This document shows, in pieces, positions 1 through 64,000 of a stretch of 64,000 bases of DNA (the stretch's first letter is position 1; each line of letters opens with the position of its first letter). Source of the stretch: a virus; the IMG/VR virus record IMGVR_UViG_3300009177_000030, positions 1-64,000 of that record; one strand, 5' to 3'. Position numbers and translations under genes: made by a program. The notes under the pieces were generated by a model. It was not told the origin of the DNA, did not search any database, and saw only the letters and a list, made by a program, of their open reading frames with translations.

Positions 1-33
1 AGGAATCGGCGACCAGCGATTGGCTAGACTGAC

Positions 34-234
34 ATGCCCAAGAAAACCCCCGAACTCCCACCCATCGACCGCCGTTTGAAATCTCTCTACGCGCTGGTGA
101 GATCCGCGAACTTCATCGGCAAGCCAACTGATCCCGAAGTATTCAACGAGATGTTCGGCGTGGTTGGCCTGTTGAACAAGCGGATTGAGTTCTTGAAAGA
201 GTTGAGGAAGAAGATTGAGGAGAAGCCGAAGTGA
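34..234 (+). CDS. Hypothetical protein
   Basis: ORF with GTGA overlap to the next gene. Confidence 0.6.
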   Translation: MPKKTPELPPIDRRLKSLYALVRSANFIGKPTDPEVFNEMFGVVGLLNKRIEFLKELRKKIEEKPK

Positions 235-584
235 GTGAGCCGGTTTATGTCAGCCAGTTCCCCGAATACAAACCCAGCGACTTCTGGATTGACTACCGCG
301 AAGTGGATCGCGTTGCAGCTCCGAGTTTTTGGGAGATCCCGGGAAAAGCGCAACAGTTGATTAAACAACTTCCGATGGATGCTGACCCAGAGTTCGTGGC
401 CGAAGTTCGCGAAGCGGCTGCCGGTCGTTTGACTCCGAAGGAATATACGACGTGGGATCAGGTTATGGTCTGCCGCAAGCGTTGGCCGCGCGTTGAAATT
501 ACGGGCCTGAAATTCACAGGATTCGGTCGTGAGATTTTAGTCGGGCCGTCGCGAAGAGTTCCGCTCATGGAGGAGCAATATTAG
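231..584 (+). CDS. Hypothetical protein
   Basis: GAGGAG RBS upstream, coupled to the previous ORF. Confidence 0.65.
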   Translation: MSEPVYVSQFPEYKPSDFWIDYREVDRVAAPSFWEIPGKAQQLIKQLPMDADPEFVAEVREAAAGRLTPKEYTTWDQVMVCRKRWPRVEITGLKFTGFGREILVGPSRRVPLMEEQY

Positions 585-585
585 C

Positions 586-891
586 ATGTACGCCACCACC
601 CCAGTAATCGCGCAGGAATTTCAGGACAAAGAAGTGACGTATGCGAAGGTTTCATCAGTCCATACACCCCTCCCGACAGTAAAACGTTCTGATGGGATCA
701 TTCTCTCCAGGTGGAAACTCAACGCCGAAGAGCGCATGGCAGTCGCTGGTGGGGCTGACATTTTCCTATACGTATGGACAGATAATAGTTTTCTGCAGCC
801 CATCCGGCTGGAGGTGGCCGAGGCGGACAGATCGCTAATCGAAACCGCCGAATTCATGGGCCTTATGTCCGACACACTCGAAAAAGGATAA
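586..891 (+). CDS. Hypothetical phage protein
   Basis: GGAGGAG RBS; PLP...SRWKL..EER...IFLYV...QPI pattern typical of a phage hypothetical family. Confidence 0.7.
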   Translation: MYATTPVIAQEFQDKEVTYAKVSSVHTPLPTVKRSDGIILSRWKLNAEERMAVAGGADIFLYVWTDNSFLQPIRLEVAEADRSLIETAEFMGLMSDTLEKG

Positions 892-900
892 TATAGTCTT

Positions 901-1056
901 ATGCCGTCAGCCGAGGAAAAAACAGCAGAGCGCAATCTTGTCATTGATCGCGTTACCCAAGAAATCGTCCGCATCCTGCGCGACTCTGGCATGTCAAAAT
1001 TTGAAATGCAGACCGTCATTGAAAAAGCAGATCTCATCATCGAGATAGAGGAATAA
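901..1056 (+). CDS. Small hypothetical protein (51 aa, below track cutoff)
   Basis: ATG 901 to TAA 1056 fills the gap exactly (MPSAEEKTAERNLVIDRV...). Confidence 0.55.
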   Translation: MPSAEEKTAERNLVIDRVTQEIVRILRDSGMSKFEMQTVIEKADLIIEIEE

Positions 1057-1058
1057 CC

Positions 1059-1307
1059 ATGCCCGCAATACAAGCACCCCTAAAGCCAGCCGCACCCGTA
1101 GCGGTCGCCGCACCCCCTCCGCTACCGCCGCCATTCAAAACAGGCTGCGAGTTCGAAGAGCACGCCGATGGAACGTCGACGGTCGTGTTCACTATGACTG
1201 CAGATGCCACGCAAAAGCTCAAGCGCCAAGCCGGCACGATGGAAATAAAGTCGTTCCTGTGGGATAAGCGCGGGCTCAAGCATTTTGAGCATCAGCCGAT
1301 CGTTTAA
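1059..1307 (+). CDS. Hypothetical protein
   Basis: GAGGA RBS, in operon. Confidence 0.6.
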   Translation: MPAIQAPLKPAAPVAVAAPPPLPPPFKTGCEFEEHADGTSTVVFTMTADATQKLKRQAGTMEIKSFLWDKRGLKHFEHQPIV

Positions 1308-1451
1308 ATTTATGACTGAGGATGTTTCAGCAGATTTAAACCGCGTCACTGAGGAGTTTCTTGGTGGTACGCCAGAGTCCCGTTTGATCGAAACGATGGA
1401 TGCTGTGGACCGTGGATACAAGTTCCTGAAATACTCGATTCGTGAGGAAAT

Positions 1452-1931
1452 ATGCCCAACCTCGTAAACTCTGCCAACATCTCTGGTCGCCGTACGCGCG
1501 TCCTCTGGTGGTGCGGCCAATGCGGTGAACAGAACCCCGGGGAGGCGCGCTACTGTAGCAAGTGCCACCGTGACACCATCGAGCGCCACGCCCAACCCCA
1601 TGCGTCAGAGCGCGCCGTGGTCTACCGTCACCCAGTCACAGGAGAGATCCGGCGCCCAGCCCGAGCAGGCGAACCCATGTCACCTGTGTATGCGGCACAG
1701 GGCTACGTCCGCGAAGAGATCATGAGTATGATCCAGCATGAGAAGGAAACTGGGTCGGTACACGAAGCATCGAACTTCACCAGCGGCAACGAACCCATGC
1801 CCGAGGAACGCTTCGAAACCCCCAAAGCCCCGAAAGAAGTCGTGAATGCGATCATCGACGACTGGCGGGCGGCGAATCAGAGCGGTGATTGGACAATGGA
1901 GACTCCTTTGGTGGATGGGCCGGCGGAATGA
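1452..1931 (+). CDS. Zinc-ribbon protein of the packaging region
   Basis: CGQC and CSKC pairs; GAGGA RBS; upstream of portal. Confidence 0.65.
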   Translation: MPNLVNSANISGRRTRVLWWCGQCGEQNPGEARYCSKCHRDTIERHAQPHASERAVVYRHPVTGEIRRPARAGEPMSPVYAAQGYVREEIMSMIQHEKETGSVHEASNFTSGNEPMPEERFETPKAPKEVVNAIIDDWRAANQSGDWTMETPLVDGPAE

Positions 1932-1978
1932 TACCGTAACTGCTCCTAAGTGTAGTAAACTCCACATATGGTCTCAAC

Positions 1979-2341
1979 GTGCAAGTAACCCATCTGGCAG
2001 TTCAAACTGTCCAGGCGGTTCCTACGGTTACGCTACTCGACATGCTGCATGTTCAGGCTCTATGGCTTTGGAATCATTCAGCCATAGTCGCTGCCGTTGT
2101 GGGTGGCGCGTGGAAACTGTTCAAGTCCATCAAACACCTGCCAGAAAAAATTACCGGTCCAATCTCAGCCCGCATGGACGCACACGAGAAACTGGACAAT
2201 GAGCGGGAAGAGCACGTGAAGCGGGCGCTGGTTGATGCCCGTGATATCGCCGACGAAAAATGGAACGCGATGAAGGTATCGATTGATCAGATCAACATAA
2301 ACCTGAGCCGCTTGATGCGCGGTGGAGATGCGGCGGATTAA
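1979..2341 (+). CDS. Membrane-anchored coiled-coil protein (holin/lysis-like)
   Basis: One hydrophobic segment followed by a charged helical tail; start codon uncertain. Confidence 0.5.
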   Translation: MQVTHLAVQTVQAVPTVTLLDMLHVQALWLWNHSAIVAAVVGGAWKLFKSIKHLPEKITGPISARMDAHEKLDNEREEHVKRALVDARDIADEKWNAMKVSIDQININLSRLMRGGDAAD

Positions 2342-2403
2342 CTGGCAGTGGATGCCGGGCGGATTAAAGGGCAGCGATGCTGCTGATTAAAGGTGCGGAT
2401 TAA
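2321..2403 (+). repeat. Four tandem degenerate units ending GC(G/T)GATTAA, copies of the 3' end of gene 1979..2341
   Basis: GGTGGAGATGCGGCGGATTAA / CTGGCAGTGGATGCCGGGCGGATTAA / AGGGCAGCGATGCTGCTGATTAA / AGGTGCGGATTAA. Confidence 0.85.
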
Positions 2404-2577
2404 ATTCATCCATTTGTGAAATAATGCGGTTAATGGACCGCGGGGAAAAAATCGGACTGGCGATCGCCGCGGCAATCTGGACGGTCAACGGAATTATTTC
2501 AGGAACGAAGGCCTGGGGTTCCGGTGCGGTGAAAAAACTTGCTGAAAAGGTCAAGGGCTTTTTTAAGAGAACTTCGA

Positions 2578-2757
2578 ATGAAACCAATTGATACGAAACC
2601 GCTGACTCCCATTCCCCACAAGCACAAAGGGCCGGCGGATAAGCCTTGTGCGACGTGTGGGTTTCTGAAGGGCCACTCGGTGCATGCGGAAGATGATCCT
2701 CTTCCGGCGCCAGATCCGCCTCCTGAAGGCGGGGGCACATATCCCCCTGGACAGTAA
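2578..2757 (+). CDS. Small Pro-rich peptide with CxxC
   Basis: ATG 2578; TAATG overlap with the downstream membrane protein gene. Confidence 0.55.
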   Translation: MKPIDTKPLTPIPHKHKGPADKPCATCGFLKGHSVHAEDDPLPAPDPPPEGGGTYPPGQ

Positions 2758-3323
2758 TGCTTCGTGAGATCTGGATCGTCTCTCTGGCAGTCCGCTTTAT
2801 CGCCGTCCTGATCGGATTCCACCGCGCGCAGCGGCATTGGACCGTATGGGCGGCATTTTACTTACTGACCGGCATTGGGCTTCGCGCTTTGGACATATTT
2901 CGCCTGTGGCCTAACGATTACGCCTATCTGTGGTACGGGCAACAGATCGGCTCCACTTTACTCTTGGGTTTCCTCGTTTCCAAACTGATCCACCCGACTG
3001 AGATGCTGGTCCAGATATCTGCCTTGGCAGCGCTTGTAGCTACCGCAGTGATCTCTCAAGCGAATCACTGGCCCAGCAGCCCAACAGAGACCGTAATGTG
3101 GGGTTGCGGTACTGTTACGTTGGCGATGGGGATCATTTCGGTTATTGGTTCCAGGGAAGTCACCAGTGCTATATTGGCCGGCTTCCTGATTCTCTACTCC
3201 GCACTGATGCTGGCCGGTGCCGACTACCTGAACAGCGTGAATCTCGGGATTGCGTGGTCAGTTCTTGAGATCGTGGCGTTCGGGGCGTGGGGAATTTCGT
3301 TCCTGATTAACCGCGAGTCATAA
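2757..3323 (+). CDS. Multipass membrane protein (about 6-7 TM)
   Basis: Successive hydrophobic segments across all 188 aa. Confidence 0.75.
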   Translation: MLREIWIVSLAVRFIAVLIGFHRAQRHWTVWAAFYLLTGIGLRALDIFRLWPNDYAYLWYGQQIGSTLLLGFLVSKLIHPTEMLVQISALAALVATAVISQANHWPSSPTETVMWGCGTVTLAMGIISVIGSREVTSAILAGFLILYSALMLAGADYLNSVNLGIAWSVLEIVAFGAWGISFLINRES

Positions 3324-3879
3324 CGAATTTGTGTTTCGCGAATGAACCGACCATCAACGCTCCGAGTTCGAGCATCTCCGAATGCGTCCTCGTGTGCGCT
3401 CCCGCTTTTCTTGCGACCATACGGCCATTGATCTGATACGTTCGTTCCGGCTTCGTCTTTCCCGCGTAGTGCCAGTTGTCGGCCTTGTAGATCGCCCCAG
3501 TGTGTCCGCGCCATTCGTCGGCGTACGTGACAAGGCACGGCCATGTCTCAGCCGGGATAAGGCGTCTGGAACGCGCAAGCAGAAACGTACAGGCATTAGC
3601 TGGAACCTCAGGGCGAATCGCCAACCGCGATAACGCGAGAACACCTTTCCAGTTCGCCGGGTATGTTGCTTCAGCTGCGCTTCGTGTTGGTGGAATCCAC
3701 CAAGCCACGCCAACGCATTGCTCTTGGAAGATATCACCCTCCCGAAACAGTCCATGTAAGTACGTAGCCGTGTTGCTGGCACCGGCAGCGTAGTGCTCAG
3801 CCTCAACCAAACGACGGGCGACAGCGATGTCTACATCGCGAACTACCCAGTCGGATTTGTGGAGGCGGGGATCACTCAT
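3307..3879 (-). CDS. mom: Mom-like adenine-modification protein (GNAT fold)
   Basis: EHY...GLF...VGVA...LSRL...P.NACTFLL...LVTYAD...GHTGAIYKADNW.Y.G matches the Mu Mom family pattern. Confidence 0.8.
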   Translation of the reverse strand: MSDPRLHKSDWVVRDVDIAVARRLVEAEHYAAGASNTATYLHGLFREGDIFQEQCVGVAWWIPPTRSAAEATYPANWKGVLALSRLAIRPEVPANACTFLLARSRRLIPAETWPCLVTYADEWRGHTGAIYKADNWHYAGKTKPERTYQINGRMVARKAGAHTRTHSEMLELGALMVGSFAKHKFVMTRG

Positions 3880-4661
3880 TCAGGATGCCGTTCAAGCCCA
3901 ACAAGAGCATCTTCTGGCTTCATGCCTTTGTTGTGAATACGCCAATACAGAGTGGCATAGCGCACCACCCGATTAAGCCGGGCATACTCTCTTACGGTCA
4001 TATAGCGACCCTCAAAAAACACATACTGTCCATAGTTTTCCGATTTAGATGCTTCCTCCAGCGATGCCCCGTTCTTCCATCGGTAATAGAAGGTCTGGTA
4101 GTTAATGCCTGAAGCGTCGGCGATCTGCCGAAGGGTACGCATCTCTCCCCAAAACAAAAACTTCTGACTCGTGCATCTGTTATTTCCTTGTTCTTTTACG
4201 GTCGCCCAATAGCAGTTGTCGGGAGCGTAGTCGCCGTCGTTGTTGCGCCGTTCAATAGAATGCTTTTTGGACGGGCGAGGCCCCATGTCGGCCAGGAAGC
4301 TCTCATATGATTCGAGCCAGCGCTCGCAGACTTTGATTCCACGCCCACCGTAACGCGGCCATGAAGGTTGATTGGGATTCAGGCATCTGGTTTTGATTGC
4401 CCCCCAGCACGCGAACTCTGGCGTACCTGTGGCTCCGTGAGTTTTGTTGGTGGGGTTTTCTTTTGCAAGACAACCACACGACCGAGTTGTTCCGGCCCTA
4501 AGGTTTCCATAGATAACGACCTTTTCCGTTCCACAATCACAGCGGCATTTGTACAAGTACTGAATAGATCCGCCCGGCGACCTTCTTTCTCTATCGAAGC
4601 CTAACACCGTGAATCTGTTAAACTTTACGCCGGGTTGAAGTATGCTGTGTTTAGGTCGCAT
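3876..4661 (-). CDS. HNH-like homing endonuclease with C-terminal DNA-binding repeats
   Basis: CRCDCG, SCGC, YGGRGIKVCERW, SIERRNNDGDYAPDNCYWAT..EQ.NN motifs. Confidence 0.85.
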   Translation of the reverse strand: MRPKHSILQPGVKFNRFTVLGFDRERRSPGGSIQYLYKCRCDCGTEKVVIYGNLRAGTTRSCGCLAKENPTNKTHGATGTPEFACWGAIKTRCLNPNQPSWPRYGGRGIKVCERWLESYESFLADMGPRPSKKHSIERRNNDGDYAPDNCYWATVKEQGNNRCTSQKFLFWGEMRTLRQIADASGINYQTFYYRWKNGASLEEASKSENYGQYVFFEGRYMTVREYARLNRVVRYATLYWRIHNKGMKPEDALVGLERHPE

Positions 4662-4690
4662 GTTTCATTGTAATCGACAAAACGATTTTT

Positions 4691-6742
4691 ATGCCAGATA
4701 ATTTTGACCTTCCGCCATTAAAAGATGACTCCGCCGAACCGGACACAACCGAGTTCAATATCATTCAATGGTGCGACTCTCGTCTGAAGCGCGGACAAGA
4801 ATTTTTGACCAGCCAGATCGGCTACAACCTGATCAGTTCTGCGATCGATAGTATCTGGTCTAACGAGAAAGGCAACAACGTCTCCTACGCCCCGATGGCG
4901 AAGTCGGGTCTGAGCAAAACAAGTTGTAATTTAATTCCGAAAATTTCTGAAGACCTGACAGCCCAACTCACCGACACCCGCTATTTCTGGAACTACCAGA
5001 CCCAAAACCCGAAGTATCAAAAACAGGCCGAAAATTCCAACAAAGAGGCCGAGCACTGGTACAACAACCGCCAGATAGACCTTCGCATCGCCGACGTCAT
5101 CCGCGACTACACCGTAGCTGGCACCGGCGTGGCCCACCACTACTATTCCCGCCAGTTGAATGACCTGATGCTCGAGCGGGAAGATCCGCGGAACGTCTAT
5201 CCGATCGATCCGATCAGTTATCACACGTTCCAGGACTGCAAAGGCGTCATTGTACGTCGTGCGCGCACTCCGGACTGGGTAAAAGAGGAATTCAATAAAG
5301 TCGTTAAGCCAGATACCGGTGGAAACGTCGGCAGCGGCTTCTTTGGCTGGATACAGCGCGTCATTGAAGGACCCGGAGAGCGTGGTGGACCGCTTTCGAA
5401 GCGTTCGAAGGCTGACTCTGCAATTCCCGGCAGTCCTACCGTATTCGTCAACACGATGTACCTGCGGGATATGCGGGTCAACAAGACCGGCAAGACCGTG
5501 CGCATGGGTCCGTGGGAAGAAGTCGACGTACCGGGCACGCCTGGGTCACTGGGAACGTACAACCCCGATACCGCGCAGATGGAAAATCAGGTTCTCCCGA
5601 CTCCGCCGTCGAAAAAGTGGCAGGCTGAAACGCCATGGTCCTACGAAGTGCCGCCGGGAGCACCTCTGTACCCATTCCACCGCATGATTGTCTGGGGCGG
5701 CGGCGCGCTGCTCTATGACGGGCCGTCTCCGTACTGGCACGCGAAGTTCCCGCTGATTAAATTCACCCTGAACCCGCAAAATGGCTCGTGGTTCGGCAAG
5801 GCTCCGCTCTGGGACTGTCTGCCACTGCAGAACTCCATGAATGCGAATCTCCGCGTCATTGACGACCATGCGGCGAAGGTAGCTCAGCCGGCGATCATCG
5901 GGGATCGCAACGTTTCGAAAGCAGAAATGCAGAAAGCGGACTCCCGGGCGCCGGGCATGAAGATCCGCACCAACATGGCTTCGGGTAAGGGGATTCAGAT
6001 TGTGAATCCGGGGATGCTCGATCCGATTATTTGGGAGATTATTAAGTTCTGTATTGAGCAGATGCAGAAGATTGCGGGGACGTTTGATGCGTCGTCGATG
6101 GCGGGGCTGGCGCAGATCCCGAGTGACGATACTATCGACACGATTATGAAGACCATGACCCCGGCTACGCGGTTGCGGTCGAGAATATTAGAGGGGGCAT
6201 ATAAAGATTTAGCCGAGTTCCAATTATATGGAATGTACCAATTCGATACGATTTCCAAGCGTGTTGCGATGCTAGGACCCTCGGCGGTCACCCGCGAGGA
6301 CTTTGATTTTGCGGCAGGTACTCAGATTCCTGATGACGTTCCAGATGGTGAGCCAGGGGACATTGCGGGATTCGAAAACGCCCTTGGGATGGACAACCCG
6401 CGTCCGCTGTACTTGCGTGCGCGTGCGATGCTGATGTCGTTCGCGTGCAAGTTCGATCCGTCTTCGCTTTTGAACTCAGCCGGGCAAGCCGAGCTGATGA
6501 AATTTTTTATGATGGCGAAAATGGGCTACTGCTCCGTGTTCACTTTGTGGGACAAAATGGGCATCCTTGCTACGTGTATCCCTCCCGGCCTTAGTGTGCC
6601 GCCCGACGAACTGGGAAGGCTTGCATTACAGCAACAGCTAGGGATTGGGCTTATCGCAAATGCGCAAGGGCGCAAGGCGACCGACCAGACGGCTCCATCT
6701 ATGGGCCAGAGCGGTAATGGTCCGATCATCCAGACTTCTTGA
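4691..6742 (+). CDS. Portal protein
   Basis: 683 aa, position before scaffold/capsid, P22/N4-like portal features (GTGV, DP..VYPIDP, FG...LPLQ..MN). Confidence 0.8.
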   Translation: MPDNFDLPPLKDDSAEPDTTEFNIIQWCDSRLKRGQEFLTSQIGYNLISSAIDSIWSNEKGNNVSYAPMAKSGLSKTSCNLIPKISEDLTAQLTDTRYFWNYQTQNPKYQKQAENSNKEAEHWYNNRQIDLRIADVIRDYTVAGTGVAHHYYSRQLNDLMLEREDPRNVYPIDPISYHTFQDCKGVIVRRARTPDWVKEEFNKVVKPDTGGNVGSGFFGWIQRVIEGPGERGGPLSKRSKADSAIPGSPTVFVNTMYLRDMRVNKTGKTVRMGPWEEVDVPGTPGSLGTYNPDTAQMENQVLPTPPSKKWQAETPWSYEVPPGAPLYPFHRMIVWGGGALLYDGPSPYWHAKFPLIKFTLNPQNGSWFGKAPLWDCLPLQNSMNANLRVIDDHAAKVAQPAIIGDRNVSKAEMQKADSRAPGMKIRTNMASGKGIQIVNPGMLDPIIWEIIKFCIEQMQKIAGTFDASSMAGLAQIPSDDTIDTIMKTMTPATRLRSRILEGAYKDLAEFQLYGMYQFDTISKRVAMLGPSAVTREDFDFAAGTQIPDDVPDGEPGDIAGFENALGMDNPRPLYLRARAMLMSFACKFDPSSLLNSAGQAELMKFFMMAKMGYCSVFTLWDKMGILATCIPPGLSVPPDELGRLALQQQLGIGLIANAQGRKATDQTAPSMGQSGNGPIIQTS

Positions 6743-6997
6743 GACATAAGGCGCTGGATGGCTACGGGGATGGGTTTCTTGGGGGTGTCGCTCACTCATG
6801 CCTCCGTCCACACTTATCGCACATAGGCGGCTCCATGCATTCATTCGGGCACTGACCGTTCACGTTCTCAGTCCAGCAGTATTCGCAGAGTTTGCCGGGG
6901 ACGTAGCCGTCGAGGTCGGATGGAAGCGTGACATCCAGACAGCGGTTCTCTGGCGCTTCGAACGTGCGGATTAGTTTGGTGGCGATGGATTCTACGC

Positions 6998-7228
6998 TCA
7001 CGAATCCCTCCCAGCCTTAATCAACGCCATAGCCCAATCCCCAGTGCGCTCCGGCGGGTAGATATGAAACCTAAACACCGGATTCTCTCCGAGTTGAATC
7101 AGGAGCGGCATGCCGTTCTTCTCAACGAGGTCTGGATTGAGATCATCTGCGGAATAGAAGCGCTGTTGCGGCATGATCATGCTCAGCAGTTCCTGCCAGG
7201 AGGGTTTGTCGGCGGTGAGGTTGATCAT
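6998..7228 (-). CDS. Hypothetical protein in the antisense insert between portal and head genes
   Basis: ORF coupled (GTGA) to 6792..7001. Confidence 0.5.
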   Translation of the reverse strand: MINLTADKPSWQELLSMIMPQQRFYSADDLNPDLVEKNGMPLLIQLGENPVFRFHIYPPERTGDWAMALIKAGRDS

Positions 7229-7552
7229 GCGTGTAGTGTGTCCCCAGGCGATATCGTATTGCTTAATGCCGTAGCCGTGCTAAGAACGGTAGCCACGATG
7301 TGGCGATCAGCACCGGCAGATTTGAATAAATCAAAAATCTGCTTGGTTAGTATCAGGCACAGATCTAGGCGCTCCTCCGGTGTCTTCACAACCCCATCCC
7401 CCGCAAAACATCCTCAGACAGATGCTGGCCGCAGCAGGTGCAGGTGGCAACGGGGTAGTCGGGAATGGTTATTGTCGGATGGCCGCCGGGCGCATATTCG
7501 CGACAGCGCTCTGGGTATTTAGCTTGAAACTTGCGGACTCTCTCTGCACTGG

Positions 7553-7738
7553 TCATCGCGCGATAAACCACCTTCCACGGAGGCCATTTATTTTTTTCGC
7601 CTTTACTGTGCCGCGCTCAATCCAACGCCACACAGTGCGAACGCAAACACCGTGCTTATTTGCGTATTCTTTCGGGCTTAACCAGTCTGGTCCGGCATTA
7701 TCCCTGTCGAGTTTTATTTTGACCACATCATCGGCCAT
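7553..7738 (-). CDS. Excisionase/MerR-like HTH protein
   Basis: WLSPKEYA...GVCVRTVWRWIERG.VKA.K..G..GRWFI. Confidence 0.75.
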   Translation of the reverse strand: MADDVVKIKLDRDNAGPDWLSPKEYANKHGVCVRTVWRWIERGTVKAKKINGLRGRWFIAR

Positions 7739-7842
7739 ATTTACTCAGCATTATATCATGTCACGTGGCATCAGCGTACATTACTGCACATTGACGTATA
7801 GGTTGTTGACTTGACAGGACTTACAGACTTACCCTCACTCCA

Positions 7843-8076
7843 GTGGCTATGATTGGCAGAATGAGCGGCGCAGATCCTGACCAGGACGGTGCAGGCGGTC
7901 CAGCCAGCGCCTTCGGAAAATCCAGCATCAAGAACGGAAAGTTCCAGGGCGCTAAATCCCTGAAGCCATCCAGCAAAGCCTTCAAAGGCGACAGCGCCGG
8001 GAAATTGAACAAGTCCGGTGCGACGACAAGATCTGAATCACTCGCGCGGTTGCGCGGTAAGGGAGCGCTGGCGTAA
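7843..8076 (+). CDS. Small basic protein (possible internal head protein)
   Basis: Lys/Gly/Ser-rich ORF at the start of the head operon. Confidence 0.55.
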   Translation: MAMIGRMSGADPDQDGAGGPASAFGKSSIKNGKFQGAKSLKPSSKAFKGDSAGKLNKSGATTRSESLARLRGKGALA

Positions 8077-8114
8077 GCGCCTGACTAGCGGTCAGGGGTA
8101 GCCATTTAACACTT

Positions 8115-8261
8115 ATGACTCACAAAGGTTCCATGAAAGCCGGATCAGGCAAGCACAGCATGGGCAAGACCGCCGGTTCGAAGAAGACCACAGGTTTCGC
8201 GAAGCTCGGCGGCGCGATGAGCAAGAAGAACACGATGGACAGCCCGGCGTCCTGTAAATAA
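8115..8261 (+). CDS. Small basic protein (48 aa, below track cutoff)
   Basis: MTHKGSMKAGSGKHSMGKTAGSKKTTGFAKLGGAMSKKNTMDSPASCK. Confidence 0.65.
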   Translation: MTHKGSMKAGSGKHSMGKTAGSKKTTGFAKLGGAMSKKNTMDSPASCK

Positions 8262-8297
8262 ATGGGAACCACGGCTATATTGGCTTCTTGCAAATAA

Positions 8298-8654
8298 ATG
8301 GGATCCGCTGCTCAATTCTCGGCTGGCACCGCGCCACTTCCTCCGCTACCGGATCTGTCCGGCGCGCAGGGGACGCCGCAGGTCGGTCAAGATCCAATGG
8401 CAGCGCTGGTAGCGAATCTGGCACCGGTGAAGCAGGGCGTCGACATGATCATTCAGGGCGCGAAGCAGGTTGTTCAGTCTGGGATGGTTCCAGGCGCAGA
8501 AAATCCATGCGGGCAGATTATCGCCGCAGCGACAGCGTTATTGACGACAGCAGCACAGCAGGCCATGCAGCCGGGGCAGGCAGGACCGCCAGCCGGGCCG
8601 ATGCAAGGGATACCGGGAGGCGCACCACCACCAGCGCCAGGAGCACCGGCGTAA
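8298..8654 (+). CDS. Pro/Ala/Gln-rich head-associated protein
   Basis: Composition and position between portal and scaffold. Confidence 0.6.
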   Translation: MGSAAQFSAGTAPLPPLPDLSGAQGTPQVGQDPMAALVANLAPVKQGVDMIIQGAKQVVQSGMVPGAENPCGQIIAAATALLTTAAQQAMQPGQAGPPAGPMQGIPGGAPPPAPGAPA

Positions 8655-8673
8655 ACCGCCGAGAGAGTAAATT

Positions 8674-9543
8674 ATGAGACCCGAAGATCTTATCGCAATG
8701 TTGACGCAGGGACTGGATCCGGATATCGCCGCCAAGGTGACCGCACAGATCCAGAGCGATGCCGTGAAAACGAAACTCGCTGGCTACAAGGCCCAGTCCG
8801 AATTCGACGCCATCATGACCGAGCGCCAGAAACTTCAGGCTGAACTCGATGGGGACGCCGCCGCCGGGAAACTGAGTGCCCGCGCCACTCGTGAGTGGTA
8901 CGAAAAGAATTCCGCCGCAGTTATCGCCAACGACAAGGCGATCAAGGCGTTCGAAGACAAGCATGGTGCCGGTACGTTCGCGAAACTCGCCGCCGGTGAG
9001 TTTACGATTCCGGCCGCGCCGGGAACGGATCAGACTGCGGCGCTCACGCAGGAACAAATTACAGCGATGGTGGATGCGCGGATCAAGGCCGGTGCGGCTC
9101 CGGCAGTTGCCGAGGCGGATATCCAGCGACTAGTCGATGACCGAATTCAAAAGCAGTATGCTCCGAAGTGGTCTGAGCTACTTGAAGGCACCCTTGCAAT
9201 TTCTCAGAAGCACATGTTTGCGGGCCGCAAGAACGTAATCGATCCCAAGGAACTTTCGAAGATCGCCAACGAGAAAAACATCAGTCTCGAAGCCGCCTAC
9301 GACATCTGGGACGCCCCGGAGCGCCAGAAGGTCGAAGCGGCCAATCGCCAGGCTGAAATCGATGCCGCGATCAAAGCAGAACGCGTTAAGTGGGACGACG
9401 AGCGTGTGAAAGAGAATGCGACCAAGATGTTCCCCGCTGGCGCCGATGCCAGCCCGGGCAGTTTGTTCAAGACCGCGCCGAAGGATTTCGACCCGAACGA
9501 ACTTCGTCGACAGATGGTTCAGGATTTGGCCGCGGTTAACTAA
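8674..9543 (+). CDS. Capsid scaffolding protein
   Basis: Helical, charged, directly upstream of the capsid gene. Confidence 0.7.
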   Translation: MRPEDLIAMLTQGLDPDIAAKVTAQIQSDAVKTKLAGYKAQSEFDAIMTERQKLQAELDGDAAAGKLSARATREWYEKNSAAVIANDKAIKAFEDKHGAGTFAKLAAGEFTIPAAPGTDQTAALTQEQITAMVDARIKAGAAPAVAEADIQRLVDDRIQKQYAPKWSELLEGTLAISQKHMFAGRKNVIDPKELSKIANEKNISLEAAYDIWDAPERQKVEAANRQAEIDAAIKAERVKWDDERVKENATKMFPAGADASPGSLFKTAPKDFDPNELRRQMVQDLAAVN

Positions 9544-9597
9544 AGGATTTGGCGGGAGCAGTCAACTAAGGATTTGCAGGGAAGCGCCGTAGTTTAG
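9521..9597 (+). repeat. Three tandem degenerate copies of the scaffold 3' end (GGATTTG...stop)
   Basis: AGGATTTGGCCGCGGTTAACTAA / AGGATTTGGCGGGAGCAGTCAACTAA / GGATTTGCAGGGAAGCGCCGTAGTTTAG. Confidence 0.8.
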
Positions 9598-9623
9598 CGC
9601 AGTAAAAAAGAGAGGGTATCTAT

Positions 9624-10832
9624 ACGCCTGACATCGCATCGCAGTTAACAGTCACCACTCGCCGGTACATCGACACCAATCCGCAGTTGCGCGACCTCGT
9701 GTTCAATCACGACCCAACCATGTCGTTGATTGCCGAGGAGTGCCACACCGAGATCGGCGGCGGACTGAACTGGAACTACGATATCGAGTACGATGTCCAG
9801 GACGGCGGCCCTTACTCCAAGGGCCAGGATCTGCCGGCCGACCAGCGCCAGATCGAACAGCAACTTCAGTTCCAGCCGAAGTACAACGCCGTGATGATTC
9901 CGTTCTACAAGGAAGACATCCGCGTTCACAACGTGGCTGGCGATCCGCTCGCAGTCGTGAACCTCGTGACTTCGCGCGTCGACAGTGCCTTCATGCAGTT
10001 GGGCGCACAGACCGCACTCCAGCGCTACCTGCAAGGCCAGTCTGCAGCATTCGCCAAGTTTCCCAATGGACTGCTTGAGGCATCCAGCGACGGCGTGAAT
10101 CCCGGCTGGGACGGTAACACGTATCCGGTATACGGTACGCTGACTCGCGCCACATACGGCGGCCGCATGCTGTCTCCGAAGCCTTACAACTTCGCCGGCG
10201 GTCAGATCACCCTGCCGATCATCGACCAGATCTATCAGTCCGTGAACTTCGGCTCCGGCAAGTACGAGCCGAACGCGATCACCACAACCGTTGTCGGTTT
10301 CGGCCTCATCCGCAACAACTTCCAGACCCAACAGCGCTTCCAGAACGTGACGACCGCTAAGGGCGGCTTCCGCGGCCTTGAGTACAACGCCGCCGTGATC
10401 TACGGTTCCCGGTATTGCCCGGGTTCCTATCTGATGAACCCCTCCGGCGGCGGCGCTCCGACCAACCCTGCGACTCCGAACACCACCAACGGCACGAACG
10501 ACAAGGTTGCGCAGCGCATGATCCAGTACGCCACCAACGGCGCGTCGAGTGGTTACCCGGCTCCGGCAGCGATGTTCGGCAACGGTGCGGGCGGTGCGGG
10601 AACCGGCCCCTTCAGTGGCCTTTGCTTCGGCGAAACGATCTGGGTCGAAAACATCCGCAAGCCTATGGTTGTGTACAGCACCTCGAAGAACAAGCCGTTC
10701 GATGGCTCACTCGACGACGACGGATTCATCCCGTCTGCGGGCAACACGAAGCTGGTCGGGAAGGTTTTGCTGGCGCAAAATTATTGCATCCTGCCCGGTC
10801 ATGTGGGCTACGGCTATAACTACCAGAGCTAA
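9624..10832 (+). CDS. Major capsid protein (HK97 fold); probable start is ACG at 9624, track calls TTG 9687
   Basis: About 400 aa after scaffold; capsid-like motifs (LTVTTRRYI...LRDLVF, YGTLTR, TQQRF, GFRGLEYN); GAGGG 7 nt before ACG. Confidence 0.85.
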   Translation, partial: TPDIASQLTVTTRRYIDTNPQLRDLVFNHDPTMSLIAEECHTEIGGGLNWNYDIEYDVQDGGPYSKGQDLPADQRQIEQQLQFQPKYNAVMIPFYKEDIRVHNVAGDPLAVVNLVTSRVDSAFMQLGAQTALQRYLQGQSAAFAKFPNGLLEASSDGVNPGWDGNTYPVYGTLTRATYGGRMLSPKPYNFAGGQITLPIIDQIYQSVNFGSGKYEPNAITTTVVGFGLIRNNFQTQQRFQNVTTAKGGFRGLEYNAAVIYGSRYCPGSYLMNPSGGGAPTNPATPNTTNGTNDKVAQRMIQYATNGASSGYPAPAAMFGNGAGGAGTGPFSGLCFGETIWVENIRKPMVVYSTSKNKPFDGSLDDDGFIPSAGNTKLVGKVLLAQNYCILPGHVGYGYNYQS

Positions 10833-10856
10833 AAGGACTTACAGGAGAAATTTATC

Positions 10857-11447
10857 ATGGCACAGGTCTATCGCAAAATTCAAAATCCGTACATGCCTCA
10901 GGGCCTGCCCACCCTGACGAATGCTCCCAGTCCCGCCTATGCGCCTGGAGAATTGGGCTGCACCTTCTCCGACGAAAACACCGGCGATACTTATCTCCGC
11001 GTCCAACTCGACTCGGGCGCCACGGCATCCACAGCGGTCGGTGCGGTATCGGCCGGCCAACTCGCGTACTGGAAGAACGTTGCAACCGCAACCGTTACGA
11101 ACGACAAACAGCAATGCGACCTCGGCCCGACAGCGGCTCCGAACCGTATCGCTGGCGTGTTCCAGTTGGCCGTGTCGACCACTCCGAACGTCAACGGAAC
11201 GGATGGCAACCCGCAGCTTTACATGACGGATCTGATTATCCGCAGTTCGGCGCCGCGGACAGTGGCGGTTTCCGGAACGCCGGCGGCGGGTGGATTTGCA
11301 ACGGGTAATACGTCGGCCAACACAGCGAACGCAGTCTCGACTGCCGCTGGCACCGCGGCTCCCTCACAGATCGTTGGTGTCTGGACCTCGGCCACGGTAA
11401 CGAACAGCACCGCACAGTGCGATATCAACGTTCAGTTCTCGGAGTAG
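10857..11447 (+). CDS. Capsid decoration/cement protein
   Basis: AGGAG RBS, follows capsid, Ala/Thr/Gly-rich with G..Y..VQ motif. Confidence 0.65.
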   Translation: MAQVYRKIQNPYMPQGLPTLTNAPSPAYAPGELGCTFSDENTGDTYLRVQLDSGATASTAVGAVSAGQLAYWKNVATATVTNDKQQCDLGPTAAPNRIAGVFQLAVSTTPNVNGTDGNPQLYMTDLIIRSSAPRTVAVSGTPAAGGFATGNTSANTANAVSTAAGTAAPSQIVGVWTSATVTNSTAQCDINVQFSE

Positions 11448-11461
11448 TCCAGGAGAGATAA

Positions 11462-11707
11462 ATGGCAGCGCTTACAGCAACAAATTCTCCCAGTCGGCAC
11501 GTTGCCGGAAACCTGGTTATCCGGTTCTACAATCTTTCCGGAACGAACGGTGATACTTTCGCCCTGCCGACCGGCGCAATCCGTATGGTAGTCCCTGTAG
11601 CCACGACGGCCATTGCGATCGGCTGCACGTTCACCAGCAACACGATCACGTTCGTAACGGCTGGCGCATGGGCGGCCCGCGTGATGGTTATGACGGCTGT
11701 GGGGTAA
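11462..11707 (+). CDS. Small beta-rich virion protein
   Basis: AGGAG RBS, head operon. Confidence 0.6.
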   Translation: MAALTATNSPSRHVAGNLVIRFYNLSGTNGDTFALPTGAIRMVVPVATTAIAIGCTFTSNTITFVTAGAWAARVMVMTAVG

Positions 11708-11708
11708 T

Positions 11709-11897
11709 ATGGCAGAAGATAAATGGATGCAGGATGTCCATCCGAAGAAAGGAACCTTGCGCTCCGAACTTCACGTCAAGTCTGGTCATAACATCCCGCT
11801 GAAGAAACTTGAGAAAGCGGCGCACGCGCCCGGGAAACTAGGCAAGCGTGCCCGGCTTGCGGAAGTCTATCGCGCATCGTCGCACAAGAAAGGCTGA
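11709..11897 (+). CDS. Conserved small basic phage protein
   Basis: KW.Q....KKG.L...L.V..G..IP.KKL.KAA.APGKLGKRARLA pattern recognised as a widespread phage family of unknown function. Confidence 0.75.
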   Translation: MAEDKWMQDVHPKKGTLRSELHVKSGHNIPLKKLEKAAHAPGKLGKRARLAEVYRASSHKKG

Positions 11898-11900
11898 ATC

Positions 11901-12170
11901 ATGGACGAATCTCCAAGCCCATCCCACGGTTCCCGCGAACTCATTGAAGTCTCGTTCAAGCCAGCCACAGGCGGCATGATCTCCGAAACCCGTCACAAGA
12001 CCGGCGGCGGTAAGTTCGGCCCCGACTACAAGCACGATACCGCGGTTCACGGTTCGCTTGGTCATGCAGTTCGGCATCTGAAGGCGGCGTTTGGGCAGGT
12101 TGGAGCAAGCAAGAAAAAAGAGCCGGGGATGAAGAAGTCAGACCGCTCAGCTAGTATGAAGAAGGGCTAA
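11901..12170 (+). CDS. Small basic protein
   Basis: Lys/His-rich ORF at the end of the head operon. Confidence 0.6.
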   Translation: MDESPSPSHGSRELIEVSFKPATGGMISETRHKTGGGKFGPDYKHDTAVHGSLGHAVRHLKAAFGQVGASKKKEPGMKKSDRSASMKKG

Positions 12171-12200
12171 AGGATTTTGTTGCGCTCCCCGCGCATTACA

Positions 12201-12238
12201 GGGCAGGCTGTCTTCCTCCGGGACGCCTGCCCGTTTTT
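12201..12238 (+). terminator. Rho-independent terminator of head operon
   Basis: GGGCAGGC...GCCTGCCC followed by GTTTTT. Confidence 0.7.
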
Positions 12239-12256
12239 ATTGGTACGGTAGATTAG

Positions 12257-13507
12257 ATGGATAATTTCACAACGCTTTCGCAACGCCTTCTGAACCGCGC
12301 CCCTCAGATCGGCATAGTCTTAGCCGGTCAGTTGGTGAACGATGCTTGGAGAACGTTGCAGGCCCGCAGGGACTGGTCGTGGCGCCGCCGGTCGCATACG
12401 TTTGCACCACCTACCTTGTACCAGGAAGGCGCGGCCAGCACGAATTCTGCAATCGGGTCACCAACGCTGGTCACAGGCGTAAACACTACCTGGACTTCAG
12501 ACATGATCGGCCGCCAGATTCGGATCGGCGGACTTTTATATCCGTATTACACAATTATCGGTTGGCTTTCTGCGACCGCAATTCTGATTGACCAGCCGTG
12601 GGCCGGCACGGATGTCACTAACGGTCCTTACCAGATCCTGAAATGCTATTTTGAAGTCCCTTCGGACTTCGGATACTGGGAAGTCGTCGCCAGCCTGAAG
12701 GATTCCTATCGGGTCTATCACCAGGCCACTGAAGACGAGCTCGCGCTGTACGATCCTCAGCGGACGAATCAGGGCCAGACCTACGGCATCGCGTTCTTTG
12801 ATTTCAGCAGCACGTACGGTGGGGTAGTCGGGCCCGTGATTCCGGTGACCTCTCCGACGTCTCCATCGCCGATCTCGACCACCACGTCGGGATACTCCTA
12901 CCCGGCGTCGGCCACGTTCATCGTTCAAGTAGTGACGGGTGGCGTTACGGGAGTGGCCACGTTCCAGTGGATTCGTGCTGGCCAGACTTCGTTCCAGCCA
13001 ACGATAATCACCGATACTTCCCCGCAGGATTTATCGGACGGCGTGCAGGTCTATTGGCCGGATACGCAGACGTATGTGTCGGGAGATTTGTTTGTAATAA
13101 ATTGCATCCCGATGATCACGGAAGGCGTCCCGCGGTATGAATTTTGGCCAGCGCCCACATACTCCCAGTACCTGTACAGTTCGGTGTACTTCGCCAAGGA
13201 ATTCGATCTGACTCCGCAGGCACCCACGTTGCCGCCTCCGATCGCTAACCGCGGGGAGGTGCTTTTAGAACTGGCTTTGGAAAAATGCGCGCAATTCCCA
13301 GGGCAAGACCTAGATCACGCGAATCCGTATTACAGCCTACAACTTGCTAAATATCACTTTGAAAAGTCGGAAATGATGATCGAGGATTTGCTTTCGAACG
13401 ATCAGAATATTGCGATCAGCAATATAAGTTACGAAAGTTTTCCGTTTTTGGGGCCGTGGGCCGATGGTGGTTATCGCCAAAGTCACTCGCCGTATTTGAA
13501 TGGATGA
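12257..13507 (+). CDS. Head-tail adaptor-like protein with inserted beta domains
   Basis: N-terminal helices, VNDAW......W.W, Y..PSDF, P..YEFWPAP..Y adaptor-type pattern. Confidence 0.65.
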   Translation: MDNFTTLSQRLLNRAPQIGIVLAGQLVNDAWRTLQARRDWSWRRRSHTFAPPTLYQEGAASTNSAIGSPTLVTGVNTTWTSDMIGRQIRIGGLLYPYYTIIGWLSATAILIDQPWAGTDVTNGPYQILKCYFEVPSDFGYWEVVASLKDSYRVYHQATEDELALYDPQRTNQGQTYGIAFFDFSSTYGGVVGPVIPVTSPTSPSPISTTTSGYSYPASATFIVQVVTGGVTGVATFQWIRAGQTSFQPTIITDTSPQDLSDGVQVYWPDTQTYVSGDLFVINCIPMITEGVPRYEFWPAPTYSQYLYSSVYFAKEFDLTPQAPTLPPPIANRGEVLLELALEKCAQFPGQDLDHANPYYSLQLAKYHFEKSEMMIEDLLSNDQNIAISNISYESFPFLGPWADGGYRQSHSPYLNG

Positions 13508-13543
13508 GGCCGTTAATTTCGGGAATTATATACATGAGTACAG

Positions 13544-13672
13544 TTAGCCTTTCTTTGCAGCACGTTTGGCCCTCTTTTTTTCGCGGCGCTTCGATGCCTT
13601 CGCTTTCTCCTTCGGCTTGTAGTTCAGCACTACATCGGAGATCAGGTCTAAGTCTTTGGGGGTGGTGCTCAT
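13544..13672 (-). CDS. 42-aa basic peptide at IS right end (copy 1)
   Basis: MSTTPKDLDLISDVVLNYKPKEKAKASKRREKKRAKRAAKKG; frame conserved in copy 2. Confidence 0.75.
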   Translation of the reverse strand: MSTTPKDLDLISDVVLNYKPKEKAKASKRREKKRAKRAAKKG

Positions 13673-13818
13673 TTGGATTCCTTCAGGACTTTCCAGTAAC
13701 TCTTATGGCCGCTGTATTCGCAGCCGTCTTTCATCTTCACCCAGAGGCAACCGTTAATCACTTTGGTGACGACACCAACCTCGCCAGTCTTTTTCAGTTG
13801 AACTGTTTTCCCGGTCAT
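13669..13818 (-). CDS. Small hypothetical IS passenger (49 aa)
   Basis: ATGA overlaps at both ends. Confidence 0.6.
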   Translation of the reverse strand: MTGKTVQLKKTGEVGVVTKVINGCLWVKMKDGCEYSGHKSYWKVLKESK

Positions 13819-14552
13819 CCGAACAACTCCAAGTTGCGGGCTATTGGGCCGTTCCACTTGGCGGCGCTGGCATGATTCTCGATATTGTCCCTCAAGAGCA
13901 TGGCTCTGGTTTCCTTACGCTTCGGGATGTAGGAGCCAGTCCATGCGGAGTCTATCCCGATATTTCGCGCCACGTTCGTGCTATCCACACTGGCGTAGGG
14001 AATCACCGAAAATACCTCCGGGTCCATCTGCCGCAAGCCGTGGAGTTTTACGTGCGGTCTACCTTCAGCGTCACAGGCCACGCCCATCGCTTCGGAAATT
14101 CGGCCCCACCACTTTCCCGTTCCGATAGTCACGAACTCGCCAGAGCTGCCGATAGCCACGCGCGACCACTCATCCACCAGCCATTGCAGGGTATCCAGAG
14201 ATTCGTGCATGTGCCAGACCGGGACACTGATCGAATGCGGCAACGGCCAATCCAATATGAGTTGCCTATTCTCCTGTTCGTTGCCGTCGATCACGTCGGG
14301 TATCAGGCACCAGTCAAAAGCCGGATGCCGGTACCAGGTTTCCACGAACGACAGATAGGACGGAACGTCAATAGTTCCCTTACCGGCAGCGAAAATCGGC
14401 CATGCACCGTTATCAATTGCCACGCTATCAGCGACCGCGAAAGCCAGTTCCGTCTGCTGGGGGTTGGCGAATGATACCATCGCGTGCGACCGCTTCCAAC
14501 ACGCAAGGGCGGCTGGCTCAGGAGTTATCGGGCCACCGTGATAGCGAATCAC
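13815..14552 (-). CDS. TGT/DpdA-like TIM-barrel protein (putative base transglycosylase)
   Basis: IDNGAW (cf. DSGGF), IPDVIDG, PVWH, LHGL, SVDSTN motifs; GTG start overlaps upstream stop. Confidence 0.55.
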   Translation of the reverse strand: MIRYHGGPITPEPAALACWKRSHAMVSFANPQQTELAFAVADSVAIDNGAWPIFAAGKGTIDVPSYLSFVETWYRHPAFDWCLIPDVIDGNEQENRQLILDWPLPHSISVPVWHMHESLDTLQWLVDEWSRVAIGSSGEFVTIGTGKWWGRISEAMGVACDAEGRPHVKLHGLRQMDPEVFSVIPYASVDSTNVARNIGIDSAWTGSYIPKRKETRAMLLRDNIENHASAAKWNGPIARNLELFG

Positions 14553-15358
14553 TGGGCACACTCGCAGGGCAGCGCGCTTTCGGTTTCGTAAAGGTTGACC
14601 AGCCGTTTCGCCTCTTTCCAGAACGTGCCAGGCTTCAGCAGTTCCGTAGCCCCTACGCCAGCACGGCGCATAACCTCGAACTTGTCACCGAGTTCCAGCA
14701 ACGAATGGCCCTTGATGATCGTGTAGCCGATTTCCTCTTCAGCCCAGAGTCCACGTTCCCAGACATCGGGCCGCGTGCAGTAGACGACGTACCAGTGCTG
14801 CATTCCGGCCTTCAGGCATCCGGTGCAGTTGGCGTGACGAAACACGCTGTACGTATCCGGCGGCAGGATACCGATCTCAGAGGTAGTTGTTATCGTGCGC
14901 TCCCACTGCGCCAGAGGAAACGCCGTGCGGTAACCCATCACGCCAAGAATCTGAGCACGCCGCTGGATTCGGGCCGGTTCCTTGAGGTCGAATCCGTAGT
15001 AAAGCATGGAAGTCTGGTCGATCCCGTTGGCCTTCAGCCATCCGTAAAACGGCTCCGTCTTCATGCGGTTAGTGCAAAGGGCCGTTCCGTTTCCGACCTT
15101 GAAAGCCCCGGCCTCAACCACTACGTCAAACTGATCCTTTCGGAACCAGTCCGCCATATTCGCATAGGTGACCGGCACGCCGATGTATCCGGCGATCTCG
15201 TTTTTGTACCGCTTAATATCGGCGTCTTCAGAAGTTCCGACGATATCGTGGTTCAGGAGGATCAGGGATTCGTTGCCGAATTTCCGGCTGACTTCGATGG
15301 CGGTAAGTGCCGACGATTCCCCACCCGAATAGCAGATGATGTGAGCATTCTGGATCAT
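14549..15358 (-). CDS. PAPS-reductase/PP-loop family protein
   Basis: YSGGESS PP-loop, CT..MK.EP, GFD..E..R, FPL, HANC.GC.KAG, C-terminal CEC. Confidence 0.8.
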   Translation of the reverse strand: MIQNAHIICYSGGESSALTAIEVSRKFGNESLILLNHDIVGTSEDADIKRYKNEIAGYIGVPVTYANMADWFRKDQFDVVVEAGAFKVGNGTALCTNRMKTEPFYGWLKANGIDQTSMLYYGFDLKEPARIQRRAQILGVMGYRTAFPLAQWERTITTTSEIGILPPDTYSVFRHANCTGCLKAGMQHWYVVYCTRPDVWERGLWAEEEIGYTIIKGHSLLELGDKFEVMRRAGVGATELLKPGTFWKEAKRLVNLYETESALPCECAQ

Positions 15359-16359
15359 GCCGACACCTTCGCAATCAGCCGCTCATACGTCAGGCGCTTG
15401 CCCACGATGGCGTCAATGAACGATTCCAACCGCCGCATAGTGTGGCGCTTCACATCGCCTTCGTTCAGCCGGAACGTGAATTCGTCAATGTATCGGTGCA
15501 GATGCTTTGGAGACACCTGATGGTAAACGCCATGAATACCGCGCTTCAGTACCGCCCAGACCGATTCAATTCCGTTGGTATGGGCTACGCCGTTGACCCA
15601 TTGACCAGCGGAATGGTTGCAGGTTTCGTGCCGGAAGAACAGGCCGTTCAGATCGGTATATGCGCCAAACTCATCGGTGTAGATTTGCGAACCGGCTTCC
15701 ACCGCGCCGTGAATCTCATTCTGGACCGTGCCAGCGTCCGTGGAGTCCACCACCATAGCGACCGTGCGGCCACCAGCGCCCCGCTCCCGCATTCCGAGCA
15801 CGGCAGTCTTTCCGACCGATCCCCTGCCAGCCTTGAGCTTCTTATGCTCGTGTTTGTTCTTTTCCTTGCCGCCTACAAACGTCTCGTCAATTTCGATAAT
15901 GCCGCGAAGTTTGTCGATGTTGTCCGGCGCGGAGCAAGCCTCACGCAACCGGCCCAAAATGAACCACGCGGTTTTCTGTGTGACGCCAATCTCTTTGGCA
16001 AGTTGCATAGAGGAAATCCCCTTGCGGGCCGTGACCACCAGATACTCGATGCTCTTGAATTCCGGGAACGTATTCCATTTCTCTACCCCGTAATTCGCAC
16101 CGTCGAACCGCATCCAGCTATTGCCGTGCCTGAATGAAATCTCGTTATCGGTCATCCAACGAGGCCGAGAATCCGCCCGCAGCATCGTGTCGTTGAAGCA
16201 GCCGCCTTCTGGCGTGTAGAGCCGAACGTGATCCACTGCGATGAGAGCAACAGCCAGAGGATCTGTGGATAGGGGAGCAAACGCACAGACAGAAGAGTAC
16301 TCGGGAGTGATCCAGGGGAAGCCTTCATTGAGGGCGTGGGTTATGCGGGTGACGGTCAT
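15355..16359 (-). pseudogene. 5'-truncated IS1595 transposase fused in frame to about 105 unrelated codons
   Basis: EIDETFVGG, YTDE, NHS, TNGIESVW.VLKR, HL.RY..EF.FR.N present; Zn ribbon absent and replaced upstream of YLVVTARK. Confidence 0.85.
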
Positions 16360-16808
16360 ACCGATAAATCACTGAACAACTTCAACACATTTTCTCTCTT
16401 CGATGAACCTCGCATCGTTCGGGGCGACCGCAGACTGATTACCATCGACGGATATAAATCCACCTTGCGCCCATCCGCTCCACGATGGCGTCGGGTGACC
16501 TGGTATCGCCATTACTTGAGCGCCTCGGTAATCGATAAGGATTTCGCCGCAACGCGAGCAACGTTGGACGCCACCGATCATCTCGCCCGCGATATGGACA
16601 GTTATCATCAGGTTTTCCTCGGCAGGCAACGACAAGCACGTGGCCCAAGCCTTCGACCACACTTCCGGCAACGTCTGTCGCCCTTGGGAATCGCGCGGAC
16701 TGACTTCATTTCTTCGGTCTCCTCGGACAGTTCGCGAAGTGTCCCCTCATTTGCCGCGCTGTCAACTTCGCCCCGCACTTCCAGCCGCAGGGCATTGTGA
16801 CTCCGGGT

Positions 16809-17366
16809 TTAAAGGGCAACGGGAACCCGCTTCAGACCAAAATCCCGCAGTTTGATTTTCGCCATACGTCCATCTGTGTGATGGAAAACCAGACCTTCGA
16901 TATCGCGTAATGACAGCCACTCCCGTAGCCCATCAAAATCTCGGGGAGCCTCCGCGAAAGACTCCAACGCGCTATGGTATTTCAGAACGTGGACAGGATA
17001 ACCCTCTGGGTTCCCCTGAACCTTTGGGCCTAATAGTTCGCAGGTTCCGTCTGTCATTCCCGGCACGAATGCCTCACGGTGCCATCTATCTTCGGGGCCA
17101 TCGCCTACGGGCACCCATCCGATAACCTTCCCAGTTTCTTCGTCGCTAGTGACGCGCTCAAATCCAACAGGGTTGGCGTCCGTCTCTCGAAGTTCCCGAC
17201 GCTTATAAAGTTTCCCGTCTCGGATCATACAGCAAGTACCGTCAACCTTGCGAGTGGCCACGCCTTCGCCAACAGAAACCCATTCACAGCCAGCGTGGAC
17301 CTGATTTATGACTCGACTTCGGTCGCCGTTCCAGTCACGTTCAAACATCGTTGGAATCTTGTTCAC
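16809..17366 (-). CDS. RNA ligase-like nucleotidyltransferase (DUF5565/RLIG1-like)
   Basis: KIPT.F, ATRKVDGTCC (KxDG motif I), ELLGPKVQGNP, EGLVF, MAKIK; GTG start at 17366 likely. Confidence 0.75.
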   Translation of the reverse strand: MNKIPTMFERDWNGDRSRVINQVHAGCEWVSVGEGVATRKVDGTCCMIRDGKLYKRRELRETDANPVGFERVTSDEETGKVIGWVPVGDGPEDRWHREAFVPGMTDGTCELLGPKVQGNPEGYPVHVLKYHSALESFAEAPRDFDGLREWLSLRDIEGLVFHHTDGRMAKIKLRDFGLKRVPVAL

Positions 17367-17598
17367 AACAGTATAGTGACACCATGACGCCGATATTGTC
17401 AACCACTTCGGCCAGCATCCAACAACAACAGCTATTTCGGCTCCACATACTTCCACCTCACCGTCATATCGTTCTTCGGTAGGTACGTCACGTACAAACC
17501 GGGAACGGTCAGATCAGTAGTATCGCCACGGTCTGAGTTCTCGATGACGATCCGCTTTCCGGCAACGCGGCGAAGCTCGTGGATTATAGATTCGGGTT

Positions 17599-18207
17599 TC
17601 AATCTCCGGTCCTCCCAGCGTCCCGCCCATCCAGAACCCCCTGCGCATGGCCGGCCGCTCCGGCCAGTTTCTCCAGCCTCTCAGTCATGCCATTGGTCTG
17701 TTCGGTTACTGTATCCAGTTTGTCAACGACTTCTCGTTGATGGACGTTCGCTGCTGCCAGAATTCGACCATCAGACAGGTACTTCAGAACCGATTGCAGC
17801 GCGACCCCGAGGAATGTCAGGATGCTGGTCAGTAAACCCGCATATATCAGGGCGTTGTTGCTTTCGCTCGTCTTTGCTGCATGGTCCGCGCTGGCCACAG
17901 CGGCGTCTGTCTTGGCCTCAACGCGCACCGATGTTTCTTCCGCTTTGGATACCGCTTGCTCCGCATGGACAACGTTGTGGGCTGCAACTTCACTGGCTGT
18001 TTCGCGTTGCTGTGTGGCTTCGACAGCACGAGCCTTAGCATCAACGTTTGTTTTTGCAACCGCCTTGGTCAGGGCCTCGATTGTCAGTGCCTGGGCTTTT
18101 ACCTGTGCCTGTGCCGCGGCGAGTGCGTCGTCCGTTTTTGCCGCGAACAGAGCCGGAGTTAGAAGCAGGATCGTCAGTGCGGTTTTTATCATCGTGCTCC
18201 CTTTCAT
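17599..18207 (-). CDS. Signal-peptide coiled-coil membrane protein (possible lysis accessory)
   Basis: MIKTALTILLLTPALFA signal, Ala-rich coil, second TM segment. Confidence 0.6.
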   Translation of the reverse strand: MKGSTMIKTALTILLLTPALFAAKTDDALAAAQAQVKAQALTIEALTKAVAKTNVDAKARAVEATQQRETASEVAAHNVVHAEQAVSKAEETSVRVEAKTDAAVASADHAAKTSESNNALIYAGLLTSILTFLGVALQSVLKYLSDGRILAAANVHQREVVDKLDTVTEQTNGMTERLEKLAGAAGHAQGVLDGRDAGRTGD

Positions 18208-18334
18208 GCCCTTCGATCATCTGCAGCGCGAGAGATCTGTAGATAGAGTTCTCCGGCAATGCCGCATAGGTTCTCCACAGGGCGCGGCATAGGCGGCGTT
18301 TAAGGTACACATTGGATTTATTCTACCGCAAATG

Positions 18335-18361
18335 AAAAACCCCGGAATTACTCCCGGGGTT
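18335..18361 (-). terminator. Rho-independent terminator
   Basis: Minus strand CCCCGG-GAGTAATT-CCGGGG-TTTTT. Confidence 0.75.
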
Positions 18362-18409
18362 AGTGAACCAGATGGCCTGATGTCGCCGCCTATTAGGAAT
18401 TTCAGTATA

Positions 18410-18682
18410 TTACACAGTCGGCGCAGTCGCTGTCAGAACTGCCGTTTCCGCATCCAACTTGTCACTCAACGCGTTCAGTGCGGTCGCCGCAGCTTCCACA
18501 TCGGCATCGGTCGAATTAGGCTGAGAGAGTTTATCGGAGATCGCCTTCAGTTCAGCACTGGTGCTGTCATTTAGGCGCGTTACTGCTGCTTTCAAATCGT
18601 CGATGGCTGCCATAATTTTAAAGTTCCTTTGGATAATCCAGCCGATGCCGAGAAGTCCGAGAACGGCCAGAGGTGTGTACAC
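18410..18682 (-). CDS. Ala-rich coiled-coil protein
   Basis: ORF; alternative start at 18613 (MAAIDDLK). Confidence 0.6.
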   Translation of the reverse strand: MYTPLAVLGLLGIGWIIQRNFKIMAAIDDLKAAVTRLNDSTSAELKAISDKLSQPNSTDADVEAAATALNALSDKLDAETAVLTATAPTV

Positions 18683-18703
18683 GAGAATAATGTAGCACTT
18701 TTA

Positions 18704-18901
18704 TCACCGAACGCGAAGCGGGGTGTTCAACGGCCCAAGCAACCCAATCGCCGAGATCAGGTAAAGCACCAGAACGATCACGACGGCCACGTTCAGCAGA
18801 GTTTTGATCGGCTGAGCCATTGGAATGTAGGTATTTACCAAATACATGATTATCCCGACAACGATGAAAAGAACGATCAGACCTAGGAGTGTCATGCCCA
18901 T
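18704..18901 (-). CDS. Small two-TM membrane protein
   Basis: Two hydrophobic helices joined by YIPM..PIK.LLN. Confidence 0.7.
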   Translation of the reverse strand: MGMTLLGLIVLFIVVGIIMYLVNTYIPMAQPIKTLLNVAVVIVLVLYLISAIGLLGPLNTPLRVR

Positions 18902-18956
18902 GATTCAGCACGCTGAGTACCGTTTGGGGTATAATTCGCTCAGGAGATTCCCCCAT

Positions 18957-19133
18957 ATGGCAAGCGGATCGAACACAGTAGACACCCCAGTAACGAAGCC
19001 TCAGTTCACGCCCGGCGATGCGAATCAGTTGCCAACCAAGACCTACCCGAGCAGCACCGGCATGGCAACCAAAGGCTCATCGAATACGATCGATTCGCCG
19101 GCGCCAGCTGGTCCCTACACCAAAAACAAATAA
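18957..19133 (+). CDS. Small Thr/Ser/Pro-rich protein
   Basis: TATAAT at 18930, AGGAG RBS, ATG 18957; internal SNT(V/I)D(T/S)P repeat. Confidence 0.7.
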   Translation: MASGSNTVDTPVTKPQFTPGDANQLPTKTYPSSTGMATKGSSNTIDSPAPAGPYTKNK

Positions 19134-19177
19134 ACCACACGCAAGTGCGGTAATCTAAAGGGCAGAGCAATCGCGCA

Positions 19178-20500
19178 ATGCCCTACTCGCAATTCACCCT
19201 CGATCAGTTAATTGACCAGATGGGTGAGTTGCTTGACGACACCTCATTCGCGTACTTCACGCGCCCCGAAATAACGTTTGCGCTCTACGAGGGATTGACT
19301 GTCTTCGGCTCACTCTGTTCGTACTGGCGCCAGCGTGGGGTCTTCAACATCGACCCCACCGACCCATCTCCGTTCTACGATCTTAGCCAGCAACTCCCGG
19401 CACTACGCCCGCGAACGACGACTCTGGACACCGTAGTAAAAATTATTCAGTATCGTCTCCTAGAATCTCCTACCGGCATAGCAGGCACAGACGGCTCTGG
19501 ACAGGTCTCGATTCTTTCCATTCTTCAGGCAGTAGCGCGCGCTCGGAACAGATTTTGCCTTGATGTTCACTTCCCAAACAATGTCCACCCCAACTATGCG
19601 CCCGTAGCGCCACCAGACGGGCTCGTGTCGTTTCCTCAGTCCTCTGTTTACGTTCACCGCGCCTCATGGAAAGACTCCGGCGGTCAGTGGGCGAACCTCT
19701 GGCGTCAGGATGACTGGGTGTTTGACCACTCTCCCGGCGACTGGCCCACAAACGTAGGCTTTCCTGAAGCGTATTCCGAAGCCGAACTGGCACCGCTCCA
19801 GTTGCAGATTTACCCGAATCCCGCGAATGCTGGCACGCTTGAGGCTGTGACGGTGGACTCGGTGGATATTGATATCACCGACCTCAATAGTCTGATGCAG
19901 TTGCCCAACGAATGGGTCTACGCCGTCACTTGGGCCGCGATAGAAGACTTGATGACCGGCGGCGGACAGATCATAGACGCACTCCGCGGCGAATATGCCT
20001 CGCAGCGCTACAAGCAAGCTGTGGAGTTTGCGAAAGACGCTAGATCCGTAATCAGGCTCACCCTGAACGGAAATCCGCTGGACATCGACACGCTAGCAGC
20101 AATCGATGCCGGAAATCCGTACTGGCGGAATCAGGTCGGTCGACCTCAGATGGCAGGGATCTTGTACGACATCGTGGCGATAAACCCGGGCATCATGGAT
20201 CAACAGTATGCCATTGGGGCGGATCTTGTGGTGCCAGCGCCGTTGCCAACCGGAGGGGAATTCGTTCAGATCGGCGAAGAGAGCCTGGAAGATATCCTGG
20301 ACTACGCTTCGCACGTCCTGATGTTCAAATGCGGCGGCAAGGAGTTTCAGGATACGTTTGGAATGTACGACAACTTTATGCAGGCGGTATCTCAGCGGAA
20401 GGGTGTGAATGCGGCGAAGATTAAGTATTTCCAGCCGCTATTTGGGGCTTGGCAGCGGGAGCAGGTTCAGAGGCCGGATGCTGTGGCGGTGAAGGGATAG
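19178..20500 (+). CDS. Second adaptor/tail tubular protein A-like
   Basis: L..L......LLDD....FT..EI...L.EG N-terminus, G.P.AY, LQIYP.P; precedes nozzle. Confidence 0.65.
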   Translation: MPYSQFTLDQLIDQMGELLDDTSFAYFTRPEITFALYEGLTVFGSLCSYWRQRGVFNIDPTDPSPFYDLSQQLPALRPRTTTLDTVVKIIQYRLLESPTGIAGTDGSGQVSILSILQAVARARNRFCLDVHFPNNVHPNYAPVAPPDGLVSFPQSSVYVHRASWKDSGGQWANLWRQDDWVFDHSPGDWPTNVGFPEAYSEAELAPLQLQIYPNPANAGTLEAVTVDSVDIDITDLNSLMQLPNEWVYAVTWAAIEDLMTGGGQIIDALRGEYASQRYKQAVEFAKDARSVIRLTLNGNPLDIDTLAAIDAGNPYWRNQVGRPQMAGILYDIVAINPGIMDQQYAIGADLVVPAPLPTGGEFVQIGEESLEDILDYASHVLMFKCGGKEFQDTFGMYDNFMQAVSQRKGVNAAKIKYFQPLFGAWQREQVQRPDAVAVKG

Positions 20501-21142
20501 ATGCCAAGAAAATATCATTTCGCCATCATCGTTGATGGAGGCAAACCTATCGGAATTCACTCCGTAAAGAGCAAGGAATCCTTCATAGCCGAACTCAGAG
20601 TGAAAGGGCACGATGTTCGCGTCGAGCCGTATACGGCACCATCTCACCAGAGAAAGCCGGGATCGACTATAAGGACAAAGCGAAGGTTTAAAAACGACGA
20701 GGATTTGAAGCAGTTCTTGCTGGACAATATGATCCAGCAAGATAACGGATGCCTTGTCTGGACGCGCGGATGCAATCGCACTGGCTATGGGGTCATCGGC
20801 TATAAATACGATGATCATTTGGTTCACAGACTCTTTTGGTCTTTATCTGGTAGAGACTTGCCAGATAATATGGAACTTCTCCATTCCTGCGACAATCCAC
20901 CATGCTGTAATTTAGACCATCTTAAGCTTGGTACCCAACAGGACAACATGTTGGATCGGGATTTAAAAAATCGTGTAGCCCACGGCGAGACACACTGCCG
21001 CGCAAAATTGGCTGACTCGCAAGTTTCAGAAATAAAAGAAATGGCCAGGTCTGGGCAGCCCCTAATTTTAATAGCTAAGACTTTCGGCGTGAATCCATCT
21101 CATATTTCTAGGCTCGTATCTGGCAAAAGGAGATCACGCTAA
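20501..21142 (+). CDS. HNH homing endonuclease with C-terminal HTH
   Basis: C.VW, GYG, HR, LHSCDNPPCCN.DHL..GT..DN, AKL. Confidence 0.9.
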   Translation: MPRKYHFAIIVDGGKPIGIHSVKSKESFIAELRVKGHDVRVEPYTAPSHQRKPGSTIRTKRRFKNDEDLKQFLLDNMIQQDNGCLVWTRGCNRTGYGVIGYKYDDHLVHRLFWSLSGRDLPDNMELLHSCDNPPCCNLDHLKLGTQQDNMLDRDLKNRVAHGETHCRAKLADSQVSEIKEMARSGQPLILIAKTFGVNPSHISRLVSGKRRSR

Positions 21143-24100
21143 TGCCGGAAGTTTTAAGAACCCCAGTCCGCCTGGACCTCTCTGCTGGCCTCAACTTGGT
21201 CGATCCGGTAGACCGTTGCCGTCCGGGCAGCACAATTTTCGCAGTCAATAATCGGGTGATCGAAGAGGGCATCGCCTCCGCACGCCCCGGATACACGAGA
21301 TACGGCACCTCATCCGTAGCCCCGAAACTCTACCACTCCATCCGGCGCCTGAACGATCCCGATGCTTCGCTGGCCCCCACTGGCTACGAATACATCGTCG
21401 GCAATGGCACCACTCTGGATGCAGGCACGGAAAACACGCTGGCACAGATTGATACCGGCTATTCTGGTGATCCACTTTCTCTAATCGCATTCCGACCGGA
21501 GCAGTCCCCAGAAAGTTGGATGTATGTCTATGACCGCCTCAAGCAGTCCAAAGTCCGCGCTGATGGATCAATCCGCGCGATCGGCGTAGTCCCGCCAAAT
21601 ACCGCCCCTACTGCAGACTATGGCGTCCCGGCATGGGTTCAGGTGAACGACGGGCAAGCCATCGCAGGATGGGCAGCAACCGGCATCGACACGGGCCCCA
21701 GTAAACAGGACCGCACCAACGGCGATACCGATACTCTTGCGTTCGTCGTTTACAATTCCGGTACAACCGGCTGGTGCTGCATTCAGCCGAATGTGACGCA
21801 GCCATTCTGGATGGGCGAACGCATGCAGGTCATCCTGAACAGCGGTTCAGGCAACCAGGAAACCGTAGTGGTTCGTGAGATCCACAACGCGATTACAAAT
21901 ACTACGATTTCTGCGATCTCCTACGACTCCGGAACGACTGGCCTGTGCTCTATCGTTTTGGCCGGCAATCCTCCCGGCATCGCGCGAAACTCTCTGATCC
22001 AGATCGTAGGCGGCGGTGGCACGGAAATTGTCCGCGTGCTATCTGTGGTGCTGTCGCCGGATGGTTCAGTTTACTCTTTGCGCGTTTCGACGGCGAATAA
22101 CCACGCAGCGGCAGCCACCGTGAACGGGATTCTGTCCTGGTACGTCTACACCACGGTTAATCATGCGGCGGCAGAAACCATCACCTCCGCGAATCTCCTG
22201 TTCTCGCATTCAGCGGCCGGAACCGGCGGGGGCACACTGGCTACGGCGGTCAACGCTTCGGTGGCAAACACCCGCACGATCGACACAGCAAATGACTACT
22301 TAAAGATCAGCGTATTCCTGCAGAACCCCGCGAACGTAGTCACGCTGAAACTTCTGTTGACGATGGATTCCACGCCGAACTACTCGTTCTCAGAACCCGG
22401 CAACTCGTGGATATTCACGATCACGCAACCGCAGTTGAACAACTCCGGATCGAGCGGCAATGCGTGGGCTGAGGTTATTATCCCGATCTCGCAGGGAGTG
22501 CGTAGCGGGTCCGATCTCACAAGAACGTTGGCGAATATTACCGGTATCGCGCTCGAGATGACCACGACCGGCGCGTGTGCGTGGGGATTCGACTGGTGGT
22601 ATCTGTTCGGCACCTACGGGCCGGTAATTCAACCTAACGCCCCATCTGGTTATTTCTACACCTCTACGCTCAGGGATTCCACGACCGGTGCCGGAAGCGT
22701 TCCGGGTCCGATTACTCGGTATTCCCTGAACCCATTGCGAGAGGCGGTTCTGGTAACACCAGCCACAACTACGGCCGCCGGCGTCGACTATGACGACATC
22801 TACCGTGAAGGTGGTACGCTGACGGATTTCGTTTACATCGGATCAGTCAAAAATAACAACGCCAGCCCGAACACGTTTCTGGATGGACTTTCGGATCTAT
22901 CTATATCTGGAAATCCCGGCGTGGATCTCACGCTCTTGCAGCCTTGGCCTGTACTTGGCCTACCGCTGACTGGGGTTGTGAACGTCGTCGGTACCAGCGT
23001 GAAGTGGGTTAGCGGAAATACGTTCCCCACGGCGTTGCTGGCGAACACGGTAATCCTTCTGAACGGCGTGGCGTTTTTAACCAGAGGCCAGCCGAAGTCG
23101 AGTATATTCCTGGAGCTTCAGGCAGATGCGGGGGTATTGACTAATGCCACGTATTCCATCGCCAGCCCCACGTTGGCAGGTCAGCCTATGCCGCTGGCAT
23201 TCGGGCCGCTGGAAGGACCGTTTGTGCCGGTGGTTTTTGCGCTGGGGGACTCGGTTAACGCTGGCACCCTCTATTATTCAAACCCATCTAATCTGGACGC
23301 GGCATCGGATCAGAACACACTGGAACTATGCGGGCCCACGGAGCCGCTGGAAACCGGCGAGGTCTGGAATGGTCTGGCGTTCGCAGGTTCGCGCGAGAAT
23401 GTCTACGTCGTGCAGTATTCGTACACGGGAACGTATCAGTTCCGGCGCCTACCGTCGCCGTCTGGTTTCTGGAGCCGCTGGGCAATCTGCCGCGGACCGG
23501 ATGGAATCTACGCTCTCGGTCGGGATGGAATTTATCGCTGGACAGATGCCGGCGGTGTGAGCATCACGGATGATCTGCTTTACCCGTTGTTCCCTCATGA
23601 CGGTGAGGTTGCGAAAGCAGTTAACGGCATCAACCCGGTGGACATGAACCTCACGTCGCTGATGCGGTTGTCAGCCACGGACTTCGAGGTTCGATTCACA
23701 TACTACGACACGTCCGCGAACCAAGTCACGCTCTGCTATGAGATCGCGCGCAAGCGGTGGTTCCTGCATTCCTATGGGGATCAGATCTCCATGCAGTATC
23801 TGGATGAAGGGTTGCAGAATTCTCCGAACACGCAACAGATTTTGTTGCTGTCGCGGACGTTGGGGTTCATCTACCGCGTGGGGGGAAATACTGACAACGG
23901 CGTGGATATTCAGACTCAGGTGCAGTTGCCGTATTTGGATAATGGGGATGAGCGTAGCCTCAAACTCCACGTAGATTTAATGGTCGACGCAGATCAGTCA
24001 GGGACATTAGGCGTCACCGCGTTTTACAACAACGGAAATAGCAGCGATGTCCTGACTCCGATCACGTTGACGGGTTCACGAATCCAGACTCCGCTTAATC

Positions 24101-24555
24101 TGTCAGAAGTTCCGAACGGACTCAATCTCTACCGAAACATTTCTCCACGTTTCGTATGGACAGGCGGCCCCGATGGACCTCGCGTATACGCCGCCGAGCC
24201 CAGCCTGTACATGCAACCATACATGTCGGCGCGCGTGGACACCCAATACATAGGACTCTCGTTCCCAGGTTGGAAGCATATGAGAAGAACGTTTCCCGCT
24301 CTCATTTCCACGGCTCCTGTGACGTTTCTAGTGCAGTGCCAAAACGGTCGCTCTTTCACGATCACGATTCCATCAACAGGCGGCAAGCTTCTTGTCCAGC
24401 CCATCATGGGACCGCAGACCGTGAAAGATTTACAGTTCAGCTTCCAGTTGGATGGAGGCGGCACGCAATTCGTTCTATTCCCAGATGAGTTCGTTTGTGA
24501 GTTTAAGGAATGGAACGAATCAAGTTATATCAAGTTGGCGATTTTTCGCTCGTGA
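21142..24555 (+). CDS. Tail nozzle/tubular protein B-like large virion protein
   Basis: 1137 aa beta-rich; GLN, LYYS, GIY.L..DGIY propeller-type motifs; position after adaptor. Confidence 0.7.
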   Translation: MPEVLRTPVRLDLSAGLNLVDPVDRCRPGSTIFAVNNRVIEEGIASARPGYTRYGTSSVAPKLYHSIRRLNDPDASLAPTGYEYIVGNGTTLDAGTENTLAQIDTGYSGDPLSLIAFRPEQSPESWMYVYDRLKQSKVRADGSIRAIGVVPPNTAPTADYGVPAWVQVNDGQAIAGWAATGIDTGPSKQDRTNGDTDTLAFVVYNSGTTGWCCIQPNVTQPFWMGERMQVILNSGSGNQETVVVREIHNAITNTTISAISYDSGTTGLCSIVLAGNPPGIARNSLIQIVGGGGTEIVRVLSVVLSPDGSVYSLRVSTANNHAAAATVNGILSWYVYTTVNHAAAETITSANLLFSHSAAGTGGGTLATAVNASVANTRTIDTANDYLKISVFLQNPANVVTLKLLLTMDSTPNYSFSEPGNSWIFTITQPQLNNSGSSGNAWAEVIIPISQGVRSGSDLTRTLANITGIALEMTTTGACAWGFDWWYLFGTYGPVIQPNAPSGYFYTSTLRDSTTGAGSVPGPITRYSLNPLREAVLVTPATTTAAGVDYDDIYREGGTLTDFVYIGSVKNNNASPNTFLDGLSDLSISGNPGVDLTLLQPWPVLGLPLTGVVNVVGTSVKWVSGNTFPTALLANTVILLNGVAFLTRGQPKSSIFLELQADAGVLTNATYSIASPTLAGQPMPLAFGPLEGPFVPVVFALGDSVNAGTLYYSNPSNLDAASDQNTLELCGPTEPLETGEVWNGLAFAGSRENVYVVQYSYTGTYQFRRLPSPSGFWSRWAICRGPDGIYALGRDGIYRWTDAGGVSITDDLLYPLFPHDGEVAKAVNGINPVDMNLTSLMRLSATDFEVRFTYYDTSANQVTLCYEIARKRWFLHSYGDQISMQYLDEGLQNSPNTQQILLLSRTLGFIYRVGGNTDNGVDIQTQVQLPYLDNGDERSLKLHVDLMVDADQSGTLGVTAFYNNGNSSDVLTPITLTGSRIQTPLNLSEVPNGLNLYRNISPRFVWTGGPDGPRVYAAEPSLYMQPYMSARVDTQYIGLSFPGWKHMRRTFPALISTAPVTFLVQCQNGRSFTITIPSTGGKLLVQPIMGPQTVKDLQFSFQLDGGGTQFVLFPDEFVCEFKEWNESSYIKLAIFRS

Positions 24556-25345
24556 TTTTGGATCGATATCTCTCCGTTGCCAGTTTCCTGCATTCTCGAC
24601 ATACAACTATGCCGTTTTTAGCTATGGATCTATTGCGCCCCGTCAAGTCATGTCCGTTAAAACATACAGTTTTATTATCTCTACGTTCCTGTGTACGGGG
24701 GCCTTTGACGGCCATTATTACCTCCATCGGTGGGAAGTAACGTCGGGATCGACTTGAATTGTGTTTTCTTGTGGTCACGGTTAAATGGTTCGGATTAAGG
24801 CATCTTCGATGAGGACATTGAAGTCCAAGGTGGCATAACGCAGGGTCGTGGCAAGTATGGTCTACGATCATTCCTTTAGGAATTGGACCAATGAACGCTT
24901 TGTAGGAGGCTCGATGAGCCATCTCGTTATAGTGGTTCGTCTCCATCATTCCGTATCCGTGTCCATTGAGGACTCCGTTGAATTGCCAGCATCCGTTGGG
25001 TTCTATGGTTACGAGATCCATGATTCTGTCTCGTATTGTTCTTGGCGGCTCTATGGAAAGATGCCCCGGGTTACAGCAAGAATTATTTCCGCAAGTAAGC
25101 CTGCAACGATTCTCTTTGGGATCTTCGCCTGTCTTAATGAAAGCCAAAATTACATTTGACGATAGGATTTCCGGGGGTATATTGAACTGCCCATATCCGA
25201 CGCCTTGAAGGCTAGCCTTCCACGGCCAACACTCTTCCGGTCCGCGAATATCGACCTTATCCCAAAATCGGTCAATGTATTTTTGCTCTAACGGGGGAAT
25301 TGGTTTAAACTGTCTTCTAGCCATCCGCGATCCTCCTAAGATCAC
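24530..25345 (-). CDS. HNH homing endonuclease (duplicated His-Cys nuclease domains)
   Basis: RFWDKV, CW.W, GYG, CCNP.HL; second CW.F, AHR.SY, DH.C, CLNP.HL; C..GH and CREC. Confidence 0.9.
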   Translation of the reverse strand: MILGGSRMARRQFKPIPPLEQKYIDRFWDKVDIRGPEECWPWKASLQGVGYGQFNIPPEILSSNVILAFIKTGEDPKENRCRLTCGNNSCCNPGHLSIEPPRTIRDRIMDLVTIEPNGCWQFNGVLNGHGYGMMETNHYNEMAHRASYKAFIGPIPKGMIVDHTCHDPALCHLGLQCPHRRCLNPNHLTVTTRKHNSSRSRRYFPPMEVIMAVKGPRTQERRDNKTVCFNGHDLTGRNRSIAKNGIVVCRECRKLATERYRSKITSEKSPT

Positions 25346-25410
25346 TCCTGGTCAGGCTCATCTCAGCGCGGACAACGCTGTGGTGGGCCGTTCTTATATC
25401 ATAATACAGA

Positions 25411-26823
25411 GTGGCCACCCAAAAAAACATCTTCACGCGTGTCCAGTCCCCAGACCCAAAATTCTCAGGCGTCATCAACGACATCTACGACAAGCTGGCC
25501 CAGTTAACGCCAGTAGCGCCGTCACCAACTCCCGTACCACCAACACCCACTCCAGTCGTTCCCGTATTCCCCGGCGGCGGTGGAGGAGGGGGTGGTGGTT
25601 CCTCAACATCTTACGCCTTCACCGACATCCCCGACCTGCCATCGGTCCCCAGCAATAATCCCACGACCGGCGCACCGTATGCGGTCGATGGCGTCGTGGT
25701 CCAGGTCAACAAAGAACTCTGGCGGTACTCAGGTGCTCCGATTTATCAATGGCTGCTGGCTGCCACAGCAACGCAGATTATAACTGACACTCACGCGAAC
25801 AGAGTTCTGAATTTTCCGGCCGCCTCGTACCCAAACGCTTATTTTCTGGAGTCCGACACTCTTATCCTGCTGGAGTCAAACTCTCTGACTTGGCGCACCA
25901 TTGCCGGTGAAGTACAGGACACCCACGCAAACCGCCTCACCACGTGGCCCTCGGTGCAGTATTCGGTCAATACACCGTTCTACGAGACCGATCGCACTGT
26001 CACGTATACGGTCCAGAACGCAACAGGAACGGTCACGGTCGCGGGTGGTGTGAACGTCACGTGGACGGCGGGGAATAAATTCATTAATACCGGTACCGGG
26101 TTCAACGCTGCACAGTGGCCTTCAGGAACGCCTATCGTTATTGCGGGAGTCACGTATGCCGTGTCCGTGGTCAACAGCGCCACGAGTCTTACGCTTGTGT
26201 CTGCGGCCGTGAACGGTGCGGGGCAGGCGTATTCGGTGGCTTCAGGTAGGTGGGTGTATATCACGGGCCGGATGGAAAACCAGTGGTCAACATTACCTGC
26301 AGATCTCGGCGAGAACGATGCCACCACGGTATCCACGGCATTGACGCTGGGATTCCTGTTCTTTGACTCCAAAGATTCCTACCACGAATGGCAGTGGACT
26401 GGGTCTATATGGTCGTGGGGGCCAGACAACGACTGCCAGTCTGGAACGATCATTATGCGCGATACCGCGCCTGATCCACTCACAGGATGGCATGCTGCGG
26501 ATGGAACGACCAACCTGACAAAGTACGCGAAGGACGGCACGCGATCAACAACTTTTACCGTTCCGGATATGCGAGAATTTTACCTGAAGGCGAGTGCGAC
26601 CTATACAGGTTCAGGCGCGGTAGCCGTGGCCCCAACAGCCAGCGGCGGTGCTGTTCAAAACACGGATCTCCACCCAACCACCAGTACATTTACCCCAGTT
26701 GCGCTGGCGACCACGGCGGTTACTGGATTTGATAATCCGCATGGTCATGGGTTTACGCAGCCCACGATATCGGCTACAGGAACCCCGGCTACATTCGCGG
26801 TGCTCCCATATTATCGACTGTAG
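25411..26823 (+). CDS. Tail fibre-like protein with collar-like C-terminal domain
   Basis: GTIIM....P..GW.AADG...TFTVPDMR..YLK collar motif, H.H near the end; two DTHANR repeats. Confidence 0.7.
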   Translation: MATQKNIFTRVQSPDPKFSGVINDIYDKLAQLTPVAPSPTPVPPTPTPVVPVFPGGGGGGGGGSSTSYAFTDIPDLPSVPSNNPTTGAPYAVDGVVVQVNKELWRYSGAPIYQWLLAATATQIITDTHANRVLNFPAASYPNAYFLESDTLILLESNSLTWRTIAGEVQDTHANRLTTWPSVQYSVNTPFYETDRTVTYTVQNATGTVTVAGGVNVTWTAGNKFINTGTGFNAAQWPSGTPIVIAGVTYAVSVVNSATSLTLVSAAVNGAGQAYSVASGRWVYITGRMENQWSTLPADLGENDATTVSTALTLGFLFFDSKDSYHEWQWTGSIWSWGPDNDCQSGTIIMRDTAPDPLTGWHAADGTTNLTKYAKDGTRSTTFTVPDMREFYLKASATYTGSGAVAVAPTASGGAVQNTDLHPTTSTFTPVALATTAVTGFDNPHGHGFTQPTISATGTPATFAVLPYYRL

Positions 26824-27346
26824 GTAAATTGGGATCATACATGAACTCCCCTTGTATTCTCCGGGCGGCTTCAGTATAGGCCAAAGTTGCCTCTTCAAAT
26901 TCGTTGAAATATCCTATATGCGTCCTGATGTTTTTGAACCGTACCCTAACACGCCATTTCCCGTGAGAAGGGACCCAGGTCACGCCTTTACATCCACTGG
27001 TGTTGTTGGCCTGCCGCTTTCTGTTGCAAGCATTTTGTGCCGCCGTGCTAAAACGAAGATTAGTCCTTCGATTGTCCAACGTATCGTGGTTGCGGTGGTC
27101 TATATCAATGTCTCCTTCGGCAGACATTATCACCCTAGTCATTATGACGGTTTTAGATTTCCCGCCAATATGTATGGTTCTCTGTGCGTAATACGATTGT
27201 GTTTTACGTGACCACGCCGCCTGCCACTTCCACTGCATCAACCATTCATAATCAGCAGCATCGACTTTAGCGAACTGCCCCTTAGTAAGCGGAATAAGGC
27301 GGTATGATGGCTCTTGAGGCTGAAGGTCCAGCGCAAACTGGTTCAT
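26789..27346 (-). CDS. HNH-AP2 endonuclease
   Basis: IPLTKG.FA.VD, DHRNHDTLDNRR.NLR, N.SG.KGV, W...I, AP2 tail; GGAGGG RBS before ATG 27346. Confidence 0.9.
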   Translation of the reverse strand: MNQFALDLQPQEPSYRLIPLTKGQFAKVDAADYEWLMQWKWQAAWSRKTQSYYAQRTIHIGGKSKTVIMTRVIMSAEGDIDIDHRNHDTLDNRRTNLRFSTAAQNACNRKRQANNTSGCKGVTWVPSHGKWRVRVRFKNIRTHIGYFNEFEEATLAYTEAARRIQGEFMYDPNLPTVDNMGAPRM

Positions 27347-27417
27347 GGAAACGCCCTCCACGGCGTTAAAGACTTTAGCCTCTATTCTACACCCCAAACC
27401 GTAGTATCCTATAGCCA

Positions 27418-28062
27418 ATGGAACCCCTCTCCATAGGCCCCGAAATCCGCGAACTAACGCTAGACGAGATCCAGACTCTCGCGCCGGACTTTGAGCCGTA
27501 TGGGTTACCTGATCCCCGCACGTCCATGGCGGTCGGAATCGTTCGGGATGGGAGGGTGCTTGGGTATCAATTCACGAAGCTTATGGTCCATGTCCAGCCC
27601 ACAAAACTGGACGATTCCCTCGCTCATCTGTTCTCGGCTTTGTGCCGGAAGACGGAAGAGGTTATTTTACAGAAGAGTGGTCCAACGTGGGTGTATGTAT
27701 TCGCTAAGCCTGGACGCATGGCTGCGCTTTGCGAGTCTCGCGGGATGGAAGTGGAGCCGTGGGTGGTGATGAGTAAGCTCGTGAAACCTGAGTTGCCCAC
27801 GCGTCCCGTCATGGAAATGATACCTATTCCGGCGGCGGCAGATATTCCAGTGGAAATTCCTGAAGAGCAGCTCGAGATTGCAATCGTTCGGGATGATATC
27901 GTTCACCACGGAGAACAGGCACCGGAAGAGTTGCCGGAAATAGTAGCGGGTCCTGCCGTTCGCTCAGATGAAGCGCAAGCCCTAATTGATGATTACAAGG
28001 CCCAGTTCCCAGTCACCGATGAAGAACTAGAGCAATATCCCGGCGTGGAGGATGCAGCATGA
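27418..28062 (+). CDS. GNAT-like protein preceding ejection genes
   Basis: Synteny as in podoviruses; acidic C-terminal tail. Confidence 0.45.
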   Translation: MEPLSIGPEIRELTLDEIQTLAPDFEPYGLPDPRTSMAVGIVRDGRVLGYQFTKLMVHVQPTKLDDSLAHLFSALCRKTEEVILQKSGPTWVYVFAKPGRMAALCESRGMEVEPWVVMSKLVKPELPTRPVMEMIPIPAAADIPVEIPEEQLEIAIVRDDIVHHGEQAPEELPEIVAGPAVRSDEAQALIDDYKAQFPVTDEELEQYPGVEDAA

Positions 28063-28718
28063 GTTTCGGACCATCAGACGCGGAAAAAAACGCCACCAAA
28101 CAACAGCAGGGCGTAACCGATCAAGCCGTTGCTAACTCCACGACAGCCACCAATGCCGGAACGGGTCTGCTGGGAACGGGCGCTGGTACGACTGCCAGCG
28201 GAGTTAATTGGTTCGACACGCTACTGAACGGCAACACGGCCAACACGGCTTCGTTGCTGGCGCCGTCGATTCAGCAGTCGCGGGACCAGAATCAACAGCA
28301 GATCCAGGCACTATCGACCTTGCAGCCACGTGGCGGCGGAAGATCGGGAACGCTATTCAGTGCCGGATACGCGCCGGTCGCATCCACTCAGAACCTGTTT
28401 AACTCAGCGCGGTCTTCCGCAGCACAGCCTTTAATTTCTACCGGACTCTCGGAATCCGGACTGGGATCGAACCTTTACGGGATTGGGAATTCGGCTCTGA
28501 ATACCGGACTTCAGGGGACGCAGAATTTGTTCTCGAATGCCATGAATCAGCGGCAACTCAGCAATTCGCTATGGAGTGGGCTGGGGTCCGGTCTATTCGG
28601 CTTGGCTACTATGCCATTGGGAGGAAATACTTTGTTGGGGAAACTAGGCGGTCTATTTAAGCCAGGTGCCGCAGCAGGAGTCCCAGCCACAATACCTGGC
28701 GTCTGGAATGAATCATAA
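28059..28718 (+). CDS. Internal virion/DNA ejection protein (small)
   Basis: Gly/Gln/Ser-rich, RGG.RSG motif, hydrophobic Gly-rich C-terminus. Confidence 0.65.
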   Translation: MSFGPSDAEKNATKQQQGVTDQAVANSTTATNAGTGLLGTGAGTTASGVNWFDTLLNGNTANTASLLAPSIQQSRDQNQQQIQALSTLQPRGGGRSGTLFSAGYAPVASTQNLFNSARSSAAQPLISTGLSESGLGSNLYGIGNSALNTGLQGTQNLFSNAMNQRQLSNSLWSGLGSGLFGLATMPLGGNTLLGKLGGLFKPGAAAGVPATIPGVWNES

Positions 28719-30673
28719 TGGGCGCATTTCTATCAGCACTCGGTGGGGCCGGACAGGCCGCAATTCCATACGGCGAACAGATCCGTTCGCAACTGGAATC
28801 GCGGCGCCATACCTTCGCCGATCTGATCGGGAAAGCCGCTCAGGAAGAATCCGACCCTCAAACCAGAACCTCACTCCTTCAGCATCAGGCGGATCTCTTG
28901 GCCGGGAAGCCGATCGGCTCGGTCGCTCAGAAATTCCAGACCACGATGCAGAAATTGCATCAGGACAATCAGGCACTCACGAACGTGTTTGGTGGTCCAC
29001 CGAAAGAGCCCGCACCTGTTCCCGGCTCGGCTCCGGGAGTTACGCCAGGCCAGCCAATTGCCCCAATTACTCCGCAGCGCGTTCCTTCGCCGTTTGAGGG
29101 ATACATAGCCTCCCACGCTCAGGACCAGACTCCACCGGCGGCACAGCCCGCTACGAATCCGATTGCCGGGCCACAGGGGCCGATACAGGCGAGTCCTCAG
29201 GCCGCCCCACAGATCCCGTCAATCGCGGCGGCACAGCCTCAGCCAGCGCTTACACCGATCCCAGCACCACAGGCACCTATCCAGCCCGTTCCCAACGACC
29301 CGCGGGCAATGCGCTCCGCCATTATTCAGCGATATCACGAAGCCTACCAGTCGGCCACTCCAGCTATGCGTCCGATGGTCTTGTCGGAGATGAACGACTC
29401 TCTCGCTCAGCTGCAGCCGTTTGAGCAGACGGCGCAGCGGAAGGCGGAATTTGACATCTTCAAGCAAACGCCGGAATTCAAAAATCTACCTCCATTCGCT
29501 CAGGCTGCATACGCCGCTCAGGCACACGGCTATCAGCCGGTTAATATGCCGCAGGGTGCGTTGGTGCCGACGAAGTACCAGACGACCGCCGAAGCACTGG
29601 ACCCGGCTATTCGTAAACAGTTCGGCATTCCAGATACCTACAAGGGACCAGTCACTGTCAGCAAATCCAGAACCGATGGGTCGGTGATTGACGCTGTACC
29701 GGGGAATCCAGGAATTGCAGTCATAACGAACCAGGATGGAACACAGTCTTTTGAGTACAAAGCGCCAGGTGGTGCGGCCGGCGTAGCCCCTGGCACAGTT
29801 ACGAAATTCATGAACGAAGGGGTGGACGCTCAGGGCCATCCGATGTTCGTCAATCCGTTTCATCCATCGATGAATTTCACCGGTCATGGTGTGAATCCTG
29901 GATTCATCCCTTCGGTCAACACGAGCACAGTGCAGACGCCCGGGCAACTGCCGGTTACCACGCATTCAGTACGGACTAAGGGTGGGATTGCGCCGATTGC
30001 GGGAACGGCACCTGCGGCAGTGCCGGCGAGTGGAGGCACTCCCTCAACGCCCAAGGGCGACCCGGTAGTTAAACGCAAGTACGATGACTGGGTTGCTGGC
30101 GCTTCTGTTCCAACAGGGAAAGATCTAACGGCGGTTCAGGACTATGCCACCAAGAATAATCTTCCAAGTCCGGTAGCATTGAGTGCGGCTGGCCAGAAGA
30201 TCATGGAAGGGGTGGATTCAACCACAAAACAGATTGATGGACTCCTGGAACGGTTGCGAGGTATTCAGGGACGTACTCATCTTACGCCTGAGTACATAAA
30301 ATACAAACTTGGCGGCGATACTCCATATAACGACATTTTCAGCGGTACGGCCTTCACTGATTTGCGCTCCGCCGCCGCCGCATTGCAGGGCGTGTCCGCG
30401 CGCGGGGAAAAGGTACTGAGGGAGGGGCTGGCACACACCCCAACCTTTGATCGTCTCGGTGGCCTTCTACCTGACGAGATAAAGACGATGATTGGTAAGT
30501 TTGAAGAAGCCAAAAAACTCATCGCCGGAGATAGAGAGTCCGCACTTCGGAACATGACTAAGACGGGGATCGCTCCGATTGCGCAGGGGGCGCAGCAACC
30601 AATAACGCCGATTACGCCCACTGTCCAGAAATGGGGAAGGGACGCACAGGGAAATCCCGTCCCAGTGCAGTAA
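28718..30673 (+). CDS. Internal virion/DNA ejection protein
   Basis: Synteny, Pro/Gln/Ala-rich, coupled. Confidence 0.55.
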   Translation: MGAFLSALGGAGQAAIPYGEQIRSQLESRRHTFADLIGKAAQEESDPQTRTSLLQHQADLLAGKPIGSVAQKFQTTMQKLHQDNQALTNVFGGPPKEPAPVPGSAPGVTPGQPIAPITPQRVPSPFEGYIASHAQDQTPPAAQPATNPIAGPQGPIQASPQAAPQIPSIAAAQPQPALTPIPAPQAPIQPVPNDPRAMRSAIIQRYHEAYQSATPAMRPMVLSEMNDSLAQLQPFEQTAQRKAEFDIFKQTPEFKNLPPFAQAAYAAQAHGYQPVNMPQGALVPTKYQTTAEALDPAIRKQFGIPDTYKGPVTVSKSRTDGSVIDAVPGNPGIAVITNQDGTQSFEYKAPGGAAGVAPGTVTKFMNEGVDAQGHPMFVNPFHPSMNFTGHGVNPGFIPSVNTSTVQTPGQLPVTTHSVRTKGGIAPIAGTAPAAVPASGGTPSTPKGDPVVKRKYDDWVAGASVPTGKDLTAVQDYATKNNLPSPVALSAAGQKIMEGVDSTTKQIDGLLERLRGIQGRTHLTPEYIKYKLGGDTPYNDIFSGTAFTDLRSAAAALQGVSARGEKVLREGLAHTPTFDRLGGLLPDEIKTMIGKFEEAKKLIAGDRESALRNMTKTGIAPIAQGAQQPITPITPTVQKWGRDAQGNPVPVQ

Positions 30674-32320
30674 ATGCCTAAGCAGATTCAATTCGAAGGT
30701 GCCACGCACGAATTCCCGGATGACTTCACGCAGGCTGACATCGCGAAAGCCCTGTCTGGCGCACATGGGGCAACCGCTACGGCCACAGCACCACGTCCCA
30801 GTTCACGACTGCCAATGAATCTGGGGCACATCTATACTCCTCCACTACAGGAGTCTGGCTTCTTCAGCGAGAGCGGTTTCGGTCCCGGCACTTTAGGCAA
30901 AGGCATTGGCGAGGTAATTCAGCCCGGTAAGCGGTTGGCCGGGCTGCATGATATTTTCGTGGGCGCAGGAGAGACCGCTTCGCCCGGTGTCCTTCCGTCT
31001 TTAGTGGCTGCGCCTGTCGCCACAATCGGAACTCTCGCTGCCGCTGGATTAGGTGGTGCTGTTGGGAAAGTCGGCTCTATGATAGCCGGTGCGAGTCCCG
31101 AGGTGTCTGATCTTGCCGGAGACGCCGGAAGCGTCCTCGGCGGTGGCATCGCGTCATCCCCCAAAATCCAGGCATTCACCAAAGGCGCTATCAAGGCCAT
31201 TCCCGGCGCAATCTCTGAGGGTGGTGGTTATCCCACCCTCTATGGCATCCTGCATGGCAAGACATCACTTCCTGCGGTTCTAGGGACACTGGCAGGCCAT
31301 GCATTTGGCCACCCCTACGAAGGTGGCGCATTGGGCGTCCTTGGTGGCGCTACCCCGACCGCTATACGTGGTGGACTGGCCGCTGCGGAGAACGCTCCAT
31401 GGCTTCCTCAACTGTTCCGTGAGCCCATCGTGCGGCCACCGGCGGGATGGCAGCAAGCCGGGGTAGAACCCACTCCGAGCGGAATTTCTCGACGAAGTGG
31501 TTCGGCCACGCCTATACTAGCCACTGAAACTCCTACAGGTCGCAAGCCAGGCGGCATCCAAAACCAGACCGCTATTGAGCCCATCGTGCGGCCACCGGCG
31601 GCACGTTTTGAGCCGACTCCACGGCCAGCACCGGATGCTACACCGATACCAGCCACCGAAACCCCCACCGGTCGCAAGCCAGGCGGCATCCAAAACCAGA
31701 CCACTATCGAACCCATCGTGCGGCCACCGGCGGCAGAACTTGCCGGCATTGATCCGAACGATCTGGATGCAGCAGCATCGTTGCTGACGAACAACAAAAA
31801 GATGTTCAAAGATCTGACCGGCGCGAATCGTCAGACGGCGATCAATCAGGCCAGGGGATTCTCACAACAGAGGATAGCGTTGCAGGGTAAGCCAGCCGCC
31901 GCCATGCAGCCCGTAGCCACGTCTGCTCCAGCCACCACCTACATGCCAGACCTGGAGGCTAAGGTGATAGCCGCACCGATTGAGCCACTAGCCTCCGGTG
32001 CGCCGATGCAGCCGATTGGCAACAACATCAACTACCCGGGCCATATCCACGAGCAACTCCACGGAGCCGGTCCTGAAGTAGCCATCACTCACGCATCGAA
32101 CGCCAGCGCCAAGGATCTCGCTGTGGCAACGCGCCTGAAGGCGGCCGGAATTACACCAGCAGCAGTGGATGCGATGACCGATGCGGAACTGAACCAGCAC
32201 TATAAGGCGCTCGGCTATAAGCCGCTTGGATCAGACTTCAAACCAGGCAAGCGCGTTGGGCGTCCGGCAGATGTGGGGCGCCTGCACTTGAGAACGGTAT
32301 TGGGGGATCTATGGAAATAG
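30674..32320 (+). CDS. Internal virion/DNA ejection protein
   Basis: EFPDD.T..DI..AL N-terminus, Gly/Ala hydrophobic stretches. Confidence 0.55.
   Translation: MPKQIQFEGATHEFPDDFTQADIAKALSGAHGATATATAPRPSSRLPMNLGHIYTPPLQESGFFSESGFGPGTLGKGIGEVIQPGKRLAGLHDIFVGAGETASPGVLPSLVAAPVATIGTLAAAGLGGAVGKVGSMIAGASPEVSDLAGDAGSVLGGGIASSPKIQAFTKGAIKAIPGAISEGGGYPTLYGILHGKTSLPAVLGTLAGHAFGHPYEGGALGVLGGATPTAIRGGLAAAENAPWLPQLFREPIVRPPAGWQQAGVEPTPSGISRRSGSATPILATETPTGRKPGGIQNQTAIEPIVRPPAARFEPTPRPAPDATPIPATETPTGRKPGGIQNQTTIEPIVRPPAAELAGIDPNDLDAAASLLTNNKKMFKDLTGANRQTAINQARGFSQQRIALQGKPAAAMQPVATSAPATTYMPDLEAKVIAAPIEPLASGAPMQPIGNNINYPGHIHEQLHGAGPEVAITHASNASAKDLAVATRLKAAGITPAAVDAMTDAELNQHYKALGYKPLGSDFKPGKRVGRPADVGRLHLRTVLGDLWK
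31421..31737 (+). repeat. Intragenic repeat, 132-bp period (ATETPTGRKPGGIQNQTxIEPIVRPPAA x2; EPIVRPPA x3)
   Basis: Direct comparison of 31519.. with 31651.. Confidence 0.9.
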
Positions 32321-32679
32321 CCGTCAAACCTCTCGCCCCCGAATACCTAACTGCGGTCTGTATTCACTGCGGCCAAGCAGGTCCGCGAACGATTACGAAG
32401 AAAGGCCCGGCGCACCTGAAGTGTGTGCCGCCGTCGGATAAGCGCAATGAGTCCACTCCCGCCACCAGATAAGTTTGAACTGAATCGGATGCTGCACGCG
32501 CGAGCTCAGGAACTCAATCTGCCTGGTTCGCCAGCGGGGAAGAATGGGCATCAGATGCTGAGCCTTGCGGCCAGATCCCATTACGGCGTTAAATCACTAT
32601 CAGAACTGAACGAAGCCCAGATGCGGGCTATGTATGACTTCTTAGACAGCAAGAGGCGGTTGCCCGTCAAAGGTGAACT

Positions 32680-32985
32680 CTAGACCGCACGCCATTCTGC
32701 GCCGAAATACAGGCCATCGACAGCCGCACTAATCGAGAAGCCGCCTTTAGCCAATACCGGGCAATCGTCGGAAACTACGGGAATTCGCAATCCCTGAACA
32801 ATAGCGCATCCTGAGAGGATCGGATTTCCCTCGCCGTCAAATACGGACAGAGAAATCGGCGCTCCCGTTACGTTGCTGACCCAGAGACTGTCTATCGTGC
32901 AGTCGTAGTTGGCGACAGGTGTCAGCGCCAGAGGAACAGCAGTGGAGGGGAGTTTAAAAAAACCGTTGGCGTTTATTGCGGTCAT
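32680..32985 (-). CDS. Small beta-rich virion-like protein
   Basis: ORF at the end of the minus-strand operon. Confidence 0.5.
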   Translation of the reverse strand: MTAINANGFFKLPSTAVPLALTPVANYDCTIDSLWVSNVTGAPISLSVFDGEGNPILSGCAIVQGLRIPVVSDDCPVLAKGGFSISAAVDGLYFGAEWRAV

Positions 32986-33003
32986 GGATTCAGGTTCTCA
33001 CAT

Positions 33004-33717
33004 TTAGGCAAATAATGCCTCGTAATCCTTAGTTCCCGGCACACACCCGTACCGCTTCTTGAACATCTGTTTGTTAGCTTCGGCTCCCCGGCGGATACGT
33101 GCAGCCTCACCAGGATTAGCCTGCTTCAGTGTCGACGCGCCATGGTGCAGGAACGGAAGCGATACGCAAACAGCAGGTATCCCGGCATCGTGTAAGGCTT
33201 TGTGGTGGAAGCAATCCTCGAGATAAGCTGGCCAACATTCTTCGTTGAACCAGATGTTTCGATCTGTAACAGATTTGCGAATCATCCAGCTCGAATAATC
33301 CGGATGGTTTCTTTTAGAAGCAATCAGGAACTCAAGACTCGGTTCGGGATCTACCACGAACTGGTCTTCGCCCCCGACTGAAACACAAGTCACGAACGGC
33401 CCGTTGATGGCATCAAGAAGCCTGGCGGTACAGGGCGCGATTTCTACGTCGTTGTTAAGTACCAACGCTCTCGTGTGCCCAGCCTTCCACAATGCCCGCA
33501 ACGCCACGTTCCAGCACTTAGCGAGGGACCACTGTTCGCCTGTGTGTATCGTCGCAATAGGTTTTGTCGCCAACCATTGATCGGTGCCGTCCGAACAATC
33601 ATTCGAGACCACAAGTACCTCAACCGGGACATCCTGCCTCAGGGCTGAGTTGACCGCTTTTTTTGTTAACGGCAAGCCGTTTCGAGCCACGATAACGATC
33701 GGAATCTCAACCCGCAT
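33004..33717 (-). CDS. Glycosyltransferase family 2
   Basis: IVIVARN, VVSNDCSDGT, WN, LNND, F.E...AY.ED, H.GAST. Confidence 0.9.
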   Translation of the reverse strand: MRVEIPIVIVARNGLPLTKKAVNSALRQDVPVEVLVVSNDCSDGTDQWLATKPIATIHTGEQWSLAKCWNVALRALWKAGHTRALVLNNDVEIAPCTARLLDAINGPFVTCVSVGGEDQFVVDPEPSLEFLIASKRNHPDYSSWMIRKSVTDRNIWFNEECWPAYLEDCFHHKALHDAGIPAVCVSLPFLHHGASTLKQANPGEAARIRRGAEANKQMFKKRYGCVPGTKDYEALFA

Positions 33718-33895
33718 ACATCTCGTCCACAACCGGCTCGGTCTCCGAAAGATTCGCCCACTCCTTCACTCGGTCAACGATCTTTCGCATATCAACCGGT
33801 TTATTTTCTGGCGGTTCCTCAATATTCAGTTTCTGCCTCATGTCGTTAATTTTACTTGTATTTCTCGTCACAGTCAAATGCCTTATTATAGAGCC

Positions 33896-36277
33896 ATGCG
33901 TCACGTGAAACATATCTGCATGATTCTGTTCCTGTTCCCGGCTCTGAGTTTCGCCCGCGGTGCGCTTCTGGGCTACTGCACTCAGGGTGGTCAGGTCATC
34001 CATACGAGTTCCGTTCCGTCAACAACGAAGGTCATGCAATCCTACCCCCAGTGTTCCGTGACGGTCTTCTACACCGGAGGACCGAGCGGCACTGTCACAA
34101 CATCAGGCACGGCAGTTACCTTTGTTAGCGGCACGCTTTTTAACGCAAATTCCGGATGGGCTGGACTCCAGATAACGATCAACGGCGTTACCTATACGAT
34201 TTCGTCTGTGTCGAGCCAAACCTCTCTAACACTCACTACCAGTGCTGGAACGCAGTCTTCTCCTGTAGCGTATTCTATGGCATCAACGGCCCCGGCTGCG
34301 ATATTTAACAGCAACGGATCAGCCAAAACTAATCCATTCGCATCTTCTCTGACTGGACTCTGGCAGTTTTATGCCGATGATGGAACGTTTGATATCAGAT
34401 TATCGGGAGGTGGAATTCCTGCTCCTTTCACATGGGGAGCTCAAAATTTATACACAGGCCAATATCGATTGCCGGTGGCTGGATCGATACTCACCACTGT
34501 ATCCGCAAAACTTAACTCCTTCTACGAGGCAGTTGCAGACTTCGGCGCCGACCCGACGAATACCAGCAACTCAACTGCTGCCGCGCAGGCGGCAATAACG
34601 GCGGCCATATCCGCACACAATTGCGCTTTATTTGTGGGTGGAAGGTACAAACTGAGTTTTTCCTCCGTCGCTTCCCTGGTGCTCCCTTCCAACGCCTGCG
34701 TTAAGGGAGAAAGTAATAACAATACCGTTTTCCTTGAGTCAACTGCCAACGCAACGATTATGGCGGTAACCGGGCACAATGTGAACCTGAAGGATTTTTA
34801 TCTGGCATTTGAGACGGGGGTCACGGCGACCTCTGGGACGGGACTGAGCCTGTACCCAGATGTTACGAGCACCTCTCAGGTGGTTTATACCTACATGGAT
34901 AATGTTTCCATTGGGTCACGTTTTTGCGACGAAGACCCAACCAACGCCTGCCAGGCTGCTGCGAATGCAAATAAGTTGCTATATGGGGTGCTGATTCAAT
35001 CTGGAGTATTCGATACTTTATTTATGCATTCGTCTAATCTATTTGTGAGATGGGCAACAAATGGAGTTTATATGATCTCCGGGGGGCTTGCGGGAAGTTC
35101 TGGTTTCGGCGGCGTGATTGCTAATAAATTCGTGGCCACTGAGATGGACGGCATTGTAGATGGATTCACATTAGCTCCGTCTGGTGAGAATTTTTTCCTG
35201 TCAACACGCGTTGATGACGCGACCCATGCGGCATGGCGCTTCATTTCTAATCCAAATGGCGGAACCTATGGCTCTCAGGCAAGTTCACACAATCACATCG
35301 AAACCTACGGAGAGGGAAATATAAACCTCGCCGATTTCACGGCAGCAAACAGCAACGTGATCTTCTATGCAGGAGACGAAACCAGCGTATCCACTGGAAA
35401 TATTCCGGTGATTGGCGCTCAGAGATCGTCCAATACTGTGTCTGCCCCTGGGATATTCAGTACCGGATTTTATCCAGCGTCAACTATTTCGAGCGGAACA
35501 TATACTAGCGGCGGAACGTTTTCCGGGTCTTCCAGTCAGACATGTCTACTGACATTCCCCGGCGGCGTCGGAACAGCCACGGTGGCCCTGACTGGTTCAA
35601 ATACTATCGCTGGCGGCACAGCTCTCACATCTATTTCCGTATCTGGGGTATTTACGACTGGGCCAATCACAGCCAGTTTGTCGAGCGGAACGGCAACGTG
35701 CTCCGGCACGGCGGTAGTCGCCACTGTGATAGCGGCATCCGCAACAAGCCTCGACCCATTCATGGCGGCAGGTATTCTGGATTTCAACAACAGCCCGAAT
35801 CAGGCGACCGTGGACCTGCGATCAACCCCAAATAATCCGTACGTCATGCGTATCAGACAGGCCAGTCATCCCACGCTCACCAATTGGGATTTCCTTAATT
35901 TGGATTTATCAAAGGGATGGATAATTCAGGACGACGCATCATCGCCACTCACTAAGCCAGTGGCTACATTCCAGAAAAACTTCACCACCGGGGCATCACC
36001 AAATTCTTTCATCCGCTTCACCTCTGGCGTCAACCCTTTGTTCGTGGGTGACGTAGACTGTGGCTTTGTGAACACTGGAGCCGTGGTTACAACTCAATGC
36101 AGATTTGGAGTACAAAACTCTCTCGGAATAGAGAACTACCCATTTACCGTAGTGGGTGACGGCACAGTAAAATATCCAGTGTCTGGCTTTAGTGCCAATA
36201 ACGTCGTCTGTTTTAAGGCTTCCGGGGTGCTGGGGTATGCGGTCGTAACGGCGGGGTCTACAGGAACATGCAACTAA
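33896..36277 (+). CDS. Tailspike-like protein (beta-helix) with N-terminal signal peptide
   Basis: ATG 33896 MRHVKHICMILFLFPALSFA; NPF....G.W.FYADDG..DI head-binding-like motif; DFGADPT...NSTAA.QAAI..A pectate-lyase-3-like start. Confidence 0.75.
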   Translation: MRHVKHICMILFLFPALSFARGALLGYCTQGGQVIHTSSVPSTTKVMQSYPQCSVTVFYTGGPSGTVTTSGTAVTFVSGTLFNANSGWAGLQITINGVTYTISSVSSQTSLTLTTSAGTQSSPVAYSMASTAPAAIFNSNGSAKTNPFASSLTGLWQFYADDGTFDIRLSGGGIPAPFTWGAQNLYTGQYRLPVAGSILTTVSAKLNSFYEAVADFGADPTNTSNSTAAAQAAITAAISAHNCALFVGGRYKLSFSSVASLVLPSNACVKGESNNNTVFLESTANATIMAVTGHNVNLKDFYLAFETGVTATSGTGLSLYPDVTSTSQVVYTYMDNVSIGSRFCDEDPTNACQAAANANKLLYGVLIQSGVFDTLFMHSSNLFVRWATNGVYMISGGLAGSSGFGGVIANKFVATEMDGIVDGFTLAPSGENFFLSTRVDDATHAAWRFISNPNGGTYGSQASSHNHIETYGEGNINLADFTAANSNVIFYAGDETSVSTGNIPVIGAQRSSNTVSAPGIFSTGFYPASTISSGTYTSGGTFSGSSSQTCLLTFPGGVGTATVALTGSNTIAGGTALTSISVSGVFTTGPITASLSSGTATCSGTAVVATVIAASATSLDPFMAAGILDFNNSPNQATVDLRSTPNNPYVMRIRQASHPTLTNWDFLNLDLSKGWIIQDDASSPLTKPVATFQKNFTTGASPNSFIRFTSGVNPLFVGDVDCGFVNTGAVVTTQCRFGVQNSLGIENYPFTVVGDGTVKYPVSGFSANNVVCFKASGVLGYAVVTAGSTGTCN

Positions 36278-36498
36278 AAAAATACCGCTTCTTCATTTTG
36301 AATGTGACGGCCCTCGTGGGATTTGGACTGTATCAGTGGATAAATCGAATGCAGTTCACGGAGTATGTGTACGTGAAGGTTCCAACTCCAGGCATGAAGA
36401 TGTCTGACTACGAATCTGGTTGCCTGGCATCACTTACACGGGTAGGCACTATTAACGCTGAAAACCGGATCAAGATTCAGGAACTACAGGGACGTTAA
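36268..36498 (+). CDS. Small single-TM protein
   Basis: Overlaps the spike gene end, N-terminal hydrophobic helix. Confidence 0.5.
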   Translation: MQLKKYRFFILNVTALVGFGLYQWINRMQFTEYVYVKVPTPGMKMSDYESGCLASLTRVGTINAENRIKIQELQGR

Positions 36499-37028
36499 GC
36501 ACTTGCCTCGACCGCCAATATCCACCAGTCTCGCGCTATATCGGCTCCCGGGATTTCGCGCCAGTCAAACGGCTTGATGCGGGAGAAGTCGCAGGAGAAG
36601 AGGAATTCCCTGAGAGACTCATAGGTGAAACCCCATTTATGGCGGTCGGCCTCATGATTCATGAATGCGCCGTACACGTTCGTTAGGTAGATCTGATCTG
36701 TGATGCGACCCTGCAGCCACCCCTTAGCGAGTGCCCGCATGTCGGGTACACAGACAATCAGAGAGCCTTCATCGGACAATATCCTTCGGCATTCGCGTAC
36801 CATAGGTCCAGATTCTCCGCAGCCATAGTGCTCGAGGTTATGATGCGACACGATCAGATCTGCTGAGCCATCCGCAAACATCGGCATGCTTGCGCCATCT
36901 GCGACGACATCGGGTTTCCAGCGGGGGTTGATGTCAACGTTCACGAAGTCGTCGAATCGTCGTTGGCCGGATCCAAGATTGATACGTACTCCGGCTCCCG
37001 TCGCGTACTTCTTCTTTACTTTACCCAC
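36495..37028 (-). CDS. Class I SAM-dependent methyltransferase
   Basis: NLGSG, NVD, H.LEH, E.RRIL...G...V.VPD. Confidence 0.9.
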   Translation of the reverse strand: MGKVKKKYATGAGVRINLGSGQRRFDDFVNVDINPRWKPDVVADGASMPMFADGSADLIVSHHNLEHYGCGESGPMVRECRRILSDEGSLIVCVPDMRALAKGWLQGRITDQIYLTNVYGAFMNHEADRHKWGFTYESLREFLFSCDFSRIKPFDWREIPGADIARDWWILAVEASA

Positions 37029-37690
37029 GCCAACATCCTTTCATCCCGGCCACAAACCGGATCGCTATAACCGCCGTTGAAATGGACTACGCAAGGGCGC
37101 GAACCAGTCACAGCATTAACCGGACCCTCTTGAATATCCCCACCACTCATCGACTGAAATACCCGGCATTCAGAATCCAAAACCAGACATTCCATCCTGC
37201 CGGCTAGAATCTCCAGCGTTATCCACCCCTGGTCGTTGCATTCCGGATGTGAGGCGTATTCCTTCGCCATGAAATTCCATCGGTTCCAGATCCATGGAAT
37301 CTCGCCCATGAACTGGCCGGCGCATGGATAGCGCCATGGGCCCACGTCTGGGAATTTATCACCAAGATCACGGAACGGGTAGCAGTCTTTCTCTGCGCTC
37401 ATCAGGCAGACTGGTGAACCCAAGGCGATGTACTCTTGCTGGATATCTTCCCATGACCTCACGAATAGACTATCGGTGCCGTCCGTGTAGAGAACGTGGG
37501 TATAGCCTTCCTCCATGAGTTCCTCAAGAACAGGCAGGAGTTTTGTCACCTTAATGTCGCCCCAACCGCCCGGGTTACAACCAATGCCATATGGAGAGAG
37601 GGGAACGCCGTGCTTGACCGCAGAGTCCATCAGAAGGTGGATCATCTGTGTGTCGGGATAGAGGCAGGCCGTGATGGCGGCGAGGGTCAT
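37016..37690 (-). CDS. PLOD/LH3-type glycosyltransferase domain protein
   Basis: G..K, LYTD.TD, SAEK.CYP, Y..AG.FMG, DQ, LD..C.VFQ, HFNG. Confidence 0.75.
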   Translation of the reverse strand: MTLAAITACLYPDTQMIHLLMDSAVKHGVPLSPYGIGCNPGGWGDIKVTKLLPVLEELMEEGYTHVLYTDGTDSLFVRSWEDIQQEYIALGSPVCLMSAEKDCYPFRDLGDKFPDVGPWRYPCAGQFMGEIPWIWNRWNFMAKEYASHPECNDQGWITLEILAGRMECLVLDSECRVFQSMSGGDIQEGPVNAVTGSRPCVVHFNGGYSDPVCGRDERMLAWVK

Positions 37691-39141
37691 TGAGTGGCGT
37701 CGGTGCTGTTGAGAATAGTCTTTGGCAGGAAACTACCACCAGCACCCATGGAGTGCTCGAATGATTGGCCGGTATGGTAGAACGGGATGCCAAGTTCAAG
37801 ACGTACTTCGTTTTCAACCCAGTCCCGCATCTCCACCAGGCGTTCCGGCGAAATATGGTCTGTCCATACGTGGCTTATATAGGAACCAGGTTGGCCTTTA
37901 TAAAACTGGGCCTCAGTCGTAAAGTCTACATCGTGCATGTAGAGTCTGTCCCCAGACTTCGGAGCCGTGTAGCACCATGAACCATCGGGCATCGTTACTG
38001 CGTCGTCGTAGTAGGGTGAACCCGGGTAAGGGGTGATGATCGTGCAATCGAAGTCGCTCGGCTTCACGTCAACGAGCCAGTCCCGAATACAACGAATAGT
38101 GTCTTCAGACTCGCCAGCATGTCCGGTGCTCATCAAAGCCTTCACCTTGAGGCCAGCGTTGTGAGCGATCTTAACCGCCCGCGTGTTGTCAGCCACGGTG
38201 GCGTTCTTCTGGATGTTGAGGAGAATGCGTTCATCGGCAGACTCGAATCCGATCAGGATTTGGCGGAACCCGGCACCGTACATCGCTTCAGCCTGTTCAT
38301 CAGTGAAAAGCTCTGCCTTGATGAATCCGCGGAGTTTCCATTGGATGCCGCGCTCATCGGCTGCAGCCTTGAGTTGACGCATCAGATCGACCATGGAACG
38401 GTTGATATTAAGCTCGTCGTCCATCGCCATGGCGGCCGTAAATCCGTAGGTATCGTAGAGGTGGACCATTTCCGCCACTGCGTTCTCCGAAGAACGTAAG
38501 CGAATACGGCGAAGAAAGGCAGAGTTCCTCCCGGCACAAAACGAGCAAGACATGGGACAGCCCAACTGATGGATCATAGAGGCTGCGGGAGCGCCGTCAA
38601 TCTGGTAATGATAGGAACTCACGTCTATCAAATGCCGTGCAGGCCAACCACTTTCTTCGAATCCTTTATGGGTGAGAAATAACGCGGACTTCGGATCATC
38701 TGCATTCACAAGTCCGCGATCCATTAGCAACGCTTGGTGGATTGCATCCTCTCCATCACCTGCCACGATTACCTCAGCGTATTGGAATAATCGTTCCATG
38801 GCTGCTGCGGCCCGTGTGGATTTCTTGATCGCAGCGTGCGTTAGAGTTGCGTGTGGGCCACCAAGAATCCTGGTACCGTGTCCACTTAGACGTTTGAGAA
38901 TATTCAACGCAGCAGGCATCTGTGGACTGGTAGCCGTGACACCAAACTTTTTAGTTTCCGGTCGAAGGGTGAGGTAGTCCCCGATCACGTCAACGTAATT
39001 CTTGACGCCACTCAGGTCGAGCATATCGACGATATGGCCTGCACGTTCCAGTGACGTGGCAACCTTGAGAATACCAAGAGCCATAAATACCTTCTCGTCC
39101 ATGAGGAACGAACTCGGCGGGATGATCAGGCAGATACGCAC
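37687..39141 (-). CDS. B12-binding radical SAM protein
   Basis: LG.L.VA, GGPHAT, GDGE, GCPMSCSFC, GFES, PYPGS. Confidence 0.92.
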   Translation of the reverse strand: MRICLIIPPSSFLMDEKVFMALGILKVATSLERAGHIVDMLDLSGVKNYVDVIGDYLTLRPETKKFGVTATSPQMPAALNILKRLSGHGTRILGGPHATLTHAAIKKSTRAAAAMERLFQYAEVIVAGDGEDAIHQALLMDRGLVNADDPKSALFLTHKGFEESGWPARHLIDVSSYHYQIDGAPAASMIHQLGCPMSCSFCAGRNSAFLRRIRLRSSENAVAEMVHLYDTYGFTAAMAMDDELNINRSMVDLMRQLKAAADERGIQWKLRGFIKAELFTDEQAEAMYGAGFRQILIGFESADERILLNIQKNATVADNTRAVKIAHNAGLKVKALMSTGHAGESEDTIRCIRDWLVDVKPSDFDCTIITPYPGSPYYDDAVTMPDGSWCYTAPKSGDRLYMHDVDFTTEAQFYKGQPGSYISHVWTDHISPERLVEMRDWVENEVRLELGIPFYHTGQSFEHSMGAGGSFLPKTILNSTDATQ

Positions 39142-39917
39142 TATTCGTATAGTACGCCAGGAATCGCCTGTTGCAGCCGAATCTCAGCCCCCGGTGCCAG
39201 ATTGCCGTTGCTTTGGCGGATGCCGGTGTGGGCGACGACGTGAGGATTTATTACGCCGATGCGACCGCCGCCATAGACTTCGATCTGTCCAGCGCGGATC
39301 TGTTCTTCGGTGGGCTGGCATGGCCCCAGTGGGGCCGTTAACCGCTGACAGAACGTCACATCCTCTCCCTGGCAAACTCCCGGTGTATGGCATTCCAGCG
39401 GGCCGTACTTGCGCCATGTGTCCCAGCGCATCAGCCAAGAGGGGCCGTCGAGCATGGAGTGTTCGGTGAACAGAGGATCAGTGCCGATGGCCTCTTGTAG
39501 GGAATTGTTGATCGGCTGGTGATAGGGATGAACTTGACCACCGAATAACCGATAACCTGAAGGTTCCAGAAACGTTGCTAATTTGGTTAATTTCTCCAGC
39601 CACCCCGGCGAAAACCAGACATCATTATCAGACAACGCCAGCCAATCCCCAGCCCCGAAATACTTCTCACTCCAGTACACCGCCAGATTCCGCGCTTGGC
39701 CGGTGATGCCTTTGGATGACTTGAGCGAAATCAGGGCCATGTTGCGGTGGTCGGCGGCGTAGCGTTCAAGCAAGCGGGTTGTTCTAAAATCCGTGCTGGC
39801 GTCTTCAACGCAGGTCAACGTGAAGGATTTCTTATCGGTGTTTTCGTAGAGCGATCGGAGCGCCTGGTCTGTTAGACGGGGGCGGTCTTTGGCCAAGAGA
39901 CAGATATTTGTTGTCAT
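39141..39917 (-). CDS. Glycosyltransferase family 2
   Basis: EDASTD, ARN, SDND, GWLEKL, GED..F. Confidence 0.88.
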   Translation of the reverse strand: MTTNICLLAKDRPRLTDQALRSLYENTDKKSFTLTCVEDASTDFRTTRLLERYAADHRNMALISLKSSKGITGQARNLAVYWSEKYFGAGDWLALSDNDVWFSPGWLEKLTKLATFLEPSGYRLFGGQVHPYHQPINNSLQEAIGTDPLFTEHSMLDGPSWLMRWDTWRKYGPLECHTPGVCQGEDVTFCQRLTAPLGPCQPTEEQIRAGQIEVYGGGRIGVINPHVVAHTGIRQSNGNLAPGAEIRLQQAIPGVLYE

Positions 39918-40609
39918 AGAGAAATCGGTAAGCAATCCCTGTAGTTTTCGAAAATCCACTTGTGGGGCGCAATATGGTCGCCCTCAAGACTCCCATCATG
40001 GAGCCATTTTGCCTGACCATAAATCGGCGAAACGCTGGAGCCTCCACCCGAGTGACGGCAACTAAATCCAGCCTGCCAAATCTCCTTGTCATCGCTAGCC
40101 GCTTCGCAGGCGATGAAGGCATCCAACATATGGTGATTGCAGTGACCTACAGGCCAGCCGCCGCGATTGCGGAGCCAGTCCACCCGCACAGCCATGCAGA
40201 ATTGTTCTAATACCGCCACGCGTCGATCCCCAGTGAAATGACCGCCATGAACCTGCCAATCGTCTTGGTTGCTGGCGTATCCAAGGCGGATCATGTTTTG
40301 AATTCGGAATGGCTTCCTATAGAGATCTTGCGTTCCGAGTCCAACGGCTCCGCCTGGCCCCGCCGCCACACAGTCAGGATTCTCAAATAGATTCGTTAGG
40401 CGCGAGAGCCACGCGGGGTCGTGAATTTCCAAATCATCATGGCAATATACGATCACATCGCTATCCGAGAATTGCTTCAGCAACCGTTGATATGCCTGGC
40501 ATGGCGTTCGCTTGTTCTTGCGGTTGTCGAGGCCGTAGACCGTTAGCGATGGATCAGGTTGACGGAAGCCGGGGCCGGAGCACTGGACTGTGGTGATGGT
40601 GGTTTTCAT
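39914..40609 (-). CDS. GT-A fold glycosyltransferase
   Basis: YCHDD.EI.D..W, VAVL, H..D, H.GG. Confidence 0.75.
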   Translation of the reverse strand: MKTTITTVQCSGPGFRQPDPSLTVYGLDNRKNKRTPCQAYQRLLKQFSDSDVIVYCHDDLEIHDPAWLSRLTNLFENPDCVAAGPGGAVGLGTQDLYRKPFRIQNMIRLGYASNQDDWQVHGGHFTGDRRVAVLEQFCMAVRVDWLRNRGGWPVGHCNHHMLDAFIACEAASDDKEIWQAGFSCRHSGGGSSVSPIYGQAKWLHDGSLEGDHIAPHKWIFENYRDCLPISL

Positions 40610-40894
40610 GAGAGCCAGTAAGATTGGTGACAGTAACGGCAAAACCGCCACTCCTTCCTCTTGAGTTGGTGGTGGTTCATAACCTTGCACCAGAACCAGT
40701 TCCTCACATCACCCGCCACGTAGAAGGAAAACTATCCCTTAGGACGCTATCCGGATCTTTCCCCGCGAGCCTCTGTGACTCCCGAAAGTATCCTCGGTAG
40801 TACGAAAGAAATGTAGACTGACGGTTATAGCGTACAAACATAATTACGCAAAGAATAAACAGGATTCCGCAACTACCGGCCAAGAGGTAGTCCA

Positions 40895-41242
40895 TCACTG
40901 AACTACCTTAATCCGGGGTTCGCCGTCAACCTCTTCGATCCGCGCAAACACTTCGCTGAAGTCCGGAGGGGTAACGGTCGCAGAAGGGTCAGTTTCTGCG
41001 GGCGATTTCCATTCAACCTGCTCAATGATGCGTTGGTCCATGTCTGCGACTTTGCGCATAAAGGCTTTCGTGCTCGGTATGTCTACAAAGGACCGCTGCT
41101 CCTGTTGGCGCGGATCTTCACCCCACGCGACAGTTAGTCCAACGCATACCGAAATCACCATCCCGTCTTTGTTGCGACTGAGAACGAATTTCTTCTGCGA
41201 TGCGTAATGCCGGATGGTGTGAGTGTTGAAATTATTAGGCAT
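40895..41242 (-). CDS. Hypothetical protein
   Basis: ORF coupled within the operon. Confidence 0.55.
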   Translation of the reverse strand: MPNNFNTHTIRHYASQKKFVLSRNKDGMVISVCVGLTVAWGEDPRQQEQRSFVDIPSTKAFMRKVADMDQRIIEQVEWKSPAETDPSATVTPPDFSEVFARIEEVDGEPRIKVVQ

Positions 41243-42437
41243 GCGTTAAACTCCGAAACCACTTTTCCCAGGGGTGCCGCAACCGGGTCCAGTCCAAATG
41301 CGCAACTCCATCCCGCAATTCCTCCGACCGATACTCCCGATCAGATCGCTTCTTCTCTATCTGTGTGATCGCCGCATTAGCGAATCCGTACCCAGACAGA
41401 ACGGCGCGTTGCACGTTGAAAGGCGTGTCCACTCGCATCGTTACCGGCTTGACCCGGCACTCTTCAGGTACGAGCTCCGGCCCAGCCGCATAATCCGTCA
41501 CCACACACGCTGTTCCACAGGCCAGCGACTCTGCTATTGGGTAACCAAATCCTTCGGAACCACTCGGCAGCATCGTACAGTCACAAGCCGAATATCGGAG
41601 CGCCAGTTCCTCGTCGGTGCATTGCTGCGTGACTTCCAGACAATCGCCGAGACCGTAGTCCGCAGCCAGTGCGAACACGTTCCAAGTTCTGATTTGGATG
41701 TCAGTGTGCAGCCAGAATCGGAATCGATTCCCATAGTGCTTCTTCAGGATCGCGGCCGCTTCAAACGCAACCGGGAAATCCTTCCTCGATTGGTTCGCCA
41801 TGACTGCGCCACAACAAATTATGTTTGGATCCGCTCCAAGTTTCAGCGCCGCTTTCATGTCGGGCGCGAACGTCTGCATATTGATTCCGTGCGGCAGCCA
41901 GGAGGCGTTTGAATTTCCGCTATTCCGTAGCACCTGACATCCCCACTCACTCGCTGCCATCAGGCGGTCATAGCCACGCGAGGCGGCGGTCATTTCAACA
42001 CCGAGAGAGTGGCCGTTGGGGCCATACGAATCCACTGGCGTGTATCCGGCCTTGAGAAACGTTCTGCCTTCGCCGAGGAACTCCGCAAGGTTTCCGTACA
42101 TCGCCGGGTTCGCGAACCATCCGCGCCGGGACATGTCGTCGGTTGTGAGAATGATTCCTGGTTCGCCGTTGGAGAAATCGTTCCACGCGCCTTCGATCTG
42201 GCGCTGGCCCCAGCCTTCGGATTCGTGGAAGTCGTAAATGGAAAAGGGAAACTTGCGGTTGTTTCCGCAGCCGCGGGCTAGGACCGCAACGCGATATTCC
42301 GGTAAAGTGGCCAGGAGCATGGAGAGGTCGCGGGTCACCCGGCTCAAGCCTCCATGCAGGGCGGGGCTGTCGCCCACGACCATGATTGGATTTCCTAAAG
42401 CCTTCACGCGCTCACCGCCTTGCGGGATTGCCACCAC
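41235..42437 (-). CDS. Glycosyltransferase family 4 (GT-B)
   Basis: GL.RV, PHGI, N..RK, EGFG.P..ES.ACG (Ex7E). Confidence 0.92.
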   Translation of the reverse strand: MVAIPQGGERVKALGNPIMVVGDSPALHGGLSRVTRDLSMLLATLPEYRVAVLARGCGNNRKFPFSIYDFHESEGWGQRQIEGAWNDFSNGEPGIILTTDDMSRRGWFANPAMYGNLAEFLGEGRTFLKAGYTPVDSYGPNGHSLGVEMTAASRGYDRLMAASEWGCQVLRNSGNSNASWLPHGINMQTFAPDMKAALKLGADPNIICCGAVMANQSRKDFPVAFEAAAILKKHYGNRFRFWLHTDIQIRTWNVFALAADYGLGDCLEVTQQCTDEELALRYSACDCTMLPSGSEGFGYPIAESLACGTACVVTDYAAGPELVPEECRVKPVTMRVDTPFNVQRAVLSGYGFANAAITQIEKKRSDREYRSEELRDGVAHLDWTRLRHPWEKWFRSLTHA

Positions 42438-42661
42438 TCGTGAAGATGCTGCGTCAGAGACTTCGGTGGCCGTAGGAGTTGTCGTATTTGATCCATTGAA
42501 ATTGGCTTTACGTGGGATAGTGCGAACACTCGAACGGCATCCTCGTAATCGTTAACGCTGACATGGATGCACTCTTCGCTGGTGGCACTGGAGACGAACG
42601 CATTCATCTTTGCCGCTTCGTACTTGCTGACTCTATTGCGGTCGGAAACTATGACAAACAT
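42404..42661 (-). CDS. Hypothetical protein
   Basis: Coupled ORF upstream of GT4. Confidence 0.5.
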   Translation of the reverse strand: MFVIVSDRNRVSKYEAAKMNAFVSSATSEECIHVSVNDYEDAVRVFALSHVKPISMDQIRQLLRPPKSLTQHLHEWWQSRKAVSA

Positions 42662-42894
42662 CAGGCTTCCGCATCTCCACCCAACATCACCGCCGCCTCA
42701 TCCTCCGTCAACACATGCCCCGCACTAGCCGTCCCTCGAATCCCAATAGCAGCGCGAAATCCGCACACGGAGCAGTCAACGACGGAATCCTTGCCGGGTT
42801 CACATTCGTGCATAATCCATGAGGAGTTGTTGCAGGTCGGACACTGGAGACGGGGTAAGCCGCTGGGGGATTCGTGGATCACTTTGTCAGACAT
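42661..42894 (-). CDS. Zinc-ribbon protein
   Basis: CPTC and CSVC. Confidence 0.6.
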   Translation of the reverse strand: MSDKVIHESPSGLPRLQCPTCNNSSWIMHECEPGKDSVVDCSVCGFRAAIGIRGTASAGHVLTEDEAAVMLGGDAEA

Positions 42895-43353
42895 TTATTC
42901 AATTCATCTCCCATAGTTTCACTAACGAGATAAGCGCAACACTGACCACACGTAACCTTCAGTTGATTAGGATCGAAAGCGTGAGTGACCTCAACGCCGT
43001 CTTGCCAGCCCACAAAAGCGCCACATCGCGCGCCGCCATCAACCATCCAGTGAACCGGCTTCATACTCCAGGCCAACCAGCATCGCGCAGCTCTCGCAGC
43101 ACCGGATGATCCGCGCGTAATTTGAACTTCATATTTCCGTACGCCACGGCCTGAACAAACTGATGCTTGACTGGCGGCATCAGACGATCCGCAATTCGCT
43201 GCATCACGCCGCGATTTGCCAGCACCCACGCCCTAACGGCTTTGTGTTCTGGCTTGAGTGGTTTCCGTTTTGCCAAGGAAAATAATAACAGAATCAAAAA
43301 AGTTCTACAACTACTTGTAGTATGTCAATGATTCTAAAGGTATAATTCCAGTC

Positions 43354-43752
43354 ATGACCCGCACCAAACACCGCTTCCCAGGCATCCCGCTCTGGCTGGT
43401 CCTCGGAATAATTCTTCTGACCACGGTAGCCTTTTCTGGCGGCCAGGGAATTACAACGATCACGACCGCCGGCACTCCCGTTCAGCTTTATTCCAGCAAC
43501 CCAGGCACGAAGGCTGTTGGCTGTACGATCACCGCCGCCTCCACGAATACCGGAACGATTTGGGTTGGGTTTAGTTCAGCGGTTTCGGCCGCCAATAAAA
43601 TAGGAACACCCCTTGGTCCTCCTTTGACGGCAGGCCAGCCCGGTGCCAGCTACGCCTGCATGCCTGTAGGAAATACCGCTACGTTCTCTCTCGGGAGCAT
43701 ATTTCTGGATGCCACGGTGTCTGGGGATAAGGCGAGTTTCTCGTGGTTTTAA
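43354..43752 (+). CDS. Signal-peptide/anchor beta-sandwich virion-like protein
   Basis: Hydrophobic N-terminus; I.A...NTG.IWVG...VSA..G..L decoration-like motif; TATAAT 7 nt upstream. Confidence 0.7.
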   Translation: MTRTKHRFPGIPLWLVLGIILLTTVAFSGGQGITTITTAGTPVQLYSSNPGTKAVGCTITAASTNTGTIWVGFSSAVSAANKIGTPLGPPLTAGQPGASYACMPVGNTATFSLGSIFLDATVSGDKASFSWF

Positions 43753-44480
43753 AAATACTGGCAGGCGCGCTGGTTGCCACTGGCCTGTGGGCTCAATTGG
43801 TTACGCCACCGCCGTATGGAACTCCATCCTCCGGTCCAGGCTCAGGCTCAGGGAACTCCACAATCTGCAACGCGAGTGCATCGGCCACGGCACCAACCTG
43901 TCCCGGCGTCCCGGTTCCTGCCTCACTCACTGGACTTACGGGTACATTGGTGATCCAGACGCAGACGAACGGAGCGCCGACAACACTGAATATCGCAGGC
44001 TTGGGGGCAAAGAACATATACATCAATGGTGCGGTGAGCAGCGCATCTAATGTACTGGCGATTGGTTCGTATCAGTTTTATTACGATGGAACGCAGGTTC
44101 AGGTACAAACAGGATTTTCAGGGAAGATATTGTTGGCCTCATTCGGTATCGATGGTGGCGGGTCCGTAATATCCACCGGCGGTCTCGGAGTATTTCCCAT
44201 CGCTGGTTCGGCCTGCACGATAACCAGAGTAGATTCCAGTGGATCACCGTCAGGATCGGCCACAATGGACATCTGGAAAGCGGCTGGAGCAATCCCGACA
44301 GGCTCAGATAAAATCAGTGGGTCCTCTCCTGCTACCCTATCATCCTCTCAACTTGGCCTGAACAGTTCCCTGTCTGGCTGGACCACTTCGGTTTCAATCG
44401 GTGACGTTTGGGGAGCCAGTGTGGCGACCGCTACTACCGTAACTTCTATGAACGTGTTTATTTGGGGGACGTGTCCGTGA
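43743..44480 (+). CDS. Signal-peptide fibre/decoration-like protein
   Basis: MVLKILAGALVATGLWA-Q; NGAPTTLNI.GLGAK fibre motif; SGS...DIWK C-terminal domain. Confidence 0.7.
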   Translation: MVLKILAGALVATGLWAQLVTPPPYGTPSSGPGSGSGNSTICNASASATAPTCPGVPVPASLTGLTGTLVIQTQTNGAPTTLNIAGLGAKNIYINGAVSSASNVLAIGSYQFYYDGTQVQVQTGFSGKILLASFGIDGGGSVISTGGLGVFPIAGSACTITRVDSSGSPSGSATMDIWKAAGAIPTGSDKISGSSPATLSSSQLGLNSSLSGWTTSVSIGDVWGASVATATTVTSMNVFIWGTCP

Positions 44481-46588
44481 AGAAAATTATTCTGGCATTA
44501 TTGCTTTGCACAGCGCCTGCTTTTGCGGCGATTTCCGCCAATACGGTTTGGGAGGTCCGCACTACCGGCTCTGACACCAATAGCGGCGGATTTGTTGCTG
44601 GTGCATCTGGCACGGACATGTCGCAGTTCGATAACAAGAACGCTGCGGCTTGCACGTCATGCCAAAGCTCTACCATAAATATTTCCACTACTGACGCGGT
44701 AACTGCTGGCACCACTACAGTCACGAGTGCAACGGCGAACTTCTCGGCGGCTATCGTTGGAAACCTTGTTTACCTCTCAGGTGGAACCGGAAGTATCGCG
44801 GGCGCTTGGTATCAGGTGGTGACTTTCACGAATGTAACCACAATTGTTTTAGACCGTTCGACTGGTCTTTCGGCGGGTACTGGGGCGACCATAAACATAG
44901 GCGGGGCACTCGCCACATTTGGCCAACTTGCCATAAATATGGTTACGAGCAATCAAGCCTACGTGAAGGCGGGAAGTGGCTACACCAGCACCGCAACGAA
45001 CACTTTCATTGGGACGGTTACGCCGGGCCAGATGAATGCCATCCTGGGTTATGGTACGACCCGGGGAGATGGAGGAATGGTTACATTGACTCTCAGCACC
45101 AACACAGGATTAAAGGGATTGACCTCCACGGGAGATGGTTGGCGAATAGAGAATATAACGGTAGATTGCGCCTCTCTTGGTACGAGCACCGCCATGTCTT
45201 TCACTGGAAGTTATGGGTCTATATTTAATGCCGTAGCTAAAAACTGTACGTCGAATGGAATTATTGCGACGAATAACATCATTGCCCAATCGGAATCATC
45301 TGGACAGTCAGGTGGCACCGGGATAAGCGGAGCATCGGTACTCGACAGTTACGTCCATGATTCTGTTTCTTCCATAAACGGTATAACCATAGGCAATACA
45401 GGGTCCGCTATAAACAACTTGGTCACAAATTTGGCTGGTTCAAATTCGGTAGGTATTCGCCTTGGTGGGTACAGTTCGATCGCGCGTAATAATACGATGT
45501 ACTCGATAGGGGGAAGTTGCATGTTGACATTCATTTCTTTCCCAATACCAGCCTATATCCGCAACAACATCATGGAAAAATGCAGCGCTGCTGCCGGAAG
45601 TGCGTGGGGGATAGCAGCCACGAATGCCATGCCAGCGCAGCCGTTGTTGGATGGAAATTATTATCTTAAATGGTTTGCTCTGTCAAATAGACATAACATT
45701 GATGACGTTTCTGGAGTCAATGCGGCGGGTCCGTATACCAACACTCTCGACAGGATCGGCTCCGCTGAACCCTTTAATAATTCATCTGGAGGGGTGTTTT
45801 CCTTAAATAACGCGGTCGGCGGTGGGCATGAAATACGTGGCTATTCCGTCCCTTCAAAACAGCAGGGTGTATCTGGATTTCAGGGATATGCTGATATGGG
45901 GGCTACTCAGCATTGGTCCAACCCGCTATCGTCAGCGGGGGCTGCTGTACATGTAGCGCCATTTGTAAGCAGCACAGCGCCTCCTCCCCCCATAACCTAC
46001 GCCGCTGAGGGAGATTCAATAACGTCTGGATCGGGTACTATGACTCTTGTTTTGACATACCCCGCCGACGCGTTGGATGGGAATATTGCCAGTGGGCTTG
46101 GTGCGACGGCCATCACCAGTTACATGAATTACACTAATACCGGAACGGCGGGGAAGAAATGTAGTGAGTTGACGGCCCGTTATTCTTCCACGGTGGCTCC
46201 GCTGTATAACGCCTCAAGCTCCAAAAATGTAGCCAGCATCATGTGTGGGTCCAATGCTGAGTCTGGTGGCTTGGCATCATCAGCCTACACGCAAATTCAG
46301 GCATGGGTGTCTGCGGCTAAGGCAACGGGATTTACGGTGTTGGTTGGATTAGTCCCCAACGCAACTGGGTCGGACGCCTATGATGCGACATTGAACGGCC
46401 TTATCATTGCCGGGGCTGGCGCTGGCGGCTATACGGTTTTTGGGTCTTCCGGCACATCTCCCATGTATTGCAATGGGTGCGCTGCCAACACTACGTATTT
46501 TCAGGATGGACTACATCCAACTCCACTGGGAGCTACGTACATTGCAGCTTACGAAACGCTAGCCTTTGCTGCAATTGGAATCAATTAA
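44477..46588 (+). CDS. Signal-peptide beta-helix protein with C-terminal SGNH hydrolase domain
   Basis: GTG 44477 KKIILALLLCTAPAFA; GDSIT, GSN, DGLHP SGNH blocks. Confidence 0.8.
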   Translation: MKKIILALLLCTAPAFAAISANTVWEVRTTGSDTNSGGFVAGASGTDMSQFDNKNAAACTSCQSSTINISTTDAVTAGTTTVTSATANFSAAIVGNLVYLSGGTGSIAGAWYQVVTFTNVTTIVLDRSTGLSAGTGATINIGGALATFGQLAINMVTSNQAYVKAGSGYTSTATNTFIGTVTPGQMNAILGYGTTRGDGGMVTLTLSTNTGLKGLTSTGDGWRIENITVDCASLGTSTAMSFTGSYGSIFNAVAKNCTSNGIIATNNIIAQSESSGQSGGTGISGASVLDSYVHDSVSSINGITIGNTGSAINNLVTNLAGSNSVGIRLGGYSSIARNNTMYSIGGSCMLTFISFPIPAYIRNNIMEKCSAAAGSAWGIAATNAMPAQPLLDGNYYLKWFALSNRHNIDDVSGVNAAGPYTNTLDRIGSAEPFNNSSGGVFSLNNAVGGGHEIRGYSVPSKQQGVSGFQGYADMGATQHWSNPLSSAGAAVHVAPFVSSTAPPPPITYAAEGDSITSGSGTMTLVLTYPADALDGNIASGLGATAITSYMNYTNTGTAGKKCSELTARYSSTVAPLYNASSSKNVASIMCGSNAESGGLASSAYTQIQAWVSAAKATGFTVLVGLVPNATGSDAYDATLNGLIIAGAGAGGYTVFGSSGTSPMYCNGCAANTTYFQDGLHPTPLGATYIAAYETLAFAAIGIN

Positions 46589-46678
46589 AGGTCAAAAGAA
46601 ATGAAAACCGCAATCATGCTGTGCCGTCTCGCCTGCTGGTGTGTGGCTGCTGCTGTATTTGAGTTCAGGAGACCGTAA

Positions 46679-47029
46679 ATGCCCGATCTCGTAGGCGGAC
46701 TTGGCGACAAACTGACAGCGATCTCCGACAAGTTGGTGGCGGCGATACCGGGAATCGAGAAGCCAATACTGGATGAGTTGCACGCCGATATTGCATCGCT
46801 CGTTCAAGCTGAAAAGGACGGCATTACCCAGATCGGCGAAACCGAAAAGCAGGTCATCGACTACGCTCTGCAAAAGGCCGCGGTGCTCCTGAATTCACAG
46901 CGGGCCGCTCTGCTCAACGATATTGATCGGCGCTTCGTGGCGCTCGGTGCGATTCTTGAGGCACTCGGCCAAGCGATGCAGAAGAATGGCACAGTGACAT
47001 CCAATGACCCGCTACCGCCGCAATCCTGA
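46679..47029 (+). CDS. Helical hypothetical protein
   Basis: AGGAG RBS. Confidence 0.6.
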   Translation: MPDLVGGLGDKLTAISDKLVAAIPGIEKPILDELHADIASLVQAEKDGITQIGETEKQVIDYALQKAAVLLNSQRAALLNDIDRRFVALGAILEALGQAMQKNGTVTSNDPLPPQS

Positions 47030-47139
47030 CTCGACTGCCCTGATGGTCATCGTGGCGCTCGGGCTGTTCGCTATCGGGATGGCGGTTGTGATCCGCTGAA
47101 AGTATGATATTCTGAAATTCGCAAGGGTACGAGCCACTG

Positions 47140-47189
47140 AAGCCGTCTGCCGATCTGGACCATCGGAACAACAGACGGTTTCTTTTTTT
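47140..47189 (+). terminator. Terminator-like hairpin
   Basis: AAGCCGTCTG...CAGACGGTTT then T7. Confidence 0.55.
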
Positions 47190-47695
47190 GATACAATGAT
47201 ATTGGCTCAGTATGTGGCGTCCACCACAAACCGAATTCCCATCCACATACCTTAGCCGTGCTCTGCCCTTCGATTCTCCCAGTATGGGAGCGGTTTGGCT
47301 CCACAGGTAAAGCCTATGTGTCCCCGAAAAAACAACCCCTGTTCAAAGACTACGGAAATAAGCGCCGATAACGAAGAGAGTCAGCGAAACCCAAGCAACG
47401 GAGCGGTAGTCGATCCGCTATTCACGCCTACGTCTTGGTCCATCCGCATCCTCGATTACTAAGCTCGTCGAACTTCGTTAAGAGTCTGATTGTCGAAAGG
47501 GAAGAAAAGGGAAAACAACTGCAAACCCTATAGGAATGCGGAGGGAAGGCGTGTTGTCTTTAAGGATTCTCAACGCATCCCCTTCGGATACCGCAGCCCC
47601 TCCAGCCAGTGCTTGAACAGGTTCCAGTACAACCATAGAGCGAATTTCATAATCAACTCATCGGCTGAAAATGATATTCTTTTAGAGAGGAAACC

Positions 47696-48214
47696 ATGAA
47701 ACTCGCACTTCTCGCCGCATTTCTCGCCCTGCCACTGGCCGCACAGCCCGCATTCCCTGATCTGGCTATCGGCGGTGGACTTCAATACTCGCAGCAGTCG
47801 CAACCGCAATCTCAGGGGCTGGCGTTCGTTGCCAAGCTCGCCGATAAGACGCACGGCATCTACAACTACAACCTCCTGCGAATCACGGCGGTGACCTTCG
47901 ACAAGAAGACGCACGCGATCGGAGTCCAAAAGCAGGCGGAAACGGGGGTGGCGATCTACATCAATTCGTTCAACCTCGGGCCGTCCCTGGGTACGTGGGA
48001 TTGCTTCACCGCGGTCACTGGTGGCGCTGCTTTGGTCGGCGGCAGTGTTGGGGCCTCCGCAAGCGGCACGCCATTCTGTGCGCGTCCTCTGGGCAAAGGC
48101 TGGTATCTGGATGTGTTCGGTGGGGTGTCGTATTCTGCGCTGGCGAATGGCGGCGGATCGGCGGGTGTCTCGTACCCGGCTGGACTGGCGTTTCATTGGG
48201 GAGGAAAGCTGTAA
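47696..48214 (+). CDS. Secreted small beta-barrel-like protein
   Basis: GAGGA RBS, MKLALLAAFLALPLAA-Q signal, alternating strands, aromatic C-terminal strand. Confidence 0.65.
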   Translation: MKLALLAAFLALPLAAQPAFPDLAIGGGLQYSQQSQPQSQGLAFVAKLADKTHGIYNYNLLRITAVTFDKKTHAIGVQKQAETGVAIYINSFNLGPSLGTWDCFTAVTGGAALVGGSVGASASGTPFCARPLGKGWYLDVFGGVSYSALANGGGSAGVSYPAGLAFHWGGKL

Positions 48215-48553
48215 TGGATAATCCACGCGGCCTAGCAGATTTTCAGGTACGTGACATTCTCTACGCGGATCGGTGCCCAGTTTGTGAAACCGGAAACCTT
48301 GATACGGGATGGGAATGCAACTCATGCAATGTGGACTGTAAGCCACTGGTAGACCGACTGTCACCGTTGGCCCCATCTCCGACAGCGCACTATCCACATC
48401 CAGGCTATCGCGATCACATCATGTAGCGGCATCCTGAACAAGTTTGGCGGCGATATAGCCGCACACGACGCGGGGCGAAGGCAATCTGTGACAGGGTGCG
48501 CCGGGAAATAGGCGAGTCAACGTGGTTAGAGTGGCAGTCACCCCATTTAATAT

Positions 48554-48584
48554 CGGGTCTGCGGGAAACCGTAGGCCCGTTTTT
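48554..48584 (+). terminator. Rho-independent terminator
   Basis: CGGGTCTGCGG-GAAA-CCGTAGGCCCG-TTTTT. Confidence 0.8.
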
Positions 48585-48646
48585 ACGTTATGATGGGATT
48601 CAGGCGGCTTCGGGATGAAGTGATCCGATGACCGAACCTTGAGGTA

Positions 48647-48916
48647 GTGAAAATGGTACGAGCGAAGTTTGTAGTTGAAAGTTACGAAACCCGCAAAAGC
48701 AATACCCGCGACCCTGAATCCGAAGAACTCCGAACACTGAAACTGGTTGCGGTTTCTGATGGCAGCGAAGAAAACAAGAAGTTCTTCCGCTGGACCCCAA
48801 ACGGCACCATCAGTATCGGTGTGCTGAACCCTGAAGCATGGAAGCAATTGGAACTCGGCAAGAGTTACTACGTTGACTTCACGGAAGTGATTGACACTTC
48901 GGTGCCCAATGGATAG
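48647..48916 (+). CDS. Conserved hypothetical phage protein
   Basis: VRAKF...EEN..F...TP.G.I....NP.A....ELGK.YYVDF pattern. Confidence 0.75.
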   Translation: MKMVRAKFVVESYETRKSNTRDPESEELRTLKLVAVSDGSEENKKFFRWTPNGTISIGVLNPEAWKQLELGKSYYVDFTEVIDTSVPNG

Positions 48917-49120
48917 CCCGGTAATTCACGGAGATCCATTCACACCGGAACGTCTGAAGGAGTTAATGGCCCAGGTTCGCGACTTCGGCAAAGAATCTAA
49001 TATCACTCCGCACGCGAGATTTATTGACCATGCGAAAGAGTCTGGATTTAGCGATTCGCAAGCGGAATTTCTCTGGGGTCTGCATCTGATGCCACCGATT
49101 CGGCTTTTCTGATTCACTTG

Positions 49121-49152
49121 AGCCGGGAATCCTTAACGGGGTTTCCGGCTTT
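49121..49152 (+). terminator. Terminator-like hairpin
   Basis: AGCCGGGAATCC...GGGTTTCCGGCT-TT. Confidence 0.6.
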
Positions 49153-49180
49153 CGTGCTTTTACGGTAGAATAATCACATT

Positions 49181-49390
49181 ATGAAGTCTCTCAGCCAAGA
49201 CGCCACCCGCATGTGCTTCGGCTTTCTCCTGCTGACAATTCTGGTAGGCCTGGCGATTGCCATCGCTCTCGGACACGTTGAGGAGCGCACCAGCTACGGC
49301 CTGATGCCCCTGTTGATGGGAGTCTCGAATCTGGCGACTCAGTTTGCATCGTGGGCATTCAGCAAGCCGAAATCGAAGGATGAAGAATGA
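49181..49390 (+). CDS. Holin-like two-TM protein
   Basis: Two TM segments and a charged C-terminus. Confidence 0.55.
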   Translation: MKSLSQDATRMCFGFLLLTILVGLAIAIALGHVEERTSYGLMPLLMGVSNLATQFASWAFSKPKSKDEE

Positions 49391-49719
49391 AAACCACAAC
49401 GCAGATCCTGAACAATCTCTACAGCCTGGTGTGCGTCTTGTGCGCTGTATGGGCAGAGATGCCACCCGCCGCGCTTGACGTGCTCCCCGCACCGTGGAAG
49501 CATTACGTTACGGTCGGAGCTATGGCTGCGATGTGGATCAAGGGCCACTATAACCTGTTTATTACACCGAATGGCGCGAAACTCCAGCAGTTCGTCAACG
49601 TTGGATCTCAGCCGGGAGTTGTGAGTTACGCCAGCGGCCAGGTCGCGCAAGAGGCTCCAGGTATTCCGCCGGTTCCAACCGAGGTGAAGGTTTCGGCTGA
49701 TCCCAAGGTGGCAGAGTGA
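49387..49719 (+). CDS. Holin-like membrane protein
   Basis: Two hydrophobic segments, ATGA coupling. Confidence 0.5.
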   Translation: MKTTTQILNNLYSLVCVLCAVWAEMPPAALDVLPAPWKHYVTVGAMAAMWIKGHYNLFITPNGAKLQQFVNVGSQPGVVSYASGQVAQEAPGIPPVPTEVKVSADPKVAE

Positions 49720-49958
49720 AAATGTCCGAAGTCAAACCGGGAATGCGGTTGCGTTCAACGGTTTCGTATCATGGCGCGCCCGATGAATTCGCCAACGTCA
49801 CGGAGCTGACTGATAAGGGATTCCGTTACTCGTTGGATGCTGCCTATTCAATGATCCCGCGCTGGGGAATGTCTGTGAATAAAGACGGGCACGAGCATTT
49901 CGGGCTGTTGGGCGATGCGCTTTTTGAACTGGCTGATCCAAAGGTAGTGACAGAATGA
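49716..49958 (+). CDS. Hypothetical protein flanked by junction repeats
   Basis: GTGA/ATGA overlaps; ends ADPKVVTE like the upstream gene's ADPKVAE. Confidence 0.6.
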   Translation: MKMSEVKPGMRLRSTVSYHGAPDEFANVTELTDKGFRYSLDAAYSMIPRWGMSVNKDGHEHFGLLGDALFELADPKVVTE

Positions 49959-50457
49959 AAATTCCAAATTTTTGCGGTTTTTGCTGGCTCCTGATCCCAC
50001 TCGAAGAATTCACCAGACCGGGCGAAGGACTTCACGTTACCGGGCACGTTTGTCTGGCTGATCGTGGGGCCAATGTTCCGTTCGATGACGATTACCATAA
50101 ACGAGCATTCGCGTCATGACCGGCGCAATCTCCCCAATCGAAACGCTCTTGCGCTCGATCTCCAATCTGGACGTGGAAAAGTCGCTGGACCATTCGACGA
50201 AATCGGAACTTCTTAAGCGGGCGGATGATCTCGAATCCATCGCTAAGGGAATTCGGGACTACGCGGGGCAACCGAATCCCCCCGCAGTTAACGATCCTTC
50301 TTGACTGGTCGATCTTTCCGCACTCGCCGGCGCATCTGCGAAACCCAACCTGTTTTGGCTAATTTAGGCGGATCAGGTGGCGGCGTGGCAAGTCTGGCTA
50401 TGTTCGTTTGATTGGGCTTGTAGATGCGCACGTTCGGGCACGGCTTAAATTCTTCGC

Positions 50458-51201
50458 TCACTTCGTCTCCTTGTCTACTGGGGAGTCTGTCCACTGTCCC
50501 GCTGGGATGCGCCATCGCTTTGATAATTCCCGCATAGGGAGATTCTTGATATATGAATCGCAATCCGACTCGCGACTTGTGACGAGAACCGCAAATCCGC
50601 CTTCAAATACGCTCCACTCCCACTCCGTTTGCCGCTCAACTGGAGGGGCCTGCTTCATGGCGACACCGTCGATGATTGCCATGTCGTCATCGTTGAACAT
50701 CGTCAACTTAACCAGAGCATCCATGTTCTCCCATAACTTGGAAATAAGGAGGTATGCGGCAATCAACTTGGCCTCAATAACGGAAATGTAGGGTTTGCGC
50801 CGATCCGATTCCGCTGCTTTGGACTCTGCCGCATCTGCACGCCATGCTTCCGCTTGTGCCTGATTCCGAGCTTCGTCTCTTTCCCGCTCCGCAACTTCCA
50901 GTCGCTCGCGTTCGGCGGCTAGCTCGGCCTGTGCTTTATCGATCATTTCCCTGAACGAGTGCAACTCGCAGGCGAATCCGTTTTCCCGGTCTCCGTGGGC
51001 GCAACCATAGATTCGATGTGGGTCCATCGGGTCCGACTGGCAGATTTGATGCGCCCCGTCGAGTACAAACGGATTTCCGCCGCAGTTCGCCCACTTCGTG
51101 ACGGTTGCCACCTTTCCCTGTGCTGCTTGCAGCGCAGCGCGGAGGGCGGCATTCTCTCGGGCCAGCCCATCCATTATTTCCACGTCAGTATTTTCACTCA
51201 C
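50458..51201 (-). CDS. Mosaic coiled-coil hypothetical protein
   Basis: AAGGAG RBS, coupled. Confidence 0.6.
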   Translation of the reverse strand: MSENTDVEIMDGLARENAALRAALQAAQGKVATVTKWANCGGNPFVLDGAHQICQSDPMDPHRIYGCAHGDRENGFACELHSFREMIDKAQAELAAERERLEVAERERDEARNQAQAEAWRADAAESKAAESDRRKPYISVIEAKLIAAYLLISKLWENMDALVKLTMFNDDDMAIIDGVAMKQAPPVERQTEWEWSVFEGGFAVLVTSRESDCDSYIKNLPMRELSKRWRIPAGQWTDSPVDKETK

Positions 51202-52023
51202 TTGTTTTCTCCTTGCCCTCGGCGCGGCGGATGGCTTCTATGGATCTCGCTCGGCGGCACGTAAAGCAGATGCAGGTTCCGAAACACACAGTTTTTTGGC
51301 AGGTTCCAGCAAGACGCGCAAAATCCGAAATCTCATCTTTCAGCGCCGCCAGCAGTTCCGCTTTCTGCTTACGTATGGCCTGAAGCTCCAAGAGCGCGTT
51401 CAGATTGTCTTCGCCTGCAACACGAGCCGCCGCGACTGCGCAATACTTCCTAACGTACTCCCGCTTGTTGGCTATCAACTCCTCCAGCCGCGCGTCGCTG
51501 ATGGGTTCACTGGGCATTGGCGATCCTTTTGCGGGCTTCTTTCCAGTCAACCCACTCGCGTCGGGCGGTCAACAGTTTTGCATAAACATCAATCGTCAGC
51601 ATAGCTAGAAGACCGAACAGGAACAGAAATAATCCGGCCAGCATCGGCCCCACAAGCCACTCGTGTCGTGTTAGAAACTCTGTGAATAATTTACTCATCT
51701 CTTTCCTCCCCATAAGGCTGCGTGTGCGGAGCGGGTCACTGAATCGACCGCCTGAGTTCCGAAATCTCCATGTGCCGCTTGTCATAAAACTCCGCGCACA
51801 TCTCCAGAAAGTCTTCGCGCGACATCTTCAGTATGTTGGCACTCGTGTTCGACGCCAGCGACATCAGGACCGTAATCGTGTCGAGAATATTCAGCCCAGG
51901 CAGAATGGCTAGCACTTTCGTCTGAACCGCTTCCATCTGTAAATCACGTTCGCTTTTCAAGTTCGTCCTCTCCCGGCAGTATGCCGGATTACCTAACAAT
52001 GGGAATTATATACATGAGTACAG

Positions 52024-52152
52024 TTAGCCTTTCTTTGCAGCACGTTTGGCCCTCTTTTTTTCGCGGCGCTTCGATGCCTTCTGTTTGTCCTTCGGCTTGT
52101 AGTTCAGGACTACATCGGAGATCAGGTCTAACTCTTTTGGGGTGGTTGTCAT
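52024..52152 (-). CDS. 42-aa basic peptide at IS right end (copy 2)
   Basis: MTTTPKELDLISDVVLNYKPKDKQKASKRREKKRAKRAAKKG. Confidence 0.75.
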   Translation of the reverse strand: MTTTPKELDLISDVVLNYKPKDKQKASKRREKKRAKRAAKKG

Positions 52153-52946
52153 ATAAAACTCAAAACCTCTTGAGAAAGTCTCTTTGCTGCAATCTCACAG
52201 TAGCGTTCCTCGATTTCGATTCCAATGGCGGGACGCCCTGTTTCCTTGGCCGCTCGGAGAGTTGTACCACTGCCAGAAAACGGATCTACTACCAGACCTG
52301 GCTTTGTCGTTTCCATGGCACGCAGCGGCAGTCCGATTGGAAACGGAGCCGGGTGCTCTGTGCCGGATTCTTGCGGTACGTACCAAACATCCCCGACTCC
52401 GCTTGCGCCCTTATCGCGGAGCCTGAAGGCAGGTTTTGCCAGAATCATAATCCACTCGTGGGTGGGAACGTAGTGCGTGGGCGCGAAGTTTATTCCACCG
52501 GCCCGTTGCCAGATGACAATCTGCCTAAGTGGCAACCCTGGATTCAAGGACGTAGGGAGCCACACTTCGCAACTCTGCGCGCGTGGTTTGTGGTTATAGT
52601 AAATCGCGCCTTCCTCTGTCAATTGCGAGTAGCAGAGCGTAAGTATGTCGCGTTGCCACGCTTCATACTCCGGCCATGGCATAGCGTCGGTGCAGACGCC
52701 GTAACCGTCCGCGAGTGCCCCACCAGACCATTTACCGCACCCGCCGCGCGCCTTCCCCATCCTCGCGTCATCGGAGTAATGACCGTGATTGCGAACGAAT
52801 TTAGAGGCAAACCCACCGCCCGTGGTGACTCCAAGATTGTACGGCGGCGACGTGAATATCAAATCCGCCGGCGGCAGTGTTGGGAGAACCTCACGACAGT
52901 CTCCGTGGTAGATCGTGATATCGCCATGCTGGTAATACGGCTTCAC
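52149..52946 (-). CDS. DNA amino-methyltransferase (beta class, N4-C/N6-A)
   Basis: TSPPY catalytic motif, HPAPFP, DPFSGSGTT, GIE. Confidence 0.93.
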   Translation of the reverse strand: MKPYYQHGDITIYHGDCREVLPTLPPADLIFTSPPYNLGVTTGGGFASKFVRNHGHYSDDARMGKARGGCGKWSGGALADGYGVCTDAMPWPEYEAWQRDILTLCYSQLTEEGAIYYNHKPRAQSCEVWLPTSLNPGLPLRQIVIWQRAGGINFAPTHYVPTHEWIMILAKPAFRLRDKGASGVGDVWYVPQESGTEHPAPFPIGLPLRAMETTKPGLVVDPFSGSGTTLRAAKETGRPAIGIEIEERYCEIAAKRLSQEVLSFI

Positions 52947-53725
52947 GCGATCACCTTCGCAATCAACTGCTCATATGTGAGGCGCTTCCCGACAATGGCG
53001 TCGATGAACGACTCCAGCCGCCTCATGGTGTGGCGCTTCACATCGCCCTCGTTCAGCCGGAACGTGAATTCGTCAACGTATCGGTGCAGATGCTTCGGAG
53101 ACACCTGATGGTAAACGCCATGAATGCCACGCTTCAGAACCGCCCAGACCGATTCAATCGAGTTGGTGTTAGCCAGACCCCGCGCATACTCCCCGGCGCT
53201 GTGGTTGACGCTCTCGTGCGAATAGAAAAGGCCGTCCAGATCGTTAAACACCATGTGGTCATCGGTGTAAAGCTGGCTACCCACTTCCACGTTGGCGTGA
53301 ATCTCGCCGTGGATAAAGTCCAGCGACCGTTGCTCCACGACTTGCGCCCGCGTTCGACCGCCACGCTCCCGCATTCCGAGCACGGCGACCTTGCCGACCG
53401 CGCCGCGTCCGGCCTTCAGTTTCTTCGATTCGTGCTTGTTCTTTTCCTTGCCGCCTACAAACGTCTCATCAATTTCGATGATGCCGCGAAGTTTGTCGAT
53501 GTTGTCAGGGCTGGAGCACGCCTCACGCAACCGGCCCAGAATGAACCATGCAGTTTTCTGCGTGACTCCGATCTCCTTCGCCAGTTGCATCGAACTGATA
53601 CCCTTGCGTGCCGTGACAACAAGATACATGGCGTAGACCCATTTGTGAAGCGGAACCTTAGACCGCTCGAACACCGTTCCGGTGCGCACCGTAAAATCGA
53701 AGTTGCAGGCATTGCAGCGGAAAGC
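52943..53725 (-). pseudogene. 5'-truncated IS1595 transposase
   Basis: Only the second CxxC of the Zn ribbon remains; HTH and catalytic motifs intact. Confidence 0.85.
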
Positions 53726-54141
53726 CGGTGCGCTTGATGCTCAGTAAATTCGAGCAACTGAAAGACCGCCGAATTCGAATGGACAGGTTGATAACGAAAG
53801 CTAAGTCCAAGTTGGATAGGGTAAACGCCATGATCAAGAAACATTCGGCGGAAATGGAACCAGCCAAATCGGCTGAAATTACTGAGTCAATAAAATCGTT
53901 TCTTGCCGTCTTGGATGGGATGCATCGGATGGTGGCGGAATCCAAATGACCCTCCCCCAAGAAAAATACCCAACCTGCTCCAAACGCTTTCTGTTCAACA
54001 GCGCCATATCGTTCCATGAAGCGCAGGAGAACGCCTTCCGTGGGTTCACCCGCCGGAACTCTCGTTATAACGGTCAGCGGATCGGATGGGCGGCTACGAA
54101 GTTTATTCTGGAGGAGATGTTTTGGAGGGAGCCTCGTTAAA

Positions 54142-54486
54142 ATGGAAGTCTACATCTCCAATCTAGTCATCCGCCCCTTGAACGAATCCCCGTTTAGCCA
54201 GGAGCACGCGAAGAAGACAGAAGGTTCCGCTGAAAAAGTCTGCTGGATCTGCACTCTTCCATTGGGCCGCAAGAAAGGTCCGCAGCATCTTCGAAAGTCA
54301 CGCGATCACGTAATTCCGCAAGTCAAGGGAGGTAGATTTATTCTCGGAAATATTCGGTGGGCTCATTGCTGGTGCAATAGCGCGCGCGGCCATCATGATT
54401 TGACGCCGGAGATTGTTTCTCTCTGTCAGGACAAAATTCGGAAATCGCTTCAGGCTTTGGGATGGAATGGAGGGCCGTGGTGTTGA
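54142..54486 (+). CDS. Small HNH endonuclease
   Basis: CWIC, DHVIP..KGG, N...AH.WCN..RG. Confidence 0.8.
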   Translation: MEVYISNLVIRPLNESPFSQEHAKKTEGSAEKVCWICTLPLGRKKGPQHLRKSRDHVIPQVKGGRFILGNIRWAHCWCNSARGHHDLTPEIVSLCQDKIRKSLQALGWNGGPWC

Positions 54487-54720
54487 GTAGATGGGCCGAA
54501 GAAAACGGAAATAACGGAGCATGCGAGTGTTGCGGTCGCAAGATCTGGATCGAATCGGGATGCGCTCCCCGTTGTGATGCGTGTGGCGACTGCGACCCGG
54601 AACAGGGCTGCAGTTTAGATCGAGGGCCGCAGACTCTCGCTGACGTTGGAATGTGTGAGGACGATTTTAGATGAGAAATACTTTGGACGCCGTTCGGGCA
54701 GAGTTGGGGAGGTTTAACTT

Positions 54721-55398
54721 ATGAGTCTTGACAGAGTAACAATAACTGGCGCAGACGACAATACGTCGATTGAAGAACTGTTCAGCCTGAGCCTTGAATT
54801 CCCGTTCGTGGAGTTCGGTATCCTGGTATCGAGTTCAAGGGAAGGCTCACCACGATATCCTTCACGTGACTGGTGTCGGCGTCTCAATGACAAGATTGAC
54901 GGCCGAACGCGGATCTCGGTCCATGTCTGCGGTTTATGGGCGCGTGAGATATTCGCGGGGACTGCGGACTTTCGGAAATTTCCTACTTTGTATCCAGCCC
55001 GGATGCAGATCAACGGAACGACTGCGACCGAAGGGTTTACAACGAGGTCGATTGACCAATTTCCGAATACCCAGTTCATCATTCAGTATCCGCGATCTCA
55101 GGATTTTCTGGAAGCCGCCCGCATACAGGGAGTCAACATAGTCCCGCTATTTGATGAATCGGGCGGAGAAGGTAAACGACGGGAGTCATGGCCCCTGCCA
55201 GTTCCGGACTTCTATTGTGGGTTCGCGGGAGGAATCGGCCTTGATAATGTGGCCACGGTGGTCCGGGATCTATCCGAAAAGTGCTCCACGCAGTTCTGGA
55301 TTGACATGGAGGGGCGAGTACGCGACGAAAAGGACAGGATGGATCTGGATTGCGTTGGACAGATTTTGGGCGTCTGCGCTCCGTTGGTGGTTGCATGA
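54721..55398 (+). CDS. TrpF/PRAI-like TIM-barrel protein
   Basis: LFDESGG.G, GFAGGIG.DN, WIDME..VR phosphate-binding barrel motifs. Confidence 0.6.
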   Translation: MSLDRVTITGADDNTSIEELFSLSLEFPFVEFGILVSSSREGSPRYPSRDWCRRLNDKIDGRTRISVHVCGLWAREIFAGTADFRKFPTLYPARMQINGTTATEGFTTRSIDQFPNTQFIIQYPRSQDFLEAARIQGVNIVPLFDESGGEGKRRESWPLPVPDFYCGFAGGIGLDNVATVVRDLSEKCSTQFWIDMEGRVRDEKDRMDLDCVGQILGVCAPLVVA

Positions 55399-56582
55399 GA
55401 AACCCCCAAGAGCAATCAGACTTCATGGCCAGTCGCCAGCACGGGATCGGCGGCAGCGACATCGGATCCCTTTTGTCAAACCAGATTCCGGTTGAGTACG
55501 GCTGTGAGCGCAGGCTCTGGCTTCGCCTTTCTGGCTATCCCACCGACGGCCCGGACCATTCCACAGAGCCGATGATTTTAGGCCAAATATTGGAAAAGTA
55601 CATAGTCCGTGCCTATCAGGACCGCACCGGCAACACAGTAAAACAGTTCGGACTCAAGAAACACCCGACCGTCGACTGCCTGCAGTACCACGACGACGGC
55701 GAGATATTTCCTCACGCCGACCATCCGCGCAAAACCAACGGCGTCTTGGAATGCAAAGGCATCGGGCGCGAGATGATGGCGAAGGTTCATGAGTTCGGAA
55801 TTATCCCGGACTACATTCTGCAGGCACAGTCGGGGATGGCAGCGTTCAAATTAGATTGGGCGGCCTTCGCGGTCGGCATGCGCGAAGACCTTATGCCGTT
55901 GGTGGTCATCGAAATGGCCGCAATCATCGCCGGCGAACCAATACCAACGCTCCCGCGGCAACCGAAGATTGTCACGTTCGAAGTGGAGCGGGACGACGCG
56001 ATCTGCAATGCGATTGAATCTTACGCCCCGAAGTTCTGGGGCACACTGAAAGACGAATCAAAGATCCCGCCGCGGGAAGAACCGGAATCTCCCAAGTGCC
56101 AACGATGTCCGTATGCCAAGCAATGCCAGGGTGCCGCCGTAATGGAAGGCATCCAGACAGAGCACGGAGTCCCTGAACGCCGCGACCTTGATCTGCTGAT
56201 TCAGGAATACCGGGATCGATCGGCATTGCTGGAAGAGGCCACCGACCTCGTTAACGAGACGCAGCGAAAGTTCAAAAACGCGCTCGACAAGACGACCGCC
56301 GTCAAGGTCAACATCGAAGGCAAGTGGAAGAACATCATTTACCGCATCCGCAAGGGTGCTGAGCGCGTTGATGGTAAGCGGATGGCTGCGCAGTACGATG
56401 CGTTGCGCAGGGCTGCTATTGAGGCTGGAGTGGCTGGTGCTGAGCTCGTGCCGCCGTCTGGGCAGTTCATTAATGTTGGGATGCCGTCGAGACCTTTATT
56501 ACTTTCATCGGTATTGCCGAAAAAAGAGAAAAAACCCGGCGAGGTGCCGGAGACGGATGAGGAAAGTTACGAGGATCTGTAA
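55395..56582 (+). CDS. YqaJ/lambda-exonuclease family recombination nuclease
   Basis: R..GIGGSD, G..LE, DG, LECK, Y..Q; Cys cluster C..C.Y...C. Confidence 0.85.
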   Translation: MRNPQEQSDFMASRQHGIGGSDIGSLLSNQIPVEYGCERRLWLRLSGYPTDGPDHSTEPMILGQILEKYIVRAYQDRTGNTVKQFGLKKHPTVDCLQYHDDGEIFPHADHPRKTNGVLECKGIGREMMAKVHEFGIIPDYILQAQSGMAAFKLDWAAFAVGMREDLMPLVVIEMAAIIAGEPIPTLPRQPKIVTFEVERDDAICNAIESYAPKFWGTLKDESKIPPREEPESPKCQRCPYAKQCQGAAVMEGIQTEHGVPERRDLDLLIQEYRDRSALLEEATDLVNETQRKFKNALDKTTAVKVNIEGKWKNIIYRIRKGAERVDGKRMAAQYDALRRAAIEAGVAGAELVPPSGQFINVGMPSRPLLLSSVLPKKEKKPGEVPETDEESYEDL

Positions 56583-56590
56583 AATAATCC

Positions 56591-56619
56591 TTGCAACCAG
56601 AACACTCTCGGGCTACACT
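56591..56619 (+). promoter_or_regulatory. Sigma70-like promoter, leaderless configuration
   Basis: TTGCAA-17 bp-TACACT, ATG 8 nt downstream. Confidence 0.65.
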
Positions 56620-56627
56620 ATCCTTTC

Positions 56628-56894
56628 ATGGCAGATTTACTAAAAGCCTCCTCGCTCTCCGAATAGCAACTCCGCAAGAGCGCCAAGCGTCTGGTCGCTT
56701 CCCGACTGAAATGTGAAGAAGACGAAGCGGCGATGCTGTCTAATCTGCACGTGTACCTGAAACTGAACGGTACGGGTGCTGCTACCCGGCTGTGCAGTAA
56801 TTGCGGGATCGTTAAGGCTCGGTTGTCGGAGCTCGTAAACGGTAAGCGTGGGGTTCCGGTGGACATGGCTCGACGGATTGCGGGGCTGAAGTGA
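56628..56894 (+). pseudogene. XRE/Cro-like HTH gene with in-frame TAG at codon 13
   Basis: MADLLKASSLSE*QLRK...CGIVKARLSELVNGKRGVPVDMARRI; GTGA overlap with the next gene. Confidence 0.6.
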
Positions 56895-57166
56895 CCAAGC
56901 ACGAAGGAATCGCCCCGTACCGCAAGGCTGACAATCCCCGCGAGCGAATATTTGCAGAAGAGTGGGATCGCCAGAATAATCCTCCGAACAATCAGCCAGG
57001 AACTCTCCAGTGGTTGCTCCATTCGAACGGAAGCCGCGTTGATGGGAATCCGTGTTCTGGCGAAGAGATCAAGATTGCCGCTACCGTAATCCAGTGGCTC
57101 GGTTCGCCGGTTGGATTCTCGTGGCTCACGCAGGTTATGGAAAAGATTGAAAAGGAAGTTAAATAA
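56891..57166 (+). CDS. Conserved hypothetical phage protein
   Basis: NPRE..FA..W...AATVIQWLGSPVG..W. Confidence 0.65.
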   Translation: MTKHEGIAPYRKADNPRERIFAEEWDRQNNPPNNQPGTLQWLLHSNGSRVDGNPCSGEEIKIAATVIQWLGSPVGFSWLTQVMEKIEKEVK

Positions 57167-58678
57167 ATGAGCACCCAACCACTATTAGGCACAACCCCAC
57201 GCCCCAACACAATGATCGGAATCACCCACACGTCCGACGGGCGTAAGGTGATCCGCGAGTCCAAAGCCCTCAAGGTAGGCATCGGCTATCCCCGCGGGAA
57301 AGCTGCCGATGTGTTCGTGGACACTGACGGCGCGTGGAATATCCGAGTCGGCAAGTACGGCTCCGACAAGAAAATGAAATGGGAGACGGTGGCGAAGTTC
57401 CCCACGAAAGATACACTACCCGGCGAGTCCCGGGCCAAGGCCGAGAAAGCCTTCCGCCAGGCATGGAAGGATTCCGACGTTTGCACGTATCCGCGCAAGG
57501 TGGCCTTCTTTCAATTCACAAAACCGATCATGGGCGAAGACGGGGCCGAGATCTACGTTCCTGACTTCGATGCTATCGAGGCGTACTCGTTCAGGAAGGA
57601 CCGCTCTGGCCCTCCGACCGAGATTGACATCATCTTTCTCGATGATGAGCCCTTCACTGGTGGCTACCAAATGTGGAGTGCATCCGAACTGAAGTGCTCC
57701 GGCGACGGCGAGAACGCATTGCGGGTTCTGTCAATGGCTTCCACCCCGGAAGAGAAAGCATTGGCCGAGGAGGCCGCCAAAACCGGCAAGAAGCATTTCC
57801 CAGTTGTTGGCGGCTGCTGGACCTGCAACTGCCCGTACGCGAAAGAAACAGCCGGTCCGCGTGGCCCGCAGCCAGCACCTTGCAAACCAGGCGCCGACAT
57901 CAAGTTCCAGTTGATGGGGAGTATGCTAATGCGCGTGGGCGGCACGGCGTTCTTCCACACGTCCAGCTTCCGCAGCATCTCTCAGATTTTCAGTTCAATC
58001 GAACGCATTAAGGAATTGACCGGCGGGCGGATCGCTGGCATTCCTCTCAAGATGATGGTCCGGTCGCACAAGACCAACCATAACGGCCAAGCCGCTATTC
58101 AGCAGAACGTTGCCATCGAGTTCCGCGCGAGCGATATTGATGACCTGCGCAAGAACCTGATTGAGCAGGCCTGGAAGTTCCGGCAGGCAACCGGAATTAT
58201 TCTACCTGCTCCCGCGCGCATGATCGAGGCAGCGCCGACGGAAGAAGAGACGCCAATGAGCGCTTCCGCGATGGCGTCTGAGTTCTATCCTGAGGCGGAT
58301 GATGACCAGCCCGAGCAGGAGCCAGCCTCCCCCGCCGCCACAGCCACAGCCGCAAAAACGGAAGCGCTGAGCGACAAGCTGAAGAACGCGAAGAAAGCAG
58401 ATAAACCAGCGGAAGCCGCGAAAGACCCGGGTGCGGCGCAGAACGAGGTTCAGCAGGCCACTCCCGCACCCGCCGCCGGTAAATGGCCCGACCGCCAGGC
58501 AATGAACGCCGACTTCAACAAACAGAAGGCGCGGATCGGGGAACCAGCATTCGAGGCAATCCGACAGAAGCATGACGTTCTGATGGGTGGACTGAAGTTT
58601 GATGATCCGAAGGCCGTTGCGATGTTTGAGGAGATGGCTGCGGCGCCGATGGCGGTTACTTCCGAGGATGTATTTTAG
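57167..58678 (+). CDS. Gp3-like (recombination directionality factor-like) protein
   Basis: IG, Y.MW....L.C.GDG, C.CP, CKP, TSS..SI motifs; next to YqaJ nuclease. Confidence 0.6.
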   Translation: MSTQPLLGTTPRPNTMIGITHTSDGRKVIRESKALKVGIGYPRGKAADVFVDTDGAWNIRVGKYGSDKKMKWETVAKFPTKDTLPGESRAKAEKAFRQAWKDSDVCTYPRKVAFFQFTKPIMGEDGAEIYVPDFDAIEAYSFRKDRSGPPTEIDIIFLDDEPFTGGYQMWSASELKCSGDGENALRVLSMASTPEEKALAEEAAKTGKKHFPVVGGCWTCNCPYAKETAGPRGPQPAPCKPGADIKFQLMGSMLMRVGGTAFFHTSSFRSISQIFSSIERIKELTGGRIAGIPLKMMVRSHKTNHNGQAAIQQNVAIEFRASDIDDLRKNLIEQAWKFRQATGIILPAPARMIEAAPTEEETPMSASAMASEFYPEADDDQPEQEPASPAATATAAKTEALSDKLKNAKKADKPAEAAKDPGAAQNEVQQATPAPAAGKWPDRQAMNADFNKQKARIGEPAFEAIRQKHDVLMGGLKFDDPKAVAMFEEMAAAPMAVTSEDVF

Positions 58679-58814
58679 TTTCGCCGGCTGATAATTGCGC
58701 TTCCCCTCGACGCGCAGGTCATATACAGAAATCCGGCGATGTTGTAAGCCTGAAAGGGTAAAGGGAAGCCCCGGCGGAGAATCTCGGGGGAGACGACCAA
58801 AGGGGCTCGAATTT

Positions 58815-59150
58815 ATGCCACAAATTTACACACAAAAAGACCTCGGCTATCCCAGAACGCCAACTACGGCATTGTTCCGCGTGGAAATGGAAGACAAGTC
58901 GCTCTGGGACGTTCCGGTGCAGGCGATTGTTGACAGCCGGGATGAGCACTACGCTAGCGATAAAGAAGACACCATAGGATTTATACACGAAGGTGGACTC
59001 TCTGATGTCGAGATCTTCGACTGGGCCGGGAACAACATGAACTGGGATGACGTGAAGGAGTTCGCGGTTCAGGTGCCATCACCCAAGGTCGAGATTGACT
59101 GGGAAGAGGGCTGGAACTCTGGCGAGAAGGAGATTGTGGGGAAGGTTTAG
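58815..59150 (+). CDS. Acidic hypothetical phage protein
   Basis: DWA.NNMNW.DV pattern; GGGG RBS. Confidence 0.65.
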   Translation: MPQIYTQKDLGYPRTPTTALFRVEMEDKSLWDVPVQAIVDSRDEHYASDKEDTIGFIHEGGLSDVEIFDWAGNNMNWDDVKEFAVQVPSPKVEIDWEEGWNSGEKEIVGKV

Positions 59151-59223
59151 GTTTTATGCACCCGGCATCCCGCAAGGGGTGGCTCTGTCTCACGATGGGG
59201 TGGTGGTTCCCGGGTGCTCCAGT

Positions 59224-59408
59224 TCTGGCGGCGGCGTGGATGCTCAAACGGAGTAATCCGCTCTTACAATGAGCGGGGAGACACGCGGGAATGGTGGCCC
59301 ATTCCATCGGTGGTGACGCAGGGGATGAGATGCCCCACGAAACGCAGAAATGCGGGGAGACGTTACAAGGCCACAAATCGATAGCCCGTTAGATTCGGGA
59401 CCGCCAGA
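59224..59408 (+). ncRNA. Putative structured RNA with tRNA-like acceptor, D and T elements
   Basis: TCTGGCGG/CCGCCAGA closing stem, GCGTG/CACGC stem, CCCG-TTAGATT-CGGG T-arm-like hairpin. Confidence 0.5.
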
Positions 59409-59428
59409 TTAAATTTTTAGGGGATGAA

Positions 59429-59650
59429 ATGAAAGTCACAAAAGACAAAGATTCGGTAGTCGTTAAATGCAGCGCCAAGGAAGCTCGGTTGATGGCGGCT
59501 GCCTGCGCTCAGGCGGCAGAAAAGCAGTATACCAGCGGGACGGAAGCCAAGATGGATTCATTGGCTAAGATCGCCCTTCAGGTGTCCAGCGAGTACAATG
59601 CCATAGCCGTTAAGATCCTGAGCGAGGCATCGTTCTGCGAGAACGTTTAA
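59429..59650 (+). CDS. Hypothetical protein
   Basis: AGGGGA RBS. Confidence 0.6.
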   Translation: MKVTKDKDSVVVKCSAKEARLMAAACAQAAEKQYTSGTEAKMDSLAKIALQVSSEYNAIAVKILSEASFCENV

Positions 59651-59910
59651 ATGTTTCCACTCACTTAGCCTGCGCTCGTGAGTGGCCCCGGCTTACCGGC
59701 TGGGGGAGAATTCTGGCGGTGATCGGGATGACTGACGGCTCCCCGATGAAAAGGTAATCGTTGGAGGTATGATGTGCGCCTCATGAAACAAGCCGCCAGA
59801 GCAAGACCCTCGAAAGAGGTACGGCAGGGATTGCGTATCTGAAGCGCAAGATCCTCCTCCCACGTTCCACCTCCGTGCGCCGGGAAGAGGTGGGTAAATT
59901 TGAGGAGATT

Positions 59911-60531
59911 ATGCCAGCGTTGTCGTTTACCGTCGAGTTTGTGATTGAAGAGTGCTGTGCTTGCCATATGATGTTCGCCGTGAGCAAGGACTTTCAGCGC
60001 CGCAAGCAAGTGGACCATGGGTCGTTTCACTGCCCAGAGGGACATACTATGTCCTATACCGGAAAGACCGAACTGGATCGCTTACGGGAGTCAACTACTG
60101 CAGCACAGCAGGCTCTTCAGGCCAAACTTAATGAGGCCAATCACGCGAAGTTGGTAGCTGAAAAAGAGCGCAATCAAATCGCCGCCGAGAAGAAGCGCAT
60201 GGAAGCGCGTGCCGCGGCTGGTGTTTGCTTGTGCTGTAACCGTACCTTTGAAGATCTCGCACGCCATATGGAAAGTAAGCATTCCGGCGTTCTTGGCCCT
60301 GGGAAAGAGCAACGCCAGATTGAGGGCGAGAGGGCAATGCCTGTAATGGTGGAGGAGTTGGAATTAGGTGTACGGGCATACAACTGTCTGAAGAACGCTG
60401 GCATTGACACTATTCAGGAGCTACTTGCGGCTCCATGCGCCACTTTATTTCAAATGAAAAACTTCGGCAAAAAATCAATGGATGAAATTAACGCAGAGTT
60501 GGGTCGACTTGGCCTGCCGGTGAAAAAATAA
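59911..60531 (+). CDS. Zn-finger/coiled-coil protein fused to an RNA polymerase alpha-CTD-like domain
   Basis: GAGGAG RBS; CP.GH and C..C...H...H; EELELGVRAYNCLKNAGI.TI.EL...L..MKNFGKKS.DEI. Confidence 0.88.
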   Translation: MPALSFTVEFVIEECCACHMMFAVSKDFQRRKQVDHGSFHCPEGHTMSYTGKTELDRLRESTTAAQQALQAKLNEANHAKLVAEKERNQIAAEKKRMEARAAAGVCLCCNRTFEDLARHMESKHSGVLGPGKEQRQIEGERAMPVMVEELELGVRAYNCLKNAGIDTIQELLAAPCATLFQMKNFGKKSMDEINAELGRLGLPVKK

Positions 60532-60986
60532 CCATGTCCCAAAAAACCAAACCCCGCACCCGCGTAATCATCGAACCCAAGAAAGTAGTCGAGCTCGGAG
60601 TCTATGTCTCCGCCGGGCAATTGTCCAGGCTGGAGAAGATACTGAGCAACTGGAGCATTAAGTATTCGGTGCTGCCGGAGCCGGATGAGCCGTATGCGGA
60701 TTTGAGTGAGTGGTATGAGGAGTGTAAATATGAGTCCGCTTAATAACGTCTCCGCCAGTGTTCCGGATAAGCTCGTAAAACCCGAGACCGCCCGCGTTCT
60801 CCGTGAAGAGATGAACTACCGGAACAAGAGCGAGAGTTGCAAGACTTGTGCCAACCACAAGGAAATCGACGATCCACACTTAGACCGTAGTTGGATGCAG
60901 GTGTGCGCTTTGTTCGAGAAGCAGTTGGGGCTTATCACCATCGAAGTCACTGGCATCTGCAAGCACTGGAAGGAACCGGAATCGCC

Positions 60987-62342
60987 ATGCGCATAGTTTC
61001 ATTATCGGCCGAAAACATCAAACGCCTGAAGGTGGTAGAGATCACCCCGAAAGGTGACGTGGTTCAGATCACGGGCAGGAACGCGAGCGGCAAGAGTTCA
61101 GTCCTTGATTCAATTATGTACGCCCTTGGCGGCGAGAAGTCAATCCCCGGTAAGCCAGTCCGCGAAGGCTGCGATAAGGCCAAGATCAAACTGAACCTCG
61201 GCACCGTGGTAGTCGAGCGCCGGTTCACACCGTCCGGAACGACCATCAGCGTCACGAGCGCAGACGGTGCCACCTACAAGTCTCCACAGAAGATGCTGGA
61301 CGATCTCCTCGGGGCGCTGACGTTCGATCCTCTCGCATTCTCACGTCAGAAGCCTCGGGATCAGTTTGATACGCTCCGCAAACTGGTAAATCTGCCGATC
61401 GACATCGACGCGCTGAACGCAGCGAACCAGAACGACTACGAATACCGCACGGAGATCAACCGGCAGACGAAGCAATTTCGAACGCAGGCAGAAGCCATAA
61501 GGGTGCCGGATAGCACTCCGGTGGAACCAGAAGACGAGTCCGCCTTTTTGGATGGAATTGAGCGCGCCGGAACTGTCAATGCAGATATTCAGCGGCGGCA
61601 GGCGAACCGGGAAAAGGCGGTTAAGGACGTTGCAGATTTACGAGCCAGGGCGGTTGCCGTCCGGGATGCATTCTTAAACGCGACCAGTGAAGCGGGCGAG
61701 CGCATTACTGATCTGCAAAAACAAATCGAGGATATCAAGGCACGTCTCCAGCGAGACGCTAAGGCTGCTGATGAATCGGCGGCGGCCAGCGAATCGGCTG
61801 CGAATGCTCTGGAAGCTAAGCTATTATCTGCCCCGCTACTGCCCGAACCGGTATCCATCTCCGACCTCCGAACCAAACTCGACGCTGCGAAGATCCGCAA
61901 CGTTGCCGTGGCTGAACGCAAACGCCGGGAAGCCCTGCTCGAGCAGGCCCAACAGTCCGAAGCCGTGGCGAAGTCCCTCACCGACGCCATGGAGGTGCGC
62001 GACAAGCAAAAAGAGGACGCTATCAAGGCGGCCACTATGCCGGTGTCTGGACTTGGATTCGGAAGCGATCACGTCACGTATAACGGGATCCCGTTCGATC
62101 AGGCGAGCTCGGCTGAGAAGTTGAGGGTATCCGCCGCTATCGCTATGGCTGGGAATCCGAAGTTGCGGGTGATCCGGATTCAGGATGGATCGTTGCTGGA
62201 CGAGGACGGCCTGAAGATCATCAGCGACATGGCCGCAGAGAAAGACTATCAGGTGTGGCTCGAAGCCGTGGATTCGACCGGTAAGGTCGGCATCTACATG
62301 GAGGATGGCGAGGTTGCGGCGGTGAATGAGGCGAAGGCGTGA
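60987..62342 (+). CDS. SMC/Rad50-like ATPase
   Basis: Walker A GRNASGKS, long coiled coil, ASSAE signature-like, IQDGSLLD. Confidence 0.85.
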   Translation: MRIVSLSAENIKRLKVVEITPKGDVVQITGRNASGKSSVLDSIMYALGGEKSIPGKPVREGCDKAKIKLNLGTVVVERRFTPSGTTISVTSADGATYKSPQKMLDDLLGALTFDPLAFSRQKPRDQFDTLRKLVNLPIDIDALNAANQNDYEYRTEINRQTKQFRTQAEAIRVPDSTPVEPEDESAFLDGIERAGTVNADIQRRQANREKAVKDVADLRARAVAVRDAFLNATSEAGERITDLQKQIEDIKARLQRDAKAADESAAASESAANALEAKLLSAPLLPEPVSISDLRTKLDAAKIRNVAVAERKRREALLEQAQQSEAVAKSLTDAMEVRDKQKEDAIKAATMPVSGLGFGSDHVTYNGIPFDQASSAEKLRVSAAIAMAGNPKLRVIRIQDGSLLDEDGLKIISDMAAEKDYQVWLEAVDSTGKVGIYMEDGEVAAVNEAKA

Positions 62343-62710
62343 CCCATCAGCAGTTAGAAATCCTCCAGCACGCGCTGGGTGTAGACGAATATGGCCGGGG
62401 CCAACAATACCGGGACCACTTCGCGGCTGGCGGGGAAGACATACCCATTTGCCAGGAACTGATCGCTCTCGGCTACATGCGCCAAGTCGCAACGACTGCG
62501 GTGTTTCAGGACTTCAACTGCCGGGTCACCGAGGAAGGCAAAGCGGCCATGCTCCGGGAGAGTCCGGCGCCGCCCGTACTGACCCGGGGACAGAAACGAT
62601 ATCGGCACTGGCTGAAGGTTTCGGATTGCTTCCCGGATTGGAAGTTTGGGGATTATCTAAAGAAGTATGTGCGGCCTGAGGCTGGTGGCGTGCTGGGGGA
62701 TTATCTGTGA
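62339..62710 (+). CDS. Conserved hypothetical phage protein
   Basis: ILQHALG....YR.HF...VT..G pattern, coupled. Confidence 0.65.
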   Translation: MTHQQLEILQHALGVDEYGRGQQYRDHFAAGGEDIPICQELIALGYMRQVATTAVFQDFNCRVTEEGKAAMLRESPAPPVLTRGQKRYRHWLKVSDCFPDWKFGDYLKKYVRPEAGGVLGDYL

Positions 62711-62953
62711 AATCCACCCGCACCTCAGACCGCGAATTTACGCAATCCGTAGGCATCAAACAGGACTGCGAAATGTGCGAACTCCTGCACATCGACATCG
62801 AACGCCAGAAGGACGAGACCACCCATAGGGAACAGGTCTGCTGGTTCCTGATTCAGGTTGCCTTGAGCCGAGAGAGTCGTCTGCGAACGTGGAAGTTGGC
62901 TGCGTTTGGTGGCTGGGTTATGGCGGTCCTGCTGGGGATTGCGAGCCTTCATC

Positions 62954-63343
62954 ATGCCTAAAATCCACAACCGTATCGAACGCACCAAAATGGAACACAT
63001 CCGTATGCAGGCGGCTCGGTGCTTTGCGGTGGGCAGCACGCAGGCTGATATAACGCGGCTGTATAACGTAAGCCGAACGACGGCTATGAAGTGGCACCGG
63101 GCCTGGAAGCGTGGCGGCGCGAAGGCACTCGAGCAGCGCAAAGCTACCGGGCGGCCGAGATTTGTGGGGATTGAGGCTATCCGGGAGTTTATCGAAAGCT
63201 TAGATATGGAAGGCCAGACGACGGAGTCGATGGTTGCGGAACTCAGCATGCGTTTCGGGGTGGAGTACGACAAGGATCACGTGGGGCGGATTTTGAATCG
63301 GTTGGGGTATCGGTGGATCGGGAGGGGGTGGGGGCGTGGATAA
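62954..63343 (+). CDS. IS630-OrfA-like double HTH protein with no catalytic partner
   Basis: G....I...YNVSR.T..KW...W..GG..AL.....GRP, FGV.Y...HV.R.L.RLG..W. Confidence 0.7.
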   Translation: MPKIHNRIERTKMEHIRMQAARCFAVGSTQADITRLYNVSRTTAMKWHRAWKRGGAKALEQRKATGRPRFVGIEAIREFIESLDMEGQTTESMVAELSMRFGVEYDKDHVGRILNRLGYRWIGRGWGRG

Positions 63344-64000
63344 CTATATTGCACCTGAAGGAACTGAATGGGTCTGTGGCGCATGCGGTCGGCACGGTTC
63401 GGACCGGACCAGAATTGGTGATGAGTCCTGTTTCCTGAATGCGGTTCTGTGTCGCAAGAAGCTGGTCGTTGGGGAAGATGGTTGTGAGTGGGAGGCGGTA
63501 GAATGATCCACCGCCGCATCGACGACAACGAACTGAACAAAGACGCCAAGTTTGAGTGCGGCATCGCATGGCCGTTGCCGGAAGGCGATCTGTACGTCTG
63601 GGACAGCGAGTTATTCATGACCCATCGGATTACGTGCGAGGGCTGCGGAGGTGGACCGCCAAGGCCAATCGGAACTCCGATATCCGAACTCTCAGGCCAG
63701 CCGGGGCATCCCGGCTATAAAAAGTTCTGCGACATCGCCCGATCGTGGGGGTACGAATGAGCAAAATGACTCAGGAGGAATTTATCGCAATCCTCTTTGC
63801 GGACTTAAATTATGACACCGCCGCCCAGCGCAAAGGTTGGCTGCAACTCCGGTTTCAGGTGAACTTTCCGGATGAGTTGACGGTGGCCCAGAAGTCTCGG
63901 GCTATTGAGATGTTGAAGGCGGAGAAGAGCGGAGAGCCGGAGGATGAGGATGATTGAATTTTTTTGGTGTACGCTGGCAGCGGGATCCGCATTCTGGATC

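Follow-up and report, generated by a model that had tools for sequence, protein, structure and literature searches.

The window analysed here is a stretch of 64,000 nucleotides (positions 1 to 64,000 of the IMG/VR virus record IMGVR_UViG_3300009177_000030), and the record from which it comes, 94.7 kb long and rated 100% complete by CheckV, includes phage genes for a portal, a major head protein, an RNA ligase and HNH. Two loci on the minus strand of the window, at 13521–16359 (copy 1) and 52001–53745 (copy 2), each contain an IS1595-type transposase gene, passenger genes and a common 152-bp right end, with coordinates and features as a preliminary description had claimed. Its assignment to the IS1595 family also holds, as the IS1595/ISXO2-type DDE transposases of both copies match PF12762 (1.7e-47 for copy 1 and 5.6e-45 for copy 2) and NF033547 (189.6 and 204.9 bits, where the cut-off is 75 bits and the intact transposase of the related element L008 scores 207.7 bits), and their intact relatives have terminal inverted repeats and 8-bp target duplications. 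All six junctions between the genes of the two copies were confirmed as 4-bp ATGA or GTGA overlaps.

The outer boundary of copy 1 is a right terminal inverted repeat (13521–13543, minus strand) that reads GGGAATTATATACATGAGTACAG inward on the plus strand and matches exactly, at both ends, the intact elements of two related loci, L083 and L086; contigs from four runs end exactly at 13521 and go on into different flanks. Next to it lies a small core gene of 42 aa (13544–13672, minus strand) with the motif LDxIxDxVLxY(K/R)P and a Lys/Arg-rich tail (small-gene HMM, E = 1.3e-19), and the 152-bp module, which is indeed common to both loci, can now be described more exactly as this 42-aa gene plus the 23-bp terminal inverted repeat. 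Three cargo genes follow on the same strand, described here from the right end inward. The first is a 49-aa ORF (13669–13818) with ATGA overlaps at both ends and a weak match to phrog_1690 (2e-4), for which no homologue adjoining DpdA-like genes elsewhere was found. The second (13815–14552; 245 aa, GTG start) is TGT/DpdA-like by its match to phrog_887 (3.1e-60), with no Pfam (including TGT), NCBIfam or PDB sequence match, and its 75% DNA identity to the nearest relative, L147, is confined to the stretch from start codon to stop codon. A DpdA would be accompanied by a preQ0 supply (FolE, QueD, QueE, QueC) or by tailoring genes; QueC and FolE were not found in the 94.7-kb genome. The third (14549–15358; 269 aa) encodes a PP-loop or PAPS-reductase-like protein (phrog_424, 2.8e-22; PDB 21fy_C, ‘PptA’, 2.3e-11), a class that recurs as cargo in L007, L008, L053 and L075.

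The transposase ORF of copy 1, as called, occupies 15355–16359 on the minus strand. Its part at 15355–16047 corresponds to an intact transposase from about residue 86 to the end, with the DDE motifs kept and the zinc ribbon absent; the HMM match begins at model position 85, protein identity to the L008 transposase is 98.7%, and homology to intact elements ends at about 16047. The remainder (16048–16359, minus strand) consists of the first ~105 codons of an unrelated phage gene of ~345 aa, fused in frame to the transposase remnant with only a TCGA microhomology at the breakpoint. This foreign part is 84% identical to residues 1–103 of protein P0005, and among its closest homologues (77–90% identity, 334–361 aa) there is no transposase domain, no Pfam domain being on record for them, and the one search made turned up no protein with a matching fusion.

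Copy 2 starts from an identical right repeat (52001–52023), followed, again on the minus strand, by its 42-aa core gene (52024–52152; small-gene HMM, E = 9.1e-21), by a cargo gene (52149–52946) for a 265-aa N6/N4 (amino) DNA methyltransferase (PF01555, 4.5e-28; phrog_67, 3.5e-56), which resembles the methyltransferase cargo of the sister element L005 at motif level only, and by a transposase remnant at 52943–53745. The ORF in this remnant covers 52943–53689 from a GTG at 53689, and the frame is open back to a stop at 53740. The zinc ribbon is reduced to its second half (FRCNACNF, the second CxxC), the HMM match begins at model position 52, and homology to intact elements ends at about 53727–53745. 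The place of the left end is taken by plus-strand DNA (53728–54486) with two ORFs, one of 73 aa running from the breakpoint and one of 64 aa, and a gene for an HNH endonuclease (54016–54486; phrog_338, 3e-10), and this block may itself have caused the truncation.

Three blocks are common to the copies: 15777–16045 and 53359–53627 (84% identical), 15355–15579 and 52943–53167 (89%), and 13521–13672 and 52001–52152 (95%, with the outermost 81 bp identical). By chance, the 23-mer at the outer end would be expected 0.00 times in the window, where it is present twice; in the whole 94.7-kb genome the right repeat, the small gene and the transposase remnant each occur exactly twice. The two transposases share 81% protein identity, and in a transposase tree one group unites copy 1 with L008 and L012, and another unites copy 2 with L003 and L005; because they fall in different clades, the copies were probably acquired separately. 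Their common orientation and similar right-end modules would also suit a single element that was duplicated inside the phage and then swapped the cargo of one copy by recombination, yet transposases as different as these, placed in clades that each sit beside elements from unrelated contigs, and the differing breakpoints make such a history quite improbable. The combination of a 95% identical right end (81 bp exact) with 81% identical transposases fits gene conversion, which, as a later event, better explains the similar right ends.

Independent assembly supports the arrangement of copy 1, where a Logan contig from the probable source run spans 13572–15883 with one difference and covers all four cargo junctions. 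This support ends at 15883, the left junctions at ~16047 and ~53740 falling outside independent contigs, and the exact 81-bp right-end repeat breaks Logan contigs at 13521–13571. The idea, raised for the two loci in the preliminary description, that they or their truncated left junctions are chimeras assembled from repeated IS sequence is nevertheless barely credible: besides the independent contig, the 4 bp shared at the copy 1 breakpoint are far under any assembler word length, the join is in frame, and the copies are too diverged inside the transposase gene (84–89%) for mis-joins.

Related DNA yielded 120 distinct repeat-bounded units, some 105 of them with a transposase gene. Their terminal repeats form perfect 23–26-bp pairs, and perfect 8-bp target duplications were seen at 85 independent sites, the duplications being 82% A+T and the flanks 57% G+C. 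The intact elements of L083 (1882 bp) and L086 (2124 bp) have perfect inverted ends equal to the 23-mer at 13521 and 52001, together with 8-bp duplications, and their transposase ORFs carry a zinc ribbon (two CxxC pairs) at the N-terminus; an identical 1561-bp element was found at three different duplications (L042, L043 and L044). The end sequence GGGAATTAT, present in 64 of the 104 duplication-bounded units, fits ‘ggnnatTAT’, which we take to be the ISNwi1 end consensus, and the tentative assignment to the ISNwi1 subgroup is based on this fit. The small-gene family comprises 62 distinct sequences in related elements, with codon-position entropies of 1.12, 1.03 and 1.63, the third position varying most, and this conserved second core gene, encoding a basic protein of ~42 aa, is one that we have not seen described. 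Short units without a transposase, with repeats and 8-bp duplications of their own, stand beside full elements, for example in L069 (7585–7869, 285 bp) and L087 (634 bp). Carriers include many unrelated IMG/VR viral contigs as well as MAGs of Acidobacteriota and Alphaproteobacteria (at least 135 viral contigs, and 56 loci in a one-genome-per-species collection); the proposal that such elements deliver genes between phages agrees with the viral carriers, but the lineage is not restricted to phages.

With these relatives for comparison, the two window loci are best read, at a probability of roughly 0.85, as immobile relics of an ISNwi1-like ‘transporter’ IS lineage within the IS1595 family, two members of which the phage acquired separately. 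An intact member has 23–26-bp terminal inverted repeats beginning GGGAATTATATA, a transposase of ~305–315 aa that combines a zinc ribbon at the N-terminus with a DDE core, in most cases a gene for a ~42-aa basic protein whose start overlaps the transposase stop (ATGA), and one to several passenger genes, and inserts at A/T-rich sites with duplication of 8 bp, as seen in the relatives. Each window element has lost its left end, including the repeat and the 5' region, along with the N-terminal, DNA-binding part of its transposase, copy 1 probably through a deletion that joined codon ~105 of the phage gene in frame to transposase codon ~86, and copy 2 through a cut inside the zinc ribbon, beside the HNH-endonuclease block. 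No left inverted repeat was found in the window or in the whole 94.7-kb genome, nor was an intact copy of the element found in that genome, and because the genome holds neither a left end nor an intact transposase, neither copy should be mobile. The preliminary description had taken both loci for working IS1595 vehicles whose cargo can still move between phages, and the intact right ends, small genes, DDE motifs and cargo, the open reading frames and the mainly synonymous terminal-branch changes are what one would expect of them. That claim has to be given up as very improbable, however, in view of the absent left repeats, the partial or complete loss of the zinc ribbon in both copies with no intact copy to act in trans, and the contrast with 118 relatives that have full-length transposase matches.

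The changes on the terminal branches are synonymous to non-synonymous in a ratio of 25:2 for copy 1 and 20:3 for copy 2, indicating strong purifying selection, a result not expected of dead genes, except where truncation was recent or the remnants are still active. Function could have been retained through domestication, in which the DDE core, joined in copy 1 to a new N-terminus, would serve the phage, for example by processing DNA or regulating the cargo. All three DDE motifs are intact, the copy 1 fusion is in frame, and a similarly left-truncated copy occurs in L068. We consider domestication unlikely, in that the breakpoints differ, copy 2 lacks a new domain at its N-terminus, one search for homologues of the copy 1 N-terminus gave neither a transposase domain nor a matching fusion, and recent truncations would leave the same pattern of selection. 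If the loci are immobile relics, what remains of each would be a translationally coupled operon running from transposase remnant to cargo to small gene. Its cargo would be expressed during infection and modify phage DNA against host restriction, the candidate agents being the N6/N4 methyltransferase in copy 2 and the PP-loop enzyme with the predicted DpdA-like transglycosylase in copy 1. The open transposase remnant may be kept because ribosomes would have to traverse it to reach the coupled cargo.

Among the transposase-bearing elements, 104 of 106 contain at least one extra ORF of 60 aa or more. The preliminary description's picture of one fixed cargo slot needs revision. Many different cargos do occupy the space between transposase and 42-aa gene, joined by start/stop overlaps, but there are three cargo positions: in 32 elements the cargo precedes the transposase gene, and it is found between transposase and small gene in 10, and after the small gene in 24, with a further 31 elements carrying it downstream where no small gene was detected. 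Overlap junctions are found only in the slot between transposase and small gene, and junctions elsewhere are mostly ragged. Identifiable cargo is dominated by modification and restriction genes, mostly those for DNA methyltransferases, PAPS-reductase-like PP-loop proteins and restriction enzymes. The preliminary description's term ‘anti-restriction chemistry’ covers this annotated part only: a recognisable function is missing from about half of the cargo downstream and from almost all of that upstream, and of about 88 singleton cargo families nearly all lack annotation. Complete restriction-modification pairs are carried by MAG copies, and a methyltransferase with a restriction enzyme occurs in the viral L080 copy too. 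Near-identical transposases can have unrelated cargo, as in copy 1 and L008, whose PP-loop proteins have no BLASTP similarity despite the 98.7% identity of their transposases, and in L069, L071 and L073, where transposases 95–97% identical accompany a C5 methyltransferase, a NADAR protein, and a small gene with a C5-methyltransferase-like protein, respectively. Such turnover may proceed by recombination between elements alike in the small gene, the repeats and the 3' end of the transposase gene.

Insertion sequences are held to be rare and poorly tolerated in phages (PMC3429520; PMC11602168). The intact relatives nonetheless move modification and restriction genes of widely differing kinds among unrelated phages and soil bacteria, which suggests a path for host restriction-modification genes into phage genomes, and the two beheaded copies in the window show a phage keeping cargo while the vehicle is disabled. 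We put forward tentatively, at somewhat less than even odds, that the lineage is a dedicated arms-race shuttle with a core of two genes, for the transposase and a co-translated small basic protein, and with three cargo positions, moving restriction-modification systems between bacterial chromosomes and orphan modification or counter-defence genes (methyltransferases, PP-loop enzymes, DpdA-like and NADAR proteins) between unrelated phages, that its roughly 90 unannotated cargo families represent new defence or anti-defence genes, and that phages ‘lock in’ cargo by beheading the element and keeping the frame as a translation conduit. The unannotated singleton families form a guilt-by-association catalogue that could be screened for such activities.

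Passenger-carrying IS1595 elements, including ones tied to restriction-modification, were known beforehand, as the preliminary description correctly noted. The closest are the transporter IS (tIS) of the ISNwi1/ISNwi1+ subgroup of ISfinder (Siguier, Gagnevin & Chandler 2009, as cited in PMC3129680), with MTnSag1 and tISCpe8 as characterised members (PMC5704250). They resemble the present elements in their IS1595-type DDE transposase, terminal inverted repeats of ~25 bp, 8-bp target duplication and passengers inside the repeats, and in the window the cargo is flanked by the transposase remnant on one side and the right repeat on the other. The present lineage differs in its occurrence in many viral contigs, its conserved ~42-aa second core gene and its DNA-modification and restriction cargo, where the tIS described in these sources carry antibiotic resistance or mobilisation genes, and the window copies differ further in being left-truncated. 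Transposon-like restriction-modification units, also inside inverted repeats with 8-bp duplications and in one case with a transposase-like gene, were reported by Furuta, Abe & Kobayashi (2010, PMC2853133) as single bacterial cases without a defined transposase lineage, whereas here one lineage carries many systems, plus orphan methyltransferases in phages. MITE and MIC derivatives of insertion sequences, the former reported in phages of Acidobacteriae (PMC11602168), are comparable to the short transposase-less units that accompany some of the full elements. Integron cassettes, a system with a tyrosine integrase and attI/attC recombination sites, offer an analogy in their conserved platform and highly variable, tightly packed cargo, but no integrase-type gene was found in the ORF chains of any element here, the junctions are plain start/stop overlaps, cargo can occupy any of three places, and it is DDE transposition that moves the complete unit. 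Finally, orphan DNA methyltransferases are the commonest flexible genes of phage metagenomic islands, gained and lost between otherwise similar phages (Bellas et al. 2020, PMC7468147); that study named no vehicle, and the elements described here provide this rapid turnover of phage methyltransferases with a concrete carrier and a route by transposition.

At the first of the two IS1595-type loci of the window (copy 1, 13521-16045), a transposase ORF on the minus strand (15355-16359) is followed on that strand by a PP-loop/PAPS-reductase-like gene (14549-15358), a TGT/DpdA-like gene (13815-14552), a 49-aa ORF (13669-13818) and a small gene, a 42-aa ORF (13544-13672). The second (copy 2, 52001-53725), also on the minus strand, consists of a transposase ORF (52943-53689), an N6/N4 methyltransferase gene (52149-52946) and again a 42-aa small gene (52024-52152). 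Re-reading of the window reproduced these ORFs, their coordinates and their overlaps as given in the preliminary description, with an ATGA or GTGA overlap at all six junctions. A repeat finder identified three blocks common to the two copies, at 84%, 89% and 95% identity, and what had been called a 152-bp module at their right ends is the 42-aa gene followed directly by the 23 bp GGGAATTATATACATGAGTACAG, an outer-end 23-mer with exactly two occurrences in the window, where chance alone predicts 0.00. The parent record, whose first 64 kb form the window, is a 94,720-bp IMG/VR virus genome rated complete by CheckV; genes for a portal protein, major head protein, RNA ligase and HNH endonuclease were recognised in it. 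Two long plus-strand ORFs opposite the transposase and cargo genes, 14402-15520 (372 aa) and 51981-53108 (375 aa), are most likely spurious, since their common start region is the conserved small gene read in reverse. Elsewhere in the window, two 99-nt direct repeats, 89% identical and 132 bp apart (31505-31735), lie within a 548-aa ORF (30674-32320).

The 23-mer is the terminal inverted repeat of a real insertion sequence that has the 42-aa gene inside it, because an exact scan found it as a perfect inverted pair in two IMG/VR contigs, L083 and L086, where both units are bordered by perfect 8-bp duplications. The L083 unit (1882 bp) contains, between its repeats, a full-length 311-aa transposase with a zinc ribbon, a 247-aa PP-loop gene and a 42-aa gene, and the L086 unit (2124 bp) a 314-aa transposase, a 268-aa PP-loop gene, a 55-aa ORF and a 41-aa gene. 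A repeat-pattern search combined with a sequence-blind search for an 8-bp duplication plus inverted ends yielded 120 distinct repeat-bounded units, with 109 transposase matches and 72 small-gene matches. Perfect 8-bp duplications are present at 85 independent sites and are 82% A+T, compared with flanks of 57% G+C; as to whether the elements insert between genes, 67 of the 85 reconstructed empty sites fall inside a long ORF versus 187 of 201 random controls, a test that is non-discriminating in G+C-rich DNA.

The lineage is spread over viruses and bacteria: a transposase-based scan returned 135 viral stretches (80 of them examined), and a one-genome-per-species collection contained 56 loci, most of them in Acidobacteriota and Alphaproteobacteria MAGs from soil and peat, and others in a sponge symbiont, where a 4.2-kb element is present in eight copies or more. 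These carriers are unrelated, as outside the element no DNA and hardly any protein similarity links the fetched loci to this phage. Isolated phages and PLSDB plasmids gave distant transposases only (best identity 37% and 46%, respectively), and a DNA search of INPHARED a single weak match. Four short units (221-634 bp) share the inverted ends of the elements and lack a transposase (L069:7585-7869, 285 bp; L084:1583-2003; L087:857-1490, 634 bp; L096:5078-5298), two of them with perfect 8-bp duplications; these four units may correspond to the MITEs described from phages of Acidobacteriae (PMC11602168).

The small gene is coding, since variability among its 62 distinct sequences is highest at third codon positions. 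Its product displays a P-x-x-L-D-x-I-x-D-x-V-L-x-Y-R/K-P-K motif followed by a Lys/Arg-rich tail, and has no family annotation, matching hypothetical clusters only in the ESM Atlas. At L109:4912-6600 and in L111, a 562-aa methyltransferase carries this motif as an N-terminal fusion, and a 304-aa gene comes next in the element. The conserved ATGA coupling of the small gene to the transposase gene tentatively suggests that the small protein may have an accessory role in transposition.

Considering how cargo is arranged, same-strand ORF chains cover 83-99% of each element, and among 106 transposase-bearing elements, with extra ORFs counted from 60 aa, only two have none. Cargo lies upstream of the transposase gene, with the small gene after it, in 32; the order is transposase, small gene and then cargo in 24; cargo lies between the transposase and small genes, as in the window, in 10; a further 31 have downstream cargo and no detected small gene, and seven are mixed, mostly with upstream cargo plus a second position. 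The native core junction, between the transposase and small genes, is an ATGA overlap, 4-bp overlaps being present at 49 of 58 such junctions, and window-type cargo is bracketed by two overlaps of this kind. Over the whole set, 4-bp overlaps make up 19 of 44 junctions that lead from a transposase gene into cargo and 9 of 12 that lead from cargo into a small gene. They make up 5 of 26 junctions from small gene to cargo and 11 of 38 from cargo to transposase, the rest in these last two types being gaps of 0-100 bp or more. The precise slot that had been proposed thus describes the overlap-bracketed position between the transposase and small genes, but this is only one of three cargo positions.

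Pfam tallies of 79 downstream cargo proteins list N6_N4 methyltransferases (nine), C5 methyltransferases (four), PAPS_reduct (three) and the methyltransferase families N6_Mtase, Eco57I, Dam, D12 and MmeI, together with the restriction enzymes XamI (two), XcyI, EcoO109I, ThaI and MvaI/BcnI, two type I S subunits and one HsdR N-terminal domain; NADAR, ASCH, DUF551 (two), P63C and DUF1508 were also found. Further methyltransferases (L046, L040) and PAPS-reductase-like proteins (L008, window) were recognised with PHROGs. Individual scans of viral contigs identified orphan methyltransferase cargo in L003, L005, L064, L065, L066, L069 and L073, and PP-loop cargo in L053 and L075. The viral element at L071:5742-6362 carries a NADAR-domain protein, where near-identical transposases in L069 and L073 are accompanied by C5 methyltransferases, and viral L080:5723-7236 carries a complete pair of N6/N4 methyltransferase and MvaI/BcnI restriction enzyme; by elimination from the tallies, the remaining restriction-enzyme matches would sit in MAG elements. 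For the PP-loop cargo at 14549-15358, the sole relative of solved structure is PDB 21fy chain C, 'PptA' (E 2.3e-11), a name under which a literature search returned unrelated proteins only.

The cargo is not all DNA-acting, and the DNA-modification role proposed in the preliminary description covers only its annotated part. In a separate set of 41 upstream proteins, 38 had no Pfam match, and all-against-all BLASTP resolved 120 cargo proteins into 88 singletons and 9 clusters. One unannotated family of 195-291 aa recurs after the small gene in seven elements from viral contigs and MAGs (L052, L063, L098, L099, L102, L104 and L134); besides four invariant residues, it shows predicted membrane helices and a coiled coil.

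The two window copies belong to separate clades of the transposase tree, copy 1 grouping with L008 and L012 and copy 2 with L003 and L005, and architecture and cargo differ among near neighbours; the gene-length signature differs in 117 of 133 element pairs with transposase identity of at least 85%, a count that includes some ORF-calling noise. The transposases of copy 1 and L008 are 98.7% identical at the protein level, and BLASTP detects no similarity between the PP-loop cargos of these two elements (E 0.56), yet both cargos match phrog_424, and the N6/N4 methyltransferases of copy 2 and L005 have motif regions alone in common. At least 184 viral relatives of the DpdA-like gene exist, and among 80 examined none has the element's transposase gene, small gene or repeat, nor the PP-loop gene of the window, within 4 kb. 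Its DNA homology to the nearest relative runs from start codon to stop codon only, and that relative's A/T-rich intergenic DNA is absent from copy 1; thus, the element holds a common phage gene cut down to its bare ORF. Between copies 1 and 2, the right-end modules are 95% identical, with 81 bp exact, compared with 81% protein identity for the transposases, a pattern consistent with gene conversion within this genome. Beyond the window, the same record contains a C5 cytosine methyltransferase gene (71283-72449) with 45-54% protein identity to the C5 methyltransferases carried by L003 and L069 and no transposase gene, small gene or repeat nearby; this may be older, fully domesticated cargo.

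In this phage, both copies appear to be immobilised relics. Similarity to intact elements starts only at ~16047 (copy 1) and ~53727-53745 (copy 2), and an HMM built from intact relatives matches the transposases from positions 85 and 52 of ~305, respectively. The whole genome yielded no more than two right repeats, two small genes and two transposase remnants, the same inventory as in a core search limited to the window. Among relatives there are 118 full-length transposase matches, and left-truncated copies, such as L068, are rare. Copy 2 keeps the second CxxC alone of its zinc ribbon, its frame being closed by a stop at 53740. A block of a 73-aa ORF, a 64-aa ORF and an HNH endonuclease gene (53728-54486) starts exactly where the copy 2 homology ends, and loss of the left end may be due to a homing-type insertion.

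The copy 1 ORF is chimeric: its first 105 residues show 77-90% identity to the N-termini of proteins of 334-361 aa without a transposase domain (84% to residues 1-103 of the homologue P0005); a search found the remainder of that gene nowhere in this genome. As the phage and transposase genes are joined in frame and have only TCGA in common at the breakpoint, the sequence argues for illegitimate deletion rather than an assembler join. A 2312-nt Logan contig (probable source run, a rhizosphere metagenome) spans 13572-15883 with one difference, and Logan contigs confirm the cargo junctions and right boundary of copy 1; contigs of four runs from three studies stop exactly at 13521 and then run into different flanks, which fits a mobile-element boundary. 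The left junction of neither copy is covered by a Logan contig in the four runs, a hole that is itself uninformative. The ancestral insertion sites are not reconstructable, because neither the relative found through the flanking 416-aa structural gene (L145) nor that found through the intact homologue of the fused gene (L146) is syntenic here. Parsimony on triplets gave 25 synonymous versus 2 non-synonymous changes on the copy 1 transposase branch and 20-26 versus 3-5 on that of copy 2, and intact sister transposases have the same synonymous-rich pattern. Either the truncations are recent or the remnants are still constrained; of the two, we favour constraint, which would act through translational coupling to the cargo.

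Insertion sequences in phages are regarded as rare (PMC3429520, PMC11602168), and phage methyltransferases have been described as flexible genes, with no vehicle named (PMC7468147). No description of the phage-borne lineage or its small gene was found in a search of the freely accessible literature. Passenger-carrying IS1595 members were defined as 'transporter IS' by Siguier et al. (2009, as cited in PMC3129680); MTnSag1 and tISCpe8 have IS1595-type transposases, 25-bp repeats, 8-bp duplications and a circular intermediate (PMC5704250), and Furuta et al. (2010) described restriction-modification units with inverted repeats, 8-bp duplications and a transposase-like gene (PMC2853133). The feature in the window is real and of a known kind, an IS1595-family transporter IS; what is new in this lineage is its residence in phages, its two-gene core and its DNA-modification cargo.

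Follow-up and report, generated by a model that had tools for sequence, protein, structure and literature searches.

The window analysed here, a 64,000-nucleotide stretch of a 95-kb phage genome from a rhizosphere metagenome, holds four genes, denoted A, B, C and D, whose products bear predicted export signals (Table 1). The phage encodes a helicase and a primase-polymerase of its own, and none of the ORFs tested codes for an integrase, which together argue for a lytic lifestyle as far as gene content can tell. The public gene call for A begins at residue 128 and is too short, because the 127 upstream residues, signal included, are conserved in relatives. B, C and D lie beyond an opposite-strand island that encodes a methyltransferase, a GT_PLOD-type glycosyltransferase (GT), a B12 radical-SAM enzyme, two GT2 enzymes, a GT4 enzyme and small ORFs (Pfam), with a PHROG glycosyltransferase match; in the syntenic locus L068 this island likewise separates the homologues of A and B. 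The GTG start of D has GGGGGA 9 nt upstream. Whether the small ORF just after A belongs to the group is uncertain: it has nothing in Pfam, and in L068 two small signal-bearing ORFs follow the A homologue.

Table 1. Features of the locus, in window coordinates and residues of the encoded proteins
Feature	Position	Strand	Residues	Description
Nozzle-like structural protein	21142..24555	+	1137 aa	no signal; 66-aa module at 610-674
Fibre-like protein	25411..26823	+	470 aa	no signal; 66-aa module at 205-277
Further GT2	33004-33732	-
A	33896..36277	+	793 aa	predicted exported beta-helix protein
A signal	33896-33955		1-20	predicted, from the translation
A N-domain			~21-185	invariant Cys28/Cys53
A shared module	34085-34282		64-129	66 aa, by module HMM
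A beta-helix			~220-515	AlphaFold model; then a poorly modelled C-terminal part
Small ORF	36268..36498	+	76 aa	one hydrophobic segment, rule-based scan
Opposite-strand island	36495..43229	-		between A and B; not in exported set
B	43354..43752	+	132 aa	N-terminal signal or signal-anchor, residues ~1-30
C	43743..44480	+	245 aa	GTG start overlapping B stop
C signal	43743-43793		1-17	predicted; Q at +1
C domain			132-241	widespread; extreme C-terminus of carriers
D	44477..46588	+	703 aa	GTG start overlapping C stop
D signal	44477-44527		1-17	predicted
D beta-helix			~20-480	CTSC loop 59-62, small beta insert 71-141
D SGNH/GDSL esterase	46010-46534		512-686	putative

Signals were called in all families with a rule-based scan (n/h/c-region rule) and not with SignalP. 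The rule flagged 16 of the roughly 156 ORFs of the genome, about nine of which were judged plausible signals or membrane anchors, and B, C and D are consecutive among those flagged. Judged by the rule, the signals at A–D exceed chance, and their conservation across relatives is a stronger argument than the genome-wide flag rate. All four N-termini, at 33896, 43354, 43743 and 44477, are as the earlier note had described them. A begins with MRHVKHICMILFLFPALSFA, followed after the predicted cleavage by RG, C with MVLKILAGALVATGLWA, followed by Q, and D with MKKIILALLLCTAPAFA, followed by AIS. These three fit a Sec/signal peptidase I substrate, with a positive n-region, a hydrophobic core (uncharged, about 8-20 residues) and a total length of about 15-35. 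B has three K/R residues and then a 20-residue core, longer than in A, C and D, and its cleavage site is ambiguous or poor by sequence, so that it may be a signal anchor. A lipoprotein (SPase II) signal was rejected: the conserved mature start has no lipobox L-[AS]-[GA]-C ahead of it, and Cys8 of A and Cys11 of D, both within the core, lack small residues at -1/-2. A Tat signal was likewise rejected, the n-regions of A–D (MRHVKH, MKK, MVLK and MTRTKHR) being free of RR. As for Bacteroidota T9SS cargo, A, C and D gave no Por_Secre_tail or type B CTD match in Pfam or NCBIfam, and the C-terminal sorting domain was not found in four other C-family proteins either.

The signals were then compared across relatives. 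About 25 full-length N-domain relatives of A share residues 1-185, and all but one keep the signal; the sequence of the core varies, while the mature start and the Cys pair downstream are invariant. Their junction has F[AG] before the cleavage site and [RM][AG]..GYC.QGGQ after it, with A, S, V or L at -3. The hydrophobic N-terminus is kept in 18/18 relatives of B, which also conserve GGQG.TTVTT.GTPVQL further downstream, and the L068 homologue has a canonical site, AQA before V. At least 86 of the best 150 C relatives carry a signal. Many proteins of the C family and of neighbouring genes have glutamine at or near +1, as processed exported proteins of some phyla typically do (PMC5837995). For the D family, 176 relatives were scored, 80 with a signal and 96 without. 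The residue at -1 is small in every signal-bearing member (A62/G11/S5/C2), and 78 of the 80 have a permitted residue at -3. In the 96 signal-less relatives the initiating Met coincides with the predicted cleavage site and opens the sequence M-A-[LI]-S, and a stop codon stands 1-3 codons upstream of this Met, so the absence of the signal is not a gene-calling artefact. The predicted signals follow the (-3,-1) rule; it is the property and not the sequence that is conserved, and in the D family some orthologues have a signal while others, identical in all other respects, do not.

The signal state of the D family has switched at least 23 times, and at least 16 of these switches are well supported. 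A CxxC loop occurs in 57/80 signal-bearing D relatives against 1/96 signal-less ones, and it went with the signal in about 6 of 16 independent contrasts, with the opposite direction in none (p ~0.016). The closely spaced Cys pairs listed in the earlier note are all present (CDEDPTNAC at A 344-352, CTSC at D 59-62, CNGC at D 665-668), and mature A, B, C and D contain 12, 2, 4 and 10 Cys, respectively, even counts in near-neighbour pairs; across the D family, even parity was not enriched (60% vs 55%). The CxxC loop and the even Cys counts argue for an adaptation to an outside compartment. The refuting condition of the earlier note, signals that are not predicted or not conserved, was checked by rule and did not refute its proposal. 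That these proteins are exported and probably disulfide-bonded is well supported by the comparison of relatives: by the junctions, the orthologue Met at +1, the signals conserved in the families of A, B and C, the CxxC loop that tracks the signal and the Cys pairs.

Export also seems to involve the genes around D. A signal-bearing flanking gene is found in 8/10 signal-bearing D loci versus 5/47 signal-less ones (p 2.9e-5), one such neighbour being a PF14099 polysaccharide lyase, and entire runs of fibre-like genes bear signals in three loci (L009, L037, L008). In two others (L072, L045) D bears a signal and its usual flanking partners do not. In 7 loci the gene immediately before the D relative encodes a C-domain protein; the gene pair is conserved and, among cluster members, its signal states always agree (4 loci with both signal-bearing, 4 with both signal-less). 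C itself matches phrog_35197 (E 2.8e-8), and its domain was found in 4716 cluster representatives at E<=1e-3, in a C-terminal position among the matches listed; in one relative it was assigned to a PHROG that bears the label 'virion structural protein'. We propose that B and C are small beta-rich partners of A and D. Signal-less D relatives lie in tail modules, in the order tape measure, 138-aa protein, D, and 156-aa and 700-870-aa proteins, which argues that the family is a virion part at least there. Signal-less and signal-bearing copies coexist in one metagenome-assembled genome (MAG). The same mature end of D is found in tape-measure-linked loci and in quite different gene neighbourhoods.

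Predicted models assign both large proteins to the right-handed beta-helix glycanase fold. The A and D models, confident over the helices, match lyases, epimerases and tailspikes in Foldseek with probability 1.0; A matches GH87 glucanases, AlgE epimerases, phage depolymerases and WceF, whereas D, whose model exceeds a pLDDT of 80 for the greater part of residues 20-460, matches phage capsule depolymerases and pectate/alginate lyases. Rhamnogalacturonan lyases and glucanases are also among the fold neighbours. Neither A nor D itself reaches a Pfam match for beta-helix families; PF12708 was matched in two A relatives, P0129 (over the beta-helix region) and P0153 (weakly), and PF13229 in many of the 572 D relatives. 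The only sequence-level PDB match of the D profile is AlgG (4nk8, E 1.4e-5). The C-terminal part of D matches PF13472 with E 2.8e-5 and 25.1 bits, below the curated cut-off of 32.9, and its esterase blocks look intact: GDSITSG at 512-518 (block I, with the Ser nucleophile), GSNA at 591-594 (block III) and DGLHP at 677-681 (block V). SGNH deacetylase domains also occur in some known tailspikes. The mature end of D, AISANTVWEVR..GSDTN, runs directly into the beta-helix; this conserved end forms the first strand of the modelled helix region, and no separate docking or particle-binding domain was found in the predicted model.

The layout of A is that of a classic fibre, in which a conserved mature N-domain of about 165 aa is combined with interchangeable C-termini. 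An HMM of its residues 64-129 matches the nozzle-like protein (E 1.6e-16) and the fibre-like protein (E 4.7e-14) and finds no match in D; the module that the earlier note had seen shared with these tail proteins is therefore confirmed for A and not for D. The fibre also has VPDMREF and HGHG motifs, which we take to be collar-like, and is a candidate virion receptor-binding protein. Since both the signal-less fibre and the nozzle-like protein share the module with A, the virion would not depend on A–D. In the window A follows internal-protein-like genes, while in the related locus L069 its homologue lies between two conserved structural genes, next to a 1149-aa protein that is 57% identical to the nozzle-like protein. 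The slot of this homologue is occupied in the present phage by an HNH (homing) endonuclease, and this exchange argues for a cargo-like position of A. None of the families was detected in cultured phages, where sequence similarity is undetectable. They were counted in 66 viral loci, and the GTDB species-genome collection (185,579 species) yielded 2; by this count they are almost entirely phage-borne, and they are hyper-modular like receptor-binding proteins.

Known tailspikes such as Klebsiella phage K1 lyase (7w1c), LKA1 gp49 (4ru4), Sf6 and Det7 share with A and D the beta-helix and the modular N- and C-terminal parts, but they have no signal peptide and assemble in the cytoplasm, and D lacks their N-terminal particle-binding domain. 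Phage products that use host Sec and act in the envelope include T5 Llp, lambda Bor and Lom, spanins and secreted endolysins, and receptor masking by such products protects progeny and blocks superinfection. While those products are small lipoproteins, outer-membrane proteins or lysins, the proteins here are large predicted beta-helix glycanases without a lipobox. AlgG, AlgE4 (2pyg) and RbmB (9ozd), of which the latter two are among the fold matches, are exported beta-helix enzymes that act on the cell's own exopolysaccharide; they are, however, bacterial housekeeping or biofilm genes with about 10-15% identity. WceF of Pantoea stewartii (PDB 6tgf) combines a tailspike-like beta-helix with an export signal and was proposed to trim the cell's own exopolysaccharide (PMC7949094), but it is encoded on the chromosome as part of an EPS gene cluster and has a Tat signal for folded export, in contrast with the phage genes A and D, which lack a twin-arginine. 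Free phage depolymerases, which are soluble glycanases, work outside the particle on host capsule or EPS (PMC5380687, PMC6966330). They are released passively by lysis, unlike the export predicted for A–D, and the papers found describe no Sec-exported form.

Export is unusual for tailspike-shaped proteins, and A–D most likely leave the cytoplasm of the infected cell. If they did not, they would be cytoplasmic fibres or spikes with an uncleaved N-terminus, buried in the tail or acting as a transient inner-membrane tether, or with a leaky signal. This would agree with the tail modules around relatives, with the poor cleavage site of B and with both signal states in one MAG, but we consider it quite unlikely, given near-perfect (-3,-1) statistics at the very residue where signal-less orthologues begin, a signal core that varies freely ahead of a conserved mature part, a CxxC loop that co-varies with the signal, and the Q at or near +1. 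Improbable to a similar degree is a nutritional role, in which exported auxiliary CAZymes would nourish the infected cell by degrading environmental polysaccharide, for instance of plants or the rhizosphere, unrelated to the host envelope. The rhizosphere source, the fold neighbours and the export signals would suit it, whereas the phage-borne families, the module that A shares with tail proteins and the linkage to structural and not metabolic genes speak against it. We find it very improbable that A–D are exported substrates carrying a glycan built by the GT island. Although in two related phages the island separates A from B, one GT belongs to the protein-glycosylating PLOD type, and A, C and D are Ser/Thr/Gly-rich, the island has by Pfam no membrane protein, flippase, initiating transferase or oligosaccharyltransferase; moreover, the longest contig of the A relative P0136 and that of the B relative P0186 are both 4,728 bp, and if they are the same there would be no room for an island.

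A further possibility is that A, C and D are exported spikes that fold and form disulfide bonds in the periplasm and, at holin/endolysin lysis or after release, arm fibre-poor particles built in the cytoplasm. The tailspike-like depolymerase families would then toggle the same mature protein between a cytoplasmic and a Sec-exported form, and in the exported state entire fibre modules (adaptor-like C, spike D and further lyases) would be secreted together. The layout of A and its place between structural genes in L069, the tail modules of signal-less D, the concordant C-D pair, the signal-bearing fibre-like runs and the common module all point this way. On the other hand, D bears a signal without its flanking partners in two loci and lacks a docking domain, at least 23 switches are hard to square with an obligate assembly route, and the phage keeps a signal-less fibre. 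To our knowledge no tailed phage adds tail proteins outside the cytoplasm, and no case was found in the literature on tailed phages. We therefore hold this route doubtful. Between the fates suggested in the earlier note, modifying polysaccharide from the infected cell fits better than joining particles at lysis, for which there is no positive evidence, and virion maturation is the less likely half.

Taken together, we give about even chances to A–D being exported depolymerase/esterase-type enzymes whose targets are glycans of the infected cell's envelope. A glycan-cutting role fits better because mature D starts at the beta-helix without a docking domain, an exported polysaccharide lyase is found among the neighbours in related phages, the signal-less fibre is retained, and the A slot of a relative is that of a homing endonuclease here; the fibre layout of A, the tail modules around signal-less D relatives and the PHROG label of the C domain count against it. 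According to the enzyme reading, A, C, D and probably B would leave the cytoplasm through cleavable Sec/signal-peptidase-I signals, A acting as a beta-helix glycanase and D as one joined to an SGNH esterase. Having reached the periplasm or a site beyond it, they would cut and de-esterify the envelope polysaccharide of the host (capsule, EPS or LPS side chains) in the course of the lytic cycle, while virions would adsorb through the signal-less fibre. Removal of the polysaccharide may free progeny from matrix and debris, and may deprive superinfecting phages of their receptors. If, instead, the doubtful loading of exported modules onto tails at or after lysis were true, the assembly of tailed phages would include a second step outside the cytoplasm, in a large uncultured soil/rhizosphere group.

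The claim of the earlier note holds for signal-like starts: the N-termini of A and D, two β-helix proteins of the window, and of the smaller protein C are short, positively charged, hydrophobic and of the AxA type, while that of B, the small protein encoded before C, is also hydrophobic and longer than the other three; every cysteine motif that the note had reported in the spike-like proteins was found as well. A signal denotes here a predicted Sec/signal peptidase I N-terminus, called by a rule-based scan that yields false positives. The GTG starts of C and D overlap the preceding stop codon, with GGGGGA located 9 nt upstream of D. The ATG of B, which has no Shine-Dalgarno sequence, is preceded at a distance of 7 nt by a perfect TATAAT (43330-43356), and TATTAT is found at the same distance from the ATG of A, so the transcripts of A and B may be leaderless. 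The promoter and terminator consensus scan scored neither box and found sites no more frequently than in shuffles, so we dropped the claim that the gene group is transcribed separately. The database version of A comprises 666 aa and begins at residue 128, whereby the signal, an invariant Cys pair and a shared module are all missing. We consider this public gene call to be wrong, because the 127 upstream residues, signal included, are conserved in relatives, and the signal of A would thus be hidden by automated annotation. Mature A, B, C and D contain 12, 2, 4 and 10 Cys, respectively, in successive near pairs, and the signals of A and D each carry one Cys that is lost on signal removal. Though all four counts are even, Cys parity is a weak marker of export because the D family is not enriched for it. 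No T9SS sorting domain, Tat motif or lipobox was found.

Positions of the genes discussed
Feature	Position	Strand	Remark
Portal	4691-6742		
ORF	13456-13875		matches one end of the 375-aa ORF
ORF	14402-15520		matches one end of the 375-aa ORF
202-aa ORF	17599-18207	-	among head and tail genes
HNH homing endonuclease (PF13392)	20501-21142	+	beside 1137-aa nozzle-like gene
HNH homing endonuclease (PF13392)	24530-25345	-	other side of 1137-aa nozzle-like gene
A	33896-36277	+	793 aa
Opposite-strand island	36495-43229	-	between A and B
Island transferase	37016-37690	-	
B	43354-43752	+	132 aa
C	43743-44480	+	245 aa
D	44477-46588	+	703 aa
375-aa ORF	51981-53108		

The signals are retained across the families of A, B and C. 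About 25 relatives match the first ~185 residues of A; their signals are very different in sequence and are followed by an invariant ..GYC.QGGQ...QSYPQC, with Cys28 and Cys53 invariant. Signals are also present in three database proteins (P0127-P0129) that have only the β-helix in common with A. In the B family, all 18 relatives begin with a hydrophobic stretch, and a conserved GGQG.TTVTT.GTPVQL follows. One A relative, P0136, may adjoin a B relative, P0186, as suggested by equal contig sizes. The last ~110 residues of C form a very common domain (4716 cluster representatives), which is the extreme C-terminus among the matches listed, and at least 86 of its best 150 carriers have a signal.

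The D family exists in two forms. We found 572 relatives at E<=0.001, mostly of 470-510 aa and frequently annotated as PF13229, and counted signals in 176 non-redundant members, comprising 120 database proteins plus viral loci. A signal was present in 80 and absent from 96. In the signal-bearing members, residue -1 is A in 62, G in 11, S in 5 and C in 2, and residue -3 is A, C, L, S, I, G, T or V in 78 of the 80. The signal-less members start with M-A-[LI]-S-x-N-T-V-W-E-V-R, the Met lying exactly at -1, and in viral loci a stop codon is located 1-3 codons upstream of this Met, so the short form is real. On a tree estimated with FastTree, the signal state changed at least 23 times, compared with a mean of 58 and a minimum of 46 in shuffles. 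Of the 80 signal-bearing members, 57 have a CxxC loop, compared with 1 of the 96 signal-less ones; considering the 16 independent contrasts on supported branches, the loop tracks the signal in about 6 and runs counter to it in none (p about 0.016). In one Isosphaeraceae metagenome-assembled genome (MAG; L072-L075), the D family is represented by three copies within prophage-like regions; two lack a signal and the third has one, so the host does not determine the signal state, provided that the binning is correct. The GC content around these copies is 55-61%, which may be under that of the genome itself.

In the structural models, D is a confident β-helix over residues ~20-480 that is matched best in the PDB by capsule depolymerases of phages and by pectate or alginate lyases, and the sole PDB match of its sequence profile is periplasmic AlgG. 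The C-terminus of D is a predicted SGNH esterase, based on a sub-threshold Pfam match and intact GDS, GxN and DxxH blocks. A was modeled as a signal helix, a β N-domain (50-185) and a β-helix (220-515), with matches to GH87 glucanases, AlgE epimerases, phage depolymerases and WceF. ESM Atlas scores were under the useful range. The 1137-aa nozzle-like protein and a 470-aa fibre, both signal-less, share with A a 66-aa module that was not detected in D. As such, the phage appears to own a conventional fibre besides A-D.

D relatives were located in 66 IMG/VR loci, and signal-bearing members come from ten distinct loci. On the same strand, a neighbouring gene of 150 aa or more carries a signal in 8/10 signal-bearing and 5/47 signal-less loci (Fisher p 2.9e-5), and signal ORFs overall are commoner around signal-bearing D (21/127 vs 21/478). 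L009:9210-15486 contains four consecutive signal-bearing genes (257, 489, 1229 and 115 aa), several with Q at or beside +1, of which the 1229-aa protein has a polysaccharide-lyase domain. With the same layout as the window, a 107.6-kb viral contig (L068) encodes an A homologue, two small ORFs, an opposite-strand glycosyltransferase island, and B and C homologues in this order, with signals on all three homologues and both small ORFs. Contig L069 (141 kb) has its A homologue flanked by counterparts of 19178-20500 and 21142-24555; the window carries an HNH endonuclease at this position, which therefore acts like a cargo slot. Soluble transferases of the GT2, GT4 and PLOD types are encoded in the island of the window along with a methyltransferase and a B12 radical-SAM enzyme, and no membrane component was found there. 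One of these transferases has its match in the PLOD (collagen-glycosylating) GT domain; separately, a C-like protein of a related phage (L037:9390-10004) has a run of collagen-like G-x-T repeats.

The record, of rhizosphere metagenome origin, is 94,720 bp long and rated complete by CheckV; the window covers its first 64 kb. Searches of 50,697 GenBank phage records by DNA and by protein gave no match. The sequencing runs listed as carrying the phage include no RNA run, and the sole full match is a rhizosphere metagenome, which may be the source. Besides a portal, the phage has genes resembling those for internal proteins, several HNH endonucleases, and a helicase and primase-polymerase of its own; no integrase was found among the ORFs tested. 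Each end of the 375-aa ORF matches a 54-aa stretch of a different ORF ~38 kb away with 83-85% identity, an arrangement resembling a second mobile-element copy that inserted cargo has split. The 202-aa ORF has a strong signal (…TPALFA/AKTDD) and no Pfam or PHROG match. The genes 3' of D had no match in the PHROG scan, so they provide no link to a lysis cassette. A species-genome scan for the host returned only two loci, both in Planctomycetota MAGs. A planctomycete host is not established, since the D family occurs in just one of 301 Planctomycetota genomes sampled (an Isosphaeraceae MAG) and is absent from the other 300.

Cytoplasmic A-D proteins are difficult to reconcile with the (-3,-1) statistics of the D family. 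Real Sec export followed by cleavage is the most economical reading, since the junction is exact, the hydrophobic core drifts freely and the CxxC loop co-varies with the signal; export itself is quite probable. As to what the exported proteins do next, we infer and favour a role as enzymes that act on envelope glycans of the infected cell itself. D lacks a docking domain, its mature end is unchanged across very different gene neighbourhoods, and the frequent switching suggests that it works from either compartment; moreover, the virion has a signal-less fibre, and the neighbours include other exported lyases. One signal-bearing neighbour of a D relative is a PF14099 polysaccharide lyase.

That exported spikes arm virions at lysis stays a live alternative. 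The layout of A is fibre-like, and in some phages entire runs of fibre-like genes are predicted to be exported together. Some signal-less D relatives lie in tail modules, ordered as tape measure, 138-aa protein, D, 156-aa protein and 700-870-aa protein; others follow a large protein and a ~100-aa protein. Furthermore, within the cluster of C-domain proteins encoded directly upstream of D, the signal states of the two genes are always concordant (both present in four cases, both absent in four).

Compared with known systems, the closest functional analogue is WceF, a bacterial, Tat-exported, tailspike-like protein that trims stewartan (PMC7949094). WceF and a survey of P. gingivalis phages, in which signal-bearing genes of unknown function obey the Bacteroidetes Q-rule (PMC10367356), come closest in the literature. 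This rule places Q at +1 of the signal junction (PMC5837995); here, Q is at or beside +1 in many C-family and neighbouring proteins but not in A or D. As a host clue the rule is only a lead, since A and D deviate and PMC5837995 did not cover soil phyla. A and D also resemble exported β-helix enzymes of the AlgG, AlgE and RbmB types. Among phage proteins, virion tailspikes and the free depolymerases that lysis releases are the closest analogues; in the papers found, Sec signals were reported for neither of these, nor for tail fibres or spikes.

The tail proteins of tailed phages are held to be cytoplasmic, and phage depolymerases are thought to meet their substrate on the virion or through passive release at lysis. 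Families of hundreds that exist in paired forms with and without a signal, matched to the residue, offer a natural experiment on where an enzyme works. If the proteins are exported, infected cells would begin to take apart or modify the glycan coat that they carry ahead of lysis, which would bear on progeny escape from soil biofilms, on superinfection exclusion and on how 'viral CAZymes' in soil metagenomes are read. Should they become part of virions once exported, this would be a new assembly route.
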